From the NCBI GenBank assembly GCA_964444145.1, contig CAYUFU010000010.1, positions 1-59,202 of the forward strand: DNA of 59,202 nt. The letters are read 5' to 3'. Made by a program: the position numbers and the translations under genes. The stretch is from an uncultured Chitinophagales bacterium (GTDB lineage Bacteria > Bacteroidota > Ignavibacteria > UBA10030 > UBA6906). How positions within the stretch are numbered: the first letter of the stretch is position 1; each line of letters starts with the position of its first letter. This document shows positions 1 to 59,202 of the stretch, one piece after another. The notes below the pieces were generated by a model that searched no databases, was not told the DNA's origin, and saw nothing but the letters and a program-made list of their open reading frames with translations.

Positions 1-54
1 ACTCTCGATGAGCTTCGCAGCCGCTTGGTCAGCCACGGCTTGATTTCGTCCTGA
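1..54 (+). CDS. 3' end of an upstream gene truncated by the window edge (TLDELRSRLVSHGLISS*)
   Basis: Open frame from base 1 to TGA at 52-54, followed by intergenic-looking DNA; too short to identify. Confidence 0.3.
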   Translation, partial: TLDELRSRLVSHGLISS

Positions 55-342
55 CAATACGGCAGCCATATAATGCAAAGTATGTGAAAAGTTTGTGTCG
101 GGGTATGTGAAAAGTTACAGCACCAATTGTGGCGCTCGATCCAGCTCACGGATCATAAGCTGCACAAGGCGACGACGTTATCGAATGCACTGGGTCATCG
201 GTGGAAGCATTGGGTCATTCATCCGTCGGAGATGCTTTGGATAAAATCTTTAGAAATTTAACCAAATTCATTGATTTTTCAGTTCAATTTCATATATTAG
301 GTTCATAGGAAATTACAAGGTTCAGTTCAATTATCTGTTTCA

Positions 343-1455
343 ATGAATTCTCGTAAAGCCAAATTCCTCAGCGGAAAGAAGATTGTGCCGGCTCCAATTC
401 CGAAAGGAATTCGAGTGGAGGAACTGGTTGATGTCTACTTTCAGGCTTACAATTCCGGAAGGCTGCGAGAGGTTTGTCAAATCTACGCCTCGAAAATGCT
501 CCAACCCGACGTGACCGTTGGAATGAGTCTTACTGGCGCGCTCACTCCAGCTGGCTTGGGTGGCTCGTGCATCGTTCCATTGATGAAAGCCGGCTTTGTG
601 GATTGGATTGTGAGCACGGGAGCGAACTTGTATCACGACACTCACTTTGCGATCGGCAAGTCACTGCATCGTGGCAGCCCGTTCATTGACGACAGAATTC
701 TGCGGCGCGAAGGCGTCATCCGCATCTATGACATTCTTTTCGACTACGATGTGTTGTTGAGTACGGACGATTTTTTCCGCGCCGTGATTCGGAAGGAAGA
801 ATTCCAACAAGAAATGGGAACAGCGGAACTTCACTATCGTCTTGGAAAGTATATTGCCGAGCGCGAGAGAATCCTCGGCATCAAACACGCGAGCGTTCTT
901 GCGACCGCGTTCCGGTGTGGCGTTCCCGTCTACACCTCATCGCCCGGAGATAGCTCCATCGGAATGAACATTGCGGAGGTGGCGCTCTCCGGCTATGCGA
1001 CGCGTATTGATGTGTTGTTGGATGTAAATGAAACAGCAGCCATAGTCCTCGATGCGAAGCGCCGCGGCGGACGAAGCGGCGTGCTGATATTTGGCGGCGG
1101 CTCACCGAAGAATTTCGTTTTGCAAACCGAGCCGCAGATTCAAGAAGTGTTGAAGATAAACGAAAAGGGGCACGACTTCTTCCTCCAAATCACCGACGCG
1201 CGCCCCGATACGGGCGGGCTTTCAGGCGCCACGCCCTCGGAAGCAGTGAGTTGGGGGAAAGTTGACCCCGACAAACTTCCCGACACCGTTGTCGCCTATC
1301 TCGACTCGACGATTGCGATGCCGATCATTACCTCGTACGCACTATCAAAACGGAAGCCGCGCAAACTGAAACGATTGTACCACCGCCGCGCCGAGTTGGT
1401 CCAAAACCTTCGCGCGGAATATCTCAAAGTGTTGAAGAAGAAAAAAGCACACTAA
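343..1455 (+). CDS. Deoxyhypusine synthase-like protein (probable homospermidine synthase, SpeY-type)
   Basis: DHS family motifs: [39 protein letters not shown] (catalytic Lys), [18 protein letters not shown]. Confidence 0.88.
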
Positions 1456-1507
1456 TCCCTGCGAGCCATCAACTCGCGCTTAACAAACAATAAGAGGAGG
1501 AAACCTT

Positions 1508-1711
1508 ATGAGCAGACTGCAAGAACTGCGCAACCTCTTGGACACCTTCGAAAAAGATTTCGTCAAATTCTATGATAAAGGGAACAAGTCCGCAGGCACT
1601 CGGGTGCGCAAACATATGAACGACTTGAAGCGCAAGGCGCAAGAAATCCGAAAGGAAGTCCAGGAAATCAAAGCGCAAGCGAAAGCCGAATCACCAACAC
1701 CTGTCGCATAG
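1508..1711 (+). CDS. Small basic histone H1-like (Hc1-family) DNA-binding protein
   Basis: 67 aa with KFYDKGNKSAGTRVRKHMNDLK motif typical of FCB-group Hc1-like proteins; GAGGAGG RBS upstream. Confidence 0.8.
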   Translation: MSRLQELRNLLDTFEKDFVKFYDKGNKSAGTRVRKHMNDLKRKAQEIRKEVQEIKAQAKAESPTPVA

Positions 1712-1789
1712 ATTCACCACGAACGCAGAGAGGTTGATTCGGCGGCTGGAGTGGGAGAACGTTCGAGCTTAAGTCCTGCCGTCCAAAAC

Positions 1790-1824
1790 AAAAACCCCGT
1801 CGCGAGTGACGGGGTTTCTGTTTT
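1790..1824. terminator. Bidirectional intrinsic terminator between convergent Hc1-like gene and rpsU
   Basis: aaaccccgtc / gacggggttt stem with A-tract before and T-tract after. Confidence 0.8.
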
Positions 1825-2020
1825 ACTGTCCTTCTTCTGCAAGCGTGCGTTGCGCACGCCGAACAGCTTTGACCTTCTTCATCCGTTTCTTCACTGAAGG
1901 CTTGGTGAAATAGGCTCGTTTCTTGAACTCCTTGAGCACTCCCGAACGCTCGTACTTCTTCTTAAAGCGTTTCAGCGCGCGGTCAATCGGTTCATTTTCC
2001 ACAATAACGATGCCGACCAA
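1823..2020 (-). CDS. rpsU: 30S ribosomal protein S21
   Basis: ENEPIDRALKRFKKKYERSGVLKEFKKRAYFTKPSVKKR is a typical bS21 sequence; GGAGG RBS. Confidence 0.95.
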   Translation of the reverse strand: MVGIVIVENEPIDRALKRFKKKYERSGVLKEFKKRAYFTKPSVKKRMKKVKAVRRAQRTLAEEGQ

Positions 2021-2044
2021 ATTGTTTCACCTCCTTCGCCGATA

Positions 2045-2443
2045 CTATTCTTGATTGTTAACAGTCTCGATCACGTTTTCCAATAGCCGCCGCTGTCCCA
2101 GCTTCTCGAACGAGACAACGATTGCTGACGCTCCGCCCGATGTTTTTTCTTTCGCCGTTACCTTCCCCACGTCATCCCAAGCTGAGTGGAAAATCGCCTC
2201 ACCCACCTTGTACGTCGAGTGTGGGTCGTATTCCAAACATTCGAACTTCTCCAGCTTCTTCTTCGATGCCTCGTTGTTTTTTCTCAACTCAGCCATATTC
2301 AGAAGTACTGCGTGACGGCAACGCATGCAGCGATACCAGGTCTTATCGGGGAGATGTTCTCCCGCGCCGACGATTTCCATCTTCGTCTCGCGCTCGCAAT
2401 GCGCACAATAGTGAGTAATGCTTTTACCACGTGCCATTGGCAA
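2045..2443 (-). CDS. Hypothetical protein: N-terminal CxxC...CxxC zinc ribbon plus C-terminal Tudor/SH3-like domain
   Basis: CAHC and CMRC pairs; C-terminal YKVGEAIFHSAWDDVGKV...IVVSFEKLGQRRLL; start may be 2437. Confidence 0.7.
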   Translation of the reverse strand: MPMARGKSITHYCAHCERETKMEIVGAGEHLPDKTWYRCMRCRHAVLLNMAELRKNNEASKKKLEKFECLEYDPHSTYKVGEAIFHSAWDDVGKVTAKEKTSGGASAIVVSFEKLGQRRLLENVIETVNNQE

Positions 2444-2523
2444 CCTCCGTGCTAAACAATAAAAGGCGAACCCCGTGGGAAGTACCTCGGAAGGGCAGGC
2501 TTATTACGAATAATCTCTAATTC

Positions 2524-2552
2524 AATGTAGATGATTTCGCCGATTTAGTCAA
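2524..2552 (-). promoter_or_regulatory. Putative sigma70-type promoter for zinc-ribbon gene/rpsU
   Basis: TTGACT-N17-TACATT on the minus strand about 80 nt upstream of the start. Confidence 0.55.
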
Positions 2553-2597
2553 GGCTTAGGAACTTTTCGCCTTCATCCGAAATGCCCCGTCCATCAA

Positions 2598-2706
2598 GAG
2601 CTTGTGTGAAAGCGACCTCAACATGTAGAGCGATTCTCCAGAATCGCTCATTTTGCAAGCCAGAGCGACATTCGAGTGTCGCTCTACATGATTCTCACAC
2701 AGGCTC
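2598..2706 (+). mobile_element. MITE-like repeat family A, copy 1 (109 bp)
   Basis: TIRs GAGCTTGTGTGA / TCACACAGGCTC, flanked by TCAA...TCAA, two internal GTAG hairpins; about 95% identical to the reverse complement of 10620-10728. Confidence 0.8.
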
Positions 2707-2724
2707 TCAAATGCACCGGCGACG

Positions 2725-2864
2725 GCGGCATGTGGGAGAGGGGCGACTGACCTTCACACGTCCAAAGGACTCCTTTCCGAAGGAACCCTTCGGGTCGGAG
2801 AAGAAGACAGCGTTTCAGTGGCGCAGAAGAATGGTTGGACGTTGTAGCCCGTCAGCAGCCCCAA
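2725..2864 (+). repeat. Repeat family B, copy 1 (with a 40-nt double-hairpin insert)
   Basis: Blocks GCGGCATG, CACG|AAG, GTGGCGCAG and GACGTTGTAGCCCGTCAGCAGCCCC shared with 48908-49004 and 55864-55960. Confidence 0.65.
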
Positions 2865-2959
2865 AAATATATCTCAAAGGCGGCTCACCGCACCGCTAAA
2901 CACTGGGCACTTCGGTTAGTATTATTATTGGTCTTGAGGGTGTTCGAACTGTTACAGTG

Positions 2960-3065
2960 TTTTTTGGGGGGCTTCGGCACTTATGCGTCGTGGTGAGGTT
3001 CGTCCGAGCCGCATCTCGCGGACTACATCGTTAACACAACACCCGCCATCCCCGCACGCGCCGCC
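2960..3065 (-). repeat. Repeat family B, rearranged/degenerate copy immediately after the ABC operon stop
   Basis: Minus strand has GGCGGCGCGTGCGGGG, AACGATGTAGTCCG, CTCACCACGA and GAAGCCCCCCAAAA blocks. Confidence 0.45.
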
Positions 3066-3066
3066 A

Positions 3067-4329
3067 TCACTCATACCTCAACGCCTCGATGGGGTCGAGC
3101 GTCGAAGCCTTCCACGCAGGATAGACGCCGAAGACGAGGCCGACAACGGAGCAGACCGCAAGGCCGATCACAGCCCAATCCCACGGCACAACGACGGAAG
3201 TTCCGAGCCACATGCCGATGATAACGTTCCCCGCTATGATGCCGAGCAGTACACCGAGAATGCCCCCAATCATACAAAGAATGACCGCCTCTGTCAGGAA
3301 TTGGGAAAGGACATCGCGCTTCTTTGCGCCGATGGCTTTGCGAATGCCGATTTCACGCGTCCGCTCCGTGACCGACACGAGCATGATATTCATGATGCCG
3401 ACGCCTGCAGCAATCAGTGCAATAGATGCAATCACGAGCACCCCAATGCGAAAATTGAGCGTGAAGTCGTTGAACTGTTTGAGCATAGAATCATTGGAAA
3501 AATATCCGAAGTCGTCTTCATCGCCGGGTGCAACGTTACGCGCCGCACGCAAGATCAATCGTGCCTGCTCAACCGCATCCTCAAACACTTCGCGATTCAA
3601 CGCCTTCACCATCACGTGAATATCTTTGTCCTTACCATACTTCTGGAAGAACGTAGTGATCGGCAGAATGACGAGGTTCGCCTGATTGCCGCCGAGCACG
3701 CCGCCCTTCGGGGCAAGCACGCCAATCACTTGATAGATCGAACCATCAATGCGAATCTGCTGATTGATCGGGTTGACTGAAGGTGGAAAGAGTTTTTCCG
3801 CAACGGGAATGCCGAGGACGGCGACCCGCCGTGCCAAGTCCAAATCTTCATTCGTGATGCCGCGTCCGTTTGCAACAACCCAGTCGTTCGTTGTCAAGCC
3901 CTCAGGATTCTCTCCTGCGACGGAAACGTTCGGGTTCGTCTTCTCTCCATTCCACCAAACGATCCTGCCGAACTCCCACGCTTCGATGCCGACCGCTGCG
4001 GCGAGCGTTGCTTTGTCGCGAATCTGCACAGCTTGCTCGTACGTAATATTCTTGCGATTTCGGAATCGCCATCGTTGGCGTCCGCCGCCGCTGGGTCCTC
4101 CGGGAGGAAACTTTTGAAGTTGCACCGTGTTGGCACCGAGTTGCATGATGCCTTCTTCAATGGAGTTGCGCAGCACCTCCATTGCTGTCATAACGGAAAT
4201 GATGGAGAAAATGCCGACGATGATGCCGAGCAGCGTGAGCGAGGAACGCAATTTGTTGGAACGAATCGCGTTCAACGCCATGGCGAGGCTTTCTCTGAAC
4301 ATCGCAAGATCGAGCAGCGCTCTACTCAT
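3067..4329 (-). CDS. MacB-family ABC transporter permease
   Basis: MacB periplasmic core plus FtsX domain; GIMNIMLVSVTERTREIGIRKAIGA; ends LDPIEALRYE; ATG at 4329 overlaps the upstream gene's last codons. Confidence 0.92.
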   Translation of the reverse strand: MSRALLDLAMFRESLAMALNAIRSNKLRSSLTLLGIIVGIFSIISVMTAMEVLRNSIEEGIMQLGANTVQLQKFPPGGPSGGGRQRWRFRNRKNITYEQAVQIRDKATLAAAVGIEAWEFGRIVWWNGEKTNPNVSVAGENPEGLTTNDWVVANGRGITNEDLDLARRVAVLGIPVAEKLFPPSVNPINQQIRIDGSIYQVIGVLAPKGGVLGGNQANLVILPITTFFQKYGKDKDIHVMVKALNREVFEDAVEQARLILRAARNVAPGDEDDFGYFSNDSMLKQFNDFTLNFRIGVLVIASIALIAAGVGIMNIMLVSVTERTREIGIRKAIGAKKRDVLSQFLTEAVILCMIGGILGVLLGIIAGNVIIGMWLGTSVVVPWDWAVIGLAVCSVVGLVFGVYPAWKASTLDPIEALRYE

Positions 4330-5551
4330 AACGTAACGCCTCCACAGGGTCCATTTTGGCAGCGCGGTACGCCGGAAGAAATCCTGAAACCACACCGACG
4401 ATGACCGAGACAAACAAGGCAATGAACACGACCGCGACCGGCATCGTCGCCTCGAGGTCCATCATATTGCTGACGACAAGCACGAGAATGTAGGAAACAA
4501 TCAATCCGATGATGCTGCCGACAATGCAAAGCGCGACGGCCTCGGTCAGAAACTGCAGCAAGATTGCACGTCGCTTTGCTCCAATCGCCTTGCGAATGCC
4601 GATCTCCTTCGTACGCTCAGTCACCGATACGAACATGATGTTCATAATGCCGATGCCGCCGACGAACAACGAAAGTCCTGTGATGAACAGCCCCACGGCA
4701 CCAATCGTCAGGCTAATCGGTGTAAATGCCTGGGTCAACAAGTCCGATTGATTGATGCTGAAGTTGTTCGGTGCCCCGGGCGGCACGCCGCGAATCTTAC
4801 GCATGATGCCTTCGACTTCGATCTTCGCGTCCTCCATCGCCTGCTTGCTAACCGCTTTCACTTGAATGTACACATAGCGCCTACCGCCGAACGTGCTGAT
4901 GAACGAGTGCAGCGGGATGAACACGCGATTGTCACTCGTGAACTCGCCGAACATCCCACCTTGTTTTTCATACACGCCGAGAACTGTGTAGGGATGGCCA
5001 TCAATGCGAATTGTCTTACCGAGTGGATCTTCATGCGGAAAGAGATTCTCAGCCACGGTTGCGCCAATGACACACACGGGCCTTCCGCCGGCGGCTTCTT
5101 CCTCGGAGAAAAATCGTCCATCAATGCCGGTATTCCCGGCGGTCTTGACGTACGACGCTGTAGTTCCTGCGATGCCCGCAAATTCCATTTCGTAGTCGCC
5201 GTACTTGATCTTGCGGCGCGTTGCCATGACCGGCGCAACCGCCTCAAGCAACGTCGCCTGGCGTTCTATCAAATTGGCGTATTCGACTTTGAAATCGGGT
5301 CTGTTACGGAACGTGTGCCAGTCTTCGCCCGAAATCCAAGGCCATTTCTCGACGTACATCACCTCGGTGCCGAACGCAGACGCGCTTCGGTCGAAAGCTT
5401 TGTTCACGAAATCAATCGCCGTAGCCATGCCCGTGACTGCGAGGATGCCGATGAAGATGCCCAACATCGTCAACACCGAGCGAAGCTTGTTGGCGCGCAT
5501 CGCGTTGAGAGCAATGAGCAAGCCCTCTTTTACCTCGTGCATGAAATACAT
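4322..5551 (-). CDS. MacB-family ABC transporter permease
   Basis: NKLRSVLTMLGI, GIMNIMFVSVTERTKEIGIRKAIGA, MDPVEALRYE. Confidence 0.92.
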   Translation of the reverse strand: MYFMHEVKEGLLIALNAMRANKLRSVLTMLGIFIGILAVTGMATAIDFVNKAFDRSASAFGTEVMYVEKWPWISGEDWHTFRNRPDFKVEYANLIERQATLLEAVAPVMATRRKIKYGDYEMEFAGIAGTTASYVKTAGNTGIDGRFFSEEEAAGGRPVCVIGATVAENLFPHEDPLGKTIRIDGHPYTVLGVYEKQGGMFGEFTSDNRVFIPLHSFISTFGGRRYVYIQVKAVSKQAMEDAKIEVEGIMRKIRGVPPGAPNNFSINQSDLLTQAFTPISLTIGAVGLFITGLSLFVGGIGIMNIMFVSVTERTKEIGIRKAIGAKRRAILLQFLTEAVALCIVGSIIGLIVSYILVLVVSNMMDLEATMPVAVVFIALFVSVIVGVVSGFLPAYRAAKMDPVEALRYE

Positions 5552-5661
5552 ATGGTTTCCTTATTCCATTGTGAGCACAGCGAGCCATCACACCGCATGC
5601 GTATGGATGTGCATCGCCACGCAGCACGGCAATGCAAACGCAATCATATCTTTTGCACAGT

Positions 5662-6399
5662 TTACCCTGCTGCGACGGGGATGAGGGGTCGGCGATACAC
5701 CTTGCGTTTCCCTTCAGGCATGACCTCATCGCGCTCTACTTTTCCATCACGCATACGCACGATCCGGTGCGCGTGCTCTGCGATATCGGCTTCGTGTGTC
5801 ACAAGAATAATCGTGTTGCCTTGTTGATGAATCTCCTCGAACAGACTCATGATTTCTTCGCCTGTACGCGAATCCAAATTCCCCGTCGGTTCATCGGCGA
5901 GAATGATTGAGGGGCGAGTGACGAGTGCGCGCGCAATGGCCACGCGTTGGCGCTGACCTCCAGAGAGCTCATTTGGTTTATGATGTGCGCGGTCGGCGAG
6001 CTGAACGTGGGCAAGGGTTTGCCGTGCTCGGTCCCGCCGCTCCATCGCAGGAATGCCCGAGTAGATCAGCGGCAACTCGACATTGTGTAGAGCGTCGGAG
6101 CGAGCGAGCAAATTAAAGGTCTGAAAAACAAAGCCAATCTCCTTGTTCCGAATGCGTGCGAGATTGTTGTCGTCCATCTCGCTAACGTTCACCCCGTTGA
6201 ACAAATACTGTCCCGATGTCGGCGTATCGAGACATCCGATGATGTTCATCAGCGTGGATTTGCCGGAGCCGCTTGGACCCATGATCGCGACGTATTCGTT
6301 CTTTTGAATTGTGAGTGATACGCCGTTGAGGGCTTGCACTTGCTGTGCCTCGCCCATGTCGTACGTTTTCGTGATGTTTGTCAGTTCGATGACGTTCAT
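5662..6399 (-). CDS. ABC transporter ATP-binding protein (MacB/LolD-type)
   Basis: Walker [36 protein letters not shown]. Confidence 0.95.
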
Positions 6400-6409
6400 A
6401 GCTGTTCCA

Positions 6410-7696
6410 TTAAGACGCGTTGTCCTTCTCGTCCTTACCCAGCGGTCCGCGCTTCTTCGGCTCCTCGATCCTCACCTTGCTCCCATCCTCAAGCTCGCGG
6501 TTGATAGCTTTGTAGCTTCCTGAAACGACCTGCCAATCTTCCTTGATGCCTTCCGTAATTTCTACGTACGAGTCATTGCTGATACCGCGCTTCACGGGCA
6601 TGGCTTTGACAACATTGTTCTCTACAATGAACACGACTTCCTTCGGCTTATGTTCGTCCTTCATCTTTTTGTTGCCGTTACCAGCTTGGACGAACTCCGC
6701 GCTCTCGCCGTCCTTAGGAGGTTCCTTGCCCTCCATTTTCGGCGCCCGCGTCGTGACACTTTGAATCGGAACAGCGAGAACATTCTGCTTCGTCTCGGTT
6801 TCAATGTCGGCTGTCATGCTCATGCCCGGACGCAGCGCGATGCCGGGCGTAATGATACGCATCTTCACCTCAAAGTTCGTCACTTCTTCTTGCGTGCCAA
6901 GGCCCTTCGACTTTGCCGTGTTGGCAATCTCGTACACAAGTGCGTTGACTTTCTTGTCCGGCATTGCGTCAACCGCAATGCGTGCAGTATCGCCGATATG
7001 CAGTCGAATCACATCGGTCTCGCTCACGTCCACACGTCCCTCCATCTTTCCGAGATCGGCAATCGTCATCACGTCGGTGCCTTGAAATTGCTGCGTGCCC
7101 AACACGCGCTCGCCGAGACGCGAGTTCAACTGACTGATCGTCCCATCCATCGGCGCGATGATGGTGGTTTTGCGCAGCGCTTCGTTGGCTTGATTCAACG
7201 TTGCGCGTGCTTGCGCGTAATTTGCTTTTGCCGACTCGTAGGCGGATTTCGCTTGGTCATATTCTGATTGTGAGACGAGCCCCTTGTTATACATCTCCGC
7301 GATGCGCTTGAACTCCGGTTCCGCCTGGCTCAACCGCGCCTGCATCAAGAGCAGTCCGGCGTTTGCCTGATCGCGTTGCGCGATGTACACATCCGGCTTG
7401 ATTTTCATCAGCACATCTCCCTTTTTTACGCGCTGACCTTCTTTTACCGGCAGTGCGACAATCTCGCCGCTCACCTCGGGCGAAATTTTCACCATGATCT
7501 CCGGCTGGATCTTTCCCGTTGCCGTGACAATTTGTGTGATGGTGTGACGTTTCACCTTTTCCACCTGCACCGTCACCACCGGCTCTTTCTTACTCCCAAG
7601 AAAGAGGAGAACACCAGCTACGACCGCAAGCAATCCAATCACCGAAAAGATGATCAGTTTCTTCCGAGATTTTTTTCCGTTCTTACCGTTTGCCAT
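6410..7696 (-). CDS. Periplasmic adaptor / membrane fusion protein (MacA/HlyD-like)
   Basis: N-terminal [21 protein letters not shown] lipoyl half, coiled coil, [14 protein letters not shown]. Confidence 0.92.
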
Positions 7697-7725
7697 TTTG
7701 TTCTCCGTGCAAGTGATTATTAAAC

Positions 7726-9057
7726 TTAATACGTCTTTTCTCCAACGGCGAATTCGAGGTTGCGCTTCGCTATGATGTAATTATACACTGAGTTGATCTT
7801 GTTCGCTTCCGCGTTCACGAGTCCGGCGTTCGCAGTAAGCAAGTCGAGCAATGTGCCCGCGCCGAGATTGTATCGCTCTTCGGCGATCTTTCGATCCTCC
7901 GTTGCCGAGACTAATCCCTTCTGGCTCACTTCGTATGCTTTGCGGGCGGCTTCGAGATCGAGCAGCGCTTTTTTTACTTCGACGTTGATGTTCCGCTCGG
8001 TTTGTTGAAGTGACAACTCGGCGTTCTTCTTTTGAACCTGCGCAGACTGTAACGCCTGATTCGTATTGAACCCGTCGAAAATATTCCAGCGGATATTGAC
8101 ACCCCAGTTAATATTCTTGTTCTCCGTCAGTTTCGATAGTTCGCTATTGTTGAAGCCATAGCCGGCTGAAGCGGAGAGGGAGGGAAAATATCCGCTCCGC
8201 GCGGCACTCACACCACCGTCAGCAGAGCGAACCGCCTCTTTCGCCCCGATGTAATCAGGGCGGGTGGCAATTGCTCGCCTGGACAATTCCGTGAAATCGT
8301 AGCTTTGTGCCGACGCGGCGTCAAGTTCTGCTTGAGAAATGGTGGTTGAGACAGTAGGGTCAGAGATTACATAATCCTCGGCAACATCAAGACCGATCAG
8401 CGCAAGCAAGTCGGCTTTCGATTTGTTGAAATTGTTTTGCGCAGTGATCACGCTCAGCTCGTCTGCCGCAACTTGCGATTGTTGCCGATACACGTCCGCT
8501 TTCGATAACGCGCCGACGCGATTCGATTCTTGAATGCGTTCGAGCTGCCGGCGGTCTCGCTTCAAGTTCTCTTCACTTACACGAACAAGTTGTTCGTTAC
8601 GCAACACGTTCAAATACGCGCTCTCCACTTGGAAGACAATCGTCTGACGAGTGCGCGCTGATGTCTGTTCAGTTGCAACAGCCGTGGCGGACGATTGCGA
8701 GTACCTTCCTTCTCTGGCAAAGCCGTCGAAGATCGTGTAATTCAAGTCCAACCCCGTGCTGAAGTTGTTGGTCACTGTCTTGCTGTTTGGAATAATCACA
8801 CCGAGAAGGTTTATCGGACCTTCGCTCTGGTTACGGCTCCACCCACCGCTTGCCGAGAGCGTCGGCAGGTAACTGCCGGTGGCCGCAAGCACTCCCGCTT
8901 GCGCGGCTTCGATGTTGTTCTGCGCTTGCGCAACATTCACATTGCGTTCGAGCGCGATCTGCCGCGCCTGCTCAAGCGTGAGAGTTTTCGTTTGTGCTGA
9001 GGCAATGAGTGCTGTTGCAAGCAATGCAACAACCGTCATCATAGATGTGTGGGACAT
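7726..9057 (-). CDS. TolC-family outer membrane efflux protein
   Basis: Signal peptide, two-repeat OEP pattern, ERYNLGAGTLLDLL. Confidence 0.92.
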   Translation of the reverse strand: MSHTSMMTVVALLATALIASAQTKTLTLEQARQIALERNVNVAQAQNNIEAAQAGVLAATGSYLPTLSASGGWSRNQSEGPINLLGVIIPNSKTVTNNFSTGLDLNYTIFDGFAREGRYSQSSATAVATEQTSARTRQTIVFQVESAYLNVLRNEQLVRVSEENLKRDRRQLERIQESNRVGALSKADVYRQQSQVAADELSVITAQNNFNKSKADLLALIGLDVAEDYVISDPTVSTTISQAELDAASAQSYDFTELSRRAIATRPDYIGAKEAVRSADGGVSAARSGYFPSLSASAGYGFNNSELSKLTENKNINWGVNIRWNIFDGFNTNQALQSAQVQKKNAELSLQQTERNINVEVKKALLDLEAARKAYEVSQKGLVSATEDRKIAEERYNLGAGTLLDLLTANAGLVNAEANKINSVYNYIIAKRNLEFAVGEKTY

Positions 9058-9098
9058 GACTTCTCCTATAGAAATAACTGGGAGTGGATATGAGGCTT

Positions 9099-9130
9099 CA
9101 GCACCTGCTGTTTAGACGCAGCAGGCACTG
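9099..9130. other. Hairpin between the cca stop and tolC
   Basis: cagcacctgctg / cagcaggcactg imperfect 12-bp stem, no clear U-tract. Confidence 0.35.
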
Positions 9131-9137
9131 AAATGTT

Positions 9138-10574
9138 TCAGTGCATTGTTGAAATTTCTTGCCGGTACTGTTGCAGCAGTTCGTCTTTCACCCTCAAGAG
9201 ATACGCGAGCGCAGCGTCGTGCTCATTCGGAATGAGTCCATCCAGAATCGCTTCCTCTATTGCCTTCTTGAGTATGCCGACTTCCTTGCCTGGCTTCAGC
9301 CCGCAGACTGCCATGATCTCTTCACCCATCACCGGCGGACGCCAATTGCGCAAACGATCTTTTTCCTCCACTTCGACGACCTTCTGCATGACGACATCGT
9401 AGTTGCGCAGATATTTTTCGACAAGCCTGGGGTTTTTCGACGTGATATCCGCGCGGCAGAGCTTCATCAAATCATCAATGTCGTTGCCGGCTTCAAAGAC
9501 GAGCCGGCGCACCGCAGAATCCGTAACTTCTTCATCAACGAGAACCATCGGGCGAAGATGCAAGCGCACGAGTTTTTCGACATAGGGTAGATGCTCGAGC
9601 GGCAGCTTGAGCTTGCGAAAAATATTCTTCTGCATTCTTGCGCCAAGCTCTTCGTGTCCGTGAAACGTCCAGCCGGTTCCCTCGACGAATTTCTTTGTGC
9701 GTGGCTTTGCGATATCGTGCATCAGGGCAGCGAACCGAAGCCAGACATTGTCCGTTGTTTTTGCGATGTTGTCAACGACGATACACGTATGGAGAAACAC
9801 ATCTTTATGATGATGATCTTTTCGCTGATCAACCCCCGCCAGTTGCGCGACTTCGGGAAAGACGATGTGCAGCACGCCGGTATCGAACATGAGCCGCAAA
9901 CCGATCGAAGGCTTTTCTGTTTTCAAGATTTTGAAGAACTCATCTGTAATGCGCTCTTGCGAGATTATCGCCAGGCGATCTCTCATGTTTATGATTGCGT
10001 TGAGAGCGTTCTCTTCGATGTGAAAACCGAGCTGCGAGGCGAACCGAATTGCCCGCAACATCCTGAGTGGATCATCATCGAAGGTTTTCACCGGATCGAG
10101 CGGCGTGCGAAGAATACCGCGATTCAAATCCTGAATGCCGCCGAGCTCGTCGTGCAAGGCGCCGAATGTCGCTCGGTTGATACTGACCGCAAGCGCATTT
10201 ACCGTAAAATCGCGACGAAGCAAATCGTCACGCAGCGTCCCGACGGTGATAACTGGTTTACGCGAGGCGGGATCGTAGGTTTCTTTTCGCGCCCCGACGA
10301 ATTCCACCTTGCCGTCGTTGAGGGGGACCATCGCCGTGCCGAACCGCTCGAATGCAACGACAGTCTCAACCCCGAGTTTCGTTGCGAACCGCTTTGCGAA
10401 CTCCACTCCATCGCCGATGACAAGAATATCAATGTCCTTGTCCCCAAGTCCAAGCAAGTGGTCGCGCACCCATCCGCCGACGACGTAAGCCTCGGTGGTC
10501 AGATCATCCGCTAACGCCCCAAGAGCACGCAAAGTGGGATTCACGATATCTATTTTGGTTCCTGCTTCAATCAT
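9138..10574 (-). CDS. cca: CCA tRNA nucleotidyltransferase with HD domain
   Basis: VVGGWVRDHLLG..DKDIDI, RRDFTVNALA, DDPLRMLRAIRFA, HKDVFLHT, ALMHDIAKP. Confidence 0.9.
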   Translation of the reverse strand: MIEAGTKIDIVNPTLRALGALADDLTTEAYVVGGWVRDHLLGLGDKDIDILVIGDGVEFAKRFATKLGVETVVAFERFGTAMVPLNDGKVEFVGARKETYDPASRKPVITVGTLRDDLLRRDFTVNALAVSINRATFGALHDELGGIQDLNRGILRTPLDPVKTFDDDPLRMLRAIRFASQLGFHIEENALNAIINMRDRLAIISQERITDEFFKILKTEKPSIGLRLMFDTGVLHIVFPEVAQLAGVDQRKDHHHKDVFLHTCIVVDNIAKTTDNVWLRFAALMHDIAKPRTKKFVEGTGWTFHGHEELGARMQKNIFRKLKLPLEHLPYVEKLVRLHLRPMVLVDEEVTDSAVRRLVFEAGNDIDDLMKLCRADITSKNPRLVEKYLRNYDVVMQKVVEVEEKDRLRNWRPPVMGEEIMAVCGLKPGKEVGILKKAIEEAILDGLIPNEHDAALAYLLRVKDELLQQYRQEISTMH

Positions 10575-10619
10575 TCTCTAACTGGTTGCTGAAAAAGAGA
10601 GAATAAGCCACGAGCTTTA

Positions 10620-10728
10620 GAGCCTGTGTGAGAATCATGTAGAGCGACACTCGAGTGTCGCTCTCGCTCGCAAAATGAGCGATTCTGGAGAATCGCTCTA
10701 CATGTTGAGGTCGTTTTCATACAAGCTC
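10620..10728 (-). mobile_element. MITE-like repeat family A, copy 2 (109 bp), inserted in a terminator loop
   Basis: Reverse complement of copy 1 with 5 differences; flanks TTTA/TTCA sit inside ccacgagc...gctcgtgg. Confidence 0.8.
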
Positions 10729-10961
10729 TTCAGCTCGTGGGATCGGAAAAAAAGCTTGGAGTGGTTCTCACCATCGGCTTTGAAGCGATAGAGGGCGAAA
10801 GTCCAGTCTCCTCTTGTTAAGCTTATCAGATTTTCAGCTTCTTGCTAAAAAGTCGCTGAGAGGTTTAGCTTTCGCGTCTCTCTATATCAGTCTCACATGC
10901 AACTTTGCACGCCGGCACTTTCAACTCGGTAGATTCCATCACTCTATGAGGTTTACACACT

Positions 10962-11963
10962 CTACAAACGCAGCATCTGTTGTTCAATTTTCTCCATGAC
11001 AAGATGCGCGACTTTCAGCGCCCGTATCCCGTCTTCGCCGGTCACCGGCGGTGGCGTGTTCGTTCGTATGGATTTGACAAACAATTCCAACTCGTAGCGC
11101 AGCGCGTTCACGTCTTCGACTTTCGGCGTTTCGTAGGCGATGTTCCGTTTCACTTTGCCGGATTCGATTTGTCCCAACATCATCGTTCCCTTGTGCGGCG
11201 GTTCATCCTCTCCCACCAGGCGAAAGACCTCGGCGGATTTCTCGGCGAAATCAATGGCGATGTACGCGTCTTTTTGAAACATGCGCATCTTCCGCATTTT
11301 CTTCTGCGAGATGCGGCTTGCTGTTACGTTTGCCACGCAGCCGTTTTCGAACTGCAGTCGGGCGTTCGCGATATCAACGCTGTCCGACACGACTGCAACG
11401 CCGTTCGCTTCCACCTTCACAACGGGCGATTTCACGAAACTCAAAATGATATCAATGTCATGAATCATCAAGTCGAGAACCACGGCGACATCGGTGCCGC
11501 GCGGGTTGAACTGCGCGAGGCGATGCGACTCGACGAACATCGGGTTGATGTTGTACTTCTCGACGGCGAGCACGGCAGCGTTGAACCGCTCGATGTGCCC
11601 CACTTGAATCAGAAGGTTGTTGTGGCGTGCAATGCGAACAAGCTCGTCCGCTTCTTCAATGGTTTCCGTCATCGGCTTCTCGATGAAGACGTGCTTGCCG
11701 GCGAGGAGTGCCCTCTTCGCGACGGTGCAATGCGTCGAGGTGGTTGTTGCAATCGTGAGGGCATCAACGCATGGGAGCATATCGTCCAGGGAGGTGAACG
11801 CGACGGTTTGGAATTCTTGCGCGATCTCTCGCGTGCGCTGCATGTTGATATCGAACACACCGGCGAATTTCACCTGGGGAATGTCGGCAAGCATTTTCGC
11901 GTGCAGCGCGCCCAAGTGCCCGACGCCGACAACGCCGAGGTTCAGTTGGTCGCTCATGGTCAT
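10962..11963 (-). CDS. Gfo/Idh/MocA oxidoreductase (GnnA-like)
   Basis: GVVGVGHLG, HVFIEKP, QVGHIERFN, DVAVVLDLMIHDIDI; ATG at 11963 or 11957. Confidence 0.85.
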   Translation of the reverse strand: MTMSDQLNLGVVGVGHLGALHAKMLADIPQVKFAGVFDINMQRTREIAQEFQTVAFTSLDDMLPCVDALTIATTTSTHCTVAKRALLAGKHVFIEKPMTETIEEADELVRIARHNNLLIQVGHIERFNAAVLAVEKYNINPMFVESHRLAQFNPRGTDVAVVLDLMIHDIDIILSFVKSPVVKVEANGVAVVSDSVDIANARLQFENGCVANVTASRISQKKMRKMRMFQKDAYIAIDFAEKSAEVFRLVGEDEPPHKGTMMLGQIESGKVKRNIAYETPKVEDVNALRYELELFVKSIRTNTPPPVTGEDGIRALKVAHLVMEKIEQQMLRL

Positions 11964-12148
11964 TGTACCGACTTTCTTCCTGGAATCTGCGACGCGGGAT
12001 TTCGTCTGCACATCATACGACCGGTCGCGGCGCATGCCGCTTTCGAGTGCCACGCTCGCAGTTCGGGATGTGGCTTCGCTTCCAGTTCATTCGTTGCTGA
12101 GTGGACCGAATCTCTCCCTTCGATATTTTTCAGGATCCACTTCTGCAT
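11960..12148 (-). CDS. Possible small protein (62 aa) coupled to both neighbours
   Basis: TGATG overlap with the upstream stop and ATGA overlap with the downstream start; no recognisable homology. Confidence 0.3.
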   Translation of the reverse strand: MQKWILKNIEGRDSVHSATNELEAKPHPELRAWHSKAACAATGRMMCRRNPASQIPGRKSVQ

Positions 12149-13410
12149 CAATTTGATCCAACATCCGCTGAGCCGGAACTTCTTCCCTGACCCGCTCCGA
12201 CAATTCTATCGAATCCTCCAAAGCGCGGGTCGTTGTAATAGACAAACACAGTATAGACGTTTGTGGTGCGCACGTCGGTGCCTTCGATGGCGGTCCAGTC
12301 TTGCTGTTCGACGGTGTGCGTGGTTGCGTTCCATTTGCCGGTAATGTACTGATAATCATAGATCCCGCGCCGCAACAATTTTCGCACGACGTATGACCGT
12401 TCGGTCTCATCGTACACTAATTTATCTTCATCCGTTGGCTTCCAAAAGTTGAACGCTCCAACGACGAAAATCTCTCTGCCTCCTGCGGTTGCCAAACGGT
12501 AGTCTGTTTCCGTTAAATCGAGACGAAACAGGTATTCGAGGTAGTCGGAATTGAGACCCGTGAACTTATTCAATACCGCTTCACCAGCGCGGTCGCGTCC
12601 TGTGCGCCAAAACTGCCGTTTCAAGTCCGCACCTTCAACATTTTTCGCAGGCTGGAAGTTCGGATAACGCGCCGTGTTACTCAAGTCGAGCGTGCGATAC
12701 TCGTTTCCCGGCACGATGTTTCTGACGCTGAACAGTCGTTTGCCCGTGTTGAATCCATCCACTTTCGTATAGGGATCGCGATCCCATGCGTCAATACGAT
12801 ACGGATTGTAAATGCGCCGATTCTGATAGACATCTACGGTTGTAAAATACTGGCTTTCCTGCTCGCTCGGCAGCGTGATGTTCACAACGAGTTTGTGAAT
12901 CTGGTTGTACGGAAAACTATTCGCCGTCAGATAATCGTTCGTAACGACGACGCTCGGCGGTGTTGATGCCTCGGCGACAAAGAACCGACCTTCCGCGTAT
13001 GTCGTCGTCAAGTCGTTATCCATGATTCTGAAAATCCAATTTCCGGAATGTTCGAACCGCACGAACTCGCCGTCGGGGAAGCTGTTCACGTAGCGATAGT
13101 TGTATCCTCGCACACCGTTGGGGGATGTTTGGAATTGGAGCGTTGCGGAGGTGTTTCGATTCTCGTCGTTAACGAACAGATTCTTATCAATGACCCAATC
13201 GCGGTTGCAGTGATAGAACCTCGCCTTCAGCATTGGCGGATGCTCGGCAAGCACGTCGAACTGAATCGTGATTCTGCCGTTGATGATGAGAGGGAAGTTT
13301 GCTTCATCACTGCCGCCGTACACCGCAAGCCCGCGAATGACAATAGCATTGTGCGCGTGCGCAGTGAGCAGCAATACCATTACAAGTAAGCCTTGAGTCT
13401 TCATAGACAT
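12148..13410 (-). CDS. DUF5103-family protein (T9SS plug-like)
   Basis: IQFDVL...FYHCNRDW, LLRRGIYDYQY and NVYTVFVYY...GGFDRIVG resemble DUF5103; hydrophobic signal peptide after MSMK. Confidence 0.7.
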   Translation of the reverse strand: MSMKTQGLLVMVLLLTAHAHNAIVIRGLAVYGGSDEANFPLIINGRITIQFDVLAEHPPMLKARFYHCNRDWVIDKNLFVNDENRNTSATLQFQTSPNGVRGYNYRYVNSFPDGEFVRFEHSGNWIFRIMDNDLTTTYAEGRFFVAEASTPPSVVVTNDYLTANSFPYNQIHKLVVNITLPSEQESQYFTTVDVYQNRRIYNPYRIDAWDRDPYTKVDGFNTGKRLFSVRNIVPGNEYRTLDLSNTARYPNFQPAKNVEGADLKRQFWRTGRDRAGEAVLNKFTGLNSDYLEYLFRLDLTETDYRLATAGGREIFVVGAFNFWKPTDEDKLVYDETERSYVVRKLLRRGIYDYQYITGKWNATTHTVEQQDWTAIEGTDVRTTNVYTVFVYYNDPRFGGFDRIVGAGQGRSSGSADVGSN

Positions 13411-13457
13411 TCTCAGTACGGTGGTTGCCTTTGCAGTAGAGTATGCTCGCTCGTTGC

Positions 13458-14123
13458 TTAGTTCAAATGATGGTGAAACCATTCATGCAGTTGGCGCACG
13501 TCCTGAAAAACAAAATCGGTTTTTTCCGCAAGCACGCGTTCCTTGTCGTAGCAATCCCAGACCGCCGCGCCCATCTTGACCCCGGCGGCGCGCGACGCTT
13601 TCACATCAGACATCCCGTCGCCAATCATGATTGCCTGCGATGGCGAGAGCGAGAAGTGCGCTAGGATTCTTTGAATACCTTCAGGGTGCGGTTTATGGTT
13701 GATCACATCGTTGCCCGATACGACCAGATCGAAATATCGCGTGAGGTTGAACGCATCGAGCGTAATGGTTGCCGTTCTTCGACCCTTGCCGGTGAAAACA
13801 GCCAGGAGAACCTTCTTGGATTGTAAGAACTGGAGAACCTCTTCAACGCCATCGTGCAGGCGCGCCAGTGCCGCATGATTGCGGAGATAGAAATCGCATA
13901 ACTCATTGAGAGCTGTCTCAACATGACGCGCATCCAGCACTTTCTGCAAGCCGCCCTCCTCCGGTGGACCGAAAAGGGCGATGATTTCTTGCGGCGTGAA
14001 CGTTTTGCCTAAATACTTTTGCATCACGTGATTGAAGCTCGCGAAGATCAACTCATTCGTCTGGGTAAGCGTGCCATCCATATCGAAGATGACGCACGAG
14101 AACCCGTTTACTCTTGTGTTCAT
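13458..14123 (-). CDS. HAD-family hydrolase (phosphoglycolate phosphatase-like)
   Basis: IFDMDGTL motif I, FTGK, KPHPEG, IGDGMSD. Confidence 0.9.
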   Translation of the reverse strand: MNTRVNGFSCVIFDMDGTLTQTNELIFASFNHVMQKYLGKTFTPQEIIALFGPPEEGGLQKVLDARHVETALNELCDFYLRNHAALARLHDGVEEVLQFLQSKKVLLAVFTGKGRRTATITLDAFNLTRYFDLVVSGNDVINHKPHPEGIQRILAHFSLSPSQAIMIGDGMSDVKASRAAGVKMGAAVWDCYDKERVLAEKTDFVFQDVRQLHEWFHHHLN

Positions 14124-14210
14124 ATGCTTCAAAAAGATACACAGAATGGCTGCGAGTATCAACGAACGTTCCTTGCCTTTACCGCTGCAAGTTTCTACTT
14201 TGAAAGTGCT

Positions 14211-15383
14211 ATGCTTGATAAGCAAATCATCCTACGTCCGAACGAAGAAAAGCGCGTGCTGGGCGGGCACCCGTGGGTGTTTAGCAACGAAGTGAAGGAA
14301 ACAAGAGGCTTGCCACAAATCGGTGACGTTGTCGCGCTTGTTGCAGCAAACGGAAAGTTTCTCGGCATCGGGTTCTACAATCCGCACTCGCTGATTGCGT
14401 TCCGATTACTTTCGACGCGCAACGAAGAGATCAATGCGGCGTTCTTTCAGAAACGAATCTCGCAAGCGCTTGACCTCAGAAGAACACTCTATCCTCATAG
14501 CGAAACCTATCGTCTCGTGTACAGCGAAAGCGATTTTCTGCCCGGTCTTATCGTGGACAAGTTCAACGAGTATCTTTCCGTTCAGACGGTTTCGTATGGG
14601 ATGGACACGCGGCTCGCGATGATTTGCGATGTTCTGGAGAATCTGCTTCATCCCAAAGGGATTGTTGAGCGGAATGAATCGCACTTGAGAGAACTGGAGA
14701 AGCTTCCTCAGAAAAGAGGAGTCGTACGCGGTGCGCTTGCTCCGACAATCATCGAAGAAGCTGATGTTCAATATCGTGTTGACGTATTGGAAGGGCAGAA
14801 GACGGGATTTTTTCTCGACCAGCGCGAGAACAGAATTCTGACTCGCCGGTTTTGCGAGAACGCGGACGTGCTCGATTGTTTTTGCAACGATGGCGGCTTT
14901 GCACTGCACGCAGCGAAAGGGAACGCGAAGTCCGTTCTCGCGATAGATTCGTCTGCCGAGGCGATTGGTCGCGCCGAAGAGAATGCAAAGCTCAATACGC
15001 TCACGACCATTAGATTTGAGCGAGGTGATGTATTTGAAAAACTCAAATCCCTCGGCAGCGACGGACGACAATTCGATGTTGTGATTCTTGACCCGCCGTC
15101 GTTCACCAAAAGCAGGAAGAATGTCACAACCGCTAAGCAAGGCTACAAGGAGTTGCACGCACACGCGCTTCGTGTGCTCAAGAGGAATGGCTTGCTGCTG
15201 ACTGCTTCATGCTCCCATCACATCACCTCTGAAGTGTTCTTAGATATAGTAGATCAAACAGCGCGACGATATGGCAGGCGAGCGCAGCTTCTCGAGTGGC
15301 GGGGCGCAGCGCCCGATCATCCCGTGCTGCCGGCAATGCCAGAAACGCGCTACCTGAAATTTGGCGTGTTCCGGATTTTGTAA
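14211..15383 (+). CDS. RlmI-like class I SAM-dependent rRNA methyltransferase
   Basis: GHPWVFSNE PUA domain, SESDFLPGLIVD, GQKTGFFLDQRENR, VLDCFCNDGGF, VILDPPSF. Confidence 0.88.
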   Translation: MLDKQIILRPNEEKRVLGGHPWVFSNEVKETRGLPQIGDVVALVAANGKFLGIGFYNPHSLIAFRLLSTRNEEINAAFFQKRISQALDLRRTLYPHSETYRLVYSESDFLPGLIVDKFNEYLSVQTVSYGMDTRLAMICDVLENLLHPKGIVERNESHLRELEKLPQKRGVVRGALAPTIIEEADVQYRVDVLEGQKTGFFLDQRENRILTRRFCENADVLDCFCNDGGFALHAAKGNAKSVLAIDSSAEAIGRAEENAKLNTLTTIRFERGDVFEKLKSLGSDGRQFDVVILDPPSFTKSRKNVTTAKQGYKELHAHALRVLKRNGLLLTASCSHHITSEVFLDIVDQTARRYGRRAQLLEWRGAAPDHPVLPAMPETRYLKFGVFRIL

Positions 15384-15412
15384 TTGACTCTCAACTGCAA
15401 ACCCGCTATCTT
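15384..15412 (+). promoter_or_regulatory. Putative sigma70-type promoter
   Basis: TTGACT-N17-TATCTT about 40 nt before the ATG at 15452. Confidence 0.45.
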
Positions 15413-15451
15413 GACAATGAAATTCTCAAAAACTTTAACGAGGAGTGCGGT

Positions 15452-16213
15452 ATGAAATCAACGTGGGGCTTGAGCATTCTCGCCATCGCTACAATGATGG
15501 TTGTTCACTCTGCAGGTGTTGCAGGTGAGCGACCGCTCGCCATCTCATCCAATCGTCAAGCGCTATCGGATTCGACAATAGCCGTGAACAGCCGCGAACC
15601 GCTGCTCAACGCGTGGGGGCTGGACATTCTTGTTTCCAACGACGGTTTTGGGTTGGGAACATTCTATCGTCGCCAGTTTACCGAAGATCTTTCCGGCTTT
15701 GCGATGTTCTCCATTTCCGAGTCTAAAGAAGAACGTGAGTTCGAGTTCTTCGATCAATTTACATTTCAGAGCTTCACGCCGGGCAAGTTGCAGCGCTTCC
15801 TCGTAATGCCGCTCACTGTTGGTGTTCAGTATCGGTTATTTCGCGAAGACATTATGGACAACTTTCGCCCGTTCGTGAACGCCGGCGCGGGCCCGACACT
15901 GATTCTCTCAGCCCCTTTTGCAGATTTGTCTTACGATGCCAATGGAAGACTTATCCGCGTTACCCAAGTTGAGTTTTTCCGGAGCTTGGGACGCGGTCAA
16001 GCCCATTACACCGCCTCCGGGTTCATCGGTGTGGGCGCCAATTTTGGAAACGAGGCGTCGAATGTATTCGGCGTGAACTTCCGCTACTACTTTACGTACT
16101 TGTTCGGTGACGGATTGCCGTCCCTATACGAACCTGGACGAGGCAACGTTATTGCGCGGAAAAAAAGTTTCGGTGGGTTCTTCATTACGCTGAACGTGGG
16201 GATGGCGTACTGA
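15452..16213 (+). CDS. Hypothetical exported protein, probable outer-membrane beta-barrel
   Basis: Signal peptide, alternating aromatic/Gly strands, C-terminal FFITLNVGMAY; GAGGAG RBS. Confidence 0.65.
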   Translation: MKSTWGLSILAIATMMVVHSAGVAGERPLAISSNRQALSDSTIAVNSREPLLNAWGLDILVSNDGFGLGTFYRRQFTEDLSGFAMFSISESKEEREFEFFDQFTFQSFTPGKLQRFLVMPLTVGVQYRLFREDIMDNFRPFVNAGAGPTLILSAPFADLSYDANGRLIRVTQVEFFRSLGRGQAHYTASGFIGVGANFGNEASNVFGVNFRYYFTYLFGDGLPSLYEPGRGNVIARKKSFGGFFITLNVGMAY

Positions 16214-16223
16214 GTAGAAATAC

Positions 16224-16281
16224 GAAAGGCATCAGTTCTCCTAGGATCTCCCCTAAATCCATCAGAGTTCTAATGCCTTTC
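16224..16281. terminator. Long imperfect hairpin between convergent genes
   Basis: gaaaggcatcagttctc pairs with gagttctaatgcctttc at 14 of 17 positions. Confidence 0.4.
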
Positions 16282-16352
16282 ATTAACTGCTGCGGTAGTA
16301 AGATAATACACTCCCTTCCCTTTCGTTGTGATTTAAGTCACTCCAGTGGATT

Positions 16353-19202
16353 TTAGCGACCGATGTAGTTCTTCAAGAACCTCCCAGTATGTGATACGTG
16401 GTTTAGCGTAAGTTCTTCCGGTGTTCCCGCTGCGACAAGCGTTCCGCCTTCTTGTCCCGCTTCAGGTCCCAAATCAATAATGAAATCGGCGCACTTTATT
16501 ACGTCGAGATTGTGTTCGATGATAACGATGGAGTTGCCTGCGTCGATGAGAGCGGTAAAGCAGCGCAGGAGTTTCGAAATGTCGTCGAAGTGCAGCCCTG
16601 TCGTCGGTTCGTCGAAGAGAAAGAGCGTGTGTGTACCGCGCATGGGCGCACTTAAATGTGCTGCAAGTTTTATCCGTTGCGCTTCGCCGCCCGAGAGCGA
16701 CGTGGCGGATTGCCCCAAACGGATATACCCAAGCCCGACATCCTCCAACACTTTCAGGCGGTGTGCGACTTTCTTCCCGTTCGGATCTGCCGAAAAGAAT
16801 TGAATCCCCTCCGTCACCGTCATGCCGAGCACATCGGTGATGTTCTTGCCGCGAAAGAGTATCTCGAGCACTTCCTTTTTGTAGCGCGCGCCCTTGCAGG
16901 AGTCGCACTGTAAATACAAATCCGCGAGAAATTGCATTTCCACTTTCACCACGCCGTCGCCTTCACATGCTTCGCAGCGGCCGCCGGCAACATTGAACGA
17001 AAAGTGTCCAGGTCCGAACCCATGGACCTTCGCCGCCGGTGTTGCAGCGAACAAGTTTCTGATCTGATCGAAGGCTTGAATGTAGGTGACGGGATTGGAC
17101 CGCGGCGAGCGACCAATCGGTGATTGATCCACCATTTCGACGGCGCTGATGTGCTCGTGCCCCTTGATAGCAGTGAACACGCCCGTCGTCTCCACCGGCT
17201 CGCCTTTCAATTTCTTCAGTCCAGCATATAACACGTCGTGGACGAGCGTGCTCTTGCCGCTGCCGCTTACTCCCGTGATGCAGACAAGCATGTTGAGCGG
17301 AATGGTCACGTCAATATTTTTGAGATTGTTCTCGCGTGCGCCAACGATCGTGATTGCCGAGCCGTTTTGTGCTCTTCGTAGGCGGGGAACGGGGATTTCC
17401 ACTTTGCCGCTGAGGTATTTTCCGGTCAGCGATTTCGAGTCGCGAAGTATTTCGGAGGAGGGTCCGTTGAAGACGATTTCACCGCCAAACTCGCCCGCCT
17501 TCGGGCCCAAGTCCACGATGACGTCACTGGCGCGCATCATGTCCGAGTCGTGCTCGACAACGAGAACCGTGTTGCCGACATCGCGCAAGGCTTTGAGAAT
17601 CGTAATGAGGCGATCGTTGTCGCGTGGATGCAAGCCGATACTCGGCTCGTCGAGAACATACAGCGCGCCGACGAGTGACGAGCCAAGCGAGGTGGCGAGG
17701 TTGATGCGCTGTGATTCGCCGCCGGACAAGGTGTTCGAGAGCCGGTCGAGTGTCAGGTAGCCGATGCCTACCTCATCGAGATAACTCAACCGTTTTCTCA
17801 ATTCTTCAAGAATGCGTTTGGCGATTTCCTGCTCGTAGCGAGAGAGTGTGAGCGTGTTGAAAAACTCCTTTGCACTCGAGATGGTCATGCGAGCAACCTC
17901 GGCGATATTCTTGTTGCCGACTTTGACGTTGAGGGCTTCTCTGCGAAGGCGAGAACCGTTGCATGCAGGGCATGTCGTGTAGCCGCGGTAGCGGCTGAGC
18001 AAAACACGATAGTAGATTTTGTATGATTTTTTCTCCAACATCTTGAAGAAGCCGTTGATGCCATCGAATCCAGACACCTTCGGGGTGAAGCCGTTCATGA
18101 CGATGTCAAGCTCTTTGTCGGTCAGTTCGCTGAAGGGAACGTCAACACGGAGTCCTGCCGCGTTCGCAATCGCCAACAGTGCGCGGTAGTTTTCGCGAAA
18201 CTTTGCTGTCGAGAAGGGTTGAATAGCGTGTTCGCGTAGAGTCTTGCTCTTGTTCGGAACCACCAAGTTCATATCAATGCCGATGGCTTTTCCGAACCCT
18301 TGGCATTCGGGACATGCGCCGAACGGATTGTTGAAGGAGAATAAGCGCGGGTCTGGCTCTTCGTACTTGATGCCGCAGGTCGAGCACTCGAAGTGCTGAT
18401 TGAAGCGGAGTCGTTTTTCTCGGTCGAGCAGAACGATCTCGGCTGTGGCTCCGCTCGACGCAAAGGCGGTCTCGATGGAATCGGCAAGTCGCGAGTTCTC
18501 TTCGCCGACTTTGTAGACGAGGCGGTCAACAAGAACGCTGATCTCGGAAGGGGAGAGTGTCGTTGGGAGTGCACGCTCATTCACATCAACGATTTCGTGA
18601 GCAACAACGACGCGAAAAAATCCTTCCTTCTTCAGATTCGTCAGCGCAGTTTCGACCGACTCGTTTTCGTGAATGGGCAGGGGGAATGTCACGTAGAGTT
18701 TGAGGCTCGTGGCGGCGGTTTCATTCGCTTCTGTTGCGAGGGCTGTGAACACGTCGTGGACGGAATCGCGGACGACGAGCCTCCCGCATGTGCTGCAATA
18801 CGTTTTACCGACGCGGGCAAACAGCAGTCGAAGGTAATCGTAAACCTCCGTTGTTGTGCCGACGGTCGAGCGCGGGTTGCGCGTGTTGGTTTTCTGCTCG
18901 ATTGCCATCGCGGGGCTGATGCCTTGGATGAAATCCACGTCGGGTTTGTCCATACGCTCCAAGAACTGACGTGCGTATGATGAGAGGCTCTCCACATACC
19001 GACGTTGGCCCTCGGCATAGATCGTATCGAATGCGAGAGAGGATTTGCCGGATCCACTCACGCCGGTGAAGACGATGAGCTTGTTGCGCGGTAGTTCGAG
19101 GCTCACGTTCTTGAGGTTGTGGACGCGTGCGCCGCGAACGATGATCAGGTTTTTGTCGAGAGGTGGTGGAGTTGATGATGACTGTGATTTCTTCTTTGCC
19201 AT
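16353..19202 (-). CDS. uvrA: Excinuclease ABC subunit A
   Basis: GARVHNLKN, two GVSGSGKS Walker A motifs, LSGGESQRI and [19 protein letters not shown] and [10 protein letters not shown] zinc modules. Confidence 0.96.
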
Positions 19203-19389
19203 GGAGGAATTCAGAATTCGATGTCAATCAAACTAAATGAATCGGCACGGAAAATCAATTCTCCTTGGCTGGTGATGCGTTCTTAGGCCGGAGTGCAAGG
19301 GGGGAGAGGGAGGAGCGCTTTTGTGCAGGATTTCAGATGTAGCTTTTTCAGAAGGTGCGAAGGGAGGGGAAGGAGGGCGACCGCGTGTT

Positions 19390-19480
19390 GACGTTGTAGA
19401 CTGCCGGGCTTCGCGGCACAGCAGCTCCTGACCACGTCCGAAGGACTCCTTCGGAGACGTACACCCGTTGAAGCCCCAAC
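19390..19480 (+). repeat. Repeat family B-like degenerate copy carrying the TCCGAAGGACTCCTTCGGA module
   Basis: GACGTTGTAG, CTGACCACG, module, GAAGCCCCAAC blocks. Confidence 0.45.
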
Positions 19481-19513
19481 AAAAAAAAGCCTCTGCACTA
19501 ATGCAGGGGCTTT
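19481..19513 (-). terminator. Intrinsic terminator at the end of the pilus operon
   Basis: Minus strand aaagcccctgca / tgcagaggc stem followed by T8. Confidence 0.75.
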
Positions 19514-19536
19514 GATGGTGATTGTGTGGTGATAAT

Positions 19537-20997
19537 TTAGTTACAAAAACCGTTGATGGTCGCGTACGCGTTTCCGTTCTCGCCCTCGACGGAAATCGAG
19601 ATGGTAACGGCGCCGCCCGGGACCAGCGGATTTGGCGTGCCGTCGCTAAGGCGGAAACTGAATTCTGTTGCGCCGGGACCTGCGAAGAGCAAATCTTCCA
19701 GCGTCAGTGCGCCGTCGCGACCAAACGCGAGCAATACTTGGTTGATTGGATCGTTCGGATCCGGCGGCGGCGCTACGCTCGCGAGAATACTGATTCTCGT
19801 CCCAGCCGAAAGCGGATGGCCGAGCGCGTCGGACACCGTGAAGGTGAAGTCTTGAAAGCCGCCGTTTGCTATCGTGAAGATAGATGGCGAGATATTCGAG
19901 ATTGTCGAGCGACCGCTCCAGAGAATAAGTGTACTATCCTGAACGCTAACGCCTCCCTCGCCGATCGTTCTCGCAACAACGTAGTGATAGCCGTTGCCGT
20001 ACTGTTGGGATGCATACTGCCCGAATGGCGCGGGGTTTCCGCTGATGAGGTTGGCGGTTCCTTGTCCGTCCGGGTCGGTGAACACTGTCGGCTGAATGAC
20101 GCCTGCGCTGCTGCGGAAGTAGACGGCTGTGTTTTGGAGAACGGGATTGGAGTACCGATCACCGACGAGCACGCTCACGGGCAAGCGGTTTCCTGCAATG
20201 CCGAGCGTTGGGAAATTATGTTTCAGCGGGGCGATCGTGAAGTGTGCCTGATCTGCAAAGCCGGCGTTGATGACAACGCGGACGGGAGCGGAAAGAATCG
20301 TGCGTGTGCCGACGGTTGCGTTCGCGCGCACCTGCACAACGCCCGAGCGAATGCCGCTGTTGAATGCGATGAAGGCGCGTCCGACGGCATTCGTTGTCAA
20401 TGTCGTTGGCGAAATGTACTCGCCACCGTTGGGTCCGCCTTGGAGCGTGAAGGTAATCGCAATCGCATGTGCCGCGTCAATGGGCAAGCCGAGCGAATCG
20501 CGCGCTTCGAAGCCGAGCACTGCCGTTTCTTGGCCGCCGACGCCGTAGACGGAAATCTGTGTTGGGTTGGCGCCGAGGAAGGCGATGGTCTGGGCGAGTC
20601 CGGACGTACTCCCGCCGCCGCCCACGACTTGCGATTTCGGATTCAGATCAATGTCTTTCAAGAGCGCCTGGTTCGGTTTGACGTTCACACTGATGTCGAG
20701 TGTATCGCGATAGCCTGTGACATTGCGGATCGAAATTTTTGCAACCATGGCGCTGTCAATTTCGAAACGCAACTCAAACTTTCCCTGTGCGTCGGTTGTC
20801 GCAGTTGTCACGACATCTGTTCCCGCTTTTCCTTCGATGACAACACCGCTCAATGGCTGACGGTTGCTTGCGTCCTTCACAAATCCTGTTACGGTCGCGA
20901 CGCCTGCGCTTGGGCCCTGATCGTCATTACTGCATGCGAAGAATGCGCCGGCGCAGACCACAATGCTTGCTGCTCGTACGAGAAATCGCTTCATCAC
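19537..20997 (-). CDS. Lipoprotein with prealbumin/carboxypeptidase-regulatory-like and bacterial Ig-like domains
   Basis: Lipobox FFAC; VTGFVKDA..QPLSGV...TTDAQGKF; TLTTNAVGRA and FTDPDGQGTANL Ig-like turns; ATGA overlap with the secretin stop. Confidence 0.7.
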   Translation of the reverse strand: MMKRFLVRAASIVVCAGAFFACSNDDQGPSAGVATVTGFVKDASNRQPLSGVVIEGKAGTDVVTTATTDAQGKFELRFEIDSAMVAKISIRNVTGYRDTLDISVNVKPNQALLKDIDLNPKSQVVGGGGSTSGLAQTIAFLGANPTQISVYGVGGQETAVLGFEARDSLGLPIDAAHAIAITFTLQGGPNGGEYISPTTLTTNAVGRAFIAFNSGIRSGVVQVRANATVGTRTILSAPVRVVINAGFADQAHFTIAPLKHNFPTLGIAGNRLPVSVLVGDRYSNPVLQNTAVYFRSSAGVIQPTVFTDPDGQGTANLISGNPAPFGQYASQQYGNGYHYVVARTIGEGGVSVQDSTLILWSGRSTISNISPSIFTIANGGFQDFTFTVSDALGHPLSAGTRISILASVAPPPDPNDPINQVLLAFGRDGALTLEDLLFAGPGATEFSFRLSDGTPNPLVPGGAVTISISVEGENGNAYATINGFCN

Positions 20998-22235
20998 TTC
21001 TCCTCCTTCCGACCGGTGACATGTTCATCGAGTCGGTACGCGTCATCTCTCCAGCGCTGGTACACGCCGTCCTCTTTTGCTTTTTGCGTGATGCGCTCTT
21101 GGAGGGTCGGCACCAACTCCGCTTTCAACAGGATGATCAATTCCTTCTTGCGCACCTCTTCTTTGTTGTAGCCGAAGAGGTAGCGCAAACCTAAAACGTA
21201 CCACGGTAAGTCTTTCAAGAACGGCACGCCGACGCGCACCTCCTGCACTTCGTTATTGTACAACCCGCCGATGATCGTTTCTTCGTTGTCGAGCAGCAGC
21301 ACATCGGTTGCGGCTTTCGTTTTGTTGAGGATGATGCTTCCTTGAGCGGGAACGAGGGAGCTTCGCTCGACATCCACTTTGAGGCGAACGAAGTTCACGC
21401 CGTTCTCGACGATGACTTGCGGGGTCACGTCAATGATGGTACCGGTACTGTAAAATTTGTCGAGCAGGTTGCCGGAGAAATCGCGTTCCTTGATGGAGAA
21501 GTCTTGGCCGACTTGAATGCGGCCTTTCTCACCTGAGCGGACGATGAGTTGAGGACCTGAAAGCACTTCACCGAGGTCATGCGCTGCGAACACTCGCGCA
21601 ACGGCAGTCACGTTTGCAAAGCTGAGCTTCGGGGTTGCTTGCACTTCAAAGATATCGCTGGTTACGCGATCGGCGGCGCCGAACGTCGAATTGACGACGA
21701 TGTCTTTGTTGCTCTTCATGAAATTCCAATTGATACCCGCTTCGTCGAGTTTCGAGAGGGAGACTTCGAAGAACACGGCGGAGATTTTGATCTCCCGACT
21801 CTTGAAGGTGGCGGCTTCGCGTTGAATGTCAACGATGGGGGGCGCACCGGCACCGGCGGGCTGATCTTTTCCTTTCGCATCGCCGCCCATTCCGACGATC
21901 TGGAAATAATTCGGATACTCTTCATACCACAAGCTCATCTTGCGGCAGATGGTTTCGAGTGCGGTGCGCCATTGCACGCCGTTGATGTCCACACCGATCG
22001 GCAAATCACGCCGCTCGGGATCGACAACAATCTTTCCGGTGTATTTCTTGCTCACCTCACTGATGGCAGCGAGTGCTTTGTCGAGCGTCGTGGTCGGTGC
22101 GATCGACACCAGCTCACCGGGCGACGTGTATTCTTTCAGCGCGCGCTGTTCTGCCGAATTGAGCGTCTGCGCGAGGCTTGTGATAACGCCGACGCCGATC
22201 AGCGCAAGTGCAACGATAATGGTTCGTGTGTTCAT
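20994..22235 (-). CDS. Short secretin (PilQ/GspD family)
   Basis: IKISAVFFEV, PQLIVRSGEKGRIQVG, GTIIDVTPQV, IIGGLY, GVPFLKDLP...LFG, ELIILLKAELV. Confidence 0.88.
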   Translation of the reverse strand: MNTRTIIVALALIGVGVITSLAQTLNSAEQRALKEYTSPGELVSIAPTTTLDKALAAISEVSKKYTGKIVVDPERRDLPIGVDINGVQWRTALETICRKMSLWYEEYPNYFQIVGMGGDAKGKDQPAGAGAPPIVDIQREAATFKSREIKISAVFFEVSLSKLDEAGINWNFMKSNKDIVVNSTFGAADRVTSDIFEVQATPKLSFANVTAVARVFAAHDLGEVLSGPQLIVRSGEKGRIQVGQDFSIKERDFSGNLLDKFYSTGTIIDVTPQVIVENGVNFVRLKVDVERSSLVPAQGSIILNKTKAATDVLLLDNEETIIGGLYNNEVQEVRVGVPFLKDLPWYVLGLRYLFGYNKEEVRKKELIILLKAELVPTLQERITQKAKEDGVYQRWRDDAYRLDEHVTGRKEEK

Positions 22236-22244
22236 GCTCCCCTC

Positions 22245-23234
22245 TTAGTTTTCAACGTGTTGATCTGGCAATGCCGCAGCAGGTGGTAACGTTAGCGTGT
22301 GCTGAGGCGATCCGTGCTGCGGCGGCGCCATCTGATACAGGTTCGATTGTTGTTGGTCTGCCGAATAGCGTATCTTCAACTCGACGTTTTCGATGATGCC
22401 TCCCTTGTTGAGCGTGCATTCGATCTTTCCTTGTTCCGAAGAAATTCTCGTCACGTACCCGAGATACACTTCATCGCCCGTTTCGAGAATTCTGAATTGC
22501 TGATTTTGATCGAGCACGAACGCCCGTCCGGGAATCACGGCTTTCAAATCCGCGCGCTCGATTTCGACAAGGTTATTCTTGTTCGGCGGCAAGTTCGCAG
22601 TGATGACCGGTTCGAAGGGATTGCGGCTGATGTACGTCGGTTCTCCGTCGTGGCTCGTGTTGGGTTTCGACAACTCAGGTATCGCAGCAAAGAAGGCATG
22701 GACAGTCATCTCGAACGTCACGATCAAATCTCCGGGGCGCTCCTTGTCGGTGAGCGGTAGTTCGACGCCCTTCATGTTGAGAGCGCTGATCTTGAAAAGC
22801 TTGCGGCCGTTTTCGATGTACCAGAGGAATTTGTAGAGATTCGAGAACGCGCCTTCGCCGCGCAAATTGTACGCGTTGTAGCCGTAGTTGCCTCGCGCCT
22901 GCAATCCCTGATAGACCATGTTGAGTTTCAAACCGCCGCTCTTTTCGATGAGCGAACTAAAGTACGCGTACGTTTTCCCGGTGTTGTCCTCCGGCGGAAT
23001 TTCTTTGCTTCGGCTTTCCCAGCGCTTCTTCGTCTCGGCGACGGTTGCGCTCAAGGAGTTGTACTCATGAAGCAGATGGGGCGTGTTGCTCAACTCTTCA
23101 TCAATGCGTTTGATCTCGGCATCAATCGCTGCTTCTTTCTTCGGGAGGTGGAAGGCGCGCATATAGGTTCCTACGCCGACAATCAGCAGGAGCAGAGCGC
23201 CCAAGACGATACTATTTCGAATCTTGTAGGACAT
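22245..23234 (-). CDS. PilO-like inner membrane alignment protein with C-terminal extension
   Basis: N-terminal TM, coiled coil, LRGEGAFSNLYKFLWYIENGRK ferredoxin-like motif, SRNPFEP. Confidence 0.65.
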   Translation of the reverse strand: MSYKIRNSIVLGALLLLIVGVGTYMRAFHLPKKEAAIDAEIKRIDEELSNTPHLLHEYNSLSATVAETKKRWESRSKEIPPEDNTGKTYAYFSSLIEKSGGLKLNMVYQGLQARGNYGYNAYNLRGEGAFSNLYKFLWYIENGRKLFKISALNMKGVELPLTDKERPGDLIVTFEMTVHAFFAAIPELSKPNTSHDGEPTYISRNPFEPVITANLPPNKNNLVEIERADLKAVIPGRAFVLDQNQQFRILETGDEVYLGYVTRISSEQGKIECTLNKGGIIENVELKIRYSADQQQSNLYQMAPPQHGSPQHTLTLPPAAALPDQHVEN

Positions 23235-23249
23235 CGGATCACTTTTTGC

Positions 23250-24809
23250 TTATTTCTTTTCTTCGATACTTGGCACATCAATTTTGTAGCGATAGACGGT
23301 TTCGTCGCGAATCTCCTCCGTCGTCACTTCCTTCAGCTCTGATTTATCGAACACCGCCGAGAGTCTCGGAATGCGCGACCGAGCAGCTGAGAAGCCGTTC
23401 ATGGTGACCTGACCTGTTTCACCTGCGGCAAACTCCGTTAGCCAAATCGAGTTGAGGTCATCTACGCTGTTGCTCAGCCGCGAGAAGGCTTTGCTGAATT
23501 TGTCTGCACCCGGTACGAGCGAATCGTAGAGTGCCATCGAAGCATTGTAGGACGCAAGCTGCTGCTGCAGGCTTTGGATCGAGCCTTGCAGCGCCGCGTT
23601 CTCTGCGATTTGGCTGTTCTTTACATCCAAGACGCTCTGTTTTTCTGTGATCTGTTGCTGCTTTTGTTTGATCTGCGTCGTGAAGAACACCGTGCCGGCA
23701 AAGATGGCACCAAGCAAGAGGTAGCCATGCCACGACAGTTTGAAGACGCGCTGTCCTTCGCGCACCGAGTCGGGTAGGAGATTCGTCGGATAAATCCTTT
23801 TGCTCGATCCGTCGAGGAACTTCCATGCAACCCCGATCGCCGCGGCGTAGTCGGATACCATTTCCTGCACTTCGGAAGGAAGGTGGCTCGTATCCACATT
23901 CGGCGCTCGCAGATAATCTACTTCCTGCTCGGGGAGCAACTCCTGCAAGAAATTCCTCAACTCAATGCGACGGCTCTCTCCTGCGAGGATGATGCGGTTG
24001 ATGCGCTGAATGTTCAGATTATCTTGCTCCAACAGCAAGCGACTGTAGATCATGTTGTGCAAGTTGGGGGAATCGTAGCCTTCGCTGATAATTGGCGCGA
24101 ATTGGTAGAACTGATCACCGCGCATGAAAATCAACCGCGTAAACTCGACGCCGACGTAGACCAGTACCGAGACTTCTTCCGGCTGCATTTCGTAATTCAG
24201 CCGGACCATACTCATGAGCGAGATATCCGAACTGTCTATTCCTGCAATCGTTGGAAGGCGATTGCCGAGAAAGCCTTTGATGTTTTCGAGGTGATTGAGC
24301 AGTGACATGCCCTCTTCACGCACGACACAGAGGATGCCGTTTTCATTCGTGGGAATCGAATCCACCGCGTCCGGCGTCGGTTGAAACGTTCGGGTGTTTT
24401 TCAACTCTTCGATGATGCGGAGCTTCAGCTTCTTGCCTTGCAGCCCGAAGTTGCTCTCGAATTGGTGATAATAAATCGAAGGTTCAGAAATGCAGTACGC
24501 CAACGAGTAACTTTTCGGTTTGTACTGTGAAAGAAGCCCGAGCAGAACAGCGTTGTTGTCTTCGCCGCTTGCCTCAGAGGCAGGCAGTGCCATCGTTTCC
24601 AATTCCGGCAACTTGAACGGGTCTTTGTCATCGCCGACGACAGCGGCGGCTTCGGTTGGCTTGCGCTCTTCCAGTTTCGTGGCGAGTGTCGCGGATTTCA
24701 GCTCCTCGATGAAAACCTTGCCGCCCTTCTTTGCGAGACGCGCAAGTTTCACATCGGCGCCATCCACGAACAGACCGATGACGGATTTGTTACCTCCGAT
24801 AAATCTCAT
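23250..24809 (-). CDS. PilM-PilN fusion protein
   Basis: N-terminal IGLFVDGADVKLA actin-like start, VYVGVEFT, RIILAGES, AAAIGVA, then TM, coiled coil and IWLTEF...VTMNGFS PilN-like domain. Confidence 0.7.
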   Translation of the reverse strand: MRFIGGNKSVIGLFVDGADVKLARLAKKGGKVFIEELKSATLATKLEERKPTEAAAVVGDDKDPFKLPELETMALPASEASGEDNNAVLLGLLSQYKPKSYSLAYCISEPSIYYHQFESNFGLQGKKLKLRIIEELKNTRTFQPTPDAVDSIPTNENGILCVVREEGMSLLNHLENIKGFLGNRLPTIAGIDSSDISLMSMVRLNYEMQPEEVSVLVYVGVEFTRLIFMRGDQFYQFAPIISEGYDSPNLHNMIYSRLLLEQDNLNIQRINRIILAGESRRIELRNFLQELLPEQEVDYLRAPNVDTSHLPSEVQEMVSDYAAAIGVAWKFLDGSSKRIYPTNLLPDSVREGQRVFKLSWHGYLLLGAIFAGTVFFTTQIKQKQQQITEKQSVLDVKNSQIAENAALQGSIQSLQQQLASYNASMALYDSLVPGADKFSKAFSRLSNSVDDLNSIWLTEFAAGETGQVTMNGFSAARSRIPRLSAVFDKSELKEVTTEEIRDETVYRYKIDVPSIEEKK

Positions 24810-24864
24810 ACGTAGCTTTCAGTGTTGACTATTATTGTTCATCTGCTGAGAATCCTGGTCACAC

Positions 24865-26097
24865 TCAATCGCCAATCGCGTTCGAGTTTAGGATTTGCTG
24901 CAAACGCCGCTTGTTATTGGCGTTTACCATTGCCGTATCCAGTGAAATTCGTTTCTGCAGGTACAATCGTTTCAAATCCTGTTCCAATGTTATCATGCCG
25001 ATGTCGCCTGATTCTGCCATCATCTGATAAATTTCACCCGTATTGTTATTCTTGATTGCCGCGCGCACCGATGGAATTGCGAGCATTACTTCTTTTGCAA
25101 GCGTTACCTTCCCATCGAGAGTCGGGACGAGGCGCTGTGAGACTACGCTGCTCAACGTATCGCCTAAGCGAAGACGCACACGCTCTTGCTCGATGGGAGG
25201 CACTTCGCCGATGATACGATCAATGGTTTCGACTGCGGAGGCAGTGTGCAGTGTCGAGAACACTTTGTGACCGCTGTCGGTGATTTCGAGCGCAGTGAGA
25301 ATCGTATCCGGGTCTCGCATTTCACCGATGACGATGATGTCCGGGTCTTGACGCAGCGATTGTACGGCACCTTCTTTGAACGAGAGCACGTCGCGCCCAA
25401 CTTCGCGATGACGGATGATGCAGCGGTCGGGCTTGTGCACGTATTCGATGGGCGATGCAATGATGACGATATGGGCGTCTGTCGAATGGTTGTTCGCGTC
25501 GATGATCGTATCGAGTGTCGAGCTTTTGCCCGATCCCGTAATGCCGGTAATGAGATTCAATCCTTGTGGTGTATGTGCGAGGCTCAGCGCCTTGGTCACG
25601 TTCGGATGAAACTCGAGATTCTTGAACGGTCGCACCGTCGCGTTGATTGCGCGCATGTTCAGCGCGAGATGATCGAGATCGAAATAGGCATCCGCACGAA
25701 ACCGATTCATCGTCTCACCCTCAATTACCATGTAGGAGAAATCGAGGTTGCGGTTCTCGTACAAAAACAACCGCTGACGGTCAACGAGAATGCTCTGGAT
25801 CAGCAGACTCATTTCATCGGCACTGAACGTCGGAAGTGTCGTATCCGGTTTCTTGTCGCCGTAGATGCGATACCAAATGTTGCCCTTCGTGCCGAAGCCT
25901 CCGAGATCAATGTCGGAGGCGTTCATTTTTTGCATGCGGAGCAGAATCGAATCCGTCAATTTGCGCAGCGCTGAACGCTCGGCAGGCGACATCTTGCTTG
26001 CGAGGTCGCCGATGAGCATTTGGCGCTCGACGCCGGGTGCCGTCACGGGCAGGCTTGCCGCAAGTTGCCGCAAGGTTTGTACTGCTGTTTCAGTCAT
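24865..26097 (-). CDS. pilT: PilT/PilU-family retraction ATPase
   Basis: ITGITGSGKSST, SLRQDPDIIVIGEMRD, GHKVFSTLHT, VVSQRLVP, GMITLEQDL; alternative TTG start at 26109. Confidence 0.85.
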   Translation of the reverse strand: MTETAVQTLRQLAASLPVTAPGVERQMLIGDLASKMSPAERSALRKLTDSILLRMQKMNASDIDLGGFGTKGNIWYRIYGDKKPDTTLPTFSADEMSLLIQSILVDRQRLFLYENRNLDFSYMVIEGETMNRFRADAYFDLDHLALNMRAINATVRPFKNLEFHPNVTKALSLAHTPQGLNLITGITGSGKSSTLDTIIDANNHSTDAHIVIIASPIEYVHKPDRCIIRHREVGRDVLSFKEGAVQSLRQDPDIIVIGEMRDPDTILTALEITDSGHKVFSTLHTASAVETIDRIIGEVPPIEQERVRLRLGDTLSSVVSQRLVPTLDGKVTLAKEVMLAIPSVRAAIKNNNTGEIYQMMAESGDIGMITLEQDLKRLYLQKRISLDTAMVNANNKRRLQQILNSNAIGD

Positions 26098-26105
26098 TGC
26101 TGTTG

Positions 26106-27893
26106 TCAATCATCCGTTGTGCTTGCCGCAATTTCTTCCAACGTTGTCACGCCGCTCTTGATCCGCTCGATGCCGGAGCGGCGCAGCGTCCACATGCCGT
26201 CTTTTATCGCCTGGTCCCGGATTTGTTCTTCGTCCACCTCCTTACCAGCCTTCGCAATCATGACACGAATACTCTTCGTGAAATAAAGTGCCTCGTGAAT
26301 TGCCGCGCGTCCCTTGTACCCGCCGTTGCATTTGTCGCAGCCCACGGCTTCATAGAAAACCGGATTCACCAGTTCGTCTTCACGAAAGCCGAACGAGAGA
26401 TACATCTCCGTATCAATATCATCGGCAGGAATCTGTCGCTTACACACCTTGCATAACGTCCGAATGAGGCGCTGCGCAACAATGACGTTGATGGCATACG
26501 CAATCAAGAATGGCTCAATGCCCATCTTGTACAGGCGCGAGACTGCGCTCGGCGCATCGTTCGTGTGCAATGTGGAAAACGTCAGGTGGCCTGTGTTCGC
26601 AAGTTTGATTGCGATTTCCGCCGTTGTTTTATCGCGCATCTCGCCGACGAGCACGATGTCGGGGTCGTGACGGAGAATGCCGCGAATCGCTGACTCGAAA
26701 TTCATCTTCGGCCCAATCTTCAACTGCCGCGAACCCTTGATGATGTACTCCACCGGCTCTTCGACCGTCAAGACGTTTACTGTCGGGTCAATGACCGCGT
26801 GCAGGGCGGCGACCAGCGTCGTGCTCTTGCCGCTTCCTGTCGGTCCAGTCAGAATAACGATGCCCTGCGGTTTCGTGATGGCCTTTTTGAACGACTCCAT
26901 CGTAGGACCCTGCAAGCCGAGCTTGTTCAAATCGGTGATCACCTTCCGATCATCGAGCACGCGAATAACGATGCTCTCATACTTGTGCTTGAACTCCGTC
27001 CCGACCATCGGCATGATGGAAACGCGAAACCGAATGCGATGATCATCAATGACCCGTTGGATGAAGCCGTCCTGCGCCGCCTCGCGTTCGAAGCGGTCAA
27101 CGTTCTTCGAGCGATCCTTCACCACTGCCGCGATCGCTTCGGGCAACGTGTTCTCCTGCGCGTGCCAGAGCTGCAGGTTGCCGTCGAGGCGAAACCACAG
27201 CTCGGTGCGGTTACCGTCCTTCGGAACGATGTGGATGTCACTTACACCTTGCCGCACAGCTTCGACGAGCGCCCCCTCGAAGAGATTGACGAGCGCACTC
27301 TTATTGATCTCGGCTTCGAGCACGCCCTCGTCCAGCGTGCTTTCATCCTCCTGTACCTGTACGTCCTGCTGGTTATTCTCTAACTGTCGGAGGAATTCGT
27401 TTTCGACAGGGACGATCTGTTCGAGTAAGCGTTTGATGCTCTCGAGGCGGCTGTACACCACCTCATACTTTTTTGCGTTGAAGTTTCTGGCGATCAGAGG
27501 AAGCCGCCGATCGGTTGGATCGGCGGCGGAAATGATGAGTTTGTCGGATTGGCGCTCGTCGTACTTGAACGGAAGCATCTTCGCTTCCATCAGCATAGTG
27601 CGTCCCGCCTCAGGCAGTGCGTCAACGAGCTTGCGCATGAAGTCAATCCGGGACTTGTCCACGGTTTCATCATCGAGCTTCAGCTCGCGAAAGGCATAGA
27701 GTTCGGCGACCTCTTTGAACACCGCGTCATGATCCGCGCCGAAATCGTAGACGAGAATCTGACCCAAATTGCGACGGTTCTTTCCTCCATCAGTCTCTTT
27801 GACTTTGAGAGATTTTTCCAGCGTCTCATAGTCAATGATACCCTTCTTGAGAAGGGTGAACCCAATCTTGTCGGTAATGTCAACAGCCGCCAT
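26106..27893 (-). CDS. pilB: PilB/GspE assembly ATPase (copy 1)
   Basis: SDIHIVP, AQDGFI, LTGPTGSGKSTTL, ILRHDPDIVLVGEMRD, GHLTFSTLHTNDA, CKVC/CDKC zinc site. Confidence 0.9.
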   Translation of the reverse strand: MAAVDITDKIGFTLLKKGIIDYETLEKSLKVKETDGGKNRRNLGQILVYDFGADHDAVFKEVAELYAFRELKLDDETVDKSRIDFMRKLVDALPEAGRTMLMEAKMLPFKYDERQSDKLIISAADPTDRRLPLIARNFNAKKYEVVYSRLESIKRLLEQIVPVENEFLRQLENNQQDVQVQEDESTLDEGVLEAEINKSALVNLFEGALVEAVRQGVSDIHIVPKDGNRTELWFRLDGNLQLWHAQENTLPEAIAAVVKDRSKNVDRFEREAAQDGFIQRVIDDHRIRFRVSIMPMVGTEFKHKYESIVIRVLDDRKVITDLNKLGLQGPTMESFKKAITKPQGIVILTGPTGSGKSTTLVAALHAVIDPTVNVLTVEEPVEYIIKGSRQLKIGPKMNFESAIRGILRHDPDIVLVGEMRDKTTAEIAIKLANTGHLTFSTLHTNDAPSAVSRLYKMGIEPFLIAYAINVIVAQRLIRTLCKVCKRQIPADDIDTEMYLSFGFREDELVNPVFYEAVGCDKCNGGYKGRAAIHEALYFTKSIRVMIAKAGKEVDEEQIRDQAIKDGMWTLRRSGIERIKSGVTTLEEIAASTTDD

Positions 27894-27922
27894 GCGCAAT
27901 CAGGGAGTTGGCGTTTATGTTC

Positions 27923-29299
27923 TTACGTCATGCGCGTCGTCGTGTGTACCGACGTCGCGCCCATCGCGGGATTCTTCGGACGCACGGTCGCAGTCTCGGA
28001 CGAGACGATCGTCAACGCGGTCAACACAATCATGATGACCATCGAAATCACGACTTGGATGTAGTCAATGGCGTTTCGCATTTTGTACGACGTTTCCTTC
28101 TCGTAGTATTCCGCAAGCTGTAGCGCCGTGTTCTTCACCGTTCCAGTTTCCGCGCCGGAGTGGAATCGAGAGATCGCGGTTTTCGTGAACACGTTGGCAG
28201 CTTCGAACGCTTCCGTGATGCCCGCGCCTTTTTGCGTCATCATCGGTAGTGCGATGGTCTTGATCTGATGTTCCATATATTTGTTGCCGCAGGCTTCCGC
28301 CGCCATCCGAATGACTTCGATGTTTTCGCCCGCGCCGCTGTATAACGAATAGAAGACACGACAGAAAATCTCGATGTTGCTCTTGTGCATCAACGATCCG
28401 ATGATCGGGACCTTCCAAATGTAACTGTCGAGGATAAAGCGCCCTTTCTCCGTCGTGAAAAATTTTACCGCCGCGACGATGGGGACGACCGTGCAGATCA
28501 CAATCATCATGGAGTTTTCGATGATGAAATCGCTCAGGTCCATCGTTGCCGCGGTCATCGGCGGCAATTCGATGCCAAACTTGCGGAACAACCCCGCCGT
28601 CGCGGGAAAGATGTAGCCGACGTAATAGATGACCGCACCGAACAACACGACGAGCGTTACGAGCGGCATGATGAGCGCGCTTTTCAAATTCTTTTTGAAC
28701 TCGGCTTGGCGTTCGAGGAATTTTGCAGTGCTATCGTAAATCTCGGCCATATTCCCGCTCTTCGAAGCGAGACCCAACATGTGAGCCGTAAAGCGGCCGA
28801 GCACCGCTTCATGCTTGACGAACGCGCGCTCGCTGTCCTTACCCTGTTTCAGCTCCGTGTTGATTTCCTTAATCGTCTCGCGCAGCGTTCTGTTCTGAAT
28901 GTCGTTCACGAGCAACTGCATGATTTCGTTGAACGGCAGTTTCTGCCGAATCAAATCCGCGCTGACGCGGACGAACGTGACGATCTCGCCGGACGGCGGT
29001 TTGGTTTTCACCTCGAAGAGACGCTTCTGCACGCGCAGAACGCGGTAGCCCATTTTTTGCAGCGCCTCCTCGACCTCGCCTTTGGTGAATGCCTTTTGCT
29101 CACCGGTAATCGGCTTCTCCGTTCCGCGCTGAACTTTGTAGATCCACGTCGCGCGTGGAACGATGTTCAGAATTTTGAAATTGCGCGCAGTCGCCATCTG
29201 GCTTGCTTTCTGCTTCGCCGCCTTCAGCGACTCCGCTTCCAGCACTCCTTGCAGCGGCTTGCCTTCCGTGGTAACACCTTCGATTCTGAATTCGGGCAT
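27923..29299 (-). CDS. pilC: PilC/GspF platform protein
   Basis: N-terminal EGVTTEGKPLQGVLEAES, two GspF domains, FGIELPPMT, KVPIIGSL. Confidence 0.88.
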   Translation of the reverse strand: MPEFRIEGVTTEGKPLQGVLEAESLKAAKQKASQMATARNFKILNIVPRATWIYKVQRGTEKPITGEQKAFTKGEVEEALQKMGYRVLRVQKRLFEVKTKPPSGEIVTFVRVSADLIRQKLPFNEIMQLLVNDIQNRTLRETIKEINTELKQGKDSERAFVKHEAVLGRFTAHMLGLASKSGNMAEIYDSTAKFLERQAEFKKNLKSALIMPLVTLVVLFGAVIYYVGYIFPATAGLFRKFGIELPPMTAATMDLSDFIIENSMMIVICTVVPIVAAVKFFTTEKGRFILDSYIWKVPIIGSLMHKSNIEIFCRVFYSLYSGAGENIEVIRMAAEACGNKYMEHQIKTIALPMMTQKGAGITEAFEAANVFTKTAISRFHSGAETGTVKNTALQLAEYYEKETSYKMRNAIDYIQVVISMVIMIVLTALTIVSSETATVRPKNPAMGATSVHTTTRMT

Positions 29300-29371
29300 C
29301 TTCGTTCCTTTATTTAGACCAGCTTGTCCCTACCTGTATGTTCCTTGGTCGGCAGAGTCTGTCTGTACCTA

Positions 29372-29440
29372 CAAAACAAAATCCCCCCGCGGCTTCGCGT
29401 GTCCCCACCAAGCAAACACGTGTTACGCCATCGGGGGGAG
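29372..29440 (-). terminator. Probable terminator after the pilin cluster
   Basis: Minus strand ccccccg...cgggggg stem with a long internal loop, followed by attttgtttt. Confidence 0.45.
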
Positions 29441-29462
29441 GTCGTGAGTTGTAATGTCAAGC

Positions 29463-29867
29463 CTAATTCAATGTTTCAATGTACGTGCTCTCGGGCCAGA
29501 CTGTTACTTGTACCTGTACGCTCGTAGCTCCGTCGTTTCCTTTGTTGTTTCCTGTTCCCGTGATTATGACAAACGCATCGGACGCCGCCGCCGGATCGGG
29601 GGAAAGAACGTATGTTCCGTTCGCGTTCGTCGCGTTCACGGCAATATCGGCGAAGCGCAAGCCGTTGAACGAATATCCGCCGCCGCGCATCGCTTCGGGA
29701 CGGCGATAATATTTTTGCGCCTGCACGGCAAAATTCGCGAGGTCATTCGCGATCGAATCGCGATTGGTCGAAGATGCCTGATCCTTGAACATGTCCAGAC
29801 CCACGGCAATCATAATGCCGACGATTATTACGCCGACCAAAATCAAAAGTAATTGCTGTGACCCCAT
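29463..29867 (-). CDS. Non-canonical type IV pilin-like protein (divergent copy)
   Basis: MGSQQ plus hydrophobic helix, GI..FKD and QKYY in canonical pilin register; located in the T4P locus. Confidence 0.75.
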   Translation of the reverse strand: MGSQQLLLILVGVIIVGIMIAVGLDMFKDQASSTNRDSIANDLANFAVQAQKYYRRPEAMRGGGYSFNGLRFADIAVNATNANGTYVLSPDPAAASDAFVIITGTGNNKGNDGATSVQVQVTVWPESTYIETLN

Positions 29868-30045
29868 AACTTAATCTCTTGTTTCCTATTCTTCCCCCAC
29901 CTACGTCCTGTGCCGATCGTCCAACAGGCTCTCTCGGATTTCAGAGAGGACCTTGCACATCCCGGCGAAGCAGCTTTTCGCACGTTCATCAGGAGAATTC
30001 TATTTGCCTCTATCTCCAGTGAGCGCGACGATCAGATCAGCATCA

Positions 30046-30456
30046 TTAGTTATTCTGCAACATTCCCGTCGAGTCGGCGAAAACGTAGATGCTCATATTG
30101 AGCGGATTCGTATTGTCCGTTCCTTTCTCCTTGCCAATGCCACGAATCACGACGCTTGAGGAAGTTCCCGCAGTTTGGACGGAATATGTACCGTTTGCGT
30201 TCGATGACTTTGAGGTCAGCTTTGCCAGACCCGCCGCATCTGCCGTCAAACCGACGAAGGAGTTTCCGCCGCCGCTCAACGCCGTTGGACGGCGATAGTA
30301 CTGCTGGGCGCGTGATGCAAGGTTCACGAGATCGTTCGTCACCGCATCGCGGTTCGCCGACACTGCGTTATCCTGAAACATCGTGATACCGACCGCTACT
30401 GCGATGCCGACCACGATAACGCCGAGGATGATGAGAAGCAATTGCTGTTGACCCAT
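30046..30456 (-). CDS. Non-canonical type IV pilin-like protein (tandem copy 2)
   Basis: MGQQQLLLIILGVIVVGIAVAVGITMFQD...QQYY; only 3 aa differ from 30553-30963. Confidence 0.8.
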   Translation of the reverse strand: MGQQQLLLIILGVIVVGIAVAVGITMFQDNAVSANRDAVTNDLVNLASRAQQYYRRPTALSGGGNSFVGLTADAAGLAKLTSKSSNANGTYSVQTAGTSSSVVIRGIGKEKGTDNTNPLNMSIYVFADSTGMLQNN

Positions 30457-30515
30457 AGTGCCTGCCTAGCCTTTGTTAAAGTGTTTATGCTACAATTGAG
30501 ATAACCATCAAACAC

Positions 30516-30543
30516 AGTTGCGCTCTCCGAAGAGAGCGCAACT
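30516..30543 (-). other. Perfect 12-bp hairpin with cUUCGg tetraloop between the duplicated pilin genes
   Basis: agttgcgctctc-TTCG-gagagcgcaact on the minus strand, 9 nt after the stop. Confidence 0.7.
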
Positions 30544-30552
30544 CGAAACGAA

Positions 30553-30963
30553 TTAGTTGTTCTGGAGAACACCGGTTGAATCGGCAAAGACGTACATGCT
30601 CATGTTGATCGGGTTCGTATTGTCCGTTCCTTTCTCCTTGCCAATGCCACGAATCACGACGCTCGAGGAAGTTCCCGCAGTTTGGACGGAATATGTACCG
30701 TTTGCGTTCGATGACTTTGAGGTCAGCTTTGCCAGACCCGCCGCATCTGCCGTCAAACCGACGAAGGAGTTTCCGCCGCCGCTCAACGCCGTTGGACGGC
30801 GATAGTACTGCTGGGCGCGTGATGCAAGGTTCACGAGATCGTTCGTCACCGCATCGCGGTTCGCCGACACTGCGTTATCCTGAAACATCGTGATACCGAC
30901 CGCTACTGCGATGCCGACCACGATAACGCCGAGGATGATGAGGAGAAGTTGTTGTTGACCCAT
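30553..30963 (-). CDS. Non-canonical type IV pilin-like protein (tandem copy 1, probable major pilin)
   Basis: Same sequence features as copy 2; first in the cluster, with an A/C-rich leader and sigma54-like site upstream. Confidence 0.8.
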   Translation of the reverse strand: MGQQQLLLIILGVIVVGIAVAVGITMFQDNAVSANRDAVTNDLVNLASRAQQYYRRPTALSGGGNSFVGLTADAAGLAKLTSKSSNANGTYSVQTAGTSSSVVIRGIGKEKGTDNTNPINMSMYVFADSTGVLQNN

Positions 30964-31054
30964 TGTGTTGTTCCTTTATGTTGTTATTGGGTTATGGTTT
31001 GGTTGTTTTGGTATTTTGGTTCTTACGCTTTGTTCCTTCGACATCATCTTACTT

Positions 31055-31071
31055 TTCAACCACTGTGCCAA
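31055..31071 (-). promoter_or_regulatory. Sigma54-like -24/-12 promoter upstream of the pilin cluster
   Basis: TTGGCAC-AGTGG-TTGAA versus consensus TGGCAC-N5-TTGCW (A instead of C at -12). Confidence 0.45.
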
Positions 31072-31176
31072 CACTCTGTTGCCCGTACTGCCACACTTTC
31101 GCCGCTGAGCATCGTTGCAGAGAAGAAAGTTTGACTTCGCAGGTCATTTTTTCCTCTCCCAATATTGCACGGTGAT

Positions 31177-33033
31177 TCAGTCGAGAGCAGTTGCGGAAAC
31201 GACTTCATCAACACTCGAGACTCCTTGGCGCGCCAGCGCGAGGCCCGAGCCGCGCAGGGTGCGCATCCCATCTTTGATTGCGGCTCGATTGATCGCATCT
31301 GTATCAACTTTCTCACCGCTGTTGATGATGATCTCGCGAATCTCCGGCGTAACATACAGCGTTTCGTGTATTGCGCGTCTTCCCTTGAATCCACCGACGC
31401 AATGCGGACAGCCAACGGGTTCATAGAGCTGGAGATCCGGAATTTCCTCTTCCGTGAAGCCGGACTTGAGCAGCATCTTCGTATTCAACTCTTTCACCGG
31501 ACGCTTACAGCGATCACACAACTTGCGGACGAGGCGCTGCGCGACAACGATGTTCAACGCTTGCGCTATCAGGAACGGCTCGACGCCAATCTTGAACAGG
31601 CGCGACACAACGCTCGCTGCATCGTTTGTGTGCAAGGTCGAGAATGTCAAGTGCCCCGTGTTCGCAAGCTTGATGGCAATGTCCGCCGTCGCACGGTCGC
31701 GAATTTCGCCGACCATGACAATGTCCGGATCGTGACGAAGGATTGCGCGAATGGCGTCATCGAATGATAGTTTGTGGTTCAGCTTCACCTGTCGCGCACC
31801 CTCGATTAAATACTCGACAGGGTCTTCGACAGTAATCGTGCAGACCGAAGGGTTCATTACCGTGCGCAGTGCCGCGACCAGTGTCGTGCTTTTTCCGCTT
31901 CCCGTAGGACCCGTGAGAATAACGATGCCGTGAGGTTTGGTGATCGCCTCTTTGAACCGTTCGAGAGAGTACGGGTCAAGACCAATGGATTCGAGCGAGA
32001 CGGAGGCGTGCGCGTCTTTCAAAATACGGATCACCACCGACTCGAATTTCCCCGTCATCTCCTTCGAAATTATCGGAAGAACCGACATGCGAAAGCGAAC
32101 AAGCTGACCGTCAATCATCTTCTGTGCCTGGCCATCTTGTGCTGCCATGCGCTCAAAGCGATCGAGACCGATGCCGCGTCCCTTCACGACGGCGACGACC
32201 GCTTCTGCGCGCGTGTCTTCGATCGTATACCAGTTCATCAGCTCGCCGTCAATGCGGAAGTTGACCTCCGTTTTCCGCGCACCCTTCGGAACGACATGAA
32301 TATCGCTTGCTCCGCTTCTCACCGCGTCCGAAAAGATGTTGTTGACGAGATTAATGAGCTGGCTGCTTTCGATCTCACGATCGAGGGCGCTATCCTGCGA
32401 GCCATCGCCGTCCTCCAAGAATCCATCACCGACCGATGTGATGCCGGGAGCAGTTTGATTCTTCTCGTTGGTGATGAGCTGCCACCACTCGTCCCAATCG
32501 CTTTCTTTGAGGTAGCAGATCTCGTGCTTGGCATAAGGGAATGCTCTCGCAACTTCGCTCACTTCACGGTCGGTCGGATTGGGAGTAACGACGAGAATCT
32601 TGTCTGACGTGCCCTCGGCAGTTTCGAAGGGGAGAACTTTGTGCCGCATCGCAAGCCGGTAGGCTGGCCCGGGCAACTCTTCGATCATCTTCATGACCGT
32701 GGCATTGTCGAACCGGCGGGGGTTACGTTCATTGATGTCAACGATACGAAATGAATAAAACTGCGCAAGCTCGCGTGCCAGCAAGTCCTTGCTGATTGCA
32801 AACTCATCGGCGAGGATATCGTTGATGCGGCGCTTGTCGGATCCCTTATGCTCCTGCACATATTCCGAGGCTTCCGTTGCGATTTTGTCGCTCAGGACCC
32901 GGTTGCGAACCAAATGCTCGAGGAACGCCGACGCGTATTTTTTCTTCGGCGCCTGTCCCTCCGGCATGCGGCTCTGTGATCCCGGCTTTCCGAATTGGAG
33001 GTTCGGTTTCAAATTGTCGCTCACGATCGGCAT
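31177..33033 (-). CDS. PilB/GspE assembly ATPase (copy 2)
   Basis: ASDIHVVP, AQDGQA, LTGPTGSGKSTTL, ILRHDPDIVMVGEIRD, GHLTFSTLHTNDA, CDRC/CPHC. Confidence 0.9.
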   Translation of the reverse strand: MPIVSDNLKPNLQFGKPGSQSRMPEGQAPKKKYASAFLEHLVRNRVLSDKIATEASEYVQEHKGSDKRRINDILADEFAISKDLLARELAQFYSFRIVDINERNPRRFDNATVMKMIEELPGPAYRLAMRHKVLPFETAEGTSDKILVVTPNPTDREVSEVARAFPYAKHEICYLKESDWDEWWQLITNEKNQTAPGITSVGDGFLEDGDGSQDSALDREIESSQLINLVNNIFSDAVRSGASDIHVVPKGARKTEVNFRIDGELMNWYTIEDTRAEAVVAVVKGRGIGLDRFERMAAQDGQAQKMIDGQLVRFRMSVLPIISKEMTGKFESVVIRILKDAHASVSLESIGLDPYSLERFKEAITKPHGIVILTGPTGSGKSTTLVAALRTVMNPSVCTITVEDPVEYLIEGARQVKLNHKLSFDDAIRAILRHDPDIVMVGEIRDRATADIAIKLANTGHLTFSTLHTNDAASVVSRLFKIGVEPFLIAQALNIVVAQRLVRKLCDRCKRPVKELNTKMLLKSGFTEEEIPDLQLYEPVGCPHCVGGFKGRRAIHETLYVTPEIREIIINSGEKVDTDAINRAAIKDGMRTLRGSGLALARQGVSSVDEVVSATALD

Positions 33034-33037
33034 AATG

Positions 33038-33409
33038 CTACGCGCTCATCGCACTCTGCAGTTTGTTCAACGTCGTGATGATCTCCGTTACTGGCGACGT
33101 CTTGCTGATAAAGTAGTCCACCGCCGAGTCTTCCAATGCCTGCTGGGTGTAAGGGTCATCATAGCCGGACATGAAGATGAAGGGCATATCGCGAAAGCCC
33201 AAAAACTCTCGGACATAGCTATGGAACCGAATGCCATCAAGCGTCGGCATAAACACGTCTGAGATGACGACATCAACGGATTGATTCTCCAATACTTCGC
33301 GCGCCGCCTTTCCATTGTCTGCAATCAAGACAGTGTATCCACTGCCTGTAAGGAGTTGTTCCATGACTTTCAGGAAATCCTCGTTATCGTCAACAATCAG
33401 AACCTTCAT
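33038..33409 (-). CDS. Single-domain response regulator (CheY-like)
   Basis: KVLIVDD, DVVISDVFMP phospho-Asp, FMSG, YFISK. Confidence 0.9.
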   Translation of the reverse strand: MKVLIVDDNEDFLKVMEQLLTGSGYTVLIADNGKAAREVLENQSVDVVISDVFMPTLDGIRFHSYVREFLGFRDMPFIFMSGYDDPYTQQALEDSAVDYFISKTSPVTEIITTLNKLQSAMSA

Positions 33410-33646
33410 GATGCCCTTCCAATGTGACTATGCGCCAATGGTCTTCTTTCATGTTATCGGAAGAGAAGGGTGACGTCCTTAGCGCGACGAGGAGATACGT
33501 TGTGAGACCTACTTTGTAAAGTATAGGGGAGCTTTCGGAATTATGGGATGCTGGCATGGTGGATAGTGGATTGCTGCGGGGAATTTGCAGTTTGAGAGCC
33601 GGCAAAGACCCGCTACAGGCGCTCGTGTAAATCCGCAATCACGTTG

Positions 33647-33675
33647 TTGAGTTTCCTGCCCGTTCTCGATATATT
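33647..33675 (+). promoter_or_regulatory. Putative sigma70-type promoter for the tRNA
   Basis: TTGAGT-N17-TATATT, 35 nt upstream of the tRNA. Confidence 0.5.
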
Positions 33676-33709
33676 GAGTTCACAACGTCGGTTGAACTAA
33701 CAACAAAGG

Positions 33710-33783
<74 letters not shown>

Positions 33784-33831
33784 CAAGGGAAATGCTCTCA
33801 GCATTGCGTCTCCGGGGAAGTTTAACCAGTA

Positions 33832-35376
33832 GTGGAGTTCGACGGAATTGATTTGAAACTGCTCGCGCTAACGTTGCTCTTCAGTTTGTCTGCATTTTGC
33901 CAGTCCGAAACACCCTCTCGCAACAGCCCCGTCTTCAAGAACTATAAGCCGCCCACGGCAACACCGCGCATCGAGCATTCGGATGCGACGTACCAGATGT
34001 GGGAGGGGTTTCGCGTGTTGCAGCAGGCGAACGCTGGTGATGTTGTTTCGCAATTTGAGGTGAGCATTCGGTATCTCACGGGTCGAGGGTTCAAAGCCGA
34101 TACGGCGAAGGCGGCGTACTGGACAAGACGCGCGGCAGAGAAGAATCATCTCCTTGCGCGATTCAATCTCGGCATTTTTCAGTTTAACGGGTGGGGGACG
34201 GATTGGAATCCGTTCGAGTCGTACCGCAATTTTCGGTTTGCTGCTGAGGGAAACATTCCCGAGGCGCAATATGCAGTTGCACAGTTTCTCACCGAAAACC
34301 TCGTCGTGCCAGCCAATTGGCAGGAAGCCTTCCAGTGGGTGAAGCTCGCAGCAGATTCCGGTTATGCACCTGCAAAAGCGATCTTGCCGGCGTTCGAGCG
34401 TCGCGGCTACCGCAGTGATTCATCTGCAGCGCAACGCACACGGGGCGAACCTGAAGCATCTACACGCGGAGCAATCCAGCTTTTGTTCATCAACTTTTCC
34501 CCCGATACAATCAAGGTATCTCCGGACTCCGTGTTGGTTGACGACCTGCTCAAAGCTGCGGCATTGACAGACAATGCTGCCATGCGCGCTGTTGCCGAAT
34601 CCCTTGCCGTGGAGCAGGGAAGGATAATAACAGACTCCGCCACGTTTCGCCACCTCATGTCGTTCGCAGAGGCGGGCAGTCCGGAAGCGCTGACACTGAT
34701 TGCGCGTTGTTACGAAAAAGGATATCGGATCACGAGCGATACTCTCACAGCGGCAATGCACTATATTCGCGCTATACGCCTTGATTCGCGCCGTGCGCCG
34801 CGACTCTTGCACACTCTCATTCAAAGCAAGAACTTCTTCCCGACTCTGCAAACGAAGGTCAATGAGGGAAACGCCGACGCGCAGTACATATGGTCATGCT
34901 TGATCGCGTTGGGATTTGACAGGCAGCTCACGGACGCGCAGGCATTGCGGATGCTCGAGCGCGCTGCTGCCGCGCATCACCCACACGCGTTGGTGGAGTT
35001 GGGCTTGTGTTATTACACTGGACGATGGGTGAATAGGAACGAAGGAAAGGCAAAGATGCAATGGCAGAAAGCAATAGCTGTCGGCAGTGCGGAAGCGAGA
35101 GTCCGGCTCGCCGTTGCAAAACTACGCGGGCGAGATAGAGACTACGCGTACGCGCTCGCGGCTCTGCGTCCCGCAGTCCGCGAGGGATCGGCACTTGCGG
35201 AATTTGCTCTCGGCTATTGTTTTGAGACGGGGAGTGGCGTGCCAAAGAGAATGGAAGAAGCGGCACGGCTCTATCGCAGCAGTGCCCAGCGCGGCAGTCA
35301 GGATGCACTACGTGCGCTGCGCCGAATACATGATAGCCTACGGCCGCGCGACAAACAGTTTCAGCTTGACGACTGA
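33832..35376 (+). CDS. Exported Sel1-like repeat protein
   Basis: Signal peptide; repeated AQY.VA/AAYW..RAAE, ALVELGLCYYTGRWV and AEFALGYCFETGSGVPK Sel1 motifs. Confidence 0.85.
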   Translation: MEFDGIDLKLLALTLLFSLSAFCQSETPSRNSPVFKNYKPPTATPRIEHSDATYQMWEGFRVLQQANAGDVVSQFEVSIRYLTGRGFKADTAKAAYWTRRAAEKNHLLARFNLGIFQFNGWGTDWNPFESYRNFRFAAEGNIPEAQYAVAQFLTENLVVPANWQEAFQWVKLAADSGYAPAKAILPAFERRGYRSDSSAAQRTRGEPEASTRGAIQLLFINFSPDTIKVSPDSVLVDDLLKAAALTDNAAMRAVAESLAVEQGRIITDSATFRHLMSFAEAGSPEALTLIARCYEKGYRITSDTLTAAMHYIRAIRLDSRRAPRLLHTLIQSKNFFPTLQTKVNEGNADAQYIWSCLIALGFDRQLTDAQALRMLERAAAAHHPHALVELGLCYYTGRWVNRNEGKAKMQWQKAIAVGSAEARVRLAVAKLRGRDRDYAYALAALRPAVREGSALAEFALGYCFETGSGVPKRMEEAARLYRSSAQRGSQDALRALRRIHDSLRPRDKQFQLDD

Positions 35377-38300
35377 TTGATGAGGGAGTGGATGTCGCGG
35401 TCCAACACTTCGCGCACTCTTGCTGTCAGCTCGGTTGCGAGATACGGTTTGTGAACAAACTCGTGGACGCCGCCGTTGACCATCTCCTGCTTCGCCTCCG
35501 GATCGAGGTAGCCGCTCGCAACGATGATGCGCACGTGCGGATTCATCGCCTTGATCCGCTTGCACGCAGTCCAGCCATCGAGTTTTGGCAAACCAAGATC
35601 GGTCAAAACCAAATTCACTGTGTCTTGGTTTTCTCGAAACGTCTGGATAGCCTCCTCGCCATTGGTTGCCGTGAGGACGGTGTAGCCTTTTCCTTTGAGC
35701 AGGGATTCCACTAACTCGCGCAACAGGTCTTCGTCTTCGACCAGCAGTACGGTTTCTTTGCCGCCCGGGAGATCGCGCTGTTGTTCCACCTCCAAGGCTC
35801 TGTCCTCGATCGGAGAATGGGGGATGGGGAAATACAACTCGAAGCTGGATCCTTCTCCCGCGGCGGAACGTACGTCAATGAACCCGCGATGCGCGTTGAC
35901 GATACCATAAACCACGGCAAGCCCCAAGCCGGTGCCACGGTCGCGCCCCTTTGTCGAGAAGAACGGCTCGAAAATTTTGGCGCGCACTTCCTCGGCGATG
36001 CCCGAACCGGTGTCGCTGACGAGGATGCCGGCGTAGTACGACGCGCTCGCTTCAGGGAATGCGGTGCGCAACCCACTGCCCGCTACGATTTCTGTTTTCA
36101 ACGTCAACGTTCCGCCCGAGGGCATCGCATCACGCGCATTGACGCACAGATTCAATACTGCCTGGTGGATTTGATTCGAATCGCCGATGATGAGCGGCAG
36201 TGTTGGGTCGAGGGCGATCTGCAACTCGATGTTGCGTGGGAACGTTTCTTTCAGCAACCGCGCCAATTCATCTACGACGGCGTTGACATTCATCTCTTCG
36301 AAGGAGACATCCGTTTTGCGCGCGAAGGTGAGCAACTGCTTCACGAGATTTGCACCCCGCTGCGCGGCGGTCCCGATTGCCATGGCGTCTTTTACTACCT
36401 TCCCCTCCTTGCTCTTCGCCAAGCGCTCGGAATAACCGAGAATGATGGCGAGAAGATTGTTGAAGTCGTGTGCGATGCCGCCGGCGAGTCTGCCCAACCC
36501 TTCGATCTTTGCTGTTTCCTGCAAGCGTTGCTCCAGTTGCTTGTGCGCTGTATTGTCGAACAAGTAGCCCTTCGCGCCGATAAGCGTGCCTGAGGAATCG
36601 AATAGCCCGATGACATTCTGTATGAGAAACACCGGCTTACCATCTCGGCGTCGGGCGATGCACTCGTGGTAATCAACGCGTCGACGTTCCGCGAGTAGTG
36701 CCATGAGGTCGGAAAAACTCTGTTGCTCGCCGTACACAGAGTTGAGATTACAATACATCGCCTCCTCGATCGAAGCAAAACCAAACATTGTTGCAAACGC
36801 CTTATTGCACGCGAGGATGCATCCGTCGCGGCTTGCGATGAAGTCGCCCGTCAAATCTTCCTCGAAGAACTTGCGGTATCGCTCTTCGCTTTCGCGCAAC
36901 GCGTCTTCGATGTGCTTGCGGCTGGTGATATCGAGAAACGTCATTACGGCGCCGTTGGTTTTGCCCGTCGAAATGTCGAGCAGCGGAACCGCAGTAAACA
37001 CGCCCCAAGAAATTCCGCCGTCGGGGCGTCGGACACCGAATGTCTTGGGCGGACGCTCTTCGCCGGTGCGCAGGCATTGCAGGAGAGGGAACTCTTCTGC
37101 GTCGAAATCGCTTCCGTCCCCCCAGAGATTTATCGTTGCGAGATGGTCAACAGTTGTTTTCAGAAATTCCAGCGCGGATATGCCGTAGAAGCGCTGCGCG
37201 TCGAGATTCGCCTGAAGAACTCTTCCATCTTGCGCGACTTCGATGATGCCGCCCGGAACCGCTTCGAGAATGCGATGCGTCAGTTCTTCACTGCGGCGCA
37301 ATTCTTCTTCGAATTGCTTGCGTTCGGTGATATCGACTGCCGTGCCCATCAACACTTTCTCGCCGTGCACTTCAATCATGCTCGGTGCAACGTCGAGCCA
37401 TTTCACCTCGCCATGCTTGGTGCGAATCTTTAGCTCGTAGCGTGCCGGAACGCCTTTTCCCTGTTGACGTGCGATGGCTCGCTGACGAACAAGCTCATGA
37501 TGGTCGGGATGCACGAGGGCGGTAAAGCGCATGGTGCGCAACTCCTCCTTCGAGTAGCCCGTGAGTTTTTCCATCGCACGGTTGACGTACGGGAAGCGTC
37601 GGTCTTGATAGAAAAAAATAGCGGCGGTCGTCGTTTCGGTCAGTGCCCGCAGCATCGCTTCGCGTTCGCGCAGTTCCTCTTCCATCTTCTTCCTTGCCGT
37701 GATGTCGAGGAATGTGACCACCGCGCCGTTTGTCTCGCCGCCGCTCAACAACGGCACCACCGTGAACACCGCCCATGTCATACTATCGTCCAAGCGGCGG
37801 ATGCCCATCGTCACCGGACCTTGTGCAGTTCCTGTTTTCAAACATTTCACAACGGGAAAGTCCTCGTAGGGGCATACGCTGCCGTCCTCCCAAAACTTTC
37901 GATGGACGAAATCCTGAACGGCAAAATTCGTCAATTCCTTATTCGATAACCCATAGAACCGTTCTGCTTCCGTATTTGCCTGGACGATTCTTCCGTCTCT
38001 GGAAATGACCAGCACACCGGTCTGCGACGCGTCGAGGATCCGCGCCTTCAATTCTTCACTGATGCGAATCTGTTCTTCGAGGTGCATGCGCTGAGTGATA
38101 TCCTCGCAGACGATGAGCACCATCGGCTTGCCCTCGGGATCGCTCATGAGTTGCGCAACTTCGCTCACGTGAATGATGGTACCGCTCTTATGGACCTTGC
38201 GAAGCTCCCATGAGTGCGTCGCGCCATTTCCGTGTAGACACATGTCAAGATTGCGCGCGATTGTTTCTCGATCGTCGTGATGAAACACGCTAAACATCGA

Positions 38301-39947
38301 GGTGCCGACCAGTTCCTCTTTGGTGTAACCCAGGTTCCGGCCGCCCGCGTCGTTCACAAACTGAATAATACCCTTCTCATTGACACTGAAACACATGAGC
38401 GGGTTTTGGTCGTACAAGGTGTGGAAGCGTTCCTCGCTCAGGCGGAGTTTTTCTGCAGTGCGTTCACGCTCAGTAATGTCAATGACTGTTCCCATCAAGC
38501 ACTGTGTGCCGTCGAGTTCGATCTGGCTGACGTTGAGATCAAGCCATCGGGTCTCGCCTTGTTTGGTAACGATTTTGAGATCGTACCGCCGTGGGACGTC
38601 CTCGCCTCGCAGACGCGCCAGTGCGCGCTGCTTGACCATTTCCCGTTGATCGGGATGGACGCAATCCCAAATCCTTCTCTCCATCAATTCTTGTTTTGTG
38701 TATCCGGTGATCTGTTCCATTGCACGATTGACAAACTTGAAATGATCACCATGATAGAAGAACATTCCGGCGGAGGTGGCATCCATCAACGTACGGAATG
38801 TCTCCTCGTTCTCGCGGAGTATCTCTTCTGCCCGTCGCCGCGCCGTGATGTCAACAGCAGTTGCCATAATCACCGGTTCGCCGTTGACTTCAATGGTATT
38901 CGCCGTGAAATCGGTCCAGCGCGTGTTGCCCCATTTGTCAATGACCTTGAGCTCGTAGCGTGCTGGAACATCCTCACCGCGCATGCGCGCAAGCGCTCGC
39001 TCCTCGACCATAGCGCGATGGTCGGGATGGACTGCTTCCCAAATGTTCATTCGCTCGAAATCGTCTTTCGTGTAGCCGAGGAGTTCAGTCAGCGCCTTGT
39101 TGACGTAGAGAATGCGATTGTCCTTGTAGAAGAATACTGCGGAGGACATCGTGTCTGCCAGCGTGCGAAATAATGCTTCGCTTTTCTTTAGAGCGGCTTC
39201 CGCTTTTCGCTGATCCGTGACGTCCACGCAGGTCAAGAGAATAGCGTTCTCTCCCTCGATCTCGATACCCCGCGCATTGATTTCGACCCAACGAGTGTTT
39301 CCGTTTTTGGTCAAAATGGGAAGTCGAAATCTTCCGAACGCCGATTGATCGCGGAAGCGTTGTTTCGCTCTCTCCCGTATGATCGAGCGGTAGTCCGGGT
39401 GCACAAGATTCCAGCCGTTCATAGCGAGGATTTCTTCTGAGCTGTACCCCGTGATCTCCTCAGTAGCTATGTTGCAGAAGAGAATCTTGTCGTTCGCGTA
39501 ATAGAGAATCGCCGCAGATGTCGTATTTGCTAAGGTACGGTAACGAGCTTCGCTTTCTTTGACTGCATGCTCGGCTTTCAGGCGCTCTGTCACGTCGTTC
39601 ATCATCGAGAAGCGCGCTTTCCTCCCCGCGAACATAATGTCGTGCGACTGCTTTTCTACGAAGAAGATGTCACCATTCTTTGAGCGATGTCTGCAGATGT
39701 GTGGTGTAGGGCCGTTCAGAGCGCGTTCACGCAAGTTCTGATGCAGAAGAGGAATATCCTCCGGTGTGCGAACGTCTTCGAGCGTGAGGCTCAAGAATTC
39801 CTCGTGCGAATAACCGTACTTCCACATTGCGCTCTCATTCACCGCGAGAAATCGCAGCGTCTCCGCATCGTACACCCACATCGGCTGCGGATTGTTCTCA
39901 AACAAAAAACGGTACGCTTGCTCGTTGGGAGCCTCATCGCGGACCAT
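35361..39947 (-). CDS. Cytoplasmic hybrid histidine kinase with 9 PAS/PAC domains, HisKA, HATPase and receiver
   Basis: GRLAGGIAHDFNNLL H-box, NLCVNARDAMP, DTGSGI, FSTKGRDRGTGLGL, LLVEDE...VLTDLGLP; no TM segment. Confidence 0.93.
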   Translation of the reverse strand: MVRDEAPNEQAYRFLFENNPQPMWVYDAETLRFLAVNESAMWKYGYSHEEFLSLTLEDVRTPEDIPLLHQNLRERALNGPTPHICRHRSKNGDIFFVEKQSHDIMFAGRKARFSMMNDVTERLKAEHAVKESEARYRTLANTTSAAILYYANDKILFCNIATEEITGYSSEEILAMNGWNLVHPDYRSIIRERAKQRFRDQSAFGRFRLPILTKNGNTRWVEINARGIEIEGENAILLTCVDVTDQRKAEAALKKSEALFRTLADTMSSAVFFYKDNRILYVNKALTELLGYTKDDFERMNIWEAVHPDHRAMVEERALARMRGEDVPARYELKVIDKWGNTRWTDFTANTIEVNGEPVIMATAVDITARRRAEEILRENEETFRTLMDATSAGMFFYHGDHFKFVNRAMEQITGYTKQELMERRIWDCVHPDQREMVKQRALARLRGEDVPRRYDLKIVTKQGETRWLDLNVSQIELDGTQCLMGTVIDITERERTAEKLRLSEERFHTLYDQNPLMCFSVNEKGIIQFVNDAGGRNLGYTKEELVGTSMFSVFHHDDRETIARNLDMCLHGNGATHSWELRKVHKSGTIIHVSEVAQLMSDPEGKPMVLIVCEDITQRMHLEEQIRISEELKARILDASQTGVLVISRDGRIVQANTEAERFYGLSNKELTNFAVQDFVHRKFWEDGSVCPYEDFPVVKCLKTGTAQGPVTMGIRRLDDSMTWAVFTVVPLLSGGETNGAVVTFLDITARKKMEEELREREAMLRALTETTTAAIFFYQDRRFPYVNRAMEKLTGYSKEELRTMRFTALVHPDHHELVRQRAIARQQGKGVPARYELKIRTKHGEVKWLDVAPSMIEVHGEKVLMGTAVDITERKQFEEELRRSEELTHRILEAVPGGIIEVAQDGRVLQANLDAQRFYGISALEFLKTTVDHLATINLWGDGSDFDAEEFPLLQCLRTGEERPPKTFGVRRPDGGISWGVFTAVPLLDISTGKTNGAVMTFLDITSRKHIEDALRESEERYRKFFEEDLTGDFIASRDGCILACNKAFATMFGFASIEEAMYCNLNSVYGEQQSFSDLMALLAERRRVDYHECIARRRDGKPVFLIQNVIGLFDSSGTLIGAKGYLFDNTAHKQLEQRLQETAKIEGLGRLAGGIAHDFNNLLAIILGYSERLAKSKEGKVVKDAMAIGTAAQRGANLVKQLLTFARKTDVSFEEMNVNAVVDELARLLKETFPRNIELQIALDPTLPLIIGDSNQIHQAVLNLCVNARDAMPSGGTLTLKTEIVAGSGLRTAFPEASASYYAGILVSDTGSGIAEEVRAKIFEPFFSTKGRDRGTGLGLAVVYGIVNAHRGFIDVRSAAGEGSSFELYFPIPHSPIEDRALEVEQQRDLPGGKETVLLVEDEDLLRELVESLLKGKGYTVLTATNGEEAIQTFRENQDTVNLVLTDLGLPKLDGWTACKRIKAMNPHVRIIVASGYLDPEAKQEMVNGGVHEFVHKPYLATELTARVREVLDRDIHSLINQSSS

Positions 39948-40009
39948 TGCGTTGCTTCTCCTTTGTCAAAATGAGATTATGCTCTGTTGAGGTGGGTACA
40001 TCCCCTGTA

Positions 40010-40138
40010 GAGCCTGTGTGAAAAACACTCTAATCATGTAGAGCGATTCTCCGAATCGCTCTTTTCGCCCGCAAGAGCGACACTGTCCGAAGGACTCCTT
40101 TGGAGGAGTGTCGCTCTTCAAGATTTTCACACAAGCTC
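40010..40138 (+). mobile_element. MITE-like repeat family A, copy 3 (129 bp, with 20-bp module in hairpin 2)
   Basis: GAGCCTGTGTGA / TCACACAAGCTC TIRs, perfect TGTA...TGTA flanks. Confidence 0.8.
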
Positions 40139-40312
40139 TGTACGTAACGGTCAACAAAATACCGCACTCGCATTTGATTTTCAACTCCTCTCTTGAAATG
40201 CAAAGCTATTGTTGAGGGTATTCACGTAGAGCATTCACTGCATCAGGGCACCACGGGCACGCAGACAGTACGTCTCATTGCTTTCTCTTTATCCCTGGCG
40301 GCGTGGGCGAGA

Positions 40313-42025
40313 TCATGCCTTCATCCGTTTCCCTTTTTCCTCGAACGTAAACAACCAACCGCACACCTTCCCCGGGTCAATTTCAGCAAGGTTTTTCCAA
40401 TACTCGCGGTTGTGCATTGTGCGCGAGCTGGAATCGTCCGCGGAGAGCTGCTCAACCTCATGGATGATTTGTCGGAACCGCGCGCGCCAGCGTTCCATAT
40501 TTTTTATGCGCAAGTCCACCCAACCGTCGTGCGCCCAGTGTTCGATGTTCGATGGCGTAATCGGCAGACTCCCCTCGCCGCGGTACGGCGGAATCTTGAT
40601 CATCGGTCCGCGGAGCAACGACTTGCCATCGGGGAGCAAAATGGGGATACCGATGGAGATGATTTGCGATCGCAGTGCCGCATCTTCATGCACTACTTGT
40701 GTAACCGACTTGCTCATCGTGCGCGCGTCGGTGTTGACCACGGTGTGCATATTCGAAAACGTGCGTTTGAGGAGGTACGCCTCGTATAACAGTTTTGAGA
40801 GGCGCGGTGGTCCCAGCATCTCGAAGGCGATACTTTCGGTCCCATGCTGTTCTTCCAAGCGTTGCATCTGCGTCATCGCGTTATTGAACATGAAACCTGC
40901 GCGATAGGTTGGCGCAAGCGTTGCGTTGTCCAGCGCGTTGATGATATCGTGTCCGGTGTTGCCGGCTTTCACTTCGAATACCACGCAGTCGGCGATTTCT
41001 TCGGGAGTGACGAACTCCATCTGCCCAGGCGTCGAGATGGCTTCAAATTCTCCACGCGAGAAAATACCGTTCTCCCCCGTATCAATGAACACTGATCGGA
41101 GTGTGGCTCCGGTCTTTTTTGCTGCTTGTTGCATGTTGAGCCGCAGCGTACCGTTCAGCTTGACTGCGTTCGAGGGTGGGCAGTCAACCAGCTCGACCGG
41201 CTGACCGCGTTTCGTAATTTCGCCGAACGCGATTCTCTTCCACGCGATTGCTGCTGCCGGTTTGATTTCTTTCGTGATCGGCGCGTCGGGTGTTCGTCCC
41301 ATCAAAAACAGTAGCAGCGTGTGTGCGCCTGCCACCGCCGACTTCGACAGCAACACACGCGAGGGGCGCTCCTCACTGTGTGTGTAGGGAATATTTAATC
41401 CCATGCCGCCAGTGCCGCTTGTTCCAATCTTCACGTAGATCTTCGTTCCCGCTTCGCTCATCGAGCGGTACATCAGCTGCACATGGCGAATCAGTTGCGG
41501 AACGTATAGTGTGCACAGCAGTTTCTCCGTAGCTGCAATGAGGTCTTCTTCGTTCCTCCTTTTGTTGCGCGCTGCTCGAATCTGCTTCATCACGTCACGC
41601 GAGACCTGAAAAATGTCCTGATACGCGATCGCCGTCGCAGAGTTCACGCAGTCAATCACGATGTGCGGCTTGTAGTGCATCATCAATTTGAACAACGATG
41701 AACGTCGAAGAACGGTCGGCGTTAGTTCCGCAACGATGTCGTCAATGAACATCGAGCGCTTCGACGTGTCTGACAAAATATCGTCGCGGCTCATATCCTT
41801 GAACTGATGCCGAACGAAAATATTTCCCCACCACGGAACAAAGAAGTCTTTTCCCACCTTTGGAAATTCTGTGCGCAGATGCGCCACGGCGTCCATCGCT
41901 TCTTCCTTCGTCAGCGATGTGACGATCATACGGCGCGGTGCGTCTTCCATTATCTTGCGGCAGATGGCAGAGCCGACCAAGCCCCAACCGCCAATGACGA
42001 GTACAGTCTTACCATTGATATCCAT
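40313..42025 (-). CDS. Rossmann-fold (SDR-like) protein of unknown function, 570 aa
   Basis: KTVLVIGGWGLVG dinucleotide-binding motif, IVIDCVNSAT; remainder not assignable by eye. Confidence 0.7.
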   Translation of the reverse strand: MDINGKTVLVIGGWGLVGSAICRKIMEDAPRRMIVTSLTKEEAMDAVAHLRTEFPKVGKDFFVPWWGNIFVRHQFKDMSRDDILSDTSKRSMFIDDIVAELTPTVLRRSSLFKLMMHYKPHIVIDCVNSATAIAYQDIFQVSRDVMKQIRAARNKRRNEEDLIAATEKLLCTLYVPQLIRHVQLMYRSMSEAGTKIYVKIGTSGTGGMGLNIPYTHSEERPSRVLLSKSAVAGAHTLLLFLMGRTPDAPITKEIKPAAAIAWKRIAFGEITKRGQPVELVDCPPSNAVKLNGTLRLNMQQAAKKTGATLRSVFIDTGENGIFSRGEFEAISTPGQMEFVTPEEIADCVVFEVKAGNTGHDIINALDNATLAPTYRAGFMFNNAMTQMQRLEEQHGTESIAFEMLGPPRLSKLLYEAYLLKRTFSNMHTVVNTDARTMSKSVTQVVHEDAALRSQIISIGIPILLPDGKSLLRGPMIKIPPYRGEGSLPITPSNIEHWAHDGWVDLRIKNMERWRARFRQIIHEVEQLSADDSSSRTMHNREYWKNLAEIDPGKVCGWLFTFEEKGKRMKA

Positions 42026-42163
42026 TGTTTTTCTTGCTTGGAAAAATCATGAACGATAAGCCCGAAGCCCGCAGCTTCAGAGCACCTGATGTCGAGTCAG
42101 GTGTGTTCGAACGGGGAGAGAATCAGCACGCTCAATTTACACCGAGAGGGGAGAAGAAGCAAC

Positions 42164-42508
42164 TCAACTCCCGCGATAGGTCGAATAGCCGAACGGGCTC
42201 AACAGCAACGGAATGTGGTAATGTGATCGCGCACTCCTGATTTCAAATGTCACTTCAACGACGGGATAGAAAGCGGTTATTCTTTTCCGCCTGAAATACG
42301 CTCCGGTTTCAAATCTCATGCGGTACGTTCCCGCGGACAACACAAAATCGGGCGGCAGTAAGTCCGTGATGCGTCCGTCATCGTCTGTCGTTCCTGCGGC
42401 GAGCTTCATCCATGTGCTGCCGATTTTCTTTTCCAGCGTCGAGCGAATTCCTTGCGCAGGTTGACCGCGCATCGTATCGAGCACGTGTGTCGTTATTGGA
42501 CTTAGCAT
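42164..42508 (-). CDS. uraH: 5-hydroxyisourate hydrolase (transthyretin-like)
   Basis: ITTHVLDT..GQPA, TDDDGRI, FYPVVEVTF, HYHIPLLLSPFGYSTYRGS. Confidence 0.95.
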   Translation of the reverse strand: MLSPITTHVLDTMRGQPAQGIRSTLEKKIGSTWMKLAAGTTDDDGRITDLLPPDFVLSAGTYRMRFETGAYFRRKRITAFYPVVEVTFEIRSARSHYHIPLLLSPFGYSTYRGS

Positions 42509-42547
42509 TCACCCTCCTCAGGTGTAGTGTCGTGGTGATACATCTTC

Positions 42548-43237
42548 TTACTTTTCATGGGCTGAGAGTATTCGTAACACCTTCGGCTCGAGAAGTTCAA
42601 CCCACAACTTGTATTGGACGGCCGAAGGATGCAGTCCATCGGGCCCGATGAGCTCGGGGAGGCGAGCAGCTTCACGCGAGATTGCCGTTATATCAACGTA
42701 CTGTGTGTTGGCACGAACGGATTCTTCCCAATTGATTCCGTTAAACGTGTCAATCTCCTTTGCGATGTGCATTCGGTCGCGCCCTTCCGCGAACGGCATC
42801 ACGCCCCAATCGGGAATCGAGACGACGATGACGTGCGAGGATTTTCCGCCGGCAAAAGCGATTGCTCGTTGTAGCAGCGACTTGAATTCGTTTCGATATT
42901 GTTCAGAGCTTCGCCCGCGATATTGGTTGTTCACCCCAATGAGGAGCGTGACGAAGTCGAACAGCCCGCGAGGATGTTCGTTCTCTATTGCAGCAATCAG
43001 CTCGTCCGTCGTCCAACCGGTTTGCGCGATGACAATCGGCTCTGCGATGTTGACATTGCGTTTGCGTAACGATGAGGCAAGTTGGAGAGGAAAGCGCTCG
43101 CTTGCATCAACCGCTTCGCCAATCGTGTATGAATCGCCCAGAGCGAGATAACGAATGAGTGTTGTAGAATCCATTGTCGCTTGAGAGAATGACGGTCTGC
43201 AGAATAAGCAAAGAAGAAAGAGAAAAAAAAGTTTCAC
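42548..43237 (-). CDS. SGNH/GDSL-family hydrolase, exported
   Basis: LALGDSYT, GWTT, IGVNNQY, PDGLHPS. Confidence 0.9.
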   Translation of the reverse strand: MKLFFLFLLCLFCRPSFSQATMDSTTLIRYLALGDSYTIGEAVDASERFPLQLASSLRKRNVNIAEPIVIAQTGWTTDELIAAIENEHPRGLFDFVTLLIGVNNQYRGRSSEQYRNEFKSLLQRAIAFAGGKSSHVIVVSIPDWGVMPFAEGRDRMHIAKEIDTFNGINWEESVRANTQYVDITAISREAARLPELIGPDGLHPSAVQYKLWVELLEPKVLRILSAHEK

Positions 43238-43258
43238 ATCTTCACACCTCGATGTACT

Positions 43259-43921
43259 TTACGGCTGCTGAACCGCATTCACCTGCTCGAAAAACGCAGC
43301 GAGCTTTCGCTCATCCAGCGTTCCCTTCGTCCGAACGCCTGAACACAAGTCAACACCGAACGGTTGAACCAGTCGAATTGCGTCTGCAACATTTTCGGGC
43401 TTCAATCCGCCAGCGAGAAAGACTGGAACGTTCACTGCTTCAACAATTCGTTTGCTGATGGTCCAATCATGCGTGCGTCCAGTTCCGCCGAGTTCTTTCA
43501 CGGCTAACGTTTGATTCCCCGAATCGAGAAGAATCGCGTCAACGTATTCCGAAACCGCAACGGCTTCGTGGATTGATTTCTCACCAGAGACGTGTATCAC
43601 TTGTACAAGCCCGATGCCGTGCAACTCACTGCGCAGTTGTTTGTATGTCGACCTTGCGATCGCATCTACCAACTGAATCGTGCTCGTTCGACAGAAGCGT
43701 TGCTGAGCGATGATTGTGGGCGCGTCCTGCTTGCTCGTTAACAAAAACGACGCAACGCCGGGCGGAATCGTCCGCGCAATCTCTGCAATCAACTCTTCAG
43801 AAATCGGACCAGGTCCGCTCGGCATCGCGGACACAAGTCCGAGTGCAGAGGCACCGTAGCGAATCGCGATCTGCGCCTCTTCAACGCTGCCGATGCAGCA
43901 GATTTTGACACGTGGTTTCAT
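43259..43921 (-). CDS. trpF: Phosphoribosylanthranilate isomerase-family protein
   Basis: VKICCI, ILLDSG, GGTGRTHDW, FLAGGLKPENV, GVDLCSGV. Confidence 0.8.
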   Translation of the reverse strand: MKPRVKICCIGSVEEAQIAIRYGASALGLVSAMPSGPGPISEELIAEIARTIPPGVASFLLTSKQDAPTIIAQQRFCRTSTIQLVDAIARSTYKQLRSELHGIGLVQVIHVSGEKSIHEAVAVSEYVDAILLDSGNQTLAVKELGGTGRTHDWTISKRIVEAVNVPVFLAGGLKPENVADAIRLVQPFGVDLCSGVRTKGTLDERKLAAFFEQVNAVQQP

Positions 43922-45627
43922 GAAGCTCTTTTCTCTGCTCCAAGCTCTATGCCCTTTGCACTTTGTTCTCCGCCGACGAGACGTTTCGCCCGCTCGATTG
44001 CTTCGGCCAATGATCCACAGATGTTCTCCTCGCCAATCTTGTCATAGAGCCCGGAGTTCGTCATGGCGAACAGCGGTTGCTTATGAATACCCGAGATGAT
44101 GAGCGTTGTCCCCTGGTGCCTGAGCTGACTCAGCAAATCCTCGACCGCCCGCAATCCCGACGCATCAACTGCAAGCAAATACCGGGTTTCAAGGATGAGC
44201 ACACGCGGTTTCTTCTCGATGGTGCGCATGGACTCGGTAAACTGGTCTACCGCCCCGAAAAACAGGGAGCCGTACACCTCGAATACCTCAACCCCTTTCG
44301 GTACGACCAGCTTCGTATCGGTCTCTTCTTCTTCCTCGCGCTCTTCCCGGAGGTCTCGTGTGATCGCGTTGACTTGGCTGACCTCGGACATTCTCTTCAT
44401 GAATAACAACGCGGCAAGGACAATGCCGACTTCAATCGCGACAGTGAGGTCAACAACAACGGTGAGAAGAAATGTCACAAGCATAACTGCAACATCGCTC
44501 CGTGGACTCTTCAGTATTTTCACAAAAGATCGCCACTCACTCATGTTGTAGGCGACAAGGATGAGAATCGCCGCAAGCACAGGCATCGGAATCAGCGCTG
44601 CCCACTGTCCGAACACTAACATGATCAACAGCAGGGTAATGGCGTGAATGATTCCCGCAACCGGCGTTCGTCCTCCATTCTTGACGTTCGTCGCCGTTCG
44701 CGCGATTGCGCCCGTGGCAGGTATGCCTGAGAAAAACGGGGTGACGATGTTCGCCGCGCCTTGTGCAATGAGTTCCATGTTTGAACGATGACGCGTGCGA
44801 ATCATGCCGTCGGCAACAACGGCGGAAAGCAACGACTCGATGCCACCAAGCAGTGCAATCGTAATGGCAGGCGAGAACATGCTTGTTATTGTTTGCCACG
44901 AGACTTGAGGAATGCGCGGAGCGGGTAGAGTGCTCGGCACACTGCCAAACCGGCTTGCGATGGTGTCAACAGGGATGTGAAAGATGTGGACGACTGCCGT
45001 GACGAGAAGAAGCGCGACAAGCGAGCCTGGAACGCGATGCGTCACGCGAGGCCAGAGCACCATGATCAACAGTGCCGCAGCACCGACCGCAAGTGCGTTG
45101 TGATCGAGCGAGCCAAGATGTTCTGCATACGCAATCCACTTCTCAACAAAATCAGGCGGAAGCGATGCAATGCGAAAACCGAGAAAGTCTTTGAGTTGCG
45201 ATGAAAAAATAATGAGTGCGATGCCGCTCGTGAATCCGACCGTAAGCGGGTACGGAACGAACTTCAGCAGCGTGCCTAACTTCGCCAAGCCCATGATGAC
45301 GAGGAGAACGCCGGCGATCAGTGTTGCAACCGCAAGCCCATCGTATCCATACTTGGCGACGATGCCGTAGATGATGACAATGAATGCGCCCGTGGGACCT
45401 GAAATTTGTACGCGACTGCCGCCAAGCGCCGCTGCAATAATGCCCGCAATGATTGCCGTGTACAAGCCCTGTTCGGGCTTCACGCCGGAGGCAATGCCAA
45501 AGGCAATTGCTAAAGGCAGCGCAACAATGCCGACCACGACGCCGGCGATACCGTCGGAAACAAACTGTTGTTTCGAATATCCTTGTCTGAGAACTGTGAT
45601 GAGCTTCGGTTCGAACTGAGTATGCAT
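43918..45627 (-). CDS. SulP-family anion transporter with STAS domain
   Basis: DGIAGVVVGIVALPLAIAFGIASG, QISGPTGA, ESLLSAVVAD, GAIARTATN, YGSLFFGA. Confidence 0.93.
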   Translation of the reverse strand: MHTQFEPKLITVLRQGYSKQQFVSDGIAGVVVGIVALPLAIAFGIASGVKPEQGLYTAIIAGIIAAALGGSRVQISGPTGAFIVIIYGIVAKYGYDGLAVATLIAGVLLVIMGLAKLGTLLKFVPYPLTVGFTSGIALIIFSSQLKDFLGFRIASLPPDFVEKWIAYAEHLGSLDHNALAVGAAALLIMVLWPRVTHRVPGSLVALLLVTAVVHIFHIPVDTIASRFGSVPSTLPAPRIPQVSWQTITSMFSPAITIALLGGIESLLSAVVADGMIRTRHRSNMELIAQGAANIVTPFFSGIPATGAIARTATNVKNGGRTPVAGIIHAITLLLIMLVFGQWAALIPMPVLAAILILVAYNMSEWRSFVKILKSPRSDVAVMLVTFLLTVVVDLTVAIEVGIVLAALLFMKRMSEVSQVNAITRDLREEREEEEETDTKLVVPKGVEVFEVYGSLFFGAVDQFTESMRTIEKKPRVLILETRYLLAVDASGLRAVEDLLSQLRHQGTTLIISGIHKQPLFAMTNSGLYDKIGEENICGSLAEAIERAKRLVGGEQSAKGIELGAEKRAS

Positions 45628-45877
45628 AGTGGATTATCTCACGTGGTGCGACTCTACACCCTTAGGTTTTCCCGTTCTCCAATGTGCACTCCGTTCGGTC
45701 GGTAGTTGGCTGAAGTACTTTTTGTAATTCATGATTTGCAGGTCGGATGTAATTGAACAGGTCTGTACCCCGCTGCAGTTCGTCGAACAGGACGTGGCTT
45801 TGGATCTTCATGGAATGTACGAAAGTTGTCATGATTGTCGAGCAGGCAATTGGCAACTGCTGACCACGATAGCGGCA

Positions 45878-47311
45878 TTAGTGAGAAGTTCTTCTCCCAT
45901 GCAGGATTTTTACAAACGAACGGCTGCGCAACTCCTCAAGTGTCAATCCCGTCGCAAGCGCTTCGGCTTCCGTGATAGCACGGCAGCTTATGCCGCGAAG
46001 GAAATAATTGAGCAATCCTTGCCCCGTTGCCGCATCGTCGAATACGTTGCCGATAAGTGTAGCTTGCGCGGCTTTCTCCATGAACGACCTGAGGCGAAGC
46101 GTTGCAAGTTCGAGTCCTTCGAGGAAGAACGCATACACGGCGGCATACCGCACGCATAGTTGCGCCGGATGTAAATCCCATCCTTGATAGATGCCGTGTC
46201 GAAGTGAGTGCATCGTATCGTCGAAGGCAAGTTTCCATGCGCGGTGAACTGCGGCTTTGTTTTCCGCGAGCTGTTTCATGCTGAGTCGCTTGCCCTCTTT
46301 CGTGCGGTGGGGACCAACGGGCATGATGTTGGTTGCGCCATCGGAAATGCTGACGCCCGTTTGCGCGAGAGCGACTTTCATCATATGGCGCGCAAAGTCG
46401 CACGCTGGGTGCCGCATCGCCTGATGCGCTGCCGTGATTTCGCACAGCGCAGTATAATCGTACACGCCGAAATGCGCGCCGACAATTCTCCCGCCGCCCG
46501 CGGCAATGAGAAGCGGGATATGCGATTCGCCGCGTGCGTTGAAAATACTTTGCGGCGTTTCGATCATCACCTCAAGTTTCAGTGAGCCGGGTGCAAGCCC
46601 GGTTTTCGATTCCAAAAGGCTGCACAGCTCGACCACTGCAACAACGTGGTGCGGAATCGTCACTTTCGGAATCGTGATGACGAAATTCGGCGGGAGAGAC
46701 CCGCCTGTTGCCTGAACGAGCGATGTCACGAACAACTCCATGGTCCGAAAGCTTCGGGCTTTCAGCTCTTCGGTCAGCGGCTTGATCCGGATGCCGATGA
46801 ACGGGGGGAGTGTTCCCTCGCGCATTCCTTTTGCCACTTCTTGCGCGCAGAACTCCGCATGATAATCTTCTTCTGCATCATCGCGATTGCCGTAGCCGTC
46901 TTCAAAATCAATTCTAAAATCTTCCACAGGTTCGGCGTTCAGCTTCTCGATAACGCGCCTGTAGATTGTATACGATAGCCATGCGTTGCGGTTCTTCGCT
47001 TTCACCAGATCAGGATTCTTCTTGAGATGATTTGTCAGTGAGGCGATTCGTGTTTTGGGTCTCGGTAGGGATTCATACCCATGCAAGTGAACTGCTCGTG
47101 CAAACTCGACGAACGTCGGCGCGTACTCGCGCAGCGCGTTCAAGCCAACCTCTCCCAGCTTCCTCGCTGTATCGAACTTGAATATCTGCGCGCCGCCGTA
47201 CACCGTGTGCACCGGTTGGCGCGCTCCGGTATCGCCCGGATACCCTTTCGCGAAAGCGTGATTCGGTTCGGAGAGAGTATCTAAAATAGTTTTCGCCATT
47301 GTAGAAGTCAT
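45878..47311 (-). CDS. CitE/HpcH-like TIM-barrel lyase (DUF6986-like)
   Basis: RQPVHTVYGGA, DFRIDFEDGYG, GIRIK, EVMIETPQS, AHFGVYDYTA, YQGWDLHPAQL. Confidence 0.75.
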   Translation of the reverse strand: MTSTMAKTILDTLSEPNHAFAKGYPGDTGARQPVHTVYGGAQIFKFDTARKLGEVGLNALREYAPTFVEFARAVHLHGYESLPRPKTRIASLTNHLKKNPDLVKAKNRNAWLSYTIYRRVIEKLNAEPVEDFRIDFEDGYGNRDDAEEDYHAEFCAQEVAKGMREGTLPPFIGIRIKPLTEELKARSFRTMELFVTSLVQATGGSLPPNFVITIPKVTIPHHVVAVVELCSLLESKTGLAPGSLKLEVMIETPQSIFNARGESHIPLLIAAGGGRIVGAHFGVYDYTALCEITAAHQAMRHPACDFARHMMKVALAQTGVSISDGATNIMPVGPHRTKEGKRLSMKQLAENKAAVHRAWKLAFDDTMHSLRHGIYQGWDLHPAQLCVRYAAVYAFFLEGLELATLRLRSFMEKAAQATLIGNVFDDAATGQGLLNYFLRGISCRAITEAEALATGLTLEELRSRSFVKILHGRRTSH

Positions 47312-47438
47312 GCAGTGTAGCCAGTTGTTCGGGTTCGAGCTTCGGTTTTCAACGTTCGGTATGCAGCCTCGGTTATGTCAGGGGTGTTGGGATTGCGAAC
47401 GACAGTGCAATCTCGACATCCGTCATCCGAAAGCACCA

Positions 47439-48779
47439 TCATCCTTCCTTTTCCAAATTTCCATCCCATAAGTACTGTTTTGTCTCGGCGGCGATGACGC
47501 GATTCAACACGATGAGCGAGATCAGATTCGGAATTGCCATCAGCCCGTTGGCAATATCGGCGAACGACCACACCGCGCCGAGCGAGAGCACCGACCCAAG
47601 CATGATGGCGATGACCCACAGCCAGCGATAGGGAGCAATGATGCGCGAGCCGAACAGATACTCCGCCGCCTTCTCACCGTAATACGACCATCCGAGAATT
47701 GTTGAAAACACAAATGTCAAAAGTCCGACGGTGAGCACGAGCGGGCCGATGATCGGAATCTCCTCGAACGCAGTTTTGGTCAGTGCTGCGCCCCTCATGC
47801 CCGACATCCACTTACCAGAGTTGACCAGCACAAGTCCCGTCATTGCGCAGACGACAACCGTGTCCCAAAATGTTCCCGTTGACGAAACGAGCGCCTGGCG
47901 AATTGGATTTTTCGTTTGTGCCGCGGCGGCGACGATCGGCGCACTGCCGAGTCCGGATTCGTTGGAAAATAAGCCCCGTGCGACGCCGTAGCGAATGGCT
48001 TCCTTCATGCCGGCGCCGAGGAACCCCCCGATCGCAGCTTGTCCGCTGAACGCGCTCGTGATGATAAGGGTGAGCGTGTTCGGTATCTCTGCCGCATTCA
48101 TCGCAAGCAAGACTGCACAACCGAGCATATAAAAAAAAGCCATGAACGGAACAAGCTTCTCACATACGTTCGCAATCGATTTGATCCCGCCGAGAATGAC
48201 GACGGCAGTCAGCACAGTCATCGCAATGCCCGTTATCCACGGCGCAATGCTAAATGTTTCCTGCACCATCTGCGAGATCGAATTAGCCTGCACCATGTTG
48301 CCGATGCCGAACGCAGAAATTGCCGTGAGCGCAGCAAACACAACACCAAGCCATTTCGCGTTCATCCCGCGCTCGAGCACGTACATCGGCCCGCCTGCCA
48401 TCAAGCCGTTCGCCGTCTTGACACGATACTTCACCGAGAGCAACGCCTCCGCGTACTTTGTCGCGATCCCGAAAACGCCACTGAGCCACATCCACAGCAC
48501 CGCGCCCGGTCCGCCGGCCGCGACCGCTGTCGCAACGCCGACGATGTTACCCGTGCCGATCGTCGCCGCAAGCGCAGTCGTGAGCGCGCCGAATTGGCTC
48601 ACGTCGCCTTCGCCCTCCCTGCTGCGCTTGAGGGAGAGCTTGATCGCCTTGCCGATGTAACGCTGAATAAACTTCAATCGGAACGTGAGAAAAACGTGCG
48701 TGCCGACGAGAAGTATCAACAGGGGATACCCCCACACAAAGTCCGCAACCGCGGCGAGGTAGCTTTCGAGTTGTTCCAT
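47439..48779 (-). CDS. Alanine/glycine:cation symporter (AGCS family)
   Basis: LAATIGTGNIVGVA, GGPGAVLWMW, GGPMY, RGLFSNESGLGS, FSTILGWSYYGE. Confidence 0.93.
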   Translation of the reverse strand: MEQLESYLAAVADFVWGYPLLILLVGTHVFLTFRLKFIQRYIGKAIKLSLKRSREGEGDVSQFGALTTALAATIGTGNIVGVATAVAAGGPGAVLWMWLSGVFGIATKYAEALLSVKYRVKTANGLMAGGPMYVLERGMNAKWLGVVFAALTAISAFGIGNMVQANSISQMVQETFSIAPWITGIAMTVLTAVVILGGIKSIANVCEKLVPFMAFFYMLGCAVLLAMNAAEIPNTLTLIITSAFSGQAAIGGFLGAGMKEAIRYGVARGLFSNESGLGSAPIVAAAAQTKNPIRQALVSSTGTFWDTVVVCAMTGLVLVNSGKWMSGMRGAALTKTAFEEIPIIGPLVLTVGLLTFVFSTILGWSYYGEKAAEYLFGSRIIAPYRWLWVIAIMLGSVLSLGAVWSFADIANGLMAIPNLISLIVLNRVIAAETKQYLWDGNLEKEG

Positions 48780-48907
48780 ACGGTCCCTCAACTATGAACG
48801 AAACAAAAAATTCGTCGAGTTTGGTGTACAAAGGCTAAGAAATCAATTCGTGGTTTATGTCGCACGGCACGGATTGAGGTTTGCGCCCTGTTCAAAGTTC
48901 CTCTATT

Positions 48908-49004
48908 GGGGCTGCAGACGGACTACAACGTCAAAACGGTACTCTGCGCCGCTGGTGAGCGGGCTACTTCGTGGTGAGTGCCGACGCACCCCCGCTCATG
49001 CCGC
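48908..49004 (-). repeat. Repeat family B, copy (97 nt) directly after the uraD stop
   Basis: Collinear conserved blocks with 55864-55960 and 2725-2864. Confidence 0.65.
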
Positions 49005-49008
49005 ACCA

Positions 49009-49515
49009 TCACCCAGCAAGGAGTTTCTCCAAGCGCAGCCGAGTAATTTTCGCCTGCTCTGCCGCCGCAATTCTGATTTCGATATTCGGAGCATTCGGCA
49101 ATCGCGAGTTCAGAATGGCAAGCATCTCTTCGGCAGACTTACCCGTCGCGCATACGATAAAGATATACCCGAACTTCTGCTCATACTGCCTGTTACCCTC
49201 TGCCAACGCCGCCAATGTTACTTCCGACGCCCGTTTCGCACCCGCTTGTTCCAATAAAGCCCAGTGCGCCGTGCTTACGAATTTCGTACGCAGCGCATCA
49301 ACGTCCCCGATTCTTGGATGATGGGAGAAGGCTTCCTTCCAGTCGGCTTCGGTCAAGCTCCACCAAATCTCATCAGCAACCTTGAGCATCGCTTCGACTG
49401 AAATGAAGGGACGACGCGCGAGCATGTGCTGAACCCACTGCATCGAGCCGCAACAGCGCGTGAACTCACTGATGAGTGCTGATTCAAAGAGTGAGTTTAG
49501 AGTGTTGAGCGTCAT
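49009..49515 (-). CDS. uraD: OHCU decarboxylase
   Basis: CCGS..WV..M..RRPF, EAFSHHPRIG, EQAG, NRQYEQKFGYIFIVCATGKS, EQAKITRLRL. Confidence 0.93.
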   Translation of the reverse strand: MTLNTLNSLFESALISEFTRCCGSMQWVQHMLARRPFISVEAMLKVADEIWWSLTEADWKEAFSHHPRIGDVDALRTKFVSTAHWALLEQAGAKRASEVTLAALAEGNRQYEQKFGYIFIVCATGKSAEEMLAILNSRLPNAPNIEIRIAAAEQAKITRLRLEKLLAG

Positions 49516-49577
49516 TCGTTCGAGCAATGAATTTTGTCATCCAATTTTCCCCCACCCTAAATCCCTCTCCATAAACT

Positions 49578-49641
49578 ACTCCATCACTCCATCACTCCAT
49601 CACTCCACCGATCCACTACTCCAACACTCCATTACTCCACT
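49578..49641. repeat. Tandem octamer array, 8 x ACTCCAYY-like (GATGGAGT-like on the mRNA strand)
   Basis: actccatc x3, actccacc, gatccact, actccaac, actccatt, actccact. Confidence 0.8.
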
Positions 49642-50651
49642 CACACAACTCTCCCCAACACGCGCAACCGACTCACGCCACCGTCGGGAAAAATATTCAG
49701 GCGCACGTGCGTACAAACAGGCAACGGCCTCAACTCAGCCTCGAAGAAATGCTGTTTGTCGGCTTCCAGTTTTGTCGGCGGCAAAATCTCGGTCCAGTGA
49801 AACTCTTGCCACGTCAGCGAGTCAACAATGGCATGGGGTGCATGCACACAATCAATCGAACAGCGGTCGGGATAGTTTCCTTTGAAGTGGTTCGTATCCA
49901 CTTCAATCTTCTGAATCGCTCCAGGTTTTCCGAGCTTGAGAATCACCCAATCGTTGCCGGGTCCGCGGCGGCGCTTTGTTTCCCAGCCGTCCCCCATGGT
50001 TGCCGCGCGCCCCGGCATGATGAGATGTTCCTTGTTGCCGAAAAACATATCGCTTGCCGCCACAACACTGCCGCCGTTGCCGATGAACGCAAGATCAATC
50101 ACCTTATCCTTTGGGACGGTGCTCCAATCCGGTACGACTTCGCCGAACACACGCAACCGCGCCACACCGCCATCGGGAAAAATGTTGAGGCGGATATGTG
50201 TCCAAGTGTTGCTACTTGCGACAGCGAAGAGATTCTGTGCGCCCGGGCGCAAGGGCGACTTCGGCAGAATCTCTTTCCAGGACTTCTCTTCGAATTGCTC
50301 GACGCTGATCGCCTCCGATACACCGCAAGCATCTATGGAAGCATACGCGGGATGGTTGCCGAGGAAGTGATTCGTGTCTATGTCAACGCCCCTGATGATT
50401 CCCGCGAAGCCGAGCTGGATGATGCACCAATCATGACCCTCTCCTCGCTTGCGTCGCGATTCCCACCCATCCATCCATTTGCCTCGGTCCGTGTATTTGT
50501 CCGGGATGAAAATGCCTCGGCCCGGCTTCAACAAATTCTCTTTCGCCGCAAAAAACTCGTCGCTTGCAAGCAACGCTCTACCGCCGAGGCGTTCGCTGGC
50601 GAGGTCAACGAGGCCCGAGAATGTTGCGGCTGGTTCAATGGCTGCGCTCAT
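49641..50651 (-). CDS. alc: Allantoicase
   Basis: Two repeats: SDEFFA..DGWESRRKR..DW and SDMFFG..DGWETKRRR..DW; IDTNHFLGN, RLNIFPDGGVARLR. Confidence 0.95.
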   Translation of the reverse strand: MSAAIEPAATFSGLVDLASERLGGRALLASDEFFAAKENLLKPGRGIFIPDKYTDRGKWMDGWESRRKRGEGHDWCIIQLGFAGIIRGVDIDTNHFLGNHPAYASIDACGVSEAISVEQFEEKSWKEILPKSPLRPGAQNLFAVASSNTWTHIRLNIFPDGGVARLRVFGEVVPDWSTVPKDKVIDLAFIGNGGSVVAASDMFFGNKEHLIMPGRAATMGDGWETKRRRGPGNDWVILKLGKPGAIQKIEVDTNHFKGNYPDRCSIDCVHAPHAIVDSLTWQEFHWTEILPPTKLEADKQHFFEAELRPLPVCTHVRLNIFPDGGVSRLRVLGRVV

Positions 50652-50715
50652 TGGTATCCTTACCTCTCCACCTCAGATGAGACTGTTGATGAGTGTGTTT
50701 GATTGAATCGAGAAA

Positions 50716-52062
50716 CTATACGCCGCCATTCTCTCTCATCAAGATTGTTCCCATGGGAGCAGTGAAGTCTTTACCGTCAAAAATCTTGTTTCCCCGGAGA
50801 TATGTCGCATGGAGTTTTCCGAACAGCCTTCGTCCTTCATACGGCGTGAGTGTGTGGCGATGATGAATAATAGGCGGTTCGACCACGAACGACTCGTCGG
50901 GATTCCACACAACAACATCGGCGTCGAAGCCGGGAGCGATTTTTCCTTTTCGCCTCTCAAGTCCGACGAGCTTCGCTGCATGTTCGGCGGTCCACCGTGC
51001 CAGATCGGCAATCTCACATCCCCGCTTGCGCGCTTCCGTCCACAGTATCGCCAAGCCGAATTGCAATGATGAAATTCCTCCCCACGCTTTCGCGAAATCA
51101 CCTTGCGCGAGCAATTTCAGTTCGGGCGGACAGGGCGAATGGTCGGAAGCGATGAAATCAAGAACGCCCTCACGCAGCGCGCTCCACAGCCGTTCGTTAT
51201 TCTCACGTTCTCGAATCGGGGGCGCGCATTTGAATCGCGTGTCGCCGTCGGGAATTTCCTCCGCATTGAAATACAAATAATGCGGACAAGTCTCGGCAGA
51301 AATCGGCACGCCCGCGGCTTTGGCTTCGCGCAGCAGCGGAATCGCTTCTGATGAAGATACGTGAACGATGTGAACTCTGCAACGGAATTCTTTGCACAGG
51401 CGAATCATCAGAGCAACGGCGTCATTTTCCCATTTGCGCGGGCGGGAGAGAAGATAGCGGCGATATGAACGCGAGCTCCAGAGTTGTGGTTCGAGGTCTG
51501 GGAGTTCGGCGTGAACAAGAAGCGGTAATCCGCTCTCCGCAAGTGTGGGCAACGCCCTGCGAAAATCACGTTCGGTTGTTGCAGGAAAATCATCAATGCC
51601 TGAGTGAATCATGAATGCCTTCACGCCGAGCACACCTGTAGTCAACAGCGGTGCTAACGTGCCCGCGTTTTCAGGAACGAGTCCGGCATGAAAACCGACA
51701 TCAACATGAAGCTGTGACTCCGTTGCCGCGAGTTTTGCCTTGAATGCGTCAACATTGGTCGTCACGGGCGAGCTGTTGAGCGGCATATCAACAAGCGTTG
51801 TTACGCCCCCAGCCGCGGCAGCACGCGTTGCGGTTGCGAATCCTTCCCACGCCGTTCGCCCCGGCTCGTTGATGTGAACGTGTGGGTCAACGAGTCCGGG
51901 CGACACGACCAACTCGCCCACATCCTCAATGTGCGCGCTCGAAGGGATACTGCGTGGTGACTCAGTGCGAAGAATTCTTCCATTCTCGACGACAATCGCC
52001 GCATCTCGTACGCCCTCAGGCGTAACGACGCGGCGACTGCGAAGAACAAATGATGGTTGCAT
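50716..52062 (-). CDS. allB: Allantoinase
   Basis: PGLVDPHVHINEPG, DMPLNSSP, LVHAE, HIVHVS, ETCPHYL, FKCAPPIR, ASDHSPCP, WGGISSLQ; start 52062 or 52089. Confidence 0.93.
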   Translation of the reverse strand: MQPSFVLRSRRVVTPEGVRDAAIVVENGRILRTESPRSIPSSAHIEDVGELVVSPGLVDPHVHINEPGRTAWEGFATATRAAAAGGVTTLVDMPLNSSPVTTNVDAFKAKLAATESQLHVDVGFHAGLVPENAGTLAPLLTTGVLGVKAFMIHSGIDDFPATTERDFRRALPTLAESGLPLLVHAELPDLEPQLWSSRSYRRYLLSRPRKWENDAVALMIRLCKEFRCRVHIVHVSSSEAIPLLREAKAAGVPISAETCPHYLYFNAEEIPDGDTRFKCAPPIRERENNERLWSALREGVLDFIASDHSPCPPELKLLAQGDFAKAWGGISSLQFGLAILWTEARKRGCEIADLARWTAEHAAKLVGLERRKGKIAPGFDADVVVWNPDESFVVEPPIIHHRHTLTPYEGRRLFGKLHATYLRGNKIFDGKDFTAPMGTILMRENGGV

Positions 52063-52268
52063 TAGAGATGCGAATTCCAATGTGACCAAACTTCATGTTC
52101 ATCCAAAGCTTCAGGACAGATTTCTTTACATCGGCGTTGCGGGCACTTTCGTATTGTGCGTTCAATGTGGAAGTAATGCTGCCGCTTCTCTTCGTTGACC
52201 GAGCGAACATGCTGCGCGTCTTCCGCTCTCAACGGCTCGATGGCGATCGCCGGCACGGAGGACTCGTG

Positions 52269-53261
52269 TTACTTGAGAGATGAGAAGGAAAGTGTCGCGT
52301 GAGCAGATGATGTATTGCATTGGACTTCCTGCTGTTTCACGGTGAGCTGCGCCGGCGTTGGCGATGAGCTGACGAGTTTTTTCCGCGCAACTTCTTTTCC
52401 ATGCTCGTTGACGATAAGAAGGTTGGGATTGCGATAGACGAGCTTGCCTTGGGGAAACTCGACGGTTTCGACAATGAGCGCGACGTATTGCGCTTTGCCG
52501 AGGAACCGTGCGCCCGTGATGACTTGATTGCTGCCCTCGGCAAACCATTGCACAGGTGTTCGTTTCACGCGCAGAGAGCCGAACAGCGCCTTCTCGCGCT
52601 CGACAAGGACGATATCGCTGCCTTCGGTAATGTCGGCGTGGCGGAAGAGAAATGAGAACGACGCAACCTGCTTGCCTGCGCGGTCGAATACTTCGGTAGC
52701 GCGAACAATGGTGTTACCCACCGTGTACGACCCTGAAGCCAGATACTGCCCGCCGCGCGAGAGAAATATCTCGCCTGCATGTGTGCCTTTGAGTTGAGCG
52801 CGCCACAGTTCATTCCCGCGAAGGTCCGTCATCAACACCGTTGCGCGTTCATGTGAAGTTGACGAAAAGAGGAACGCCGCCCGTTCACCCTCCAGCGAGC
52901 ATTTGATGTTCTGCTCATACTCGTGTGTGCGTGTGCCGAAGGGGAGCAGCGTGTTGGAGAGAACGCCTCGTGCATCGAAAAACTCTACGACACCCTCGAA
53001 TGAATGTACCACAATCGCTACCCCATTGTCTGCCAGTGCGAGGGAAGGGAACTGCACATCGAATGCGACATCTTTCACAATGCGGTAACGCTGCTTGCCC
53101 GACCTGTCAACGATGGTTGCCGTCCACGTGTTGTAGTCGCGCGCCGACTTCGCCCCTGTGCGAGTGTGTACGCGTGCAGCAAATTCCCCGTTGCGCGATT
53201 GCTGCCCAACCATCGGCGCCGCCACGAGCGCCGCAAGGAAGAAAAGGAACGTTCGTTTCAT
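52269..53261 (-). CDS. Hypothetical exported protein (beta-rich, possibly propeller-like)
   Basis: Signal peptide MKRTFLFFLAALVAAP; repeated short beta-strand/turn pattern; adjacent to the upstream ORF stop. Confidence 0.6.
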   Translation of the reverse strand: MKRTFLFFLAALVAAPMVGQQSRNGEFAARVHTRTGAKSARDYNTWTATIVDRSGKQRYRIVKDVAFDVQFPSLALADNGVAIVVHSFEGVVEFFDARGVLSNTLLPFGTRTHEYEQNIKCSLEGERAAFLFSSTSHERATVLMTDLRGNELWRAQLKGTHAGEIFLSRGGQYLASGSYTVGNTIVRATEVFDRAGKQVASFSFLFRHADITEGSDIVLVEREKALFGSLRVKRTPVQWFAEGSNQVITGARFLGKAQYVALIVETVEFPQGKLVYRNPNLLIVNEHGKEVARKKLVSSSPTPAQLTVKQQEVQCNTSSAHATLSFSSLK

Positions 53262-53741
53262 TTATTGGTCGCCAAAGCCGCGTCGGTCTTTCATGCGTTG
53301 CCGGACCGCGTCGCGCAATTCGGTTTCGAATCGCCGCTCGAAGAGCAGAAGTTTGGCGCGCTGCTGAACGGAAAGCAAATCGCTGAGGCTGCTGAAAAAA
53401 CGCAGCCTCTCTTCACCGATCTTCCGTGAGATTGCCTCGAGTTCCGGAAATACGTTCTCAAGCTCCTTCTCGTCGGCGTTGTTGCGGACGAGGCGTTCGA
53501 TCTTGTCCAATACTTCGTCGCGCCGCATATTGAGTTCGCGGCGTGTATTCTCGAATTCATTCAGCCGCGCAACGAAGCGCACGGATTGCTCTTCCTTCAG
53601 GTCGAGGAGTTCAATCATCCGCATCTTGCGAAAGCGCTCGATGCGCTCACGACCGGGACCATCCATCGGCGATCCGGGTTGCGCATGAAGCGCCATCGTC
53701 ATCAGCAGCATCGCGAACGTAACTACATGTCGTCGTTTCAT
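53262..53741 (-). CDS. Spy/CpxP-like periplasmic helical protein
   Basis: Signal peptide, LLDLKEEQ, LLSVQQRAKL, highly charged helices; in the ECF operon. Confidence 0.65.
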   Translation of the reverse strand: MKRRHVVTFAMLLMTMALHAQPGSPMDGPGRERIERFRKMRMIELLDLKEEQSVRFVARLNEFENTRRELNMRRDEVLDKIERLVRNNADEKELENVFPELEAISRKIGEERLRFFSSLSDLLSVQQRAKLLLFERRFETELRDAVRQRMKDRRGFGDQ

Positions 53742-53764
53742 TCGTCAATCTCCATGTTCAATGG

Positions 53765-54268
53765 TTACAGGTTCGTCGCCTTCGTTTCGAGAATGGAGGC
53801 GATCGTGTTCAACTGTTCGCTCGGAATCCTCTCCAGCAGTGACGATTCATCTTCGGAATTCACACAATACTCGGCAAGCTGTTCGGTCGAGACCTCGAAC
53901 ATATTCATCTCGTCGAGCTGTCCGTTTTCCCCGCTCTGCACGAGTGACGCAACAATGAGCGAGTCGAGCGCGCCTTGCGGTAATGTGTTTACGGCCTCGA
54001 CAACACTGGTTGTGCCGTTCCCGATCTCCGGCCTGTAATAGTGCAAGCCGATGAAGAAAAACAGAATCGCGACGACGCCCGGTACGGCTACGCGCGCAAG
54101 CCAACTGATCGAGAGCGCCTTGCCGCTTGTGACCCGGTCTATCGTCTCATTTGTTTTCACCATAAGGTTGGCAAAGTAGGTCGCAGATGGGACGACGCCT
54201 TCGCCTCCGTGCTCGGCCGCGAGCCGGCGGACTTCCGCCTCCAGCTCGTGTTCCTGCGCGTCGGTCAT
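53765..54268 (-). CDS. Putative transmembrane anti-sigma factor
   Basis: Directly downstream of ECF sigma; VPSATYFANL..., single TM (VAVPGVVAILFFFIGL); alternative start 54295. Confidence 0.55.
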   Translation of the reverse strand: MTDAQEHELEAEVRRLAAEHGGEGVVPSATYFANLMVKTNETIDRVTSGKALSISWLARVAVPGVVAILFFFIGLHYYRPEIGNGTTSVVEAVNTLPQGALDSLIVASLVQSGENGQLDEMNMFEVSTEQLAEYCVNSEDESSLLERIPSEQLNTIASILETKATNL

Positions 54269-54269
54269 T

Positions 54270-54833
54270 TCAATCTTGTCTCGTCTGAATCTCATCGTTA
54301 AGATACGCCTGTACTTTTCTCAATGCATGAAAATAATTCGCCTTCAACCCACCAACAGAAGTCTTCAGCACTTCCGAAATCTCTTCGTAACTCATCTCAT
54401 CATGATACCGCATCACGAACACTGCCCGCTGTTTTTCGGGCAGCAGTGCAATCGCCTTTTGCAATTTCGCCTCCGTTTCCTTCGCAACCAGCTCTTCGTG
54501 CGGATTCTCCTTCGCCGGCAGCACCGAAGAAATCAGCGGACTCTCGCGCAAGTAATTCATCACCTGCTGCTTGCGCACCACGTTCAGCGACAAATTGACG
54601 GCGATGCGATAGAGCCACGTGAAGAACGCCGAGTCGCCGCGAAAATCGCCGAGCGCTAAATACGCCTTCACGAACGTTTCCTGCGCTACATCATCAGCAT
54701 CTTCATGCGTGCCGACGATACGCCGCGCCGTCCAATACACGCGCTGTTGATAGCGCCGCATCAACTCCGTAAATGCCTGTCGTTTTCCGTTCCGTACCTC
54801 TTGAATAAGTTCGAGGTCGGTCAGTGCTTCCAT
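54270..54833 (-). CDS. ECF RNA polymerase sigma factor
   Basis: DADDVAQETFVKAY, FFTWLYRIAVN, LPEKQRAVFVMRY..MSYEEISE. Confidence 0.93.
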   Translation of the reverse strand: MEALTDLELIQEVRNGKRQAFTELMRRYQQRVYWTARRIVGTHEDADDVAQETFVKAYLALGDFRGDSAFFTWLYRIAVNLSLNVVRKQQVMNYLRESPLISSVLPAKENPHEELVAKETEAKLQKAIALLPEKQRAVFVMRYHDEMSYEEISEVLKTSVGGLKANYFHALRKVQAYLNDEIQTRQD

Positions 54834-54857
54834 TCAGCGTTCGTTCGTCTGAGAGTT

Positions 54858-54885
54858 AGACAGTGTTGCCACAACAAGTGTTTAA
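54858..54885 (-). promoter_or_regulatory. Possible autoregulatory ECF promoter
   Basis: AAAC...N-spacer...GTCTAA on the minus strand just upstream of the sigma gene, resembling the ECF AAC/GTC pattern. Confidence 0.3.
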
Positions 54886-54995
54886 TGTGCATGACGAGCA
54901 TGCCCCCGTGCCGCTGAGCCCCCGCAGCGTGCGCACCGAAAGCCCCTCAAGCCGGAATCCCCGGCGCCATCGCCATAGCTCGAATATCACCCTTG

Positions 54996-55532
54996 TCAGC
55001 GCCGCGACTTGTTCCGCCCACCCTTCCGTTGAACCGACTGAATTGCCCGCCGCAATTTCACCATTGTCGTACGCATATCTTCCGAAATCACCTTTGTGTC
55101 GCCGAGGACAGGCATGAAATTCGTATCACCGTTCCAGCGCGGCACAATGTGAAAGTGAATATGCCCCGTTACGCCGGCGCCGCTTGCCCGTCCCAGATTC
55201 GCGCCAAAGTTGAACCCCTGAGGCTTCATCTCAGCGTCCAGCGCGTTGATGCAGATACGCGCCAACTTCATCACCTCATTCAACTCGGGCTGTGTCAACT
55301 CATCGAAGCGCCCCGTTTGTCTGTACGGCACAATCATCACATGACCGCTATTGTAGGGATACAAATTCAAAATCACGAAACAGTATTTTCCGCGGTGGAC
55401 GATGAAATGCTTATCGTCGTTCCCCTCTTCGAGTGCGCGAATGAAAATGCTCTTCTTCGACTTGCGCTTCCGGGGCGGGTCTTTGAATGATTGAATATAT
55501 GCCGAACGCCACGGCGACCACATGCGTTTCAT
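54996..55532 (-). CDS. HIT-domain hydrolase
   Basis: MWSPWRSAYI, LNLYPYNSGHVMIVP, HIHFHIVPRW.GDTNFMP. Confidence 0.9.
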   Translation of the reverse strand: MKRMWSPWRSAYIQSFKDPPRKRKSKKSIFIRALEEGNDDKHFIVHRGKYCFVILNLYPYNSGHVMIVPYRQTGRFDELTQPELNEVMKLARICINALDAEMKPQGFNFGANLGRASGAGVTGHIHFHIVPRWNGDTNFMPVLGDTKVISEDMRTTMVKLRRAIQSVQRKGGRNKSRR

Positions 55533-55605
55533 GTACTCTCCCTGATTACCAACGCTGAGCAGCGCAAAAGGATACCTCTCTACCGACAACCGGTTTCACT
55601 CTGCA

Positions 55606-55709
55606 GCGCCTGTGTGAAAGCGACTTCATCACGTAGAGCGATTCTCCAGAATCGCTCGTTGCGCGAGCCAGAGACACACTGTCGCTCTCCATGATTCTCA
55701 CACAGGTTC
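55606..55709 (+). mobile_element. MITE-like repeat family A, copy 4 (degenerate, 104 bp)
   Basis: GCGCCTGTGTGA / TCACACAGGTTC, hairpin 1 intact, 5-nt deletion in hairpin 2, flanks not duplicated. Confidence 0.7.
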
Positions 55710-55863
55710 TTTCGCGCGTGTCGAATTTACGAAAGTCGCGACTAAGAAAAACCGTGAGGCACCAACCGTCAATCGCAACGCAGCCTTGCGTGCATGGGAA
55801 GAAGTCGTTAGGCACTGCAGCAAGAGAACCCACCGCATCGCCGATTACACGCGAAGTTTTTTT

Positions 55864-55960
55864 GGGGCTGCAGACAGGCTACATCGTCCCGCCATGTTCC
55901 TGCGCCGCGGGAAACATTCTGCTTCGTGGATAGTCCAAGCGCCTCCCCCGCACATGCCGC
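55864..55960 (-). repeat. Repeat family B, copy (97 nt) downstream of EF-G2
   Basis: Collinear conserved blocks with 48908-49004. Confidence 0.65.
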
Positions 55961-56030
55961 GTGTGCGCGCCGACTCCCCCGTATCCCATAGACGTCGCGC
56001 TCTACACTCACAAAACAAGGTAGCCTAACC

Positions 56031-58130
56031 CTACACCTCCGCTTCCTTACTCTTGTTCTTCTCCGAGGCAGCGATAATCTTCTCCATTTGCTCGCGCGGC
56101 ACCTCTTCGTAATGCGAAAACGTTGCGCTAAACACACCGCGTCCAGCCGTCTTCGAGCGCAGCACGGTCGCGTACTTGTGCAACTCCGACTGCGGCACCT
56201 GCGCCTTGACGACCTGATAGTGGCCCGCAGCCTCCATCCCCAAAATAATACCGCGCCGTCCGGAGATATCTCCCATCACGTCGCCCATCGCATCCTCAGG
56301 TATCTTCACCTCGATATTGTTGATAGGCTCGAGCAAAATCGGTTTCGCCTCCATGAATCCCTTCTTGAACGCCTGCGCCGCTGCAATCTTAAATGCCATT
56401 TCGGACGAATCAACGTCGTGATATGAGCCGTAGTGCAGCGCGACACGCACATCAACAACGGGATAGCCTGCAAGCACGCCTTCTTTCATCGTCTCCACAA
56501 TTCCCTTTTCGACTGCGGGCACAAACCGCCCCGGCACAACGCCCCCCACAATCTCATCGAGAAACTCGAATCCCTCCCCGCGCTTGCGCGGCTCCAGCCG
56601 CAAGTGAACATGGCCGTACTGACCGTGTCCGCCGCTTTGCTTCTTGTGCTTGTACTCTGCGTCCTTCACAATCGCTTTGATTGTTTCGCGGTACGGAATT
56701 TTCGGTTCGACTAGGTCAACATCAACATTGAATTTCTGCTTGAGCCGCTTCACGACAATTTGCAAATGCAGCTCCCCCTGTCCGCTGATGACCGTCTGAT
56801 GCAGCTCAGGATCAACACGAAACACGAACGTCGGATCCTCCTCGTGCAGCGAGTGGAGACCCGTCGCGATCTTGTCTTCGTACCCTTTTGCCTTCGGCAC
56901 AATTGCAAGATGATACACCGGCTCGGGAAACGTCGTCGGCGCGTATACTACTGAGAGATTCTTACTGCTCAACGTATTGTTGGTGTGCGTATCTTTCAAC
57001 TTCACAACTGCCCCGATGTCGCCCGCCATCAATTTCCCAACCTCCTTGCGGTCCTTGCCATTCATCACATAGAGCTGCGCGAGACGTTCAGGCTTGCCAT
57101 TGGCTTCGTTTACCAAATCCATGCCGGGCGTTATTGTTCCCGAGTAGACACGAAAGAAGGACAACTCACCAACATGTGATTCCGAAATCGTCTTGAACAC
57201 AAACAACGACGGCTCCCCCTTTGGGTCGGGATGAATCACGACATCGTCTTCGCTATTGACGGGTCGCGCATGCGTGTCGCCAATCTCGGGGGGCGAGGGG
57301 CAATCCTCAACAACGAAGTCCAGGATGTCGCTGACACCGACGTTCAGCGTCGCCGAGCAGCAGAGAATAGGGAAGAGATTGCGCTCGTGAATCCCCTTAT
57401 GCAAGCCCGCCTTCAGCTCATCATCGGTGAGCACACCGCTCTCGAGATACTTTTCCATCAGCTTCTCATCCAACTCCGCAACCGCATCGAGCAACTGCCG
57501 GCGATACTGCTCGGCTCGCGGCTTCGCTTCCGCGGGAATCTCTATCTCCTTGTACTTACCGTTGCCTCCGCGTTCGTATTTCAGCGCTTTCATTTTGATC
57601 ACGTCAACAATCGTGTCGAACGGCAAGCCTTGATTGAGCGGGAATTGAATCACCTCCACCTCATGACTCACGTAGTCGTGACATTGCCGAACGACTTTCT
57701 CGAAGTCCGCGTTTTCATTATCGAGCTTGTTGACGACGAAAACGACGCCGTTGCGAAATTCATTCGTGTACTTACCGACGATTTCCGTTCCGACTTCGAT
57801 GCCCTCAACCGCCTTGACGATAATGAGCGCGGTGTCCGAAACGCGGAGTGCACTTTTCACTTCGCCCGTAAAGTCCGTGTAACCGGGTGTGTCGAGAATA
57901 TTGATCTTCGTATTTTTCCACTCGCAGTTGAGCAGGGAAGTGTTGATGGAGATTTGTCGTTCGATTTCGTCGGGGTGATAGTCGGAAAGCGTGTTCCCGT
58001 CTTGCACTTTGCCGAGGCGGGTTGTTGTGCCTGCGGAGAAGAGCATCGCCTCAGCTACGCTTGTCTTCCCCGCGCCTCCGTGTCCGATGAGCGCCACGTT
58101 GCGGATATTCTCCGGTGCAAATTCTTTCAT
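56031..58130 (-). CDS. Elongation factor G paralogue (EF-G2 type)
   Basis: IRNVALIGHGGAGKTS, DTPGYTDF, NKLD, PKIPYRETI, KKQSGGHGQYG, GSYHDVDSSEMAFKIAA; G1 differs from canonical AHIDAGKTT. Confidence 0.93.
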   Translation of the reverse strand: MKEFAPENIRNVALIGHGGAGKTSVAEAMLFSAGTTTRLGKVQDGNTLSDYHPDEIERQISINTSLLNCEWKNTKINILDTPGYTDFTGEVKSALRVSDTALIIVKAVEGIEVGTEIVGKYTNEFRNGVVFVVNKLDNENADFEKVVRQCHDYVSHEVEVIQFPLNQGLPFDTIVDVIKMKALKYERGGNGKYKEIEIPAEAKPRAEQYRRQLLDAVAELDEKLMEKYLESGVLTDDELKAGLHKGIHERNLFPILCCSATLNVGVSDILDFVVEDCPSPPEIGDTHARPVNSEDDVVIHPDPKGEPSLFVFKTISESHVGELSFFRVYSGTITPGMDLVNEANGKPERLAQLYVMNGKDRKEVGKLMAGDIGAVVKLKDTHTNNTLSSKNLSVVYAPTTFPEPVYHLAIVPKAKGYEDKIATGLHSLHEEDPTFVFRVDPELHQTVISGQGELHLQIVVKRLKQKFNVDVDLVEPKIPYRETIKAIVKDAEYKHKKQSGGHGQYGHVHLRLEPRKRGEGFEFLDEIVGGVVPGRFVPAVEKGIVETMKEGVLAGYPVVDVRVALHYGSYHDVDSSEMAFKIAAAQAFKKGFMEAKPILLEPINNIEVKIPEDAMGDVMGDISGRRGIILGMEAAGHYQVVKAQVPQSELHKYATVLRSKTAGRGVFSATFSHYEEVPREQMEKIIAASEKNKSKEAEV

Positions 58131-58251
58131 AGGTTTCCTCCATGTTAGGTCGGTGATGAGATTCCAGTCCCCAAGCTTTCAGAGGTTCTTTCGAGGTTCG
58201 AAAACGCAGAACGAGAAGAGTTGGGGTGAGTTCCTTTGGATGAGAAAAAAC

Positions 58252-58280
58252 AAAAAACCTCTGTCGTCCAACAGAGGTTT
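58252..58280 (-). terminator. Intrinsic terminator of the ytxH-DUF948 pair
   Basis: Minus strand aaacctctgt / acagaggttt followed by a T-run. Confidence 0.7.
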
Positions 58281-58665
58281 ACGCTCGCAATCGTTCGGTG
58301 AAGGTTCTCACGCCTTTGAACAACGCAGCCACGAAACCAACAGTATCGAGGATAGGTCCTTCAAGTCGTTCTTGCACGCGGCGTTCGAGAGCGACCACAT
58401 TATCCGCGATGTCGCGAATTGAGCCAATGGATTCGCGCACCATCATGACTTGGTCGTCAACATTGTCCGTGATGCTCTTGACGCGTGAGGAAATGTAATC
58501 AATGTTTTCGAGCACGGGCATCGTTCGCTCTGTGACCGCTTTGATGTCGCGCTCGATGTTCGTGAGCATCTCTTTCACGCGTATCAAGACAACGATGAGA
58601 AAGACGCACACTGCTGTTACGGCAACGAGCGCGAGAATCTGAGCAATGACAAGAGCGATTTCCAT
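58279..58665 (-). CDS. DUF948-like membrane-anchored coiled-coil protein
   Basis: N-terminal TM then heptad repeats; paired with YtxH as is common. Confidence 0.7.
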   Translation of the reverse strand: MEIALVIAQILALVAVTAVCVFLIVVLIRVKEMLTNIERDIKAVTERTMPVLENIDYISSRVKSITDNVDDQVMMVRESIGSIRDIADNVVALERRVQERLEGPILDTVGFVAALFKGVRTFTERLRA

Positions 58666-58671
58666 CTTTGC

Positions 58672-59067
58672 TTACGAGCGGTTGCGCTCTTGCTTGTACG
58701 CGTCGATACCCGACTTGACGGCATCCTTCAGTCGCACCCCCTCATCGAGGATCGAACCTGAGCGCTGACGCGCGGTGTTCAACACCTTATCGGCGTCTTC
58801 GAGCAATGAACTTGCCTGCGATTTCACATCGGAGATGATTTGCTCGCCGCGCTTTCGTGCTTCCGTTGAAATGTCGGGCAACTTTGCCCGGACCTCGCTC
58901 AGTGCCGTATCGGCGCTGTCCATCAGTTCATCGGTCTTTGCTTTGATGTCGGCGCGAAGCTCTTTACCGCTTTTCGGCGCGTACAGGAGCGCAAGGATTG
59001 CACCGATCGCGCTGCCTGCAAGCAAGCCGAAGATAAAATTCTTTGTGCCATCACTGTTGTTTGCCAT
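58672..59067 (-). CDS. YtxH-domain protein
   Basis: FIFGLLAGSAIGAILALLYAPKSGKELRADI. Confidence 0.88.
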   Translation of the reverse strand: MANNSDGTKNFIFGLLAGSAIGAILALLYAPKSGKELRADIKAKTDELMDSADTALSEVRAKLPDISTEARKRGEQIISDVKSQASSLLEDADKVLNTARQRSGSILDEGVRLKDAVKSGIDAYKQERNRS

Positions 59068-59110
59068 CGCTCAACTCCCTCAAATGAAATGTGATCGTCA
59101 TGACGGTTTC

Positions 59111-59139
59111 ATGATAAAGACTTACGCCAAGAAAAGCAA
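59111..59139 (-). promoter_or_regulatory. Putative sigma70-type promoter for ytxH
   Basis: TTGCTT-N17-TATCAT on the minus strand. Confidence 0.45.
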
Positions 59140-59202
59140 CGCAGCACGTTCGCTTTCGAAGCTCGATAGTGAATCTTACCAAAAGACGCAAGGTAAAGAA
59201 TG

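Follow-up and report, generated by a model that had tools for sequence, protein, structure and literature searches.

The window, i.e., the whole stretch of 59,202 nt analysed here, carries four copies of a short palindromic element. The analysis drew on the window, on metagenome contigs retrieved by pattern or by protein identity, and on Logan contigs of public runs aligned to the window. All four copies are intergenic and lie between co-directional minus-strand genes, past the stop of one gene and before the start of the next, and their orientation relative to these genes is mixed (3 to 1). The ORF that spans copy 1 has no match in Pfam, and a search of Rfam at gathering thresholds returned tRNA as the sole match. 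The copies range in size from 104 to 129 bp and every one of them is an imperfect palindrome. The left half is composed, in this order, of (A)GAGCYTGTGTGA, a 15-nt spacer, GTAGAGCGATTCTCCAGAATCGCTC (REP-L) and a 13-nt spacer, and the right half of REP-R (read as the reverse complement of GTAGAGCGACACTCCAGTGTCGCTC), a 7-nt spacer and TCACACARGCTC(T). The outermost blocks are terminal inverted repeats (TIRs) of 12-13 bp, with (A)GAGCYTGTGTGA present at both ends of copies 1-3, 5, 6 and 9. The core contains, on each strand, GTAG and a 10-bp stem with a 2-nt loop, and these two REPs are arranged as a head-to-head heterodimer, REP-R being of the REP-L type on the opposite strand with stem bases CA/TG in place of TT/AA (Table 1; the majority letters of REP-R at 2671 and 2673 are taken from metagenome-run contigs).

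Table 1. Positions of the element copies, their parts and their flanks; positions refer to the window, and further copies lie on other contigs of the same population
Feature	Positions	Strand	Details
Left 4-bp direct repeat of copy 1	2594-2597		TCAA, identical to 2707-2710
Copy 1, 109 bp	2598-2706	+	TIR-L 2598-2609, TIR-R 2695-2706
REP-L of copy 1	2625-2649	+	GTAG-AGCGATTCTCCAGAATCGCTC, 10-bp stem, CC loop (GTAGAGCGATTCTCCAGAATCGCTC)
REP-R of copy 1	2663-2687	-	GTAG-AGCGACA(C/T)TCGA(G/A)TGTCGCTC; family consensus GTAGAGCGACACTCCAGTGTCGCTC
Right 4-bp direct repeat of copy 1	2707-2710		TCAA
Copy 2, 109 bp	10620-10728	-	repeats 10729-10732 (TGAA) and 10616-10619 (TAAA), element orientation
Host hairpin split by copy 2	10608-10740	-	arms CCACGAGC (10740-10733) and GCTCGTGG (10615-10608)
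Copy 3, 129 bp	40010-40138	+	TGTA repeats at 40006-40009 and 40139-40142
Copy 4, decayed	55606-55709	+	TIRs mutated (GCGCC.. / ..GGTTC), REP-R deletion, flanks TGCA/TTTC
Further copy L173			flanks GGTA/GGCA
Further copy L179			flanks GCAA/TCAA
Further copy L172			flanks TGAC/TGAC if 2 left terminal bases lost, otherwise no match
Three further copies			one TIR decayed or missing in each

These parts stand out from the background of the window. The TIR sequence AGAGCCTGTGTGA, searched with up to 2 mismatches, matches the window 10 times against 1.0 expected, and 8 of the 10 matches are the ends of the four copies. An nhmmer profile built from the four detects no fifth copy in the window. The motif GTAGAGCGA has 6 matches against 0.24 expected, all 6 within element copies. 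A repeat search of the window also detects copies 1 and 2 as the arms of a long inverted repeat (2596-2710 and 10616-10730, 115 nt, 95% complementarity). As single-stranded DNA, copies 1-3 fold far below shuffled sequence (z = -6.3, -4.7 and -8.7, respectively; -28.9 kcal/mol for copy 1), and the fold of the decayed copy 4 is weak (z = -2.2). The REP-R loop of copy 3 contains a nested hairpin insert of 22 nt, GTCCGAAGGACTCCTTTGGAGG, at 40085-40106. The preliminary description of this DNA had placed four copies at the coordinates of Table 1, all of which are confirmed by direct reading and alignment. Its count of 5 differences between copies 1 and 2 agrees with their 95% identity over 109 nt, and the TIRs, the TNNA-type flanks (TCAA/TCAA, TTTA/TTCA on the + strand for copy 2, and TGTA/TGTA) and the two internal GTAG hairpins on opposite strands that it listed are all present. 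About 280 bp from copy 4, the minus-strand sequence TTTTGTGAGTGTAGAGCGCGACGTC at 55990-56012 resembles a decayed half element, with an apparent TIR remnant and the start of a GTAG REP.

The abundance of the element was estimated in two metagenome runs that hold the organism, X1 and X2, in which 98-99% of the sampled window words are found. Words from unique flanks reach a depth of 16 in X1 and of ~100 in X2, and the element reaches 460-690 and 3000-4170, respectively, equivalent to ~30-45 copies by contig depth, a figure to be read as an estimate because depth summed over contigs does not strictly equal the number of copies. Since the ratio of element to unique depth is alike (~30-43) at a six-fold different abundance of the organism, the copies belong to this organism, in line with the earlier expectation of many copies genome-wide. 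Relatives in the other runs are likewise many-copied. The loose contig ends further define the borders of the repeat: similarity among copies ends exactly at A2597/G2598 and T2707 in copy 1 and at 10619 and 10729 in copy 2, so that the borders fall exactly at AGAGC and GCTCT and coincide with the TIRs. Within the window, the TIR is placed at element ends only.

Six further copies from the same population were recovered through a protein search with the translations of the two open frames of the consensus (five spurious ORFs), their contigs all coming from one JGI sample series, and identity among copies ranges from 78 to 95%. No additional full copy lies in the 10 kb past the right end of the window, where a degenerate REP singlet, GTAGAGCGGTTCTCCGGATCGCTC, is all that was found; it lacks TIRs and lies directly upstream of a gene start ~7 kb past the window (L164, 2902-2944, minus strand). 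The proteins that flank the copies have their nearest named relatives in Ignavibacteriota/Bacteroidota MAGs, including an 81%-identical ortholog in MAG GCA_031394795.1 (labelled Ignavibacteriota), and metagenomes from freshwater and hot springs contain the sequence of the window again. The TIR + REP-R pattern has no match among viral contigs.

The flanks of the element behave as a duplication of the target. In a permutation test on the nine scorable copies, the 4-bp flanks match those of their own pair at 21 of 36 positions against a shuffled mean of 15.5 (p = 0.007), which bears out the duplications proposed in the preliminary description. Among the five intact copies the matches rise to 17 of 20 (4/4, 3/4, 4/4, 3/4 and 3/4), and none of the 44 derangements exceeds 14. 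Copy 4 shows no direct repeat. The idea that the flanks merely extend the inverted repeat was rejected, given that the central dinucleotides of copies 1 and 3 (CA/CA and GT/GT) match directly and not as complements. An IS608-like origin of the flanks was also rejected: it predicts one fixed left tetranucleotide, but the left flanks vary and match their own right flanks. The pair GGTA/GGCA of L173 indicates that the flanking T and A are bases of the target and not of the element. The duplicated targets lie in intergenic DNA and follow a loose consensus, T/G-N-N-A, for which the loose contig ends suggest a weak C-TNNA-G context.

Two insertion sites retain traces of their previous state. Copy 2 splits a hairpin of the host DNA: once the copy and one of its repeats are taken out, the two arms pair again over 8 bp around a 4-nt loop, and a T-rich tract comes next. 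Copy 3 is missing from a ~91%-identical relative (runs X7 and X8), in whose contig 40008 is followed, after 17 other letters, by 40159; the left break is the edge of copy 3, and the net difference of -133 bp corresponds exactly to the element plus one repeat (129 + 4 bp), an empty site in a close relative. Copy 3 is also absent from an 87%-identical relative (L162) and from an 81% relative (L163), and no presence/absence polymorphism of this copy was seen within the population. The remaining sites differ in their history. That of copy 1 is occupied in the relatives of X6 and X8. At copy 4, the left half alone remains in X7 and X8 (55646 joined to 55714), which indicates an old copy that decays differently in two lineages. 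The region of copy 2 is uninformative in this respect because in the X7/X8 relatives 15 nt stand in place of all 281 bp of 10579-10859; the same replacement suggests that this spacer, between a gene for a GFO-type oxidoreductase and cca, has gathered several inserts. A further segment of the spacer, at 10742-10820, is found at 2-7x depth. Taken together, the excess of flank matches, the split hairpin loop and the empty site of 129 + 4 bp establish the family as a real mobile element that duplicates 4 bp of its target, on a small sample of 5-6 intact flank pairs.

The core of the element also leads a life of its own. A search with the REP 25-mer, allowing two stem variants, retrieved 46 metagenome stretches from many projects, the majority being plain head-to-head doublets that have neither outer arms nor duplications. 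Although the search pattern also admitted non-complementary stem combinations, all of the 50 distinct REPs keep complementary stem bases (TT/AA in 43, CT/AG in 4 and CA/TG in 3). The genome-contig pattern CATGTAGAGCGAYWYTC, with 14 plain bases, yielded L042 as the sole informative locus among the matches listed: this contig of a related Ignavibacteriota MAG has CAACATGTAGAGCGATTCTCC-GAATCGCTC, followed by a spacer and by a REP that ends in CTACAAG, with no TIRs, and the homology of its doublet to the window core extends to the spacer and the CAACAT leader. In addition, similarity ends at GTAG and at CTACAA in depth-matched contigs of X1. The TIR-less doublet of L042, these contig ends and the REP singlet past the window indicate that this genome probably harbours REPs without TIRs alongside the TIR-bearing composite.

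TIR-less REP doublets homologous to this core occur in a related MAG and in many metagenomes, which upholds the hybrid anatomy put forward in the preliminary description, MITE-like ends joined to a REP doublet. For the DDE transposase to which that description ascribed the movement, no counterpart was found in the window or in the fetched loci. A different arrangement is observed in six orthologous metagenome loci (L123, L127, L133, L147, L159 and L160), where a plain REP homodimer is placed between GTTTCTCT and AGAGAAAC; it lies inside the loop region of another hairpin and resembles the hairpin-loop site of copy 2.

The blocks of the element have diverged to different degrees. Under neutral decay from one master, all blocks would be expected to decay alike. 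Across ten copies, REP-L is 97.6% identical to the consensus (6 mismatches in 250 cells), and the values of the other blocks are 75% for TIR-L, 89% for TIR-R, 92% for REP-R and 77-87% for the spacers. Judged from these alignments, the excess conservation of REP-L would reflect either selection or homogenisation in place or a role of REP-L as a cis-element for propagation. If many copies act as sources, a conservation of REP-L above that of the TIRs points to REP-L as the cis-element for spread. The pattern also suggests that a sequence-specific partner of REP-L, a RAYT or a host protein, is still present in the cell, and this putative partner may contribute to the persistence of the element.

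A sister family of the same design was detected in metagenome Ga0247727. Its TIRs, GAGGCTGTCTAA...TTAGACAGCCTC, are related to those of the window and enclose the same REP-L/REP-R heterodimer, and no recognisable duplication was found in its 8-10 copies at any offset tried. A 40-nt hairpin is often nested in its REP-R loop (e.g., L126, 1226-1373), and, to judge from this hairpin and the insert of copy 3, nested insertions seem to concentrate in the REP-R loop. The location of copy 2 within a hairpin loop and the nested inserts of REP-R loops show that insertions favour loops of this kind here. The insert of copy 3 has GTCC.AAGGACTCCTTT in common with a second repeat of the window, family B (compare 2760-2776).

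The search for the mobilising enzyme gave negative results. Neither the window nor ~150 kb of contigs of the same population yielded a transposase gene, no IS with matching ends occurs in the window or in the fetched loci, and no RAYT motif (an ORF with Y..NPV/HUH) was detected in any fetched locus. Fuzzy TIR pairs 300-3500 bp apart were also inspected in all loci as the ends of a candidate IS and amounted to chance pairs only, L109 being checked and rejected. The GCCTGAAGGC cluster of L018 was discarded as a RAYT-linked repeat as well, since it is an unrelated planctomycete repeat around phoU.

IS5-type elements have ends that start with GA/GAG, produce duplications of 4 bp (or 2-4 bp) and encode a DDE transposase. 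The GA/GAG-type ends and the 4-bp repeat of the present element presumably fit the entry of the IS5 family in ISfinder, which we take as a lead only. The reading that we favour, and regard as evenly poised between right and wrong, is that the family represents a non-autonomous transposable element of ~109 bp with ~40 copies per genome, in which a REP-doublet core is enclosed by TIRs. A transposase that binds the TIRs and cuts the target with a 4-bp stagger could, with about an even chance, move the element in trans, and an IS5-type DDE enzyme would be the most likely candidate, given the type of ends and the length of the repeats. The REP doublet would then be cargo: a REPIN would either have inserted into a palindromic MITE, within its loop, or have come to lie between two IS ends, and the composite would have spread after this capture. 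We propose more tentatively, as a possibility somewhat short of even, that a REPIN core caught between IS-type ends spreads via a DDE-type transposase or, in the mirror version, that an enzyme of the RAYT family integrates a REPIN with a 4-bp duplication. Two observations do not fit a simple DDE-MITE model, namely the absence of a duplication in the sister family and the conservation of REP-L above that of the TIRs.

Three other explanations have to be weighed against the favoured one. The notion that the four copies represent chance similarity or an assembly artefact has practically no prospect of being correct and is refuted by motif counts far above the shuffled expectation, by the independent assembly of the same loci in at least six JGI and Logan assemblies and by tens of further copies in the runs. 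It is also distinctly improbable that the family is an immobile fossil of old bursts, kept by selection because it serves the host, for instance as a terminator, as a hairpin that stabilises mRNA or as a site for protein binding. The placement of all four window copies between co-directional genes, after a stop and before the next start, would suit such a function, as would the conservation of REP-L in place; the identity of 78-95% among copies means that most of them are old, copies 1 and 4 are common to relatives, and presence/absence polymorphism within the population was not seen. However, the orientation relative to the genes is mixed, and the absence of copy 3 at ~91% identity, together with the 95% identity of copies 1 and 2, indicates that activity persisted past the split of the lineages. 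Moreover, a retained host function is compatible with an origin by transposition rather than an alternative to it.

The main rival, on balance unlikely, takes the element for a composite REPIN and a RAYT-type HUH tyrosine transposase for its mover, an enzyme that would recognise the GTAG hairpins on single-stranded DNA. The outer repeats would then be an extension of the REPIN stem or the carriers of C↓T cleavage sites, and the 4-bp repeats would be due to a preference for certain targets or to some aspect of REPIN integration that has yet to be characterised. It has been established that GTAG plus a palindrome defines REPs and that GTAG guides RAYTs to cut at a C↓T step close to the REP (PMC8266576), and the present REPs, with GTAG and a perfect 10-bp palindrome, have the form of RAYT substrates; a C↓T step also coincides precisely with the right border (GCTC↓T) and, read on the opposite strand, with the left one. 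The same explanation is favoured by REP-L, by far the best-conserved block, whose 25-mer is identical across many metagenomes with only compensatory stem changes, by the occurrence of this REP in doublets that lack TIRs, in a relative and probably in the host genome as well, by a sister family without duplication and by the precedent of REP dimers within outer palindromes (PMC3733652). On the other hand, known HUH Y1 transposition, as carried out by enzymes of the IS200/IS605 type, neither uses TIRs nor leaves target duplications (PMC2817692), an IS608-like scheme entails one fixed tetranucleotide whereas the observed flanks differ between copies and match within them, and a RAYT motif is missing from every fetched locus. 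The junctions of REPIN insertions have not been characterised (PMC3116915).

Judged by its architecture, the closest precedent of the composite is found in the REP dimers in outer palindromes of Di Nocera et al. 2013, and the design is not wholly new. In Anabaena variabilis, GTAG-15 dimers, and in Halothiobacillus neapolitanus, all CGTC-1 dimers, are enclosed by conserved outer palindromes, and these never occur apart from REPs (PMC3733652). As in the present family, these are head-to-head dimers with GTAG outside, placed between conserved inverted arms; they are heterodimers of two stem variants, intergenic and high-copy, and their arms are not found without REPs. The present family differs in that it belongs to another phylum (Ignavibacteriota), has other sequences and short terminal arms of 12-13 bp, and comes with a documented 4-bp duplication, an empty site and a hairpin-loop insertion. 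Duplications and mobility of such composites were outside the analysis of the 2013 study (PMC3733652), and we found no description of target duplications for them in the literature.

The REPINs of Pseudomonas fluorescens SBW25 (PMC3116915) share with the present element two inverted REPs separated by a short spacer, which form one long or two small hairpins, as well as an extragenic location, tens to hundreds of copies per genome and compensatory stem changes. They have not been described with separate TIRs or target duplications, and the present family has both. The TIR-less doublets and the sister family likewise show no duplication, and no cognate RAYT flanked by GTAGAGCGATTCTCC REPs was found in the fetched loci. 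In turn, DDE-derived MITEs (Nezha/ISNpu3, Correia, RUP and IS5-family derivatives) are alike in TIRs, flanking direct repeats, non-coding content, a size near 110 bp, a stable fold-back and empty/filled sites between relatives. Unlike in those MITEs, the interior of the present element is a REP doublet with an independent life and not a deleted transposase gene, and it is this interior, not the TIRs, that is best conserved. Palindrome-associated elements derived from IS200/IS605 resemble it in their subterminal hairpins and are linked to single-strand HUH Y1 enzymes, but they have no TIRs, make no duplications and carry both hairpins in the same orientation on one strand (PMC2817692). In the present family, by contrast, the hairpins are inverted and a duplication is made.

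REPs/REPINs and MITEs are two large classes of short bacterial repeats, taught as products of HUH and DDE enzymes, respectively. With its target duplication, its empty site, its hairpin-loop insertion and a core that lives independently, the family described here is a concrete case in which both classes are physically joined. If the REPIN is indeed cargo of a DDE enzyme, REP hairpins could spread through a genome independently of a RAYT, and either this possibility or integration by a RAYT would blur the accepted division between REP/RAYT and MITE/DDE systems. It could also account for the REP dimers inside palindromes of cyanobacteria and Halothiobacillus. The family offers a testable system for the insertion of REP doublets and for the outer palindromes reported around REP dimers in 2013, with a modest practical value, the host being an uncultured Ignavibacteriota lineage of freshwater and hot springs.

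Other repeats of the window deserve a brief record. Family B occupies 2742-2875, 55857-55960 and also 48908-49004, the first two at 35-150 bp from copies 1 and 4, and its depth in X1 and X2 is ~30x that of unique sequence. At other loci, the right end of an element of the copy 1 type directly abuts a family B module starting at 2820 (joints 2703/2707 to 2820). Within the N-terminal part of the gene for a 1528-aa PAS histidine kinase, positions 39838-39905 are 8-10x over-deep in X1 (110-152 vs 14), which corresponds either to a repeated coding module or to another embedded repeat. Finally, two tandem 136-aa genes without Pfam matches (30045-30344 and 30552-30851) are 95% identical over 300 nt, an identity that points to a recent tandem duplication beside a type II/IV secretion-like gene cluster.

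Follow-up and report, generated by a model that had tools for sequence, protein, structure and literature searches.

To our knowledge, one of the four components considered universal in the type IV filament superfamily is the prepilin peptidase with the class III signal peptide. The residue Gly(-1) is the key determinant for PilD, and the N-terminus is the most conserved part of type IV pilins, whereas Sec signal peptides show the opposite pattern. The described systems closest to the locus presented here include: (i) the type IVa pili (T4aP), (ii) the 'T2SS' of the Bacteroidetes, which branches with T4aP and not with type II secretion systems (T2SS), and in which PilM/N/O/P-like genes need sensitive methods to be recognized (PMC6668835, PMC5553014), and (iii) the MSH loci, which are also without a prepilin peptidase gene and borrow the enzyme that a different system encodes (Denise et al. 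2019, PMC6668835). The genome of Melioribacter roseus is reported to lack both pilD and a canonical pilA (PMC3534657), the absence of pilD being that of the 2013 annotation, which was not re-checked.

Positions 19537-33409 of the window (the whole stretch of DNA that was analysed, 59,202 nucleotides) encode a type IVa-like pilus machine that, judged from sequence, is divergent and predicted to be retractable. The 12 genes that the original prediction had placed on one strand are all present as open reading frames (ORFs), all co-oriented on the minus strand, with family matches for most and intergenic gaps of -4 to 213 nt. The features, in the direction of transcription, are as follows:

33038..33409, minus strand: stand-alone CheY-like response regulator, 123 aa (Pfam Response_reg, 7e-23), 4 nt upstream of PilB2
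31177..33033, minus strand: PilB2, a second assembly-type ATPase, 618 aa (T2SSE, 8e-105)
31055..31070, minus strand: sigma-54-type promoter TGGCACAGTGGTTGAA, beginning 107 nt 5' of the pilA1 ATG
30553..30963, minus strand: pilA1, leaderless pilin, 136 aa, MGQQQLLLIILGVIVVGIAVAVGITMF..., in-frame TAA 4 codons 5' of the ATG
30516..30543, minus strand: GC-rich hairpin with a 12-bp stem, right after pilA1
30046..30456, minus strand: pilA2, tandem duplicate of pilA1, 136 aa, 98% amino acid identity, in-frame TAG 4 codons 5' of the ATG
29463..29867, minus strand: pilA3, second pilin type, 134 aa, MGSQQLLLI..., in-frame TAA 2 codons 5' of the ATG
27923..29299, minus strand: PilC, the platform protein, 458 aa (two stretches matching T2SSF, 6e-28)
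26106..27899, minus strand: PilB1, assembly ATPase of the conserved core, 597 aa (T2SSE, 4e-97)
24865..26109, minus strand: PilT, the retraction ATPase, 414 aa, extended at its N-terminus by about 50 aa (TIGR01420, 311.8 bits)
23250..24809, minus strand: 519-aa fusion in which a cytoplasmic domain (about 345 aa) is followed by a transmembrane helix, then a coiled coil and a PilN domain
22245..23234, minus strand: PilO-like protein, 329 aa, with weak profile and Foldseek matches to PilO
20994..22235, minus strand: short secretin, 413 aa (PF00263, 1.9e-26, residues 221-375)
19537..20997, minus strand: Ig-domain lipoprotein, 486 aa (Big_1, Invasin_D3, CarboxypepD_reg)
19493..19506, minus strand: weak terminator-like hairpin and T-run at the operon end, stem of only 5 bp

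The core order of pilins, PilC, PilB, PilT, PilN-containing fusion, PilO-like protein and secretin is found again in about 40 related loci or genomes, including those of the cultured M. roseus (CP003557.1) and Stygiobacter electus, and GCA_040290295.1 has nearly the same 12-gene layout as the window. Carriers of the cluster belong to the Ignavibacteriota, Bacteroidota, Calditrichota, Kryptonia, Zixibacteria and KSB1. Since the same order is kept in dozens of independent genomes, the arrangement is not due to chance. The pilus system is not confined to the organism of the window, and it is unrecognized in published genomes such as that of M. roseus. The divergent type IV pilus subtype of the FCB lineage that had been inferred is supported by this spread across FCB phyla and by the T4aP-like motors. 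The terminator-like hairpin at the operon end is weak, and terminator-like sites are no commoner in the region than in shuffled sequence (17 found, 18.2 expected).

The pilin genes of the cluster lie between PilB and PilC and number one to four copies per cluster. In the window, pilA1 and pilA2 share a 300-nt direct repeat (95% identity, 507-nt spacing), while pilA3, which is 49% identical to pilA1, has orthologues in related loci. In 46 of 75 loci, the first pilin gene has a sigma-54 -24/-12 motif at most 200 nt (mostly 80-110 nt) 5' of it; by comparison, the motif occurs in 3.3% of background windows of 200 nt and precedes 2 of the 31 pilin copies that lie downstream. The hairpin after pilA1 is likely an attenuator or mRNA stabilizer, a function that is inferred. 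That the pilin gene is multi-copy, driven by sigma-54 and has a strong hairpin after it points to a structural subunit expressed at high levels.

The pilin family is large (3,133 matches, forming 1,975 clusters at 50% identity) and has no Pfam or NCBIfam match above cut-off, N_methyl included; ComP_DUS of Pfam scores 1.3e-3, below cut-off, and is matched weakly by 6 of 53 members. The ATG of all three pilins is preceded by an in-frame stop 2-4 codons upstream, which makes a leader peptide impossible, and the stretch that separates the MG start from the preceding stop contains no start codon in any of 110 family ORFs. The sequence M-G-x-Q-Q stands at residue 1 in about 110 of 150 representatives. 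Among 53 diverse representatives, Gln5 is invariant (100%), Gly2 (98%) and Gln4 (94%) are nearly so, and none has a basic residue within the first 26 positions; conservation is 0.77 over residues 1-27 and falls to 0.39 over residues 89-136. The hydrophobic alpha1-N segment is present and highly conserved. The GFxxxE motif is not, and Gln5 is found where Glu5 is expected, in a register that remains ambiguous as HMM alignments with the pilins of Geobacter and Thermus are offset by 1 to 3. Thus, the different subunit chemistry of the original prediction is borne out by a large family that has no curated model, no leader and no Glu5.

An AlphaFold model of pilA1 (pLDDT 83) places a helix at residues 2-55 before a four-stranded antiparallel sheet, a predicted pilin lollipop, and JGI independently labels homologues of these proteins 'PilE'. 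Homology to known pilins is not established statistically: the top PDB profile matches of the MGQQQ family are non-significant (Geobacter PilA, E 0.28; Thermus PilA5, E 0.46), and a Foldseek search with the model returned nothing significant. Related loci also encode a second pilin-like family (MGxGQ, 160-205 aa) between PilC and PilB, which could be the minor pilin of many relatives and is missing from the window and from loci L079-L081. Counted from the predicted start (one ORF has an extra residue), this second family has Gln5 in 24 of 25 cases and Glu5 in one. At position 2, its members have G, N, S or T.

Prepilin processing genes were sought in the window and around its relatives. In the window, no ORF of at least 40 aa contains the prepilin motif G[F..][ST]xxE, no GxGD-type polytopic peptidase is encoded, and neither a PilY1-like gene nor a minor-pilin set is found; for the window, therefore, the lack of a prepilin peptidase, GFxxxE minor pilin and PilY1-like gene noted in the original prediction stands. 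An A24 peptidase is absent from the Pfam-scanned flanking genes of the window (the scan left out a small number of ORFs that are short or overlapping) and from 28 polytopic ORFs in the flanks of 83 related loci, which likewise hold no canonical prepilin. Together with the window, this screen spans 84 loci and 1.34 Mb; it does not extend to the rest of the genome from which the window comes.

The reading favoured here, and held to be somewhat better than an even bet, is a retractile T4aP-like machine with pilins that are assembled as translated, without PilD-type processing; filament formation and the absence of processing are both inferences. Unprocessed insertion and polymerization are proposed because the pilins start at M-G-Q-Q-Q and residues 1-27 are the most conserved. 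An unlikely competitor retains the same machine and leaves the pilins as A24 substrates, with 'MG' an ultra-short leader cut after Gly2 by a peptidase encoded elsewhere and a mature pilin that begins with Gln, possibly cyclized or methylated. The near-complete conservation of Gly2 in the major pilin family would fit A24 cleavage after such a two-residue leader; it would also fit a methionine aminopeptidase that removes Met. Against this competitor, 7 of 22 counted ORFs of the second pilin-like family have N, S or T at position 2 and still keep Gln5, and the supposed leader has no basic residue. A peptidase supplied by another system has its precedent in the MSH loci, and some Ignavibacteriales genomes carry canonical Geobacter-like pilins and thus probably PilD (PMC7399161), so the peptidase may sit elsewhere in some hosts; against this weigh the 1.34 Mb without an A24 gene and the report that M. 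roseus lacks pilD. Even with an 'MG' leader, residue +5 would still not be Glu, and the subunit chemistry would be non-canonical regardless.

The motors and platform are most similar to those of T4aP, with every NCBIfam equivalog score of the machine proteins below cut-off. The paralogues PilB1 and PilB2 (47% identical) score 416 and 425 bits against TIGR02538 PilB (cut-off 675.65), PilB models outscore GspE for both, and both N-terminal regions have weak MshEN-type Pfam matches. The solved structures nearest to PilB1 are the PilB proteins of M. xanthus and Geobacter (about 1e-84 to 1e-86). PilB2 displays Walker A, Walker B, His boxes and a CxxC...CxxC motif in its translation; its pairing with the response regulator 5' of the pilins is restricted to closer Ignavibacteriota relatives. 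PilC is matched best by the Thermus-type PilC (4e-42) and GspF (8e-38) models of NCBIfam, both sub-cut-off; its PilC equivalog score is 144.7 bits against a cut-off of 700. By sequence criteria, PilB and PilC are divergent relatives and not equivalogs. PilT falls just short of the TIGR01420 cut-off of 319.1 bits, and its nearest solved structures are the PilT proteins of Aquifex, Geobacter and P. aeruginosa (6e-64 to 2e-58), compared to only about 1e-17 for PilB/GspE structures; the retraction motor of the original prediction is thereby upheld.

Of the putative alignment complex, neither the 519-aa nor the 329-aa ORF of the window has a Pfam match. The profile of the fusion family matches M. 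xanthus PilN (3jc8_Na, 5.9e-8, positions 360-483), Pfam PilN is weakly matched by 6 of 16 family members, and the window protein matches the PilM-like Amuc_1101 model of NCBIfam at 2.5e-7 (29.9 bits against a cut-off of 650). Residues 1-345 have no PilM or FtsA match and are PilM-like by position only; thus, the PilN half of the PilM-N fusion proposed earlier is substantiated, while the PilM half is not demonstrated. The PilO-like protein is composed of a transmembrane helix, a coiled coil, an alpha-beta-beta repeat core, a linker and a C-terminal beta-domain (about residues 229-289) that is conserved, with a conserved motif GDxVYLGY...LNKGG. Its profile matches M. xanthus PilO marginally (0.0067) and the DotF C-terminus at 0.02; its low-confidence model (pLDDT 54.6) has PilO 3jc8_Oa (3.1e-4) and P. 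aeruginosa PilO (3e-3 to 6e-3) as best Foldseek matches, with the Amuc_1100 core (E 0.17) also among them. The beta-domain resembles the DotF C-domain only (TMt 0.67 over 48 aligned residues of the same model). A separate PilP gene is absent from the window, as had been claimed, but the absence of PilP function is doubtful, since the fused beta-domain may replace it, an inference for which the sequence and model evidence is weak.

The secretin is nearest, among solved structures, to P. aeruginosa PilQ (1.6e-10) and scores 70.7 bits against TIGR02515 (cut-off 284) and 38.3 bits against the Amuc_1098 family of NCBIfam (4e-10, cut-off 750). The lipoprotein gene begins with a 4-nt overlap of the secretin stop, and its product has a lipobox (...AFFAC) and no PDB relative that could be found. 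The gene is at the same position in L079-L081 and does not follow the secretin in M. roseus or Stygiobacter; it appears to be a clade-specific accessory gene.

Classical T2SS are without PilT, while competence pili do use it. Rather improbable is a secretion or DNA-uptake device with a short pseudopilus or competence pilus, like the Bacteroidetes 'T2SS' or HofQ/ComE-type uptake. The secretin would suit such a device, being short and without an AMIN or Secretin_N Pfam match, with HofQ models among its weak NCBIfam matches, as would the weak ComP_DUS matches of the pilins and the T4aP-like branching of the Bacteroidetes 'T2SS' (PMC6668835). A dedicated PilT, however, is kept in the cluster core, no comEA, comEC or dprA is found in the window, the promoter, copy number and hairpin of the pilin gene suggest an abundant structural subunit, and the Cytophaga-type cluster is a different system (PMC5553014). 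That the MGQQQ proteins are small bitopic or Sec-exported periplasmic proteins beside a canonical T4aP, with the true pilins, minor pilins and PilD elsewhere, can be nearly set aside: the missing match to solved pilins and an AxG-type site (A21-V22-G23), where signal peptidase I could cut in principle, are outweighed by an N-terminus that is conserved in the manner opposite to Sec signal peptides, an n-region devoid of positive charge (0 of 53), a place between PilB and PilC that is fixed in dozens of genomes with no canonical pilin in the flanks, the predicted lollipop topology, a sigma-54 promoter as with classical pilA and the reported lack of canonical pilA in M. roseus.

In the favoured mechanism of pilins assembled as translated, the cluster would be transcribed as one operon or two transcription units, with the sigma-54 promoter transcribing the major subunits PilA1 and PilA2 and a second subunit type, PilA3. 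The pilins would be made without a class III leader, inserted into the inner membrane in unaltered form and polymerized without PilD-type cleavage or N-methylation, the invariant Gln5 standing in for Glu5, a role that is inferred. PilB1, with its clade-specific paralogue PilB2, would drive extension on the PilC platform and PilT would drive retraction. The PilN-containing fusion and the PilO-like protein would form the inner-membrane alignment complex, with the C-terminal beta-domain of the latter, in place of PilP, probably touching the secretin, the presumed outer-membrane pore; the lipoprotein would be an accessory. Surface adhesion or twitching is the most likely function by inference. A large, phylum-spanning lineage of type IV filaments in which the pilins are translated 'mature' (Met1...Gln5) and no prepilin peptidase ever acts on them is proposed tentatively, at slightly less than even confidence. 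If true, the peptidase and class III signal peptide are dispensable in the superfamily, and the uncharged Gln5, perhaps together with an N-terminus that is blocked or formylated, replaces the salt bridge of Glu5 and the N-terminal amine in the filament core. Widespread environmental bacteria may, thus, make filaments that skip a step thought to be universal.

Compared to known systems, the pilins recall the archaeal EppA-type pilins (DUF361), which work by Szabo and colleagues in 2007 reportedly describes as having Gln at +1 and no Glu5; a conserved Gln near the mature N-terminus is common to both. The EppA-type pilins are said to have basic leaders that end in Gly or Ala and to need a dedicated A24 peptidase (EppA), whereas the window pilins have no basic leader and the residue before the invariant Gln, residue 4, is itself Gln. 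The Akkermansia Amuc_1098-1102 cluster is weakly matched by the fusion, the secretin and the PilO-like model, a resemblance only, as phylum and gene set differ. Like the window, Vibrio MshA (MSH) loci have no prepilin peptidase gene (PMC6668835); unlike the window, their pilins have normal class III leaders and Glu5 and use the peptidase of a co-resident system, and the loci have no in-cluster PilT and rely on other accessory genes. Unlike the T2SS, the window has PilT and no T2SSG or GspG match. The 'T2SS' of Cytophaga hutchinsonii (CHU_3191-3201) and Flavobacterium johnsoniae (Fjoh_0611-0622) is, like the window, a type IV filament system of the FCB lineage; by contrast, the Cytophaga cluster encodes a Peptidase_A24 of its own (CHU_3197) as well as a GspG-type major pseudopilin and canonical minor pseudopilins, all missing from the window, and has no PilT (PMC5553014). 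Relative to the T4aP of P. aeruginosa, M. xanthus, Thermus and Geobacter, the window differs in pilins that have Gln5 and no leader, Gly(-1)/Phe(+1) site or Glu5, in a cluster without pilD, canonical minor pilins or PilY1, in a PilN fused to a large cytoplasmic domain, in a PilO with an extra C-terminal beta-domain and no separate PilP and in a secretin of just 413 aa with no AMIN match. Yet the T4aP are also the systems to which its PilB, PilC and PilT are nearest, and with which it shares homologues of PilN and, marginally, of PilO, a PilQ-like secretin, a sigma-54 pilin promoter and a pilin with a predicted lollipop fold and a highly conserved hydrophobic N-terminal helix.

The type IV filament operon is composed of 12 co-oriented ORFs at 19537-33409, all on the minus strand and separated by intergenic spacings of -4 to 213 nt. 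This inventory, which the original prediction had listed, is confirmed for most of the ORFs by Pfam and/or NCBIfam matches. The PilB1/PilT and secretin/lipoprotein pairs overlap by 4 nt, an arrangement that suggests translational coupling in each pair. The neighboring genes are unrelated: UvrA lies downstream, and on the upstream side are a Sel1-repeat protein and a hybrid kinase with eight PAS domains.

Features of the operon, with the best supporting match
33038-33409, minus strand, CheY-like receiver (response regulator; Response_reg, 7e-23)
31177-33033, minus strand, PilB2 (T2SSE, 8e-105)
31070-31055, minus strand, sigma-54-type element TGGCACAGTGGTTGAA (-24/-12 motif)
30553-30963, minus strand, PilA1, small pilin-like protein of 136 aa
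30046-30456, minus strand, PilA2, small pilin-like protein of 136 aa
29463-29867, minus strand, PilA3, small pilin-like protein of 134 aa
27923-29299, minus strand, PilC (T2SSF, two stretches)
26106-27899, minus strand, PilB1 (T2SSE, 4e-97)
24865-26109, minus strand, PilT (TIGR01420, 311.8 bits)
23250-24809, minus strand, fusion ORF of 519 aa (without Pfam match)
22245-23234, minus strand, PilO-like ORF of 329 aa (without Pfam match)
20994-22235, minus strand, secretin (PF00263, 1.9e-26)
19537-20997, minus strand, lipoprotein (Big_1, Invasin_D3 and CarboxypepD_reg domains)

Judged from sequence, the motors and envelope parts of the operon are T4aP-like yet divergent. The nearest solved structures of PilB1 are the PilB proteins of Myxococcus xanthus and Geobacter (about 1e-84 to 1e-86), with PilB2 a paralogue of PilB1 (47% identity). 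PilT is nearest to the genuine PilT of Aquifex, Geobacter and Pseudomonas aeruginosa (6e-64 to 2e-58), compared to only about 1e-17 for the PilB/GspE structures. The secretin, which is just 413 aa in length, is nearest to P. aeruginosa PilQ (1.6e-10). Every NCBIfam equivalog score is below its cut-off (e.g., PilB at 416-425 bits vs. 675.65, and PilC at 144.7 vs. 700); thus, the operon proteins are relatives and not equivalogs of the named families.

Certain features of PilB1 and the secretin are noted apart from these assignments. The N-terminus of PilB1 (27830-27899, residues about 10-33) reads DKIGFTLLKKGIIDYETLEKSLKVKE, which resembles the MshEN motif for c-di-GMP binding (RLGxxLLxxGLIxxxxLxxALxxQ), except that Lys replaces the key Arg. 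This stretch is conserved among relatives (e.g., DKLGYTLLKKGIIDYETLE in the related locus L036), and the Pfam MshEN model gives a weak match further downstream (residues 99-162, E 0.005). The secretin of the Melioribacter roseus type strain (CP003557.1; L083:17333-18576 in our set of related loci) is called as two ORFs of 74 and 338 aa, while a metagenome contig with a pilin identical to that of M. roseus (L082:17331-18575) carries a single intact 414-aa secretin gene. The split may reflect a frameshift or a pseudogene of the laboratory strain, and would bear on any piliation experiment.

The alignment complex is only partly recognizable. A profile of 16 orthologues of the 519-aa ORF matches M. 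xanthus PilN (5.9e-8, positions 360-483), which identifies the C-terminal third of the protein as PilN. The PilM identity of residues 1-345 finds no support in single-sequence and profile searches of the PDB or in Pfam searches of 16 members, and the sole PilM-related match is a weak one to the Amuc_1101 'PilM-like' family of NCBIfam. Thus, of the PilM-N fusion originally proposed, the PilN half stands, while the PilM identity of the other half, a 345-residue cytoplasmic N-terminal domain, is not demonstrated; by inference, the architecture resembles GspL. The PilO-like orthologue profile matches M. xanthus PilO (0.0067), and the C-terminus of the protein matches DotF (profile, 0.02). The AlphaFold model of the PilO-like protein is poor (pLDDT 54.6); its best Foldseek matches are PilO of M. 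xanthus and P. aeruginosa (3e-4 to 6e-3), which agree with the sequence profile yet count as weak evidence given the model. The C-terminal β-domain (about residues 229-289), which bears a conserved GDxVYLGY...LNKGG, can be superposed on the C-domain of DotF (rmsd 1.3 Å over 48 aligned residues, TMt 0.67) and is located where a PilP-type secretin-contacting domain is expected. The reported absence of PilP is thus doubtful, as this β-domain is a possible counterpart, although the equivalence is inferred and the evidence for it is weak. The PilO-like protein of the window has a C-terminal Gln/Pro-rich tail of some 40 residues (SADQQQSNLYQMAPPQHGSPQHTLTLPPAAALPDQHVEN; residues 290-329, 22245-22364), which none of the 12 aligned orthologues of related loci has.

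The pilin-like proteins are the unusual part of the operon. PilA1 and PilA2 are a tandem duplicate (98% amino acid identity, with a 300-nt repeat at 95% identity), and PilA3 is a 49%-identical paralogue with orthologues in relatives. All three ORFs begin M-G-(Q/S)-Q-Q-L-L-L-I, with a stop in the same frame 2-4 codons 5′ of each ATG. Likewise, the maximal ORF of 110 family members from 83 other loci begins at the same Met, with an in-frame stop 0-28 codons upstream and no start codon between. A leader peptide is, thus, impossible for these pilins. Among 53 diverse representatives, Met1 and Gln5 are invariant, Gly2 (98%) and Gln4 (94%) are nearly so, no basic residue occurs in the first 26 positions (0/53), and an acidic residue is missing from the same positions in 48/53. 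The commonest residue has a frequency of 0.77 over residues 1-27 but only 0.39 over residues 89-136; such an N-terminal-high gradient is typical of type IV pilins, while Sec signal peptides show the opposite. The AlphaFold model (pLDDT 83) is a 'lollipop' in which a helix (residues 2-55) is followed by a four-stranded antiparallel sheet. Foldseek finds nothing significant for this model in the PDB (best E 0.65), so structural homology to a solved pilin cannot be demonstrated. A profile of the 53 representatives gives only sub-significant matches to PDB sequences (Geobacter PilA, 0.28; Thermus PilA5, 0.46), so statistical homology to solved pilins is likewise not shown, and the equivalence of Gln5 to Glu5 cannot be fixed by alignment as the profile registers conflict (offset 1 to 3).

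The pilin family is large and captured by no Pfam or NCBIfam model, with some members annotated by JGI as 'PilE'. It includes 3,133 matches in a 90%-identity database and forms 1,975 clusters when grouped at 50% identity (E ≤ 1e-3), with M-G-x-Q-Q from residue 1 in about 110 of the 150 best representatives. Some long members (P0121, 381 aa; P0131, 376 aa; P0221, 581 aa) have 3-4 tandem pilin-profile matches and are either fused multi-pilin-domain proteins or mis-called tandem genes. When one genome per species is scanned, at least 508 stretches encode such pilins; their hosts belong to Ignavibacteriota, Bacteroidota, Calditrichota, Kryptonia, Zixibacteria and KSB1. About 40 loci share the gene order pilin(s)-PilC-PilB-PilT-PilMN-PilO-secretin; the response regulator and PilB2 upstream and the Ig-lipoprotein downstream are confined to the closer relatives of the window, three of which (L079-L081) have the identical 12-gene order followed by UvrA. 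The core cluster is present in the cultured Stygiobacter electus (L075) and M. roseus P3M-2 (CP003557.1:671269-691655), where the pilin is MROS_0599, annotated 'hypothetical'. Rosettibacter firmus and two closed MAG chromosomes (OY970334.1 and OY969800.1) also have the cluster. A second pilin-like family of 160-205 aa is encoded in many relatives between PilC and PilB or after the secretin (L005:14223-14726, L013:14309-14836, L014:14366-14932, L034:19356-19847 and about 20 further loci), but neither in the window nor in L079-L081. Members share the N-terminal pattern M-[GNST]-x-G-Q-x-L-L, in which residue 5 is Gln in 24/25 and Glu in 1/25, the latter beginning MGQRELLL. Based on sequence and gene position, this family is a candidate minor pilin.

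Textbooks treat leader cleavage by an A24 prepilin peptidase, and a Glu5 in the mature pilin, as universal for type IV pili, type II secretion, Com, Tad and archaeal filaments. The absences originally noted hold within the window: there is no canonical prepilin motif, no GxGD polytopic peptidase, and neither A24 peptidase nor competence genes among the Pfam-scanned flanking genes. No canonical prepilin is detected in 1.34 Mb (the window and 83 related loci), where three apparent motifs in related loci seem to be false positives, and no Peptidase_A24 is found among 28 Pfam-scanned polytopic ORFs of the 83 loci. The polytopic ORFs of the window were screened apart from these 28, and the peptidase search covers only the window and flanks. 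In the flanks, just one polytopic ORF (L028:12621-13052) contains GxGD, and it encodes a DoxX protein and not a peptidase.

A missing pilD fits pilins that have no leader. The pilins are proposed to be inserted and polymerized without PilD-type cleavage or methylation, with Gln5 taking the role of Glu5 (the register relative to Glu5 being ambiguous). Gly2 favors removal of Met1 by methionine aminopeptidase, with retention of Met1 as the alternative. Clipping of 'MG' by a distant, trans-acting A24 peptidase cannot be excluded in the window organism, as some Ignavibacteriales genomes encode canonical pilins (PMC7399161); however, position 2 varies in the second pilin-like family while Gln5 stays, which argues against Gly2 as a universal -1 cleavage residue. 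Whatever processing occurs, no more than four residues precede the invariant Gln and there is no basic leader.

A sigma-54-type -24/-12 element (TGGCAC-N5-TTG) is found within 200 nt, mostly 80-110 nt, upstream of the first pilin gene in 46/75 loci vs. 3.3% of background 200-nt windows, and upstream of downstream pilin copies in only 2/31. Sigma-54 control of pilA is classical in T4aP. No enhancer-binding protein is encoded in the window. A hairpin with a 12-bp stem (30543-30516) follows pilA1; scans for sigma-70 promoters and intrinsic terminators are not enriched compared to shuffles, and the Bacteroidetes -7 motif (TAnnTTTG) precedes just 12/106 pilin genes (no background computed). Genes of two-component systems are repeatedly found next to the cluster: the window has its response regulator, Bacteroidota-labelled loci have one after the secretin, and M. 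roseus has a hybrid kinase in that position. The hybrid histidine kinase just upstream of the operon (35361-39947, minus strand; 1,528 aa) has about eight PAS domains and a receiver, and adjoins the Sel1-repeat protein (33832-35376, plus strand).

Other genes of the window include: (i) a MacB-type tripartite efflux cluster (3067-9057, minus strand) of two MacB_PCD/FtsX permeases, an ABC ATPase, an HlyD-family adaptor and an OEP/TolC-like outer-membrane factor, (ii) purine/ureide-catabolism-like genes (42164-42508, 45878-47311 and 49641-52089, minus strand) for HIUase/transthyretin, DUF6986 (3e-176), allantoicase and an amidohydrolase, among which a SulP/STAS transporter and a Na:alanine symporter are also encoded, and (iii) a T9SS plug first domain protein (PF17116, 8e-11; 12148-13482, minus strand), the gene for which also neighbors the cluster in L079-L081. 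The plug domain match fits a host of the FCB lineage with type IX secretion. No Pfam match (1e-4 to 1e-5) is found for ORFs at 40313-42025 (minus strand), 14406-15164 (minus strand), 15296-16213 (plus strand) and 52269-54295 (minus strand), of 570, 252, 305, and 330, 159 and 176 aa, respectively. The last three directly follow an ECF-type sigma-70 gene (54270-54833) on the same strand and may encode anti-sigma or partner proteins for it.

Overall, the most likely product of the operon is a retractile T4aP-like filament, for which PilB1/PilB2 and PilT would act on PilC, PilN and PilO with their fused extra domains would form the alignment complex, and the short secretin would provide the outer-membrane pore. 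The proposal of a divergent FCB-lineage type IV pilus subtype, with a retraction motor and different subunit chemistry, is thereby supported. Although public genomes already contain the operon genes, the pilin family and what it implies appear to be undescribed; no published description was found in literature on leaderless pilins, the MGQQQLL motif or type IV filaments of Bacteroidota/Ignavibacteria. In this family of about 2,000 clusters from several FCB phyla, a leader is impossible, Glu5 is missing and no peptidase is nearby. Sediments, groundwater, hot springs and bioreactors harbor these phyla in abundance. If the pilins polymerize unprocessed, ideas on pilin orientation in the membrane, on extraction by PilC and PilB, and on charge neutralization in the filament core would need revision. 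The leaderless pilins explain why genome papers on Ignavibacteria report 'pilB, pilC, pilT, pilQ but no pilA or pilD'; the pilA described as 'missing' is thereby accounted for, and the family offers a model so far lacking in Pfam, NCBIfam and TXSScan annotation. As cultured hosts are sequenced (M. roseus, with a complete genome, and S. electus), the processing question is directly testable.

Compared to T4aP, the window system is inferred to form a filament and work alike, but the class III signal peptide and Glu5 that define T4aP pilins are both absent from the window pilins, and no peptidase is detectable. The system also differs from the Bacteroidetes 'T2SS' found in Cytophaga and Flavobacterium, which has its own in-cluster A24 peptidase and a GspG-type pseudopilin, and no PilT (PMC5553014; PMC6668835); equation with the Cytophaga 'T2SS' is ruled out on these grounds (PMC5553014). 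MSH loci likewise are without a prepilin peptidase (PMC6668835); the MSH pilins, however, are canonical, unlike those of the window.

Follow-up and report, generated by a model that had tools for sequence, protein, structure and literature searches.

Two traits are treated as defining and universal in the type IV filament superfamily, the removal of a class III leader by an A24 prepilin peptidase and a conserved glutamate at position 5 (Glu5), and they also underlie the tools by which pilins are found (PilFind, FlaFind, the N_methyl HMMs and TXSScan). To our knowledge, no described type IV pilin is translated without a class III signal peptide, and our search of the literature for leaderless or PilD-independent pilins, or for the motif MGQQQLL, found nothing relevant. 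The proteins described here, encoded in a window of 59,202 nucleotides (the whole stretch of DNA that was analysed), are most like the type IVa major pilins (PilA/PilE; PF07963, TIGR02532), with which they share a length of approximately 135 aa, a helix of about 52 residues whose first 20–25 residues are hydrophobic and highly conserved, a head with a four-stranded antiparallel sheet, and a helix-breaking Gly that falls on G14 when the two are aligned in a +3 register. Their genes are likewise the first of a PilB/PilC/PilT/PilM/secretin cluster, with a probable sigma-54 promoter and a terminator behind the gene. Unlike type IVa major pilins, they have no basic leader (ahead of the helix stands just Met-Gly-x or Met-Gly), neither Phe/Met at +1 nor Glu5 (Leu or Gln stands there), no cysteines and hence no D-region disulfide, and no match to the N_methyl HMMs; the cluster holds no prepilin peptidase gene, and none is reported in a complete genome that carries the operon.

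Other described systems share single traits with this locus. The EppA pilins of Methanococcus maripaludis (EpdA-E) also open their hydrophobic helix with Gly-Gln, Gln at +1 being the hallmark of EppA substrates (PMC4371748), but their leader is longer and carries Lys/Arg at -2, and Glu5 is retained, whereas the present proteins come from bacteria, lack Glu5, have a possible leader of only two uncharged residues, and no EppA-like gene was seen. The T2SS-like system of Bacteroidetes (Cytophaga hutchinsonii CHU_3191-3201) belongs to the same superphylum, groups with type IVa pili (T4aP), and has divergent pilins and a PilM/N/O-like platform (PMC5553014, PMC6668835); however, its cluster has a Peptidase_A24 gene (CHU_3197) beside a canonical pseudopilin, recognisable pseudopilin helices and no PilT (PMC5553014), while the present operon has PilT, leaderless subunits and no A24 gene. 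Minor pilins of the GspK/PilX type lack Glu5 and are still incorporated into type IV filaments, but they keep a class III leader that is cut by prepilin peptidase, and they are large, single-copy tip subunits and not the major subunit. The reading we prefer, to which we give a probability of roughly 0.58, is that the three proteins are leaderless pilins of an Ignavibacteriota-type (FCB group) bacterium, matured by removal of Met alone, without A24 cleavage.

Gene starts, N-termini and register

The three pilin ORFs lie in tandem on the minus strand and together span exactly positions 29463-30963. Pilin A copy 1 (30553..30963, minus strand; 136 aa, MGQQQLLLIILG...) opens the operon and presumably encodes the major subunit, and copy 2 (30046..30456, minus strand; 136 aa) is a recent tandem duplicate that is 98% identical to it, the two being marked in the DNA by a direct repeat of 300 nt with 95% identity and 507-nt spacing. 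Pilin B (29463..29867, minus strand; 134 aa, MGSQQLLLILVG...) is 49% identical to A and is a conserved second paralog, as B-like (MGSQQ-type) second genes are present in related loci and B comes after A in many of them. All three proteins begin with MG(Q/S)QQLLL, i.e., they run straight into the hydrophobic helix. In both A and B, Lys and Arg are absent before the helix and Asp and Glu are absent from residues 1-28; no cysteine is present in any of the three, so there is no C-terminal disulfide-bonded D-region. The residues quoted in the original prediction are all in place in the 136-aa proteins (G17-I18, F27-Q28-D29 and A50-Q51-Q52-Y53-Y54), and its claim that a leader is missing is borne out.

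A hidden upstream start, which could have supplied a normal leader, is ruled out here by in-frame stops, which also lie close upstream in most of 119 family genes. In the window the stops lie 4 codons (A copy 1), 3 codons (A copy 2) and 1 codon (B) before the ATG, the upstream in-frame translations reading '...T*RNNT-MGQQQ', 'G*AGT-MGQQQ' and 'D*V-MGSQQ', so no upstream start of any kind can add a leader to any of the three genes. Pilin A copy 1 has an AAGGAA motif 8 nt 5' of its ATG. Roughly 100 nt upstream of this gene, a sigma-54-like -24/-12 element (TGGCACAGTGGTTGAA; 31055..31070, minus strand) is the only site in the window with at most one mismatch from TGGCAC-N5-TTGCW; its function is inferred. 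A related pattern, TGGCAY-N5-TTGM, precedes 19 of 115 family genes at a distance of up to 250 nt, in most cases 85-107 nt from the ATG; the background in the loci overall is 0.005 per 250 nt. Directly 3' of the stop of pilin A copy 1, a terminator-like hairpin (30516..30543, minus strand; 12 bp stem with 7 G-C) may be an attenuator or terminator, by analogy with those behind many major pilin genes.

The family comprises approximately 2,000 clusters at 50% identity (for pilin A copy 1, 3133 homologues when clustered at 90%), mostly from Ignavibacteriota, Kryptoniota, Calditrichota and their allies. It is in neither Pfam nor NCBIfam, the precomputed Pfam field being blank for all homologues, and many members are named 'Tfp pilus assembly protein PilE' by JGI; MROS_0599 of Melioribacter roseus is a member. 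Among 127 full-length representatives of the 50%-identity clusters, the first residues are conserved at 100% (M1), 93% (G2), 78% (Q3), 93% (Q4) and 98% (Q5), followed by L6-L8; residues 1-28 carry no charge family-wide, and conservation is highest in residues 1-29 (3.17 bits vs 1.82 bits for the head). Ahead of the helix there is only M-G-(Q/S), as is also the case in 127 of 150 diverse representatives. The distance from the upstream in-frame stop to Met, taken over 119 genes from 78 other genomes, has a median of 4 codons and is at most 10 codons in 100 of them. Starts could be scored in the 118 of the 119 with enough upstream sequence: 111 use ATG, a Shine-Dalgarno-like motif lies at -18..-4 in 96, and all four Gly codons are used for Gly2. 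Because stop-to-Met spacing, ATG use, Shine-Dalgarno-like motifs and Gly2 codon use recur in this way across the family, the leaderless start is not a matter of chance. Rare members without Gly start with MMQQQ, MEFSQ or MSNGK. A few relatives (P0130, P0185, P0252, P0221, P0121 and P0228) have residues 1-25 swapped for lipoprotein/Sec signals, or have tandem repeats of the head domain.

It had been proposed that these proteins align with canonical pilins without gaps at +3, and this register was reproduced by two alignments, neither of them significant alone: HMMER placed query residues 9-48 on mature residues 6-45 of Geobacter PilA (PDB 2m7g; E 0.19), and hhalign placed query 29-47 on residues 35-53 of the E. 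coli GspG preprotein (mature 26-44) with a probability of 2.9%. The hhalign comparisons with single E. coli pseudopilins gave very low probabilities and served for register only, and the family profile searched against the sequences of solved structures gave only sub-significant matches, the one to Geobacter PilA being the best. In the +3 register, +1 would be Gln4 and +5 would be Leu8, i.e., neither Phe/Met at +1 nor Glu at +5; if numbering starts at the initiator Met, Gln5 is the polar residue with the highest conservation, and the wording 'Gln at +1, Leu at +5' depends on the register. The models for prepilin-type cleavage and methylation (N_methyl; PF07963 and TIGR02532) did not match any of the three pilins at E <= 0.1, as had been anticipated.

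Maturation and the question of a prepilin peptidase

Met aminopeptidase removes Met before Gly. On the reading we prefer, the products of the three genes would be the building blocks of a type IV pilus-like filament, namely a major pilin in two near-identical copies and a second pilin. They lack a class III signal peptide and are translated as Met, one Gly, two or three Gln and then the hydrophobic first half of the helix, of about 20 residues. We infer that they would be inserted into the inner membrane, probably N-in/C-out, and that they would probably be matured by deformylase and methionine aminopeptidase only, giving Gly-Gln-Gln-Gln-Leu..., with no A24 prepilin peptidase involved. The adjacent PilC/PilB/PilT/PilM-N/secretin machine would then extract and polymerise them, and the filament core would have an uncharged Gly-Gln-Gln-Gln tip where the N-methyl-Phe1/Glu5 pair is normally found; that the proteins polymerise, and what their Gln residues do, are likewise inferred.

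No Pfam match to Peptidase_A24 was obtained among the approximately 40 large ORFs scanned in the window, and the 1.23 Mb around 78 related loci (within 10 kb) proved negative for an A24 motif (regex), for GspO homologues (phmmer, with the E. coli protein as query) and for canonical class III signals. The genome paper of M. roseus, whose complete genome carries the operon, lists pilA and pilD as "not found" (2013 annotation). A canonical pilin, positive by PilFind, has been reported from at least one MAG of the Ignavibacteriales (PMC7399161), which makes it probable that PilD exists in some members of the phylum. For the absence of the peptidase we depend on gene neighbourhoods and on how a single genome was annotated in 2013, not on a genome-wide search, and the evidence can only be said to lean that way.

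Between 22 and 25 sister operons, approximately, hold three further pilin-like families (X1-X3) with N-termini of 1-5 residues. The short form of X2 reads M-[S/A/T]-V-x-L-D-L-I-G and has no Gly ahead of the helix; once Met is removed, 110 of 120 homologues have Asp at +5, and those sequences that were inspected have Gly at +14, as in mature canonical pilins. X1 keeps 'MxxG-Q' (MxxG-Q-T-L-L) and some X3 keep 'MFGKG-T', which resemble short cleavable leaders. Searches of X1-X3 against Pfam, NCBIfam and PDB gave nothing except a weak DUF4900 match for X3, and we infer only from N-terminal motifs and operon position that these proteins are minor-pilin-like.

These families bear on an explanation that we hold to be unlikely, namely that the proteins are prepilins with a vestigial Met-Gly (or Met-Gly-x) leader, cut at Gly2|Gln3 by a peptidase encoded elsewhere, as EppA cuts KG|Q, with the N-terminal Gln possibly cyclising to an uncharged pyroglutamate that makes Glu5 unnecessary. 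Gly2 is conserved at 93% at the protein level with all four codons in use, far beyond what removal of Met alone needs (X2-short has S/A/T there), which counts against the leaderless reading. So does the Gln that follows it, as Gly-Gln is exactly the site required by archaeal EppA, whose substrates have an obligatory Gln at +1 (PMC4371748). The X1 and X3 motifs and the canonical pilin of the Ignavibacteriales MAG, by which a peptidase may exist in the phylum, point in the same direction. On the other hand, a leader of two residues is shorter than any shown to be processed by A24 enzymes (3 residues for PibD and 5 for FlaK; PMC4187195), there is no basic residue at -2, Met would probably already have been taken off by Met aminopeptidase, and in the +3 register (G17 on G14) position -1 would be a variable Q/S/N/T. 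Further, Gly is missing from rare family members and also from X2-short, encoded in the same operons, the M. roseus genome paper reports no pilD, and no A24 gene is present in the window or the 78 neighbourhoods. The original prediction had left the choice between assembly without prepilin peptidase and cleavage at G|Q; the window, the neighbourhoods, M. roseus and the Gly-less X2-short lean to the former, and the choice is not settled.

Evidence for pilin identity, and the adjacent machine

AlphaFold2 predicted the same architecture for both paralogs, an N-terminal helix of about 52 residues packed on a four-stranded antiparallel sheet (paralog A: helix 4-55 and four strands, pLDDT 87; paralog B: helix 3-55 and four strands, pLDDT 83). 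With Foldseek, the top match of paralog A was the full-length PAK pilin 1oqw (probability 0.99, TM 0.63/0.60, E 0.05, a single match), while the model of paralog B had no significant PDB match and no pilin among significant ones. The structural check suggested with the original prediction thus came out in part, with a pilin-like predicted architecture for both paralogs and a PAK pilin match for A, but no match for B, and the support of the structural library for a pilin fold is moderate. At the sequence level, the only Pfam match of the pilins is a weak one to the minor pilin family ComP_DUS (1.3e-3), and the NCBIfam pseudopilin models gave nothing significant for the three proteins, only GspH for paralog B (E 0.061, 13 bits, cut-off 80). 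That the proteins are pilins, as first proposed, is supported by the conserved operon, the pilin-like AlphaFold2 architecture, the Foldseek match of A and the conserved N-terminal 29 residues.

The pilin genes head a conserved operon whose order, pilin (1-4 copies)-PilC-PilB-PilT-PilMN-x-secretin, is kept by M. roseus P3M-2 and at the majority of the 78 loci, and which is carried by the cultured species Melioribacter roseus, Stygiobacter electus and Rosettibacter firmus. All genes are on the minus strand. A PilC/GspF-type platform protein (27923..29299; Pfam T2SSF 5.9e-28, with NCBIfam PilC and GspF matches under the equivalog cut-offs) adjoins the pilins at 49 of these 78 loci. It is followed by a PilB-type assembly ATPase (26106..27899; Pfam T2SSE 4e-97, TIGR02538 416 bits) and a PilT-type retraction ATPase (24865..26109; TIGR01420 pilT_fam 312 bits, 5.8e-93). 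Next are a PilM-like protein with a PilN-like C-terminus (23250..24809; NCBIfam Amuc_1101 PilM-like 2.5e-7, Pfam PilN weak at 0.064), the position of which is kept in 29 loci, and a bitopic protein with an N-terminal TM segment and no Pfam family (22245..23234), conserved in 19 loci, which we infer from position only to take the place of PilO/PilP. The last is a short secretin of 413 aa (20994..22235; Pfam Secretin 1.9e-26, with GspD and PilQ matches). Upstream of the pilins there are a second PilB-type ATPase (31177..33033; Pfam T2SSE 8e-105, TIGR02538 425 bits) and, upstream of that, a stand-alone receiver domain protein (33038..33409; Pfam Response_reg 7e-23), found in the same place in 11 and 17 of the 78 loci, respectively. 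The operon in the window has no minor pilin genes. A Tad/Flp pilin (50-80 aa, G|xxxxEY) was also considered and rejected, since no Flp motif was found in the window by regex and the proteins, at 134-136 aa, have a globular head; the same type of search found no canonical or Flp pilins elsewhere in the window.

It is improbable, in our view, that the proteins are not filament subunits at all, their N-terminal stretch being instead the membrane anchor of a periplasmic accessory protein, or an uncharged Sec signal cut near A21-V22-G23|I24 that frees a soluble protein. Positions 21-23 ([AV]-V-G) do fit the -3/-1 rule in most members, and the existence of relatives that swap residues 1-25 or repeat the head in tandem means that the head domain can work without the helix. 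Foldseek support is thin and no filament has been observed; both count against the leaderless-pilin reading as well, as does the lack of any significant sequence match to solved pilins. However, signal peptides drift, yet no part of the protein is as well conserved across the approximately 2,000 clusters as residues 1-29; a positive n-region is lacking, so the criteria of a Sec-type signal are unmet; and the predicted helix is continuous from residue 4 to 55. In addition, the genes open a PilC-PilB-PilT operon in 1-4 tandem copies and come with a sigma-54-like promoter, strong ribosome sites and a terminator hairpin, which is the usual layout of a major pilin, and there is no other pilin candidate in the window or in the M. 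roseus operon.

We likewise give little credence to a difference of function alone, compatible with either route of maturation, in which leaderless subunits form the short periplasmic secretion piston of a T2SS or Bacteroidetes T2SS-like system and not an external retractile pilus: the short secretin, the lack of minor pilin genes, the second PilB-like ATPase and the clustering of the Bacteroidetes 'T2SS' with T4aP in phylogenies (PMC6668835) speak for it, but a PilT-family retraction ATPase belongs to the conserved operon, the pilin genes are multi-copy with pilA-like expression signals, and no NCBIfam pseudopilin match reached significance.

Meaning for the lineage and for type IV filaments

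The results suggest that a large bacterial group builds type IV pili without the prepilin peptidase that is held to be universal. Extended to the whole lineage (Ignavibacteriota, Kryptoniota, Calditrichota and related FCB phyla), the claim is that it has dispensed with both the class III signal peptide and the prepilin peptidase, that the major and, in some operons, the minor pilins are ready for assembly once Met is removed, and that the Gly-Gln-Gln-Gln tip replaces the N-methyl-Phe1/Glu5 pair; for this broader claim we regard the chances as evenly balanced. Since cultured species (M. roseus, S. electus and R. firmus) carry the operon, the question is directly testable.

If the leaderless reading is true, leader cleavage would not be obligatory for the assembly of type IV filaments, and the leader itself would be dispensable for both membrane insertion and assembly. 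The family would then be a natural experiment on the roles of Glu5 and of the N-terminal amine in the filament core. It would also explain genome papers, such as that on M. roseus, in which 'pilB, pilC, pilT, pilQ but no pilA or pilD' are recorded, and the annotation of pili would be corrected in thousands of genomes of bacteria that are abundant in soil, sediment and hot springs.

Gene starts and the conserved N-terminus

The interval 29463-30963 consists of three ORFs, all on the minus strand, namely two copies of pilin A (30553-30963 and 30046-30456, 136 aa each, 98% identical to one another) and the paralog pilin B (29463-29867, 134 aa, 49% identity to pilin A). A 300-nt direct repeat (95% identity, 507-nt spacing) extends across the pilin A copies, and the pair is therefore the product of a recent tandem duplication. 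The residues on which the original prediction of leaderless pilins was based are found at G17-I18, F27-Q28-D29 and A50-Q-Q-Y-Y54, and it was right that these proteins are cysteine-free and carry no basic residue ahead of the helix. An in-frame upstream start supplying a leader would have refuted it; since upstream translation meets in-frame stop codons 4, 3 and 1 codons 5' of the three ATGs, no such start can add a leader, whether canonical or not.

A search over 5.8 billion proteins gave 3133 family clusters at 90% identity, and the N-terminus MGQQQLLLIILG is present in all of the best 120, bar one starting MCQQQ. When 1.84 billion representatives at 50% identity were searched exhaustively with a profile (1972 clusters, E <= 0.001), 127 of the best 150 were full-length and began at the same Met. 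Among these 127 members, M1 is conserved in 100%, G2 in 93% (exceptions A in 5, M in 2, S in 1 and E in 1), Q3 in 78%, Q4 in 93% and Q5 in 98%, followed by L6-L7-L8; there is no conserved charged residue in positions 1-28, and residues 1-29 hold 3.17 bits per column versus 1.82 bits for the head domain. The 78 related loci, taken from genomes of GTDB species, contain 119 family genes, in which the nearest upstream in-frame stop lies at a median of 4 codons from the Met (<=10 codons in 100/119). Where upstream sequence was scorable (118 genes), 111 start with ATG and 96 have a Shine-Dalgarno-like motif at -18..-4, while Gly2 is written with all four Gly codons, which means that selection acts on the amino acid.

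Some head-domain relatives (P0130, P0185, P0252, P0221, P0244, P0121, P0228, P0171 and P0196) depart from the MGQQQ-helix layout: in some, a lipoprotein or Sec signal replaces the helix, others have 3-5 tandem head repeats (376-581 aa) or an N-terminal zinc-ribbon and then a TM segment, so the head domain also works outside the filament context. Family members on short contigs of MAGs from unrelated phyla (Candidatus Kerfeldbacteria, L038; Actinomycetota, L030) are probably binning contamination and not true distribution.

Pilin likeness and the pilus operon

The AlphaFold2 models of pilin A and pilin B (pLDDT 87 and 83) both predict a single helix spanning residues 3/4-55, along with a short loop helix and a sheet of four strands. 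The expected structural likeness to known pilins was met only in part: with Foldseek against the PDB, the best match of the pilin A model was the full-length PAK pilin 1oqw (prob 0.99, TM 0.63/0.60, E 0.05), all remaining matches being noise, while pilin B matched no pilin at significance, and we therefore regard structure-library support for the predicted pilin fold as moderate. Most solved pilins are N-terminally truncated. Scans of the window pilins with Pfam and NCBIfam gave a weak ComP_DUS match (1.3e-3) and none to TIGR02532 or, as had been foreseen, to N_methyl. The family is missing from both databases, and many members are named 'Tfp pilus assembly protein PilE' by the JGI pipeline. 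The proposed +3 register, which places G17 on G14, Gln4 on +1 and Leu8 on +5, is reproduced by alignments of the family profile with Geobacter PilA (2m7g; 9-48 on mature 6-45, E 0.19) and E. coli GspG (29-47 on mature 26-44, hhalign probability 2.9%), but neither is statistically significant alone. If numbering starts at the initiator Met, Gln5 is the polar residue with the highest conservation, and so the equivalence of the tip residues cannot be fixed by alignment.

The three pilin genes head a minus-strand operon that continues with PilC (27923-29299), PilB (26106-27899), PilT (24865-26109), a PilM-like protein whose end resembles PilN (23250-24809), a bitopic protein without an assigned family (22245-23234) and a short secretin (20994-22235). 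The order pilin (1-4 copies)-PilC-PilB-PilT-PilMN-x-secretin is repeated in most of the 78 loci, which are labelled Ignavibacteriota, Kryptoniota, Calditrichota, Zixibacteria, KSB1 and unclassified 'Bacteroidota' MAGs, together with the cultured Stygiobacter electus. Whether the product is a secretion pseudopilus or an external retractile pilus is a question separate from maturation and remains open; the conserved PilT favours the latter.

Roughly 100 nt upstream of the first pilin is a sigma-54-like -24/-12 element, TGGCACAGTGGTTGAA (31055-31070, minus strand), the sole site in the window with <=1 mismatch from the sigma-54 consensus; in the related loci such an element precedes 19/115 family genes, mostly by about 85-107 nt (background 0.005 per 250 nt). 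A 12-bp hairpin stands directly 3' of the first pilin gene. A sigma-54-like promoter with a downstream hairpin is typical of major pilin genes, and the roles of both are inferred here. The window yielded no identifiable sigma-54 activator; the adjacent response regulator consists of a receiver domain only.

Directly upstream of the pilins lie a second, full-length PilB-type ATPase (31177-33033) and then a stand-alone receiver protein (33038-33409), both on the minus strand; two assembly ATPases per pilin set are unusual, and this pair is found again in 11-17 related loci. The minus strand also encodes a 1528-aa hybrid histidine kinase (35361-39947) in which about eight PAS domains are combined with HisKA, HATPase and receiver domains; 21 related loci have comparable PAS kinases beside their pilus operon. 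A purine/ureide catabolism group, likewise on the minus strand (42164-42508, 45878-47311, 49641-50651, 50716-52089), comprises HIUase/transthyretin, DUF6986 (HpcH-like), allantoicase and amidohydrolase, with a sulfate permease and a Na:alanine symporter interspersed. A T9SS_plug_1st (type 9 secretion system plug domain) protein at 12148-13482 (minus strand) fits an FCB-group origin of the contig.

Companion genes with short N-termini

Between PilB and PilT, about 22-25 related loci have three extra genes, X1, X2 and X3 (e.g., L005:14223-16650, L007:8903-11324, L026:14348-16961, L077:14159-16674), not present in the window or in Melioribacter roseus. All three products have 1-5-residue N-termini ahead of a hydrophobic helix. 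X1 starts MGLGQTLLTI, MNTGQTLITF or MTNTGQMLLV ('MxxG-Q-T-L-L-T'), and X3 (366-460 aa), which resembles GspK, starts MG[RK]ASVLLV or MFGKG-TLIIVFG. The long form of X2 starts MG[SANGF]-Q-V-I-L-D-L-I and, with Gln as +1, shares its register with pilin A (MGx|Q-V-I-L-D5...G14 and MGx|Q-Q-L-L-L5...G14). The short form starts M-[S/A/T]-[VI]-x-L-D-L-I-G (e.g., MSVMLDLIG); across 120 homologues, position 2 is occupied by S (93), A (11) or T (5), and 110 have their first acidic residue at position 6. Ordinary Met removal therefore puts Asp at +5, with Gly at +14 in the sequences inspected. This matches the acidic +5/Gly +14 layout of mature canonical pilins. Judged by motif and position alone, X1-X3 may be minor pilins; Pfam, NCBIfam and PDB gave no support apart from a weak DUF4900 match for X3, and hhalign placed their N-termini only weakly on E. 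coli pseudopilins. If they are truly pilins, leader shrinkage would be a property of the whole system.

Proposed maturation without a prepilin peptidase

No Peptidase_A24 match (the prepilin peptidase family) was obtained among about 40 large ORFs scanned in the window, and 1.23 Mb around the 78 loci contained no A24 motif, E. coli GspO homologue or canonical class III signal. In contrast to the present operons, the Bacteroidetes T2SS-like cluster keeps an A24 gene, adjoining a canonical pseudopilin (PMC5553014). A canonical pilin was reported from one Ignavibacteriales MAG (PMC7399161), and so peptidases probably exist in some of the phylum.

The best-supported reading, at a confidence of about 0.58, is that the major pilin is leaderless, undergoes Met removal only and is assembled without prepilin peptidase. 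Met aminopeptidase removes Met from Met-Gly. The pilin would be inserted N-in/C-out, deformylase and Met aminopeptidase would do the only trimming, the adjacent machine would assemble the product without the peptidase, and the uncharged Gly-Gln-Gln-Gln tip would replace the Phe1/Glu5 pair.

The nearly invariant Gly2, the requirement of EppA substrates for Gln at +1 (PMC4371748) and the 'MxxG-Q' start of X1 would also suit the main rival reading, in which a peptidase whose gene lies elsewhere cuts at Gly2|Gln3, but we consider this doubtful: the leader would have 2 residues versus 3 for the shortest known to be cut (PMC4187195), there is no basic residue at -2, Gly is missing in some variants, and X2-short, without Gly before its helix, cannot be an A24 substrate. 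That the helix is merely a non-polymerising anchor or Sec signal is unlikely because residues 1-29 are extremely conserved and the genes are laid out like those of a major pilin.

The fold, machine and gene layout are those of known type IV pili, from which the family differs by having no class III leader, Phe1/Glu5, disulfide and (probably) peptidase, a combination for which we found no published description in a type IV pilin. The same operon in Melioribacter roseus P3M-2 includes two genes of the family, encoding 127 and 128 aa (MROS_0599 corresponds to P0276), which explains the pilA reported as "not found" in its genome; the pilD likewise reported missing is, if confirmed, what the leaderless model predicts. 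Leaderless pilins would be of high interest for the type IV pilus field, and they are directly testable in cultured Melioribacteraceae.

Follow-up and report, generated by a model that had tools for sequence, protein, structure and literature searches.

The last step of purine breakdown is the cleavage of ureidoglycolate, and the locus described here raises the question of which gene product could catalyse it. The window analysed (the whole stretch of 59,202 nucleotides from an uncultured Chitinophagales bacterium) carries an allantoin cluster, inside which the first-pass annotation had placed a CitE-like TIM-barrel protein, proposed to be either a malate-synthase-like enzyme not yet characterised or a novel ureidoglycolate lyase. 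The placement was correct, as allB, alc, uraD and uraH all lie on the same (minus) strand as the gene in question, a member of the Pfam family DUF6986. The genes of the cluster are the following:

50716..52089, minus strand: allantoinase AllB, converting allantoin to allantoate (TIGR03178, 556.7 bits against a cut-off of 357.85)
49641..50651, minus strand: allantoicase Alc, converting allantoate to ureidoglycolate and urea (TIGR02961, 451.9 bits against 277.9; PF03561, two repeats)
49009..49527, minus strand: OHCU decarboxylase UraD (PF09349, E 3.8e-42)
47439..48791, minus strand: AgcS-family amino acid:cation symporter (TIGR00835, 488.8 bits)
45878..47311, minus strand: DUF6986 protein, candidate Mg-dependent ureidoglycolate lyase (PF22484; structural model; profile)
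43918..45627, minus strand: SulP/DauA-like anion transporter with a STAS domain (PF00916, PF01740)
43259..43921, minus strand: divergent TrpF/PRAI-like protein (below every equivalog cut-off)
42548..43237, minus strand: GDSL/SGNH hydrolase
42164..42508, minus strand: 5-hydroxyisourate hydrolase UraH (TIGR02962, 146.8 bits against 87.45)

The product of Alc is the proposed substrate of the DUF6986 protein. The AgcS symporter gene is inserted between uraD and the DUF6986 gene and is missing from related loci, the SulP transporter gene lies downstream of the DUF6986 gene (SulP also follows DUF6986 in Hymenobacter), and the TrpF/PRAI-like and GDSL/SGNH hydrolase genes are kept in the closest relatives only. 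Promoter and terminator scans of the cluster gave results no richer than those for shuffled sequence.

The source genome (completeness 99.35%) was searched as a whole for the remaining genes of the pathway. No match was found to AllA (PF04115), soluble uricase, the urease alpha subunit, urea carboxylase or glyoxylate carboligase (gcl), while aceA and aceB are adjacent on another contig (C57) and a PuuD-type urate oxidase, limited to its N-domain, is encoded on a third (C46). A route through AllD was considered and rejected, as the sole Ldh_2 (AllD-family) gene of the genome sits among unrelated genes. The earlier statement that neither aceB nor gcl is present thus holds for the window and fails for the genome as regards aceB, which weakens the premise that the cluster needs a malate synthase of its own. 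Given this inventory, the only step from urate to malate without a known gene is the conversion of ureidoglycolate to glyoxylate and urea. As urease and urea carboxylase were both missing from the genome, the pathway can yield only glyoxylate, and its role in this organism points to anaplerosis rather than nitrogen scavenging.

The reading frame at 45878-47311 (minus strand) is open and intact and encodes 477 amino acids; a database copy 100% identical to the window protein has 473, so that the second ATG, at 47299, may be the actual start codon. All four motifs singled out in the first-pass annotation were recovered: DFEDG (in RIDFEDGYG, D135 to G139), GIRIK (in FIGIRIKP, G173 to K177), IETP (in VMIETPQ, I250 to P253) and G.YD (in FGVYDY, G282 to D285). 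Their residues show no variation in an alignment of 48 homologues (62-85% identity). The protein gives a full-length match to Pfam family PF22484, DUF6986 (residues 14-469 on profile positions 2-408 of 408; E 3e-176, 586.7 bits against a gathering score of 27 bits). It does not reach the thresholds of HpcH_HpaI (PF03328; 23.7 bits against 25) or MS_TIM-barrel (PF01274; 15.6 bits against 26.4), and its relation to these two groups is, judging from sequence, one of superfamily level only. An NCBIfam search returned no name for it and no match to a malyl-CoA lyase or citE model, and as a single query against PDB sequences it retrieved nothing useful.

The family is large (at least 8000 proteins scored; 2362 clusters at 50% identity) and very highly conserved, with 60-85% identity across phyla. 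The source genome holds a single copy, and what looked like a second paralogue in another genome (G399) turned out to be a pyruvate kinase. A divergent subfamily (39-45% identity; genomes G068, G196 and G212) has a context that is neither conserved nor informative. Some NCBI records call DUF6986 homologues 'phosphoenolpyruvate kinase'; our literature search found no paper with the term 'DUF6986' and none combining 'phosphoenolpyruvate kinase' with allantoicase.

The fold can be assigned with more precision. An AlphaFold model built from the family alignment (mean pLDDT 87.7, pTM 0.86) matched, with a Foldseek probability of 1.00, CitE-like putative lyases, malyl-CoA lyases and malate synthases A, G and H, and all of its strong PDB matches fall in one superfamily. 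The best VIA-align superposition was with the malyl-CoA lyase of R. sphaeroides (4l9y; Z 27.2, rmsd 2.4 A over 291 residues), followed by human CLYBL (5vxc; Z 26.1), the Chloroflexus and Roseiflexus malyl-CoA lyases (Z about 25-26), the Haloferax malate synthase (3oyz; Z 23.3) and malate synthases A and G (Z 20-22; 22.4 for 3cv2). The modelled (beta/alpha)8 barrel and C-terminal lid superpose on those of solved members. The family profile also reaches the M. extorquens malyl-CoA lyase (5ugr) by sequence (E 6e-4), aligning lPKv...mIETp...hFGvyDY with the metal-ligand motifs of 5ugr and malate synthase G, and GWDLHPAQ with WAIHPSQ of malyl-CoA lyase (the IHPxQ motif). E251 and D285, both invariant in the family, fall on the Mg2+-ligand motifs of 5ugr and malate synthase G in this alignment. 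R175 (of GIRIK) and D425/D426 (of FDDAATGQ) are likewise invariant and lie in the regions expected for the catalytic arginine and the lid aspartate, being placed by region only. Profile alignment, model, Foldseek and VIA-align together uphold the original assignment to the CitE/malyl-CoA lyase/malate synthase superfamily. The likeness of the motifs is not due to chance, and the prediction of a Mg2+/2-oxo-acid site formed by E251, D285 and probably R175 is well founded.

The gene neighbourhood is conserved far beyond the source genome, and the co-occurrence with alc and allB on which the first-pass annotation had made its proposal depend is found in many phyla. The genes allB/alc/uraD/uraH adjoin DUF6986 in 47 of 80 species-representative loci, the uricolytic loci coming from Bacteroidota, Chlorobiota/Ignavibacteriota, Cyanobacteriota/Melainabacteria, Acidobacteriota, Myxococcota, Planctomycetota and others. 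Typical operons read allB-alc-uraD-DUF6986-...-uraH with XDH nearby, or uricase-allB-alc-uraD-uraH-DUF6986. Another 17 loci, all from Acidobacteria, have an M49-like neighbour and no uricolytic genes. We did not retain these as a separate context, since the M49-like gene recurs in five uricolytic loci, placed between DUF6986 and uraH, and both sets thus belong to one extended cluster; a 570-residue protein encoded in the window was considered as an M49-like partner and rejected, the two being unrelated.

Some operons lack allantoicase (uricase-AllB-UraD-UraH-DUF6986, for example). Among five genomes with such an operon, four carry alc elsewhere and the fifth, Hymenobacter, has AllC/UGlyAH instead, arranged in the isolate Hymenobacter translucens as AllB-AllC(M20)-UGlyAH(cupin)-UraD-UraH-DUF6986. 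The Alc route and the AllC/UGlyAH route both end at (S)-ureidoglycolate. Two alternative modules for allantoate are thus exchanged while the last gene, DUF6986, stays in place.

To follow the distribution of the family, 351 genomes were sampled evenly from the source phylum, and 24 of them carry DUF6986 above the cut-off. A two-repeat allantoicase is present in 17 of the 351, and all 17 carry DUF6986, no more than 4 kb away in 16 cases. AllA is absent from these 17, and the six weak matches to it in the sample are all in other genomes. Four further carriers are without allantoicase, and the three whose arrangement was checked (G334, of the same genus as G154, was left out) show PuuD / AllB-AllC(M20)-UGlyAH(cupin)-UraD-UraH-DUF6986. 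Among 43 genomes with DUF6986 in a uricolytic context, PF04115 gave no match in 30, a weak and mostly partial one in 11, and a strong one in two Myxococcota genomes, where AllA and DUF6986 therefore occur together. With AllA proteins as queries, tblastn gave no match in the window, nor in about 100 loci with DUF6986, and an apparent AllA inside a Myxococcaceae locus (L079) was discarded as a coincidence of coordinates, the gene being on another contig. In the Ketobacter operon XdhAB-AllB-Alc-UraD-UraH-AllA-PuuD, AllA occupies the slot held elsewhere by DUF6986.

Malate synthase shows a different pattern. In the phylum sample its canonical form is found in 11 of 21 close DUF6986 carriers vs 31 of the 330 other genomes, a pattern rather than a statistic, as related genomes are not independent. 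The profiling against aceB and allA suggested at the outset thus shows a complementary pattern for DUF6986 and AllA and a positive association of DUF6986 with canonical malate synthase. The enrichment among carriers is what one would expect of a glyoxylate producer, not of a substitute for malate synthase. Both the source genome and Hymenobacter translucens have a canonical malate synthase and no AllA; the enzyme is absent from 34 of the 43 uricolytic-context genomes, these being metagenome-assembled genomes whose completeness is not established.

These observations support the two-way proposal of the first-pass annotation and favour its second option, as AllA is missing, aceB is present in the genome, DUF6986 is complementary to AllA and its association with malate synthase is positive. 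We consider it somewhat probable (roughly 0.55) that the DUF6986 protein is a Mg2+-dependent (S)-ureidoglycolate lyase, an analogue and not a homologue of AllA built on the CitE/malyl-CoA-lyase/malate-synthase TIM barrel, that would act independently of CoA. The carboxylate and 2-hydroxyl of ureidoglycolate would chelate a Mg2+ ion held by E251 (MIETP) and D285 (GVYDY), and R175 (GIRIK) would polarise the substrate. A base, for which D379 or D425/D426 of the invariant FDDAATGQ lid are candidates, would deprotonate the hydroxyl, and urea would leave, perhaps protonated by H280 or H381, to give glyoxylate. In the source genome this glyoxylate would be used by AceB, the canonical malate synthase, whose gene is on another contig, so that the pathway would run through a PuuD-like oxidase, UraH, UraD, AllB, Alc, DUF6986 and AceB.

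Several findings speak against a ureidoglycolate lyase. The two Myxococcota genomes with a strong AllA match would then have both types of enzyme, the absence of malate synthase from 34 of 43 genomes leaves a hole that a glyoxylate-consuming enzyme would fill just as well, and enzymes with a substrate this small do not usually show an identity of 60-85% across phyla. Ureidoglycolate also decays spontaneously (Dembech et al., PNAS 2023, PMC10120013), so that the gap in the pathway need not be filled by an enzyme at all. Finally, one clade of the family is found where ureidoglycolate plays no part, which may mean that the whole family binds acyl-CoA.

This clade comprises six of the 80 loci (SH-aLRT 100), is of proteobacterial and SAR324 origin, and is nested among proteins from uricolytic contexts, being about 60% identical to the window protein. 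Purine genes are not part of its context. DUF6986 is instead the first gene of an operon DUF6986-Mcd-Mch-Ecm-MeaB(-Ccr), followed by four or five genes, for a long acyl-CoA dehydrogenase similar to methylsuccinyl-CoA dehydrogenase, a member of the mesaconyl-CoA hydratase family, a fused B12 acyl-CoA mutase, MeaB and, in Accumulibacter and SAR324, crotonyl-CoA carboxylase/reductase (TIGR01751, above cut-off). The operon was found in Accumulibacter, Ketobacter, gamma proteobacterium HdN1 (a complete genome), SAR324 and others. These genes represent the ethylmalonyl-CoA pathway from crotonyl-CoA as far as beta-methylmalyl-CoA, after which a beta-methylmalyl-CoA lyase would be expected. In Ketobacter and two other genomes of the clade no other HpcH/CitE-family gene was found, which makes DUF6986 the only candidate for this lyase in these genomes.

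Of 139 highly conserved positions, 126 are unchanged in the clade, all the putative catalytic ones included, and 13 differ. Eight of the latter fall in loops directly following barrel strands or in the lid (P178T, L183C, H280I, M299H, N328T, R336K, H381N and D422N). These eight differences suggest that the substrate pocket has changed and is not the same as in the uricolytic proteins, and they fit a change of leaving group. The two reactions would be alike in that a Mg2+-bound 2-hydroxy-acid loses the group on C2 to give glyoxylate, the leaving group being urea for ureidoglycolate and the propionyl-CoA enolate for beta-methylmalyl-CoA. We tentatively suggest, as a possibility less probable than the lyase assignment itself, that DUF6986 proteins are glyoxylate-forming lyases acting on X-CH(OH)-COO- that have been recruited twice, with X a ureido group in the uricolytic loci and a propionyl-CoA carbanion in the nested clade, and that a few pocket substitutions such as H280I, H381N and M299H made the switch.

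The same clade provides the best argument for a new type of CoA-dependent malate synthase or malyl-CoA lyase, condensing glyoxylate and acetyl-CoA to malate or malyl-CoA, with ureidoglycolate decaying spontaneously or being cleaved by another protein. Proteins that share 126 of 139 conserved positions with the uricolytic ones are here found in ethylmalonyl-CoA operons, the top structural matches are malyl-CoA lyases, CLYBL and malate synthases, and 34 of 43 uricolytic-context genomes would lack a malate synthase otherwise. We nevertheless consider this reading unlikely, as the source genome and Hymenobacter translucens already have a malate synthase and are without AllA, malate synthase is enriched among carriers where complementarity would be expected, and the ureidoglycolate step would be left without a gene in otherwise complete operons; the clade itself departs at 13 conserved positions, the eight in loops and lid among them. 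Less probable again is a bifunctional enzyme whose one active site would eliminate urea and then join the bound glyoxylate to acetyl-CoA, keeping this toxic product from being set free; for the uricolytic proteins this would be a bolder version of the twofold recruitment. Such an enzyme would explain the absence of AllA together with the frequent absence of malate synthase, as well as the extreme conservation, and the nested clade does appear to be CoA-dependent, but it would not be needed where AceB exists, as in the source genome, and the positive association with malate synthase argues for the release of free glyoxylate.

We hold to be least probable of all some other reaction of the PEP/pyruvate-domain superfamily, be it that of a 'phosphoenolpyruvate kinase', of an aldolase joining glyoxylate and pyruvate, or of an enzyme acting directly on allantoate. 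It could appeal to the name given to some homologues in NCBI records, to a PEP-binding domain (9dae) among the weaker Foldseek matches and to the operons without allantoicase. The protein has no nucleotide-binding or phosphohistidine domain, however, we found no literature behind the kinase name, CoA-ester lyases and malate synthases score far above PEP enzymes, and the missing allantoicase is accounted for by an alc gene elsewhere in four of the five genomes and by AllC/UGlyAH in the fifth.

A ureidoglycolate lyase on this fold would have a precedent. A malate-synthase-like protein of zebrafish, which came to light because it co-evolves with allantoicase and uricase, has been shown to cleave ureidoglycolate as a Mg-dependent, (S)-specific lyase in which the glyoxylate site has been kept and the acetyl-CoA site has not (PMC10120013). 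DUF6986 resembles this Danio rerio protein (DrMSL, or MSL/UGL) in structural superfamily, glyoxylate/metal site and proposed reaction, and in its association with allantoicase and uricase where AllA is absent. DrMSL, however, is a true paralogue of malate synthase A within the malate synthase orthogroup, whereas DUF6986 is below the Pfam malate synthase cut-off (15.6 vs 26.4 bits), has an identity of about 15-18% with any relative of solved structure and, by its own structure, lies closer to the CitE-like malyl-CoA lyases. By this comparison DUF6986 would be an independent, bacterial recruitment of the fold.

With AllA (PF04115) of E. coli and Pseudomonas, DUF6986 shares the proposed reaction and, as in Ketobacter, an operon position after alc/uraD/uraH. 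The two are complementary in distribution among allantoicase-bearing genomes and differ in fold family, with no sequence similarity detected between them, and DUF6986 would therefore be a case of non-orthologous displacement of AllA. The closest structural relatives are Mcl1 (R. sphaeroides 4l9y, M. extorquens 5ugr, Chloroflexus 4l80) and human CLYBL, at Z 25-27, which have the PKV/IET/FGVxDY/HPxQ motifs in common with DUF6986; the place expected for Mcl1 is the one that the ethylmalonyl-CoA clade occupies. DUF6986 differs from them in being about 150 residues longer, with an additional helical segment at the N-terminus and an extended C-terminal lid, in receiving no such assignment from NCBIfam or Pfam, and in a window context without CoA-ester genes. 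Malate synthases A, G and the haloarchaeal H (3cuz, 1d8c, 3oyz; Z 20-23) are similar in their TIM barrel, Glu/Asp Mg ligands and lid, and we count glyoxylate as a ligand among the likenesses; there is, on the other hand, no significant sequence match, the distribution is not complementary and aceB is found elsewhere in the genome.

Complete operons without a known gene for ureidoglycolate cleavage are found over much of the bacterial tree, in Bacteroidota, Acidobacteriota, Cyanobacteriota/Melainabacteria and others. If a function could be assigned to the uncharacterised DUF6986, with its at least 8000 members, thousands of genomes would no longer have a gap in this pathway, and the names 'phosphoenolpyruvate kinase' and 'citrate lyase beta subunit' now in use could be put right. 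Bacteria and animals would then be seen to have recruited the malate-synthase/CitE fold for this C-N lyase reaction independently of each other. If the twofold recruitment suggested above is true, the uricolytic proteins would be a third, bacterial type of ureidoglycolate lyase, and the nested clade a non-canonical beta-methylmalyl-CoA lyase replacing Mcl1 in the ethylmalonyl-CoA pathway. It would then supply the missing lyase of that pathway in Accumulibacter, Ketobacter/HdN1 and SAR324, organisms that matter for phosphorus removal and hydrocarbon degradation.

A nested clade of DUF6986 proteins, lying inside those from uricolytic contexts, is encoded by the first gene of ethylmalonyl-CoA-pathway operons with the layout DUF6986-Mcd-Mch-Ecm-MeaB(-Ccr), the hosts being Ketobacter, gamma proteobacterium HdN1, SAR324 and Accumulibacter. 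The operons, together with three genes adjoining the Accumulibacter one in divergent orientation (L064:4394-7851), are found in the following DUF6986-related loci (L numbers):

L097:10001-17472, DUF6986-led ethylmalonyl-CoA operon
L123:9001-16577, DUF6986-led ethylmalonyl-CoA operon
L124:9001-18257, DUF6986-led ethylmalonyl-CoA operon
L064:9896-19335, DUF6986-led ethylmalonyl-CoA operon (Accumulibacter)
L064, within 4394-7851, 2-methylfumaryl-CoA isomerase (TIGR04253, 801 bits, above cut-off)
L064, within 4394-7851, second MaoC hydratase
L064, within 4394-7851, CitE-like lyase

As the Ketobacter genome has no CitE/HpcH gene besides DUF6986, its DUF6986 protein is a candidate non-canonical beta-methylmalyl-CoA lyase. 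The isomerase, hydratase and lyase of Accumulibacter are the enzymes that act late in the half of the 3-hydroxypropionate bi-cycle that assimilates glyoxylate. Their position beside an ethylmalonyl-CoA operon points to a hybrid pathway leading from mesaconyl-CoA to pyruvate and acetyl-CoA.

Some purine operons (L098-L101) consist of (uricase-)allB-uraD-uraH-DUF6986, with no gene for allantoate degradation; allantoicase is encoded elsewhere in four of the five genomes with such operons that were checked. An uncharacterised protein that matches Peptidase_M49 weakly and is about 558 aa long is encoded at L026:3413-5089 and at 21 other loci. Its gene comes immediately after DUF6986 in Acidobacteria and sits between DUF6986 and uraH (DUF6986, M49-like, uraH) at five loci, and a relative in Myxococcota is flanked by AllA and xdhAB (L109:11280-12407). 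The M49-like protein looks like another unassigned partner in purine catabolism.

The window carries further genes around sulP and uraH. Between these two lie a divergent TrpF/PRAI-like gene, scoring under every equivalog cut-off, and a GDSL/SGNH hydrolase gene (42548-43921). The pair occurs in the uricolytic cluster of the closest relatives only (L001, L017), the GDSL gene being present in L018 as well. Downstream of uraH, a 570-aa protein (40313-42025) matches no Pfam family, having only a faint Rossmann-like N-terminus, and has no homologue among about 100 related loci; kinship with the M49-like protein was considered and rejected, the two being unrelated.

The sole urate-oxidase candidate of the genome is a 289-aa PuuD-like protein encoded on another contig (C46:4858-5727, locus L122). 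Its only domain is the Urate_ox_N membrane domain, a cytochrome c domain being absent, and its gene adjoins patatin and CstA genes, apart from the purine cluster.

A search of the whole genome, which is 99% complete, found neither a urease alpha subunit nor a urea carboxylase, so that the urea set free by Alc and by the proposed lyase, two molecules in all, would go to waste. Since only glyoxylate can reach aceB as a usable product, the pathway's role in this organism seems to be anaplerotic, or one of carbon supply, rather than nitrogen scavenging.
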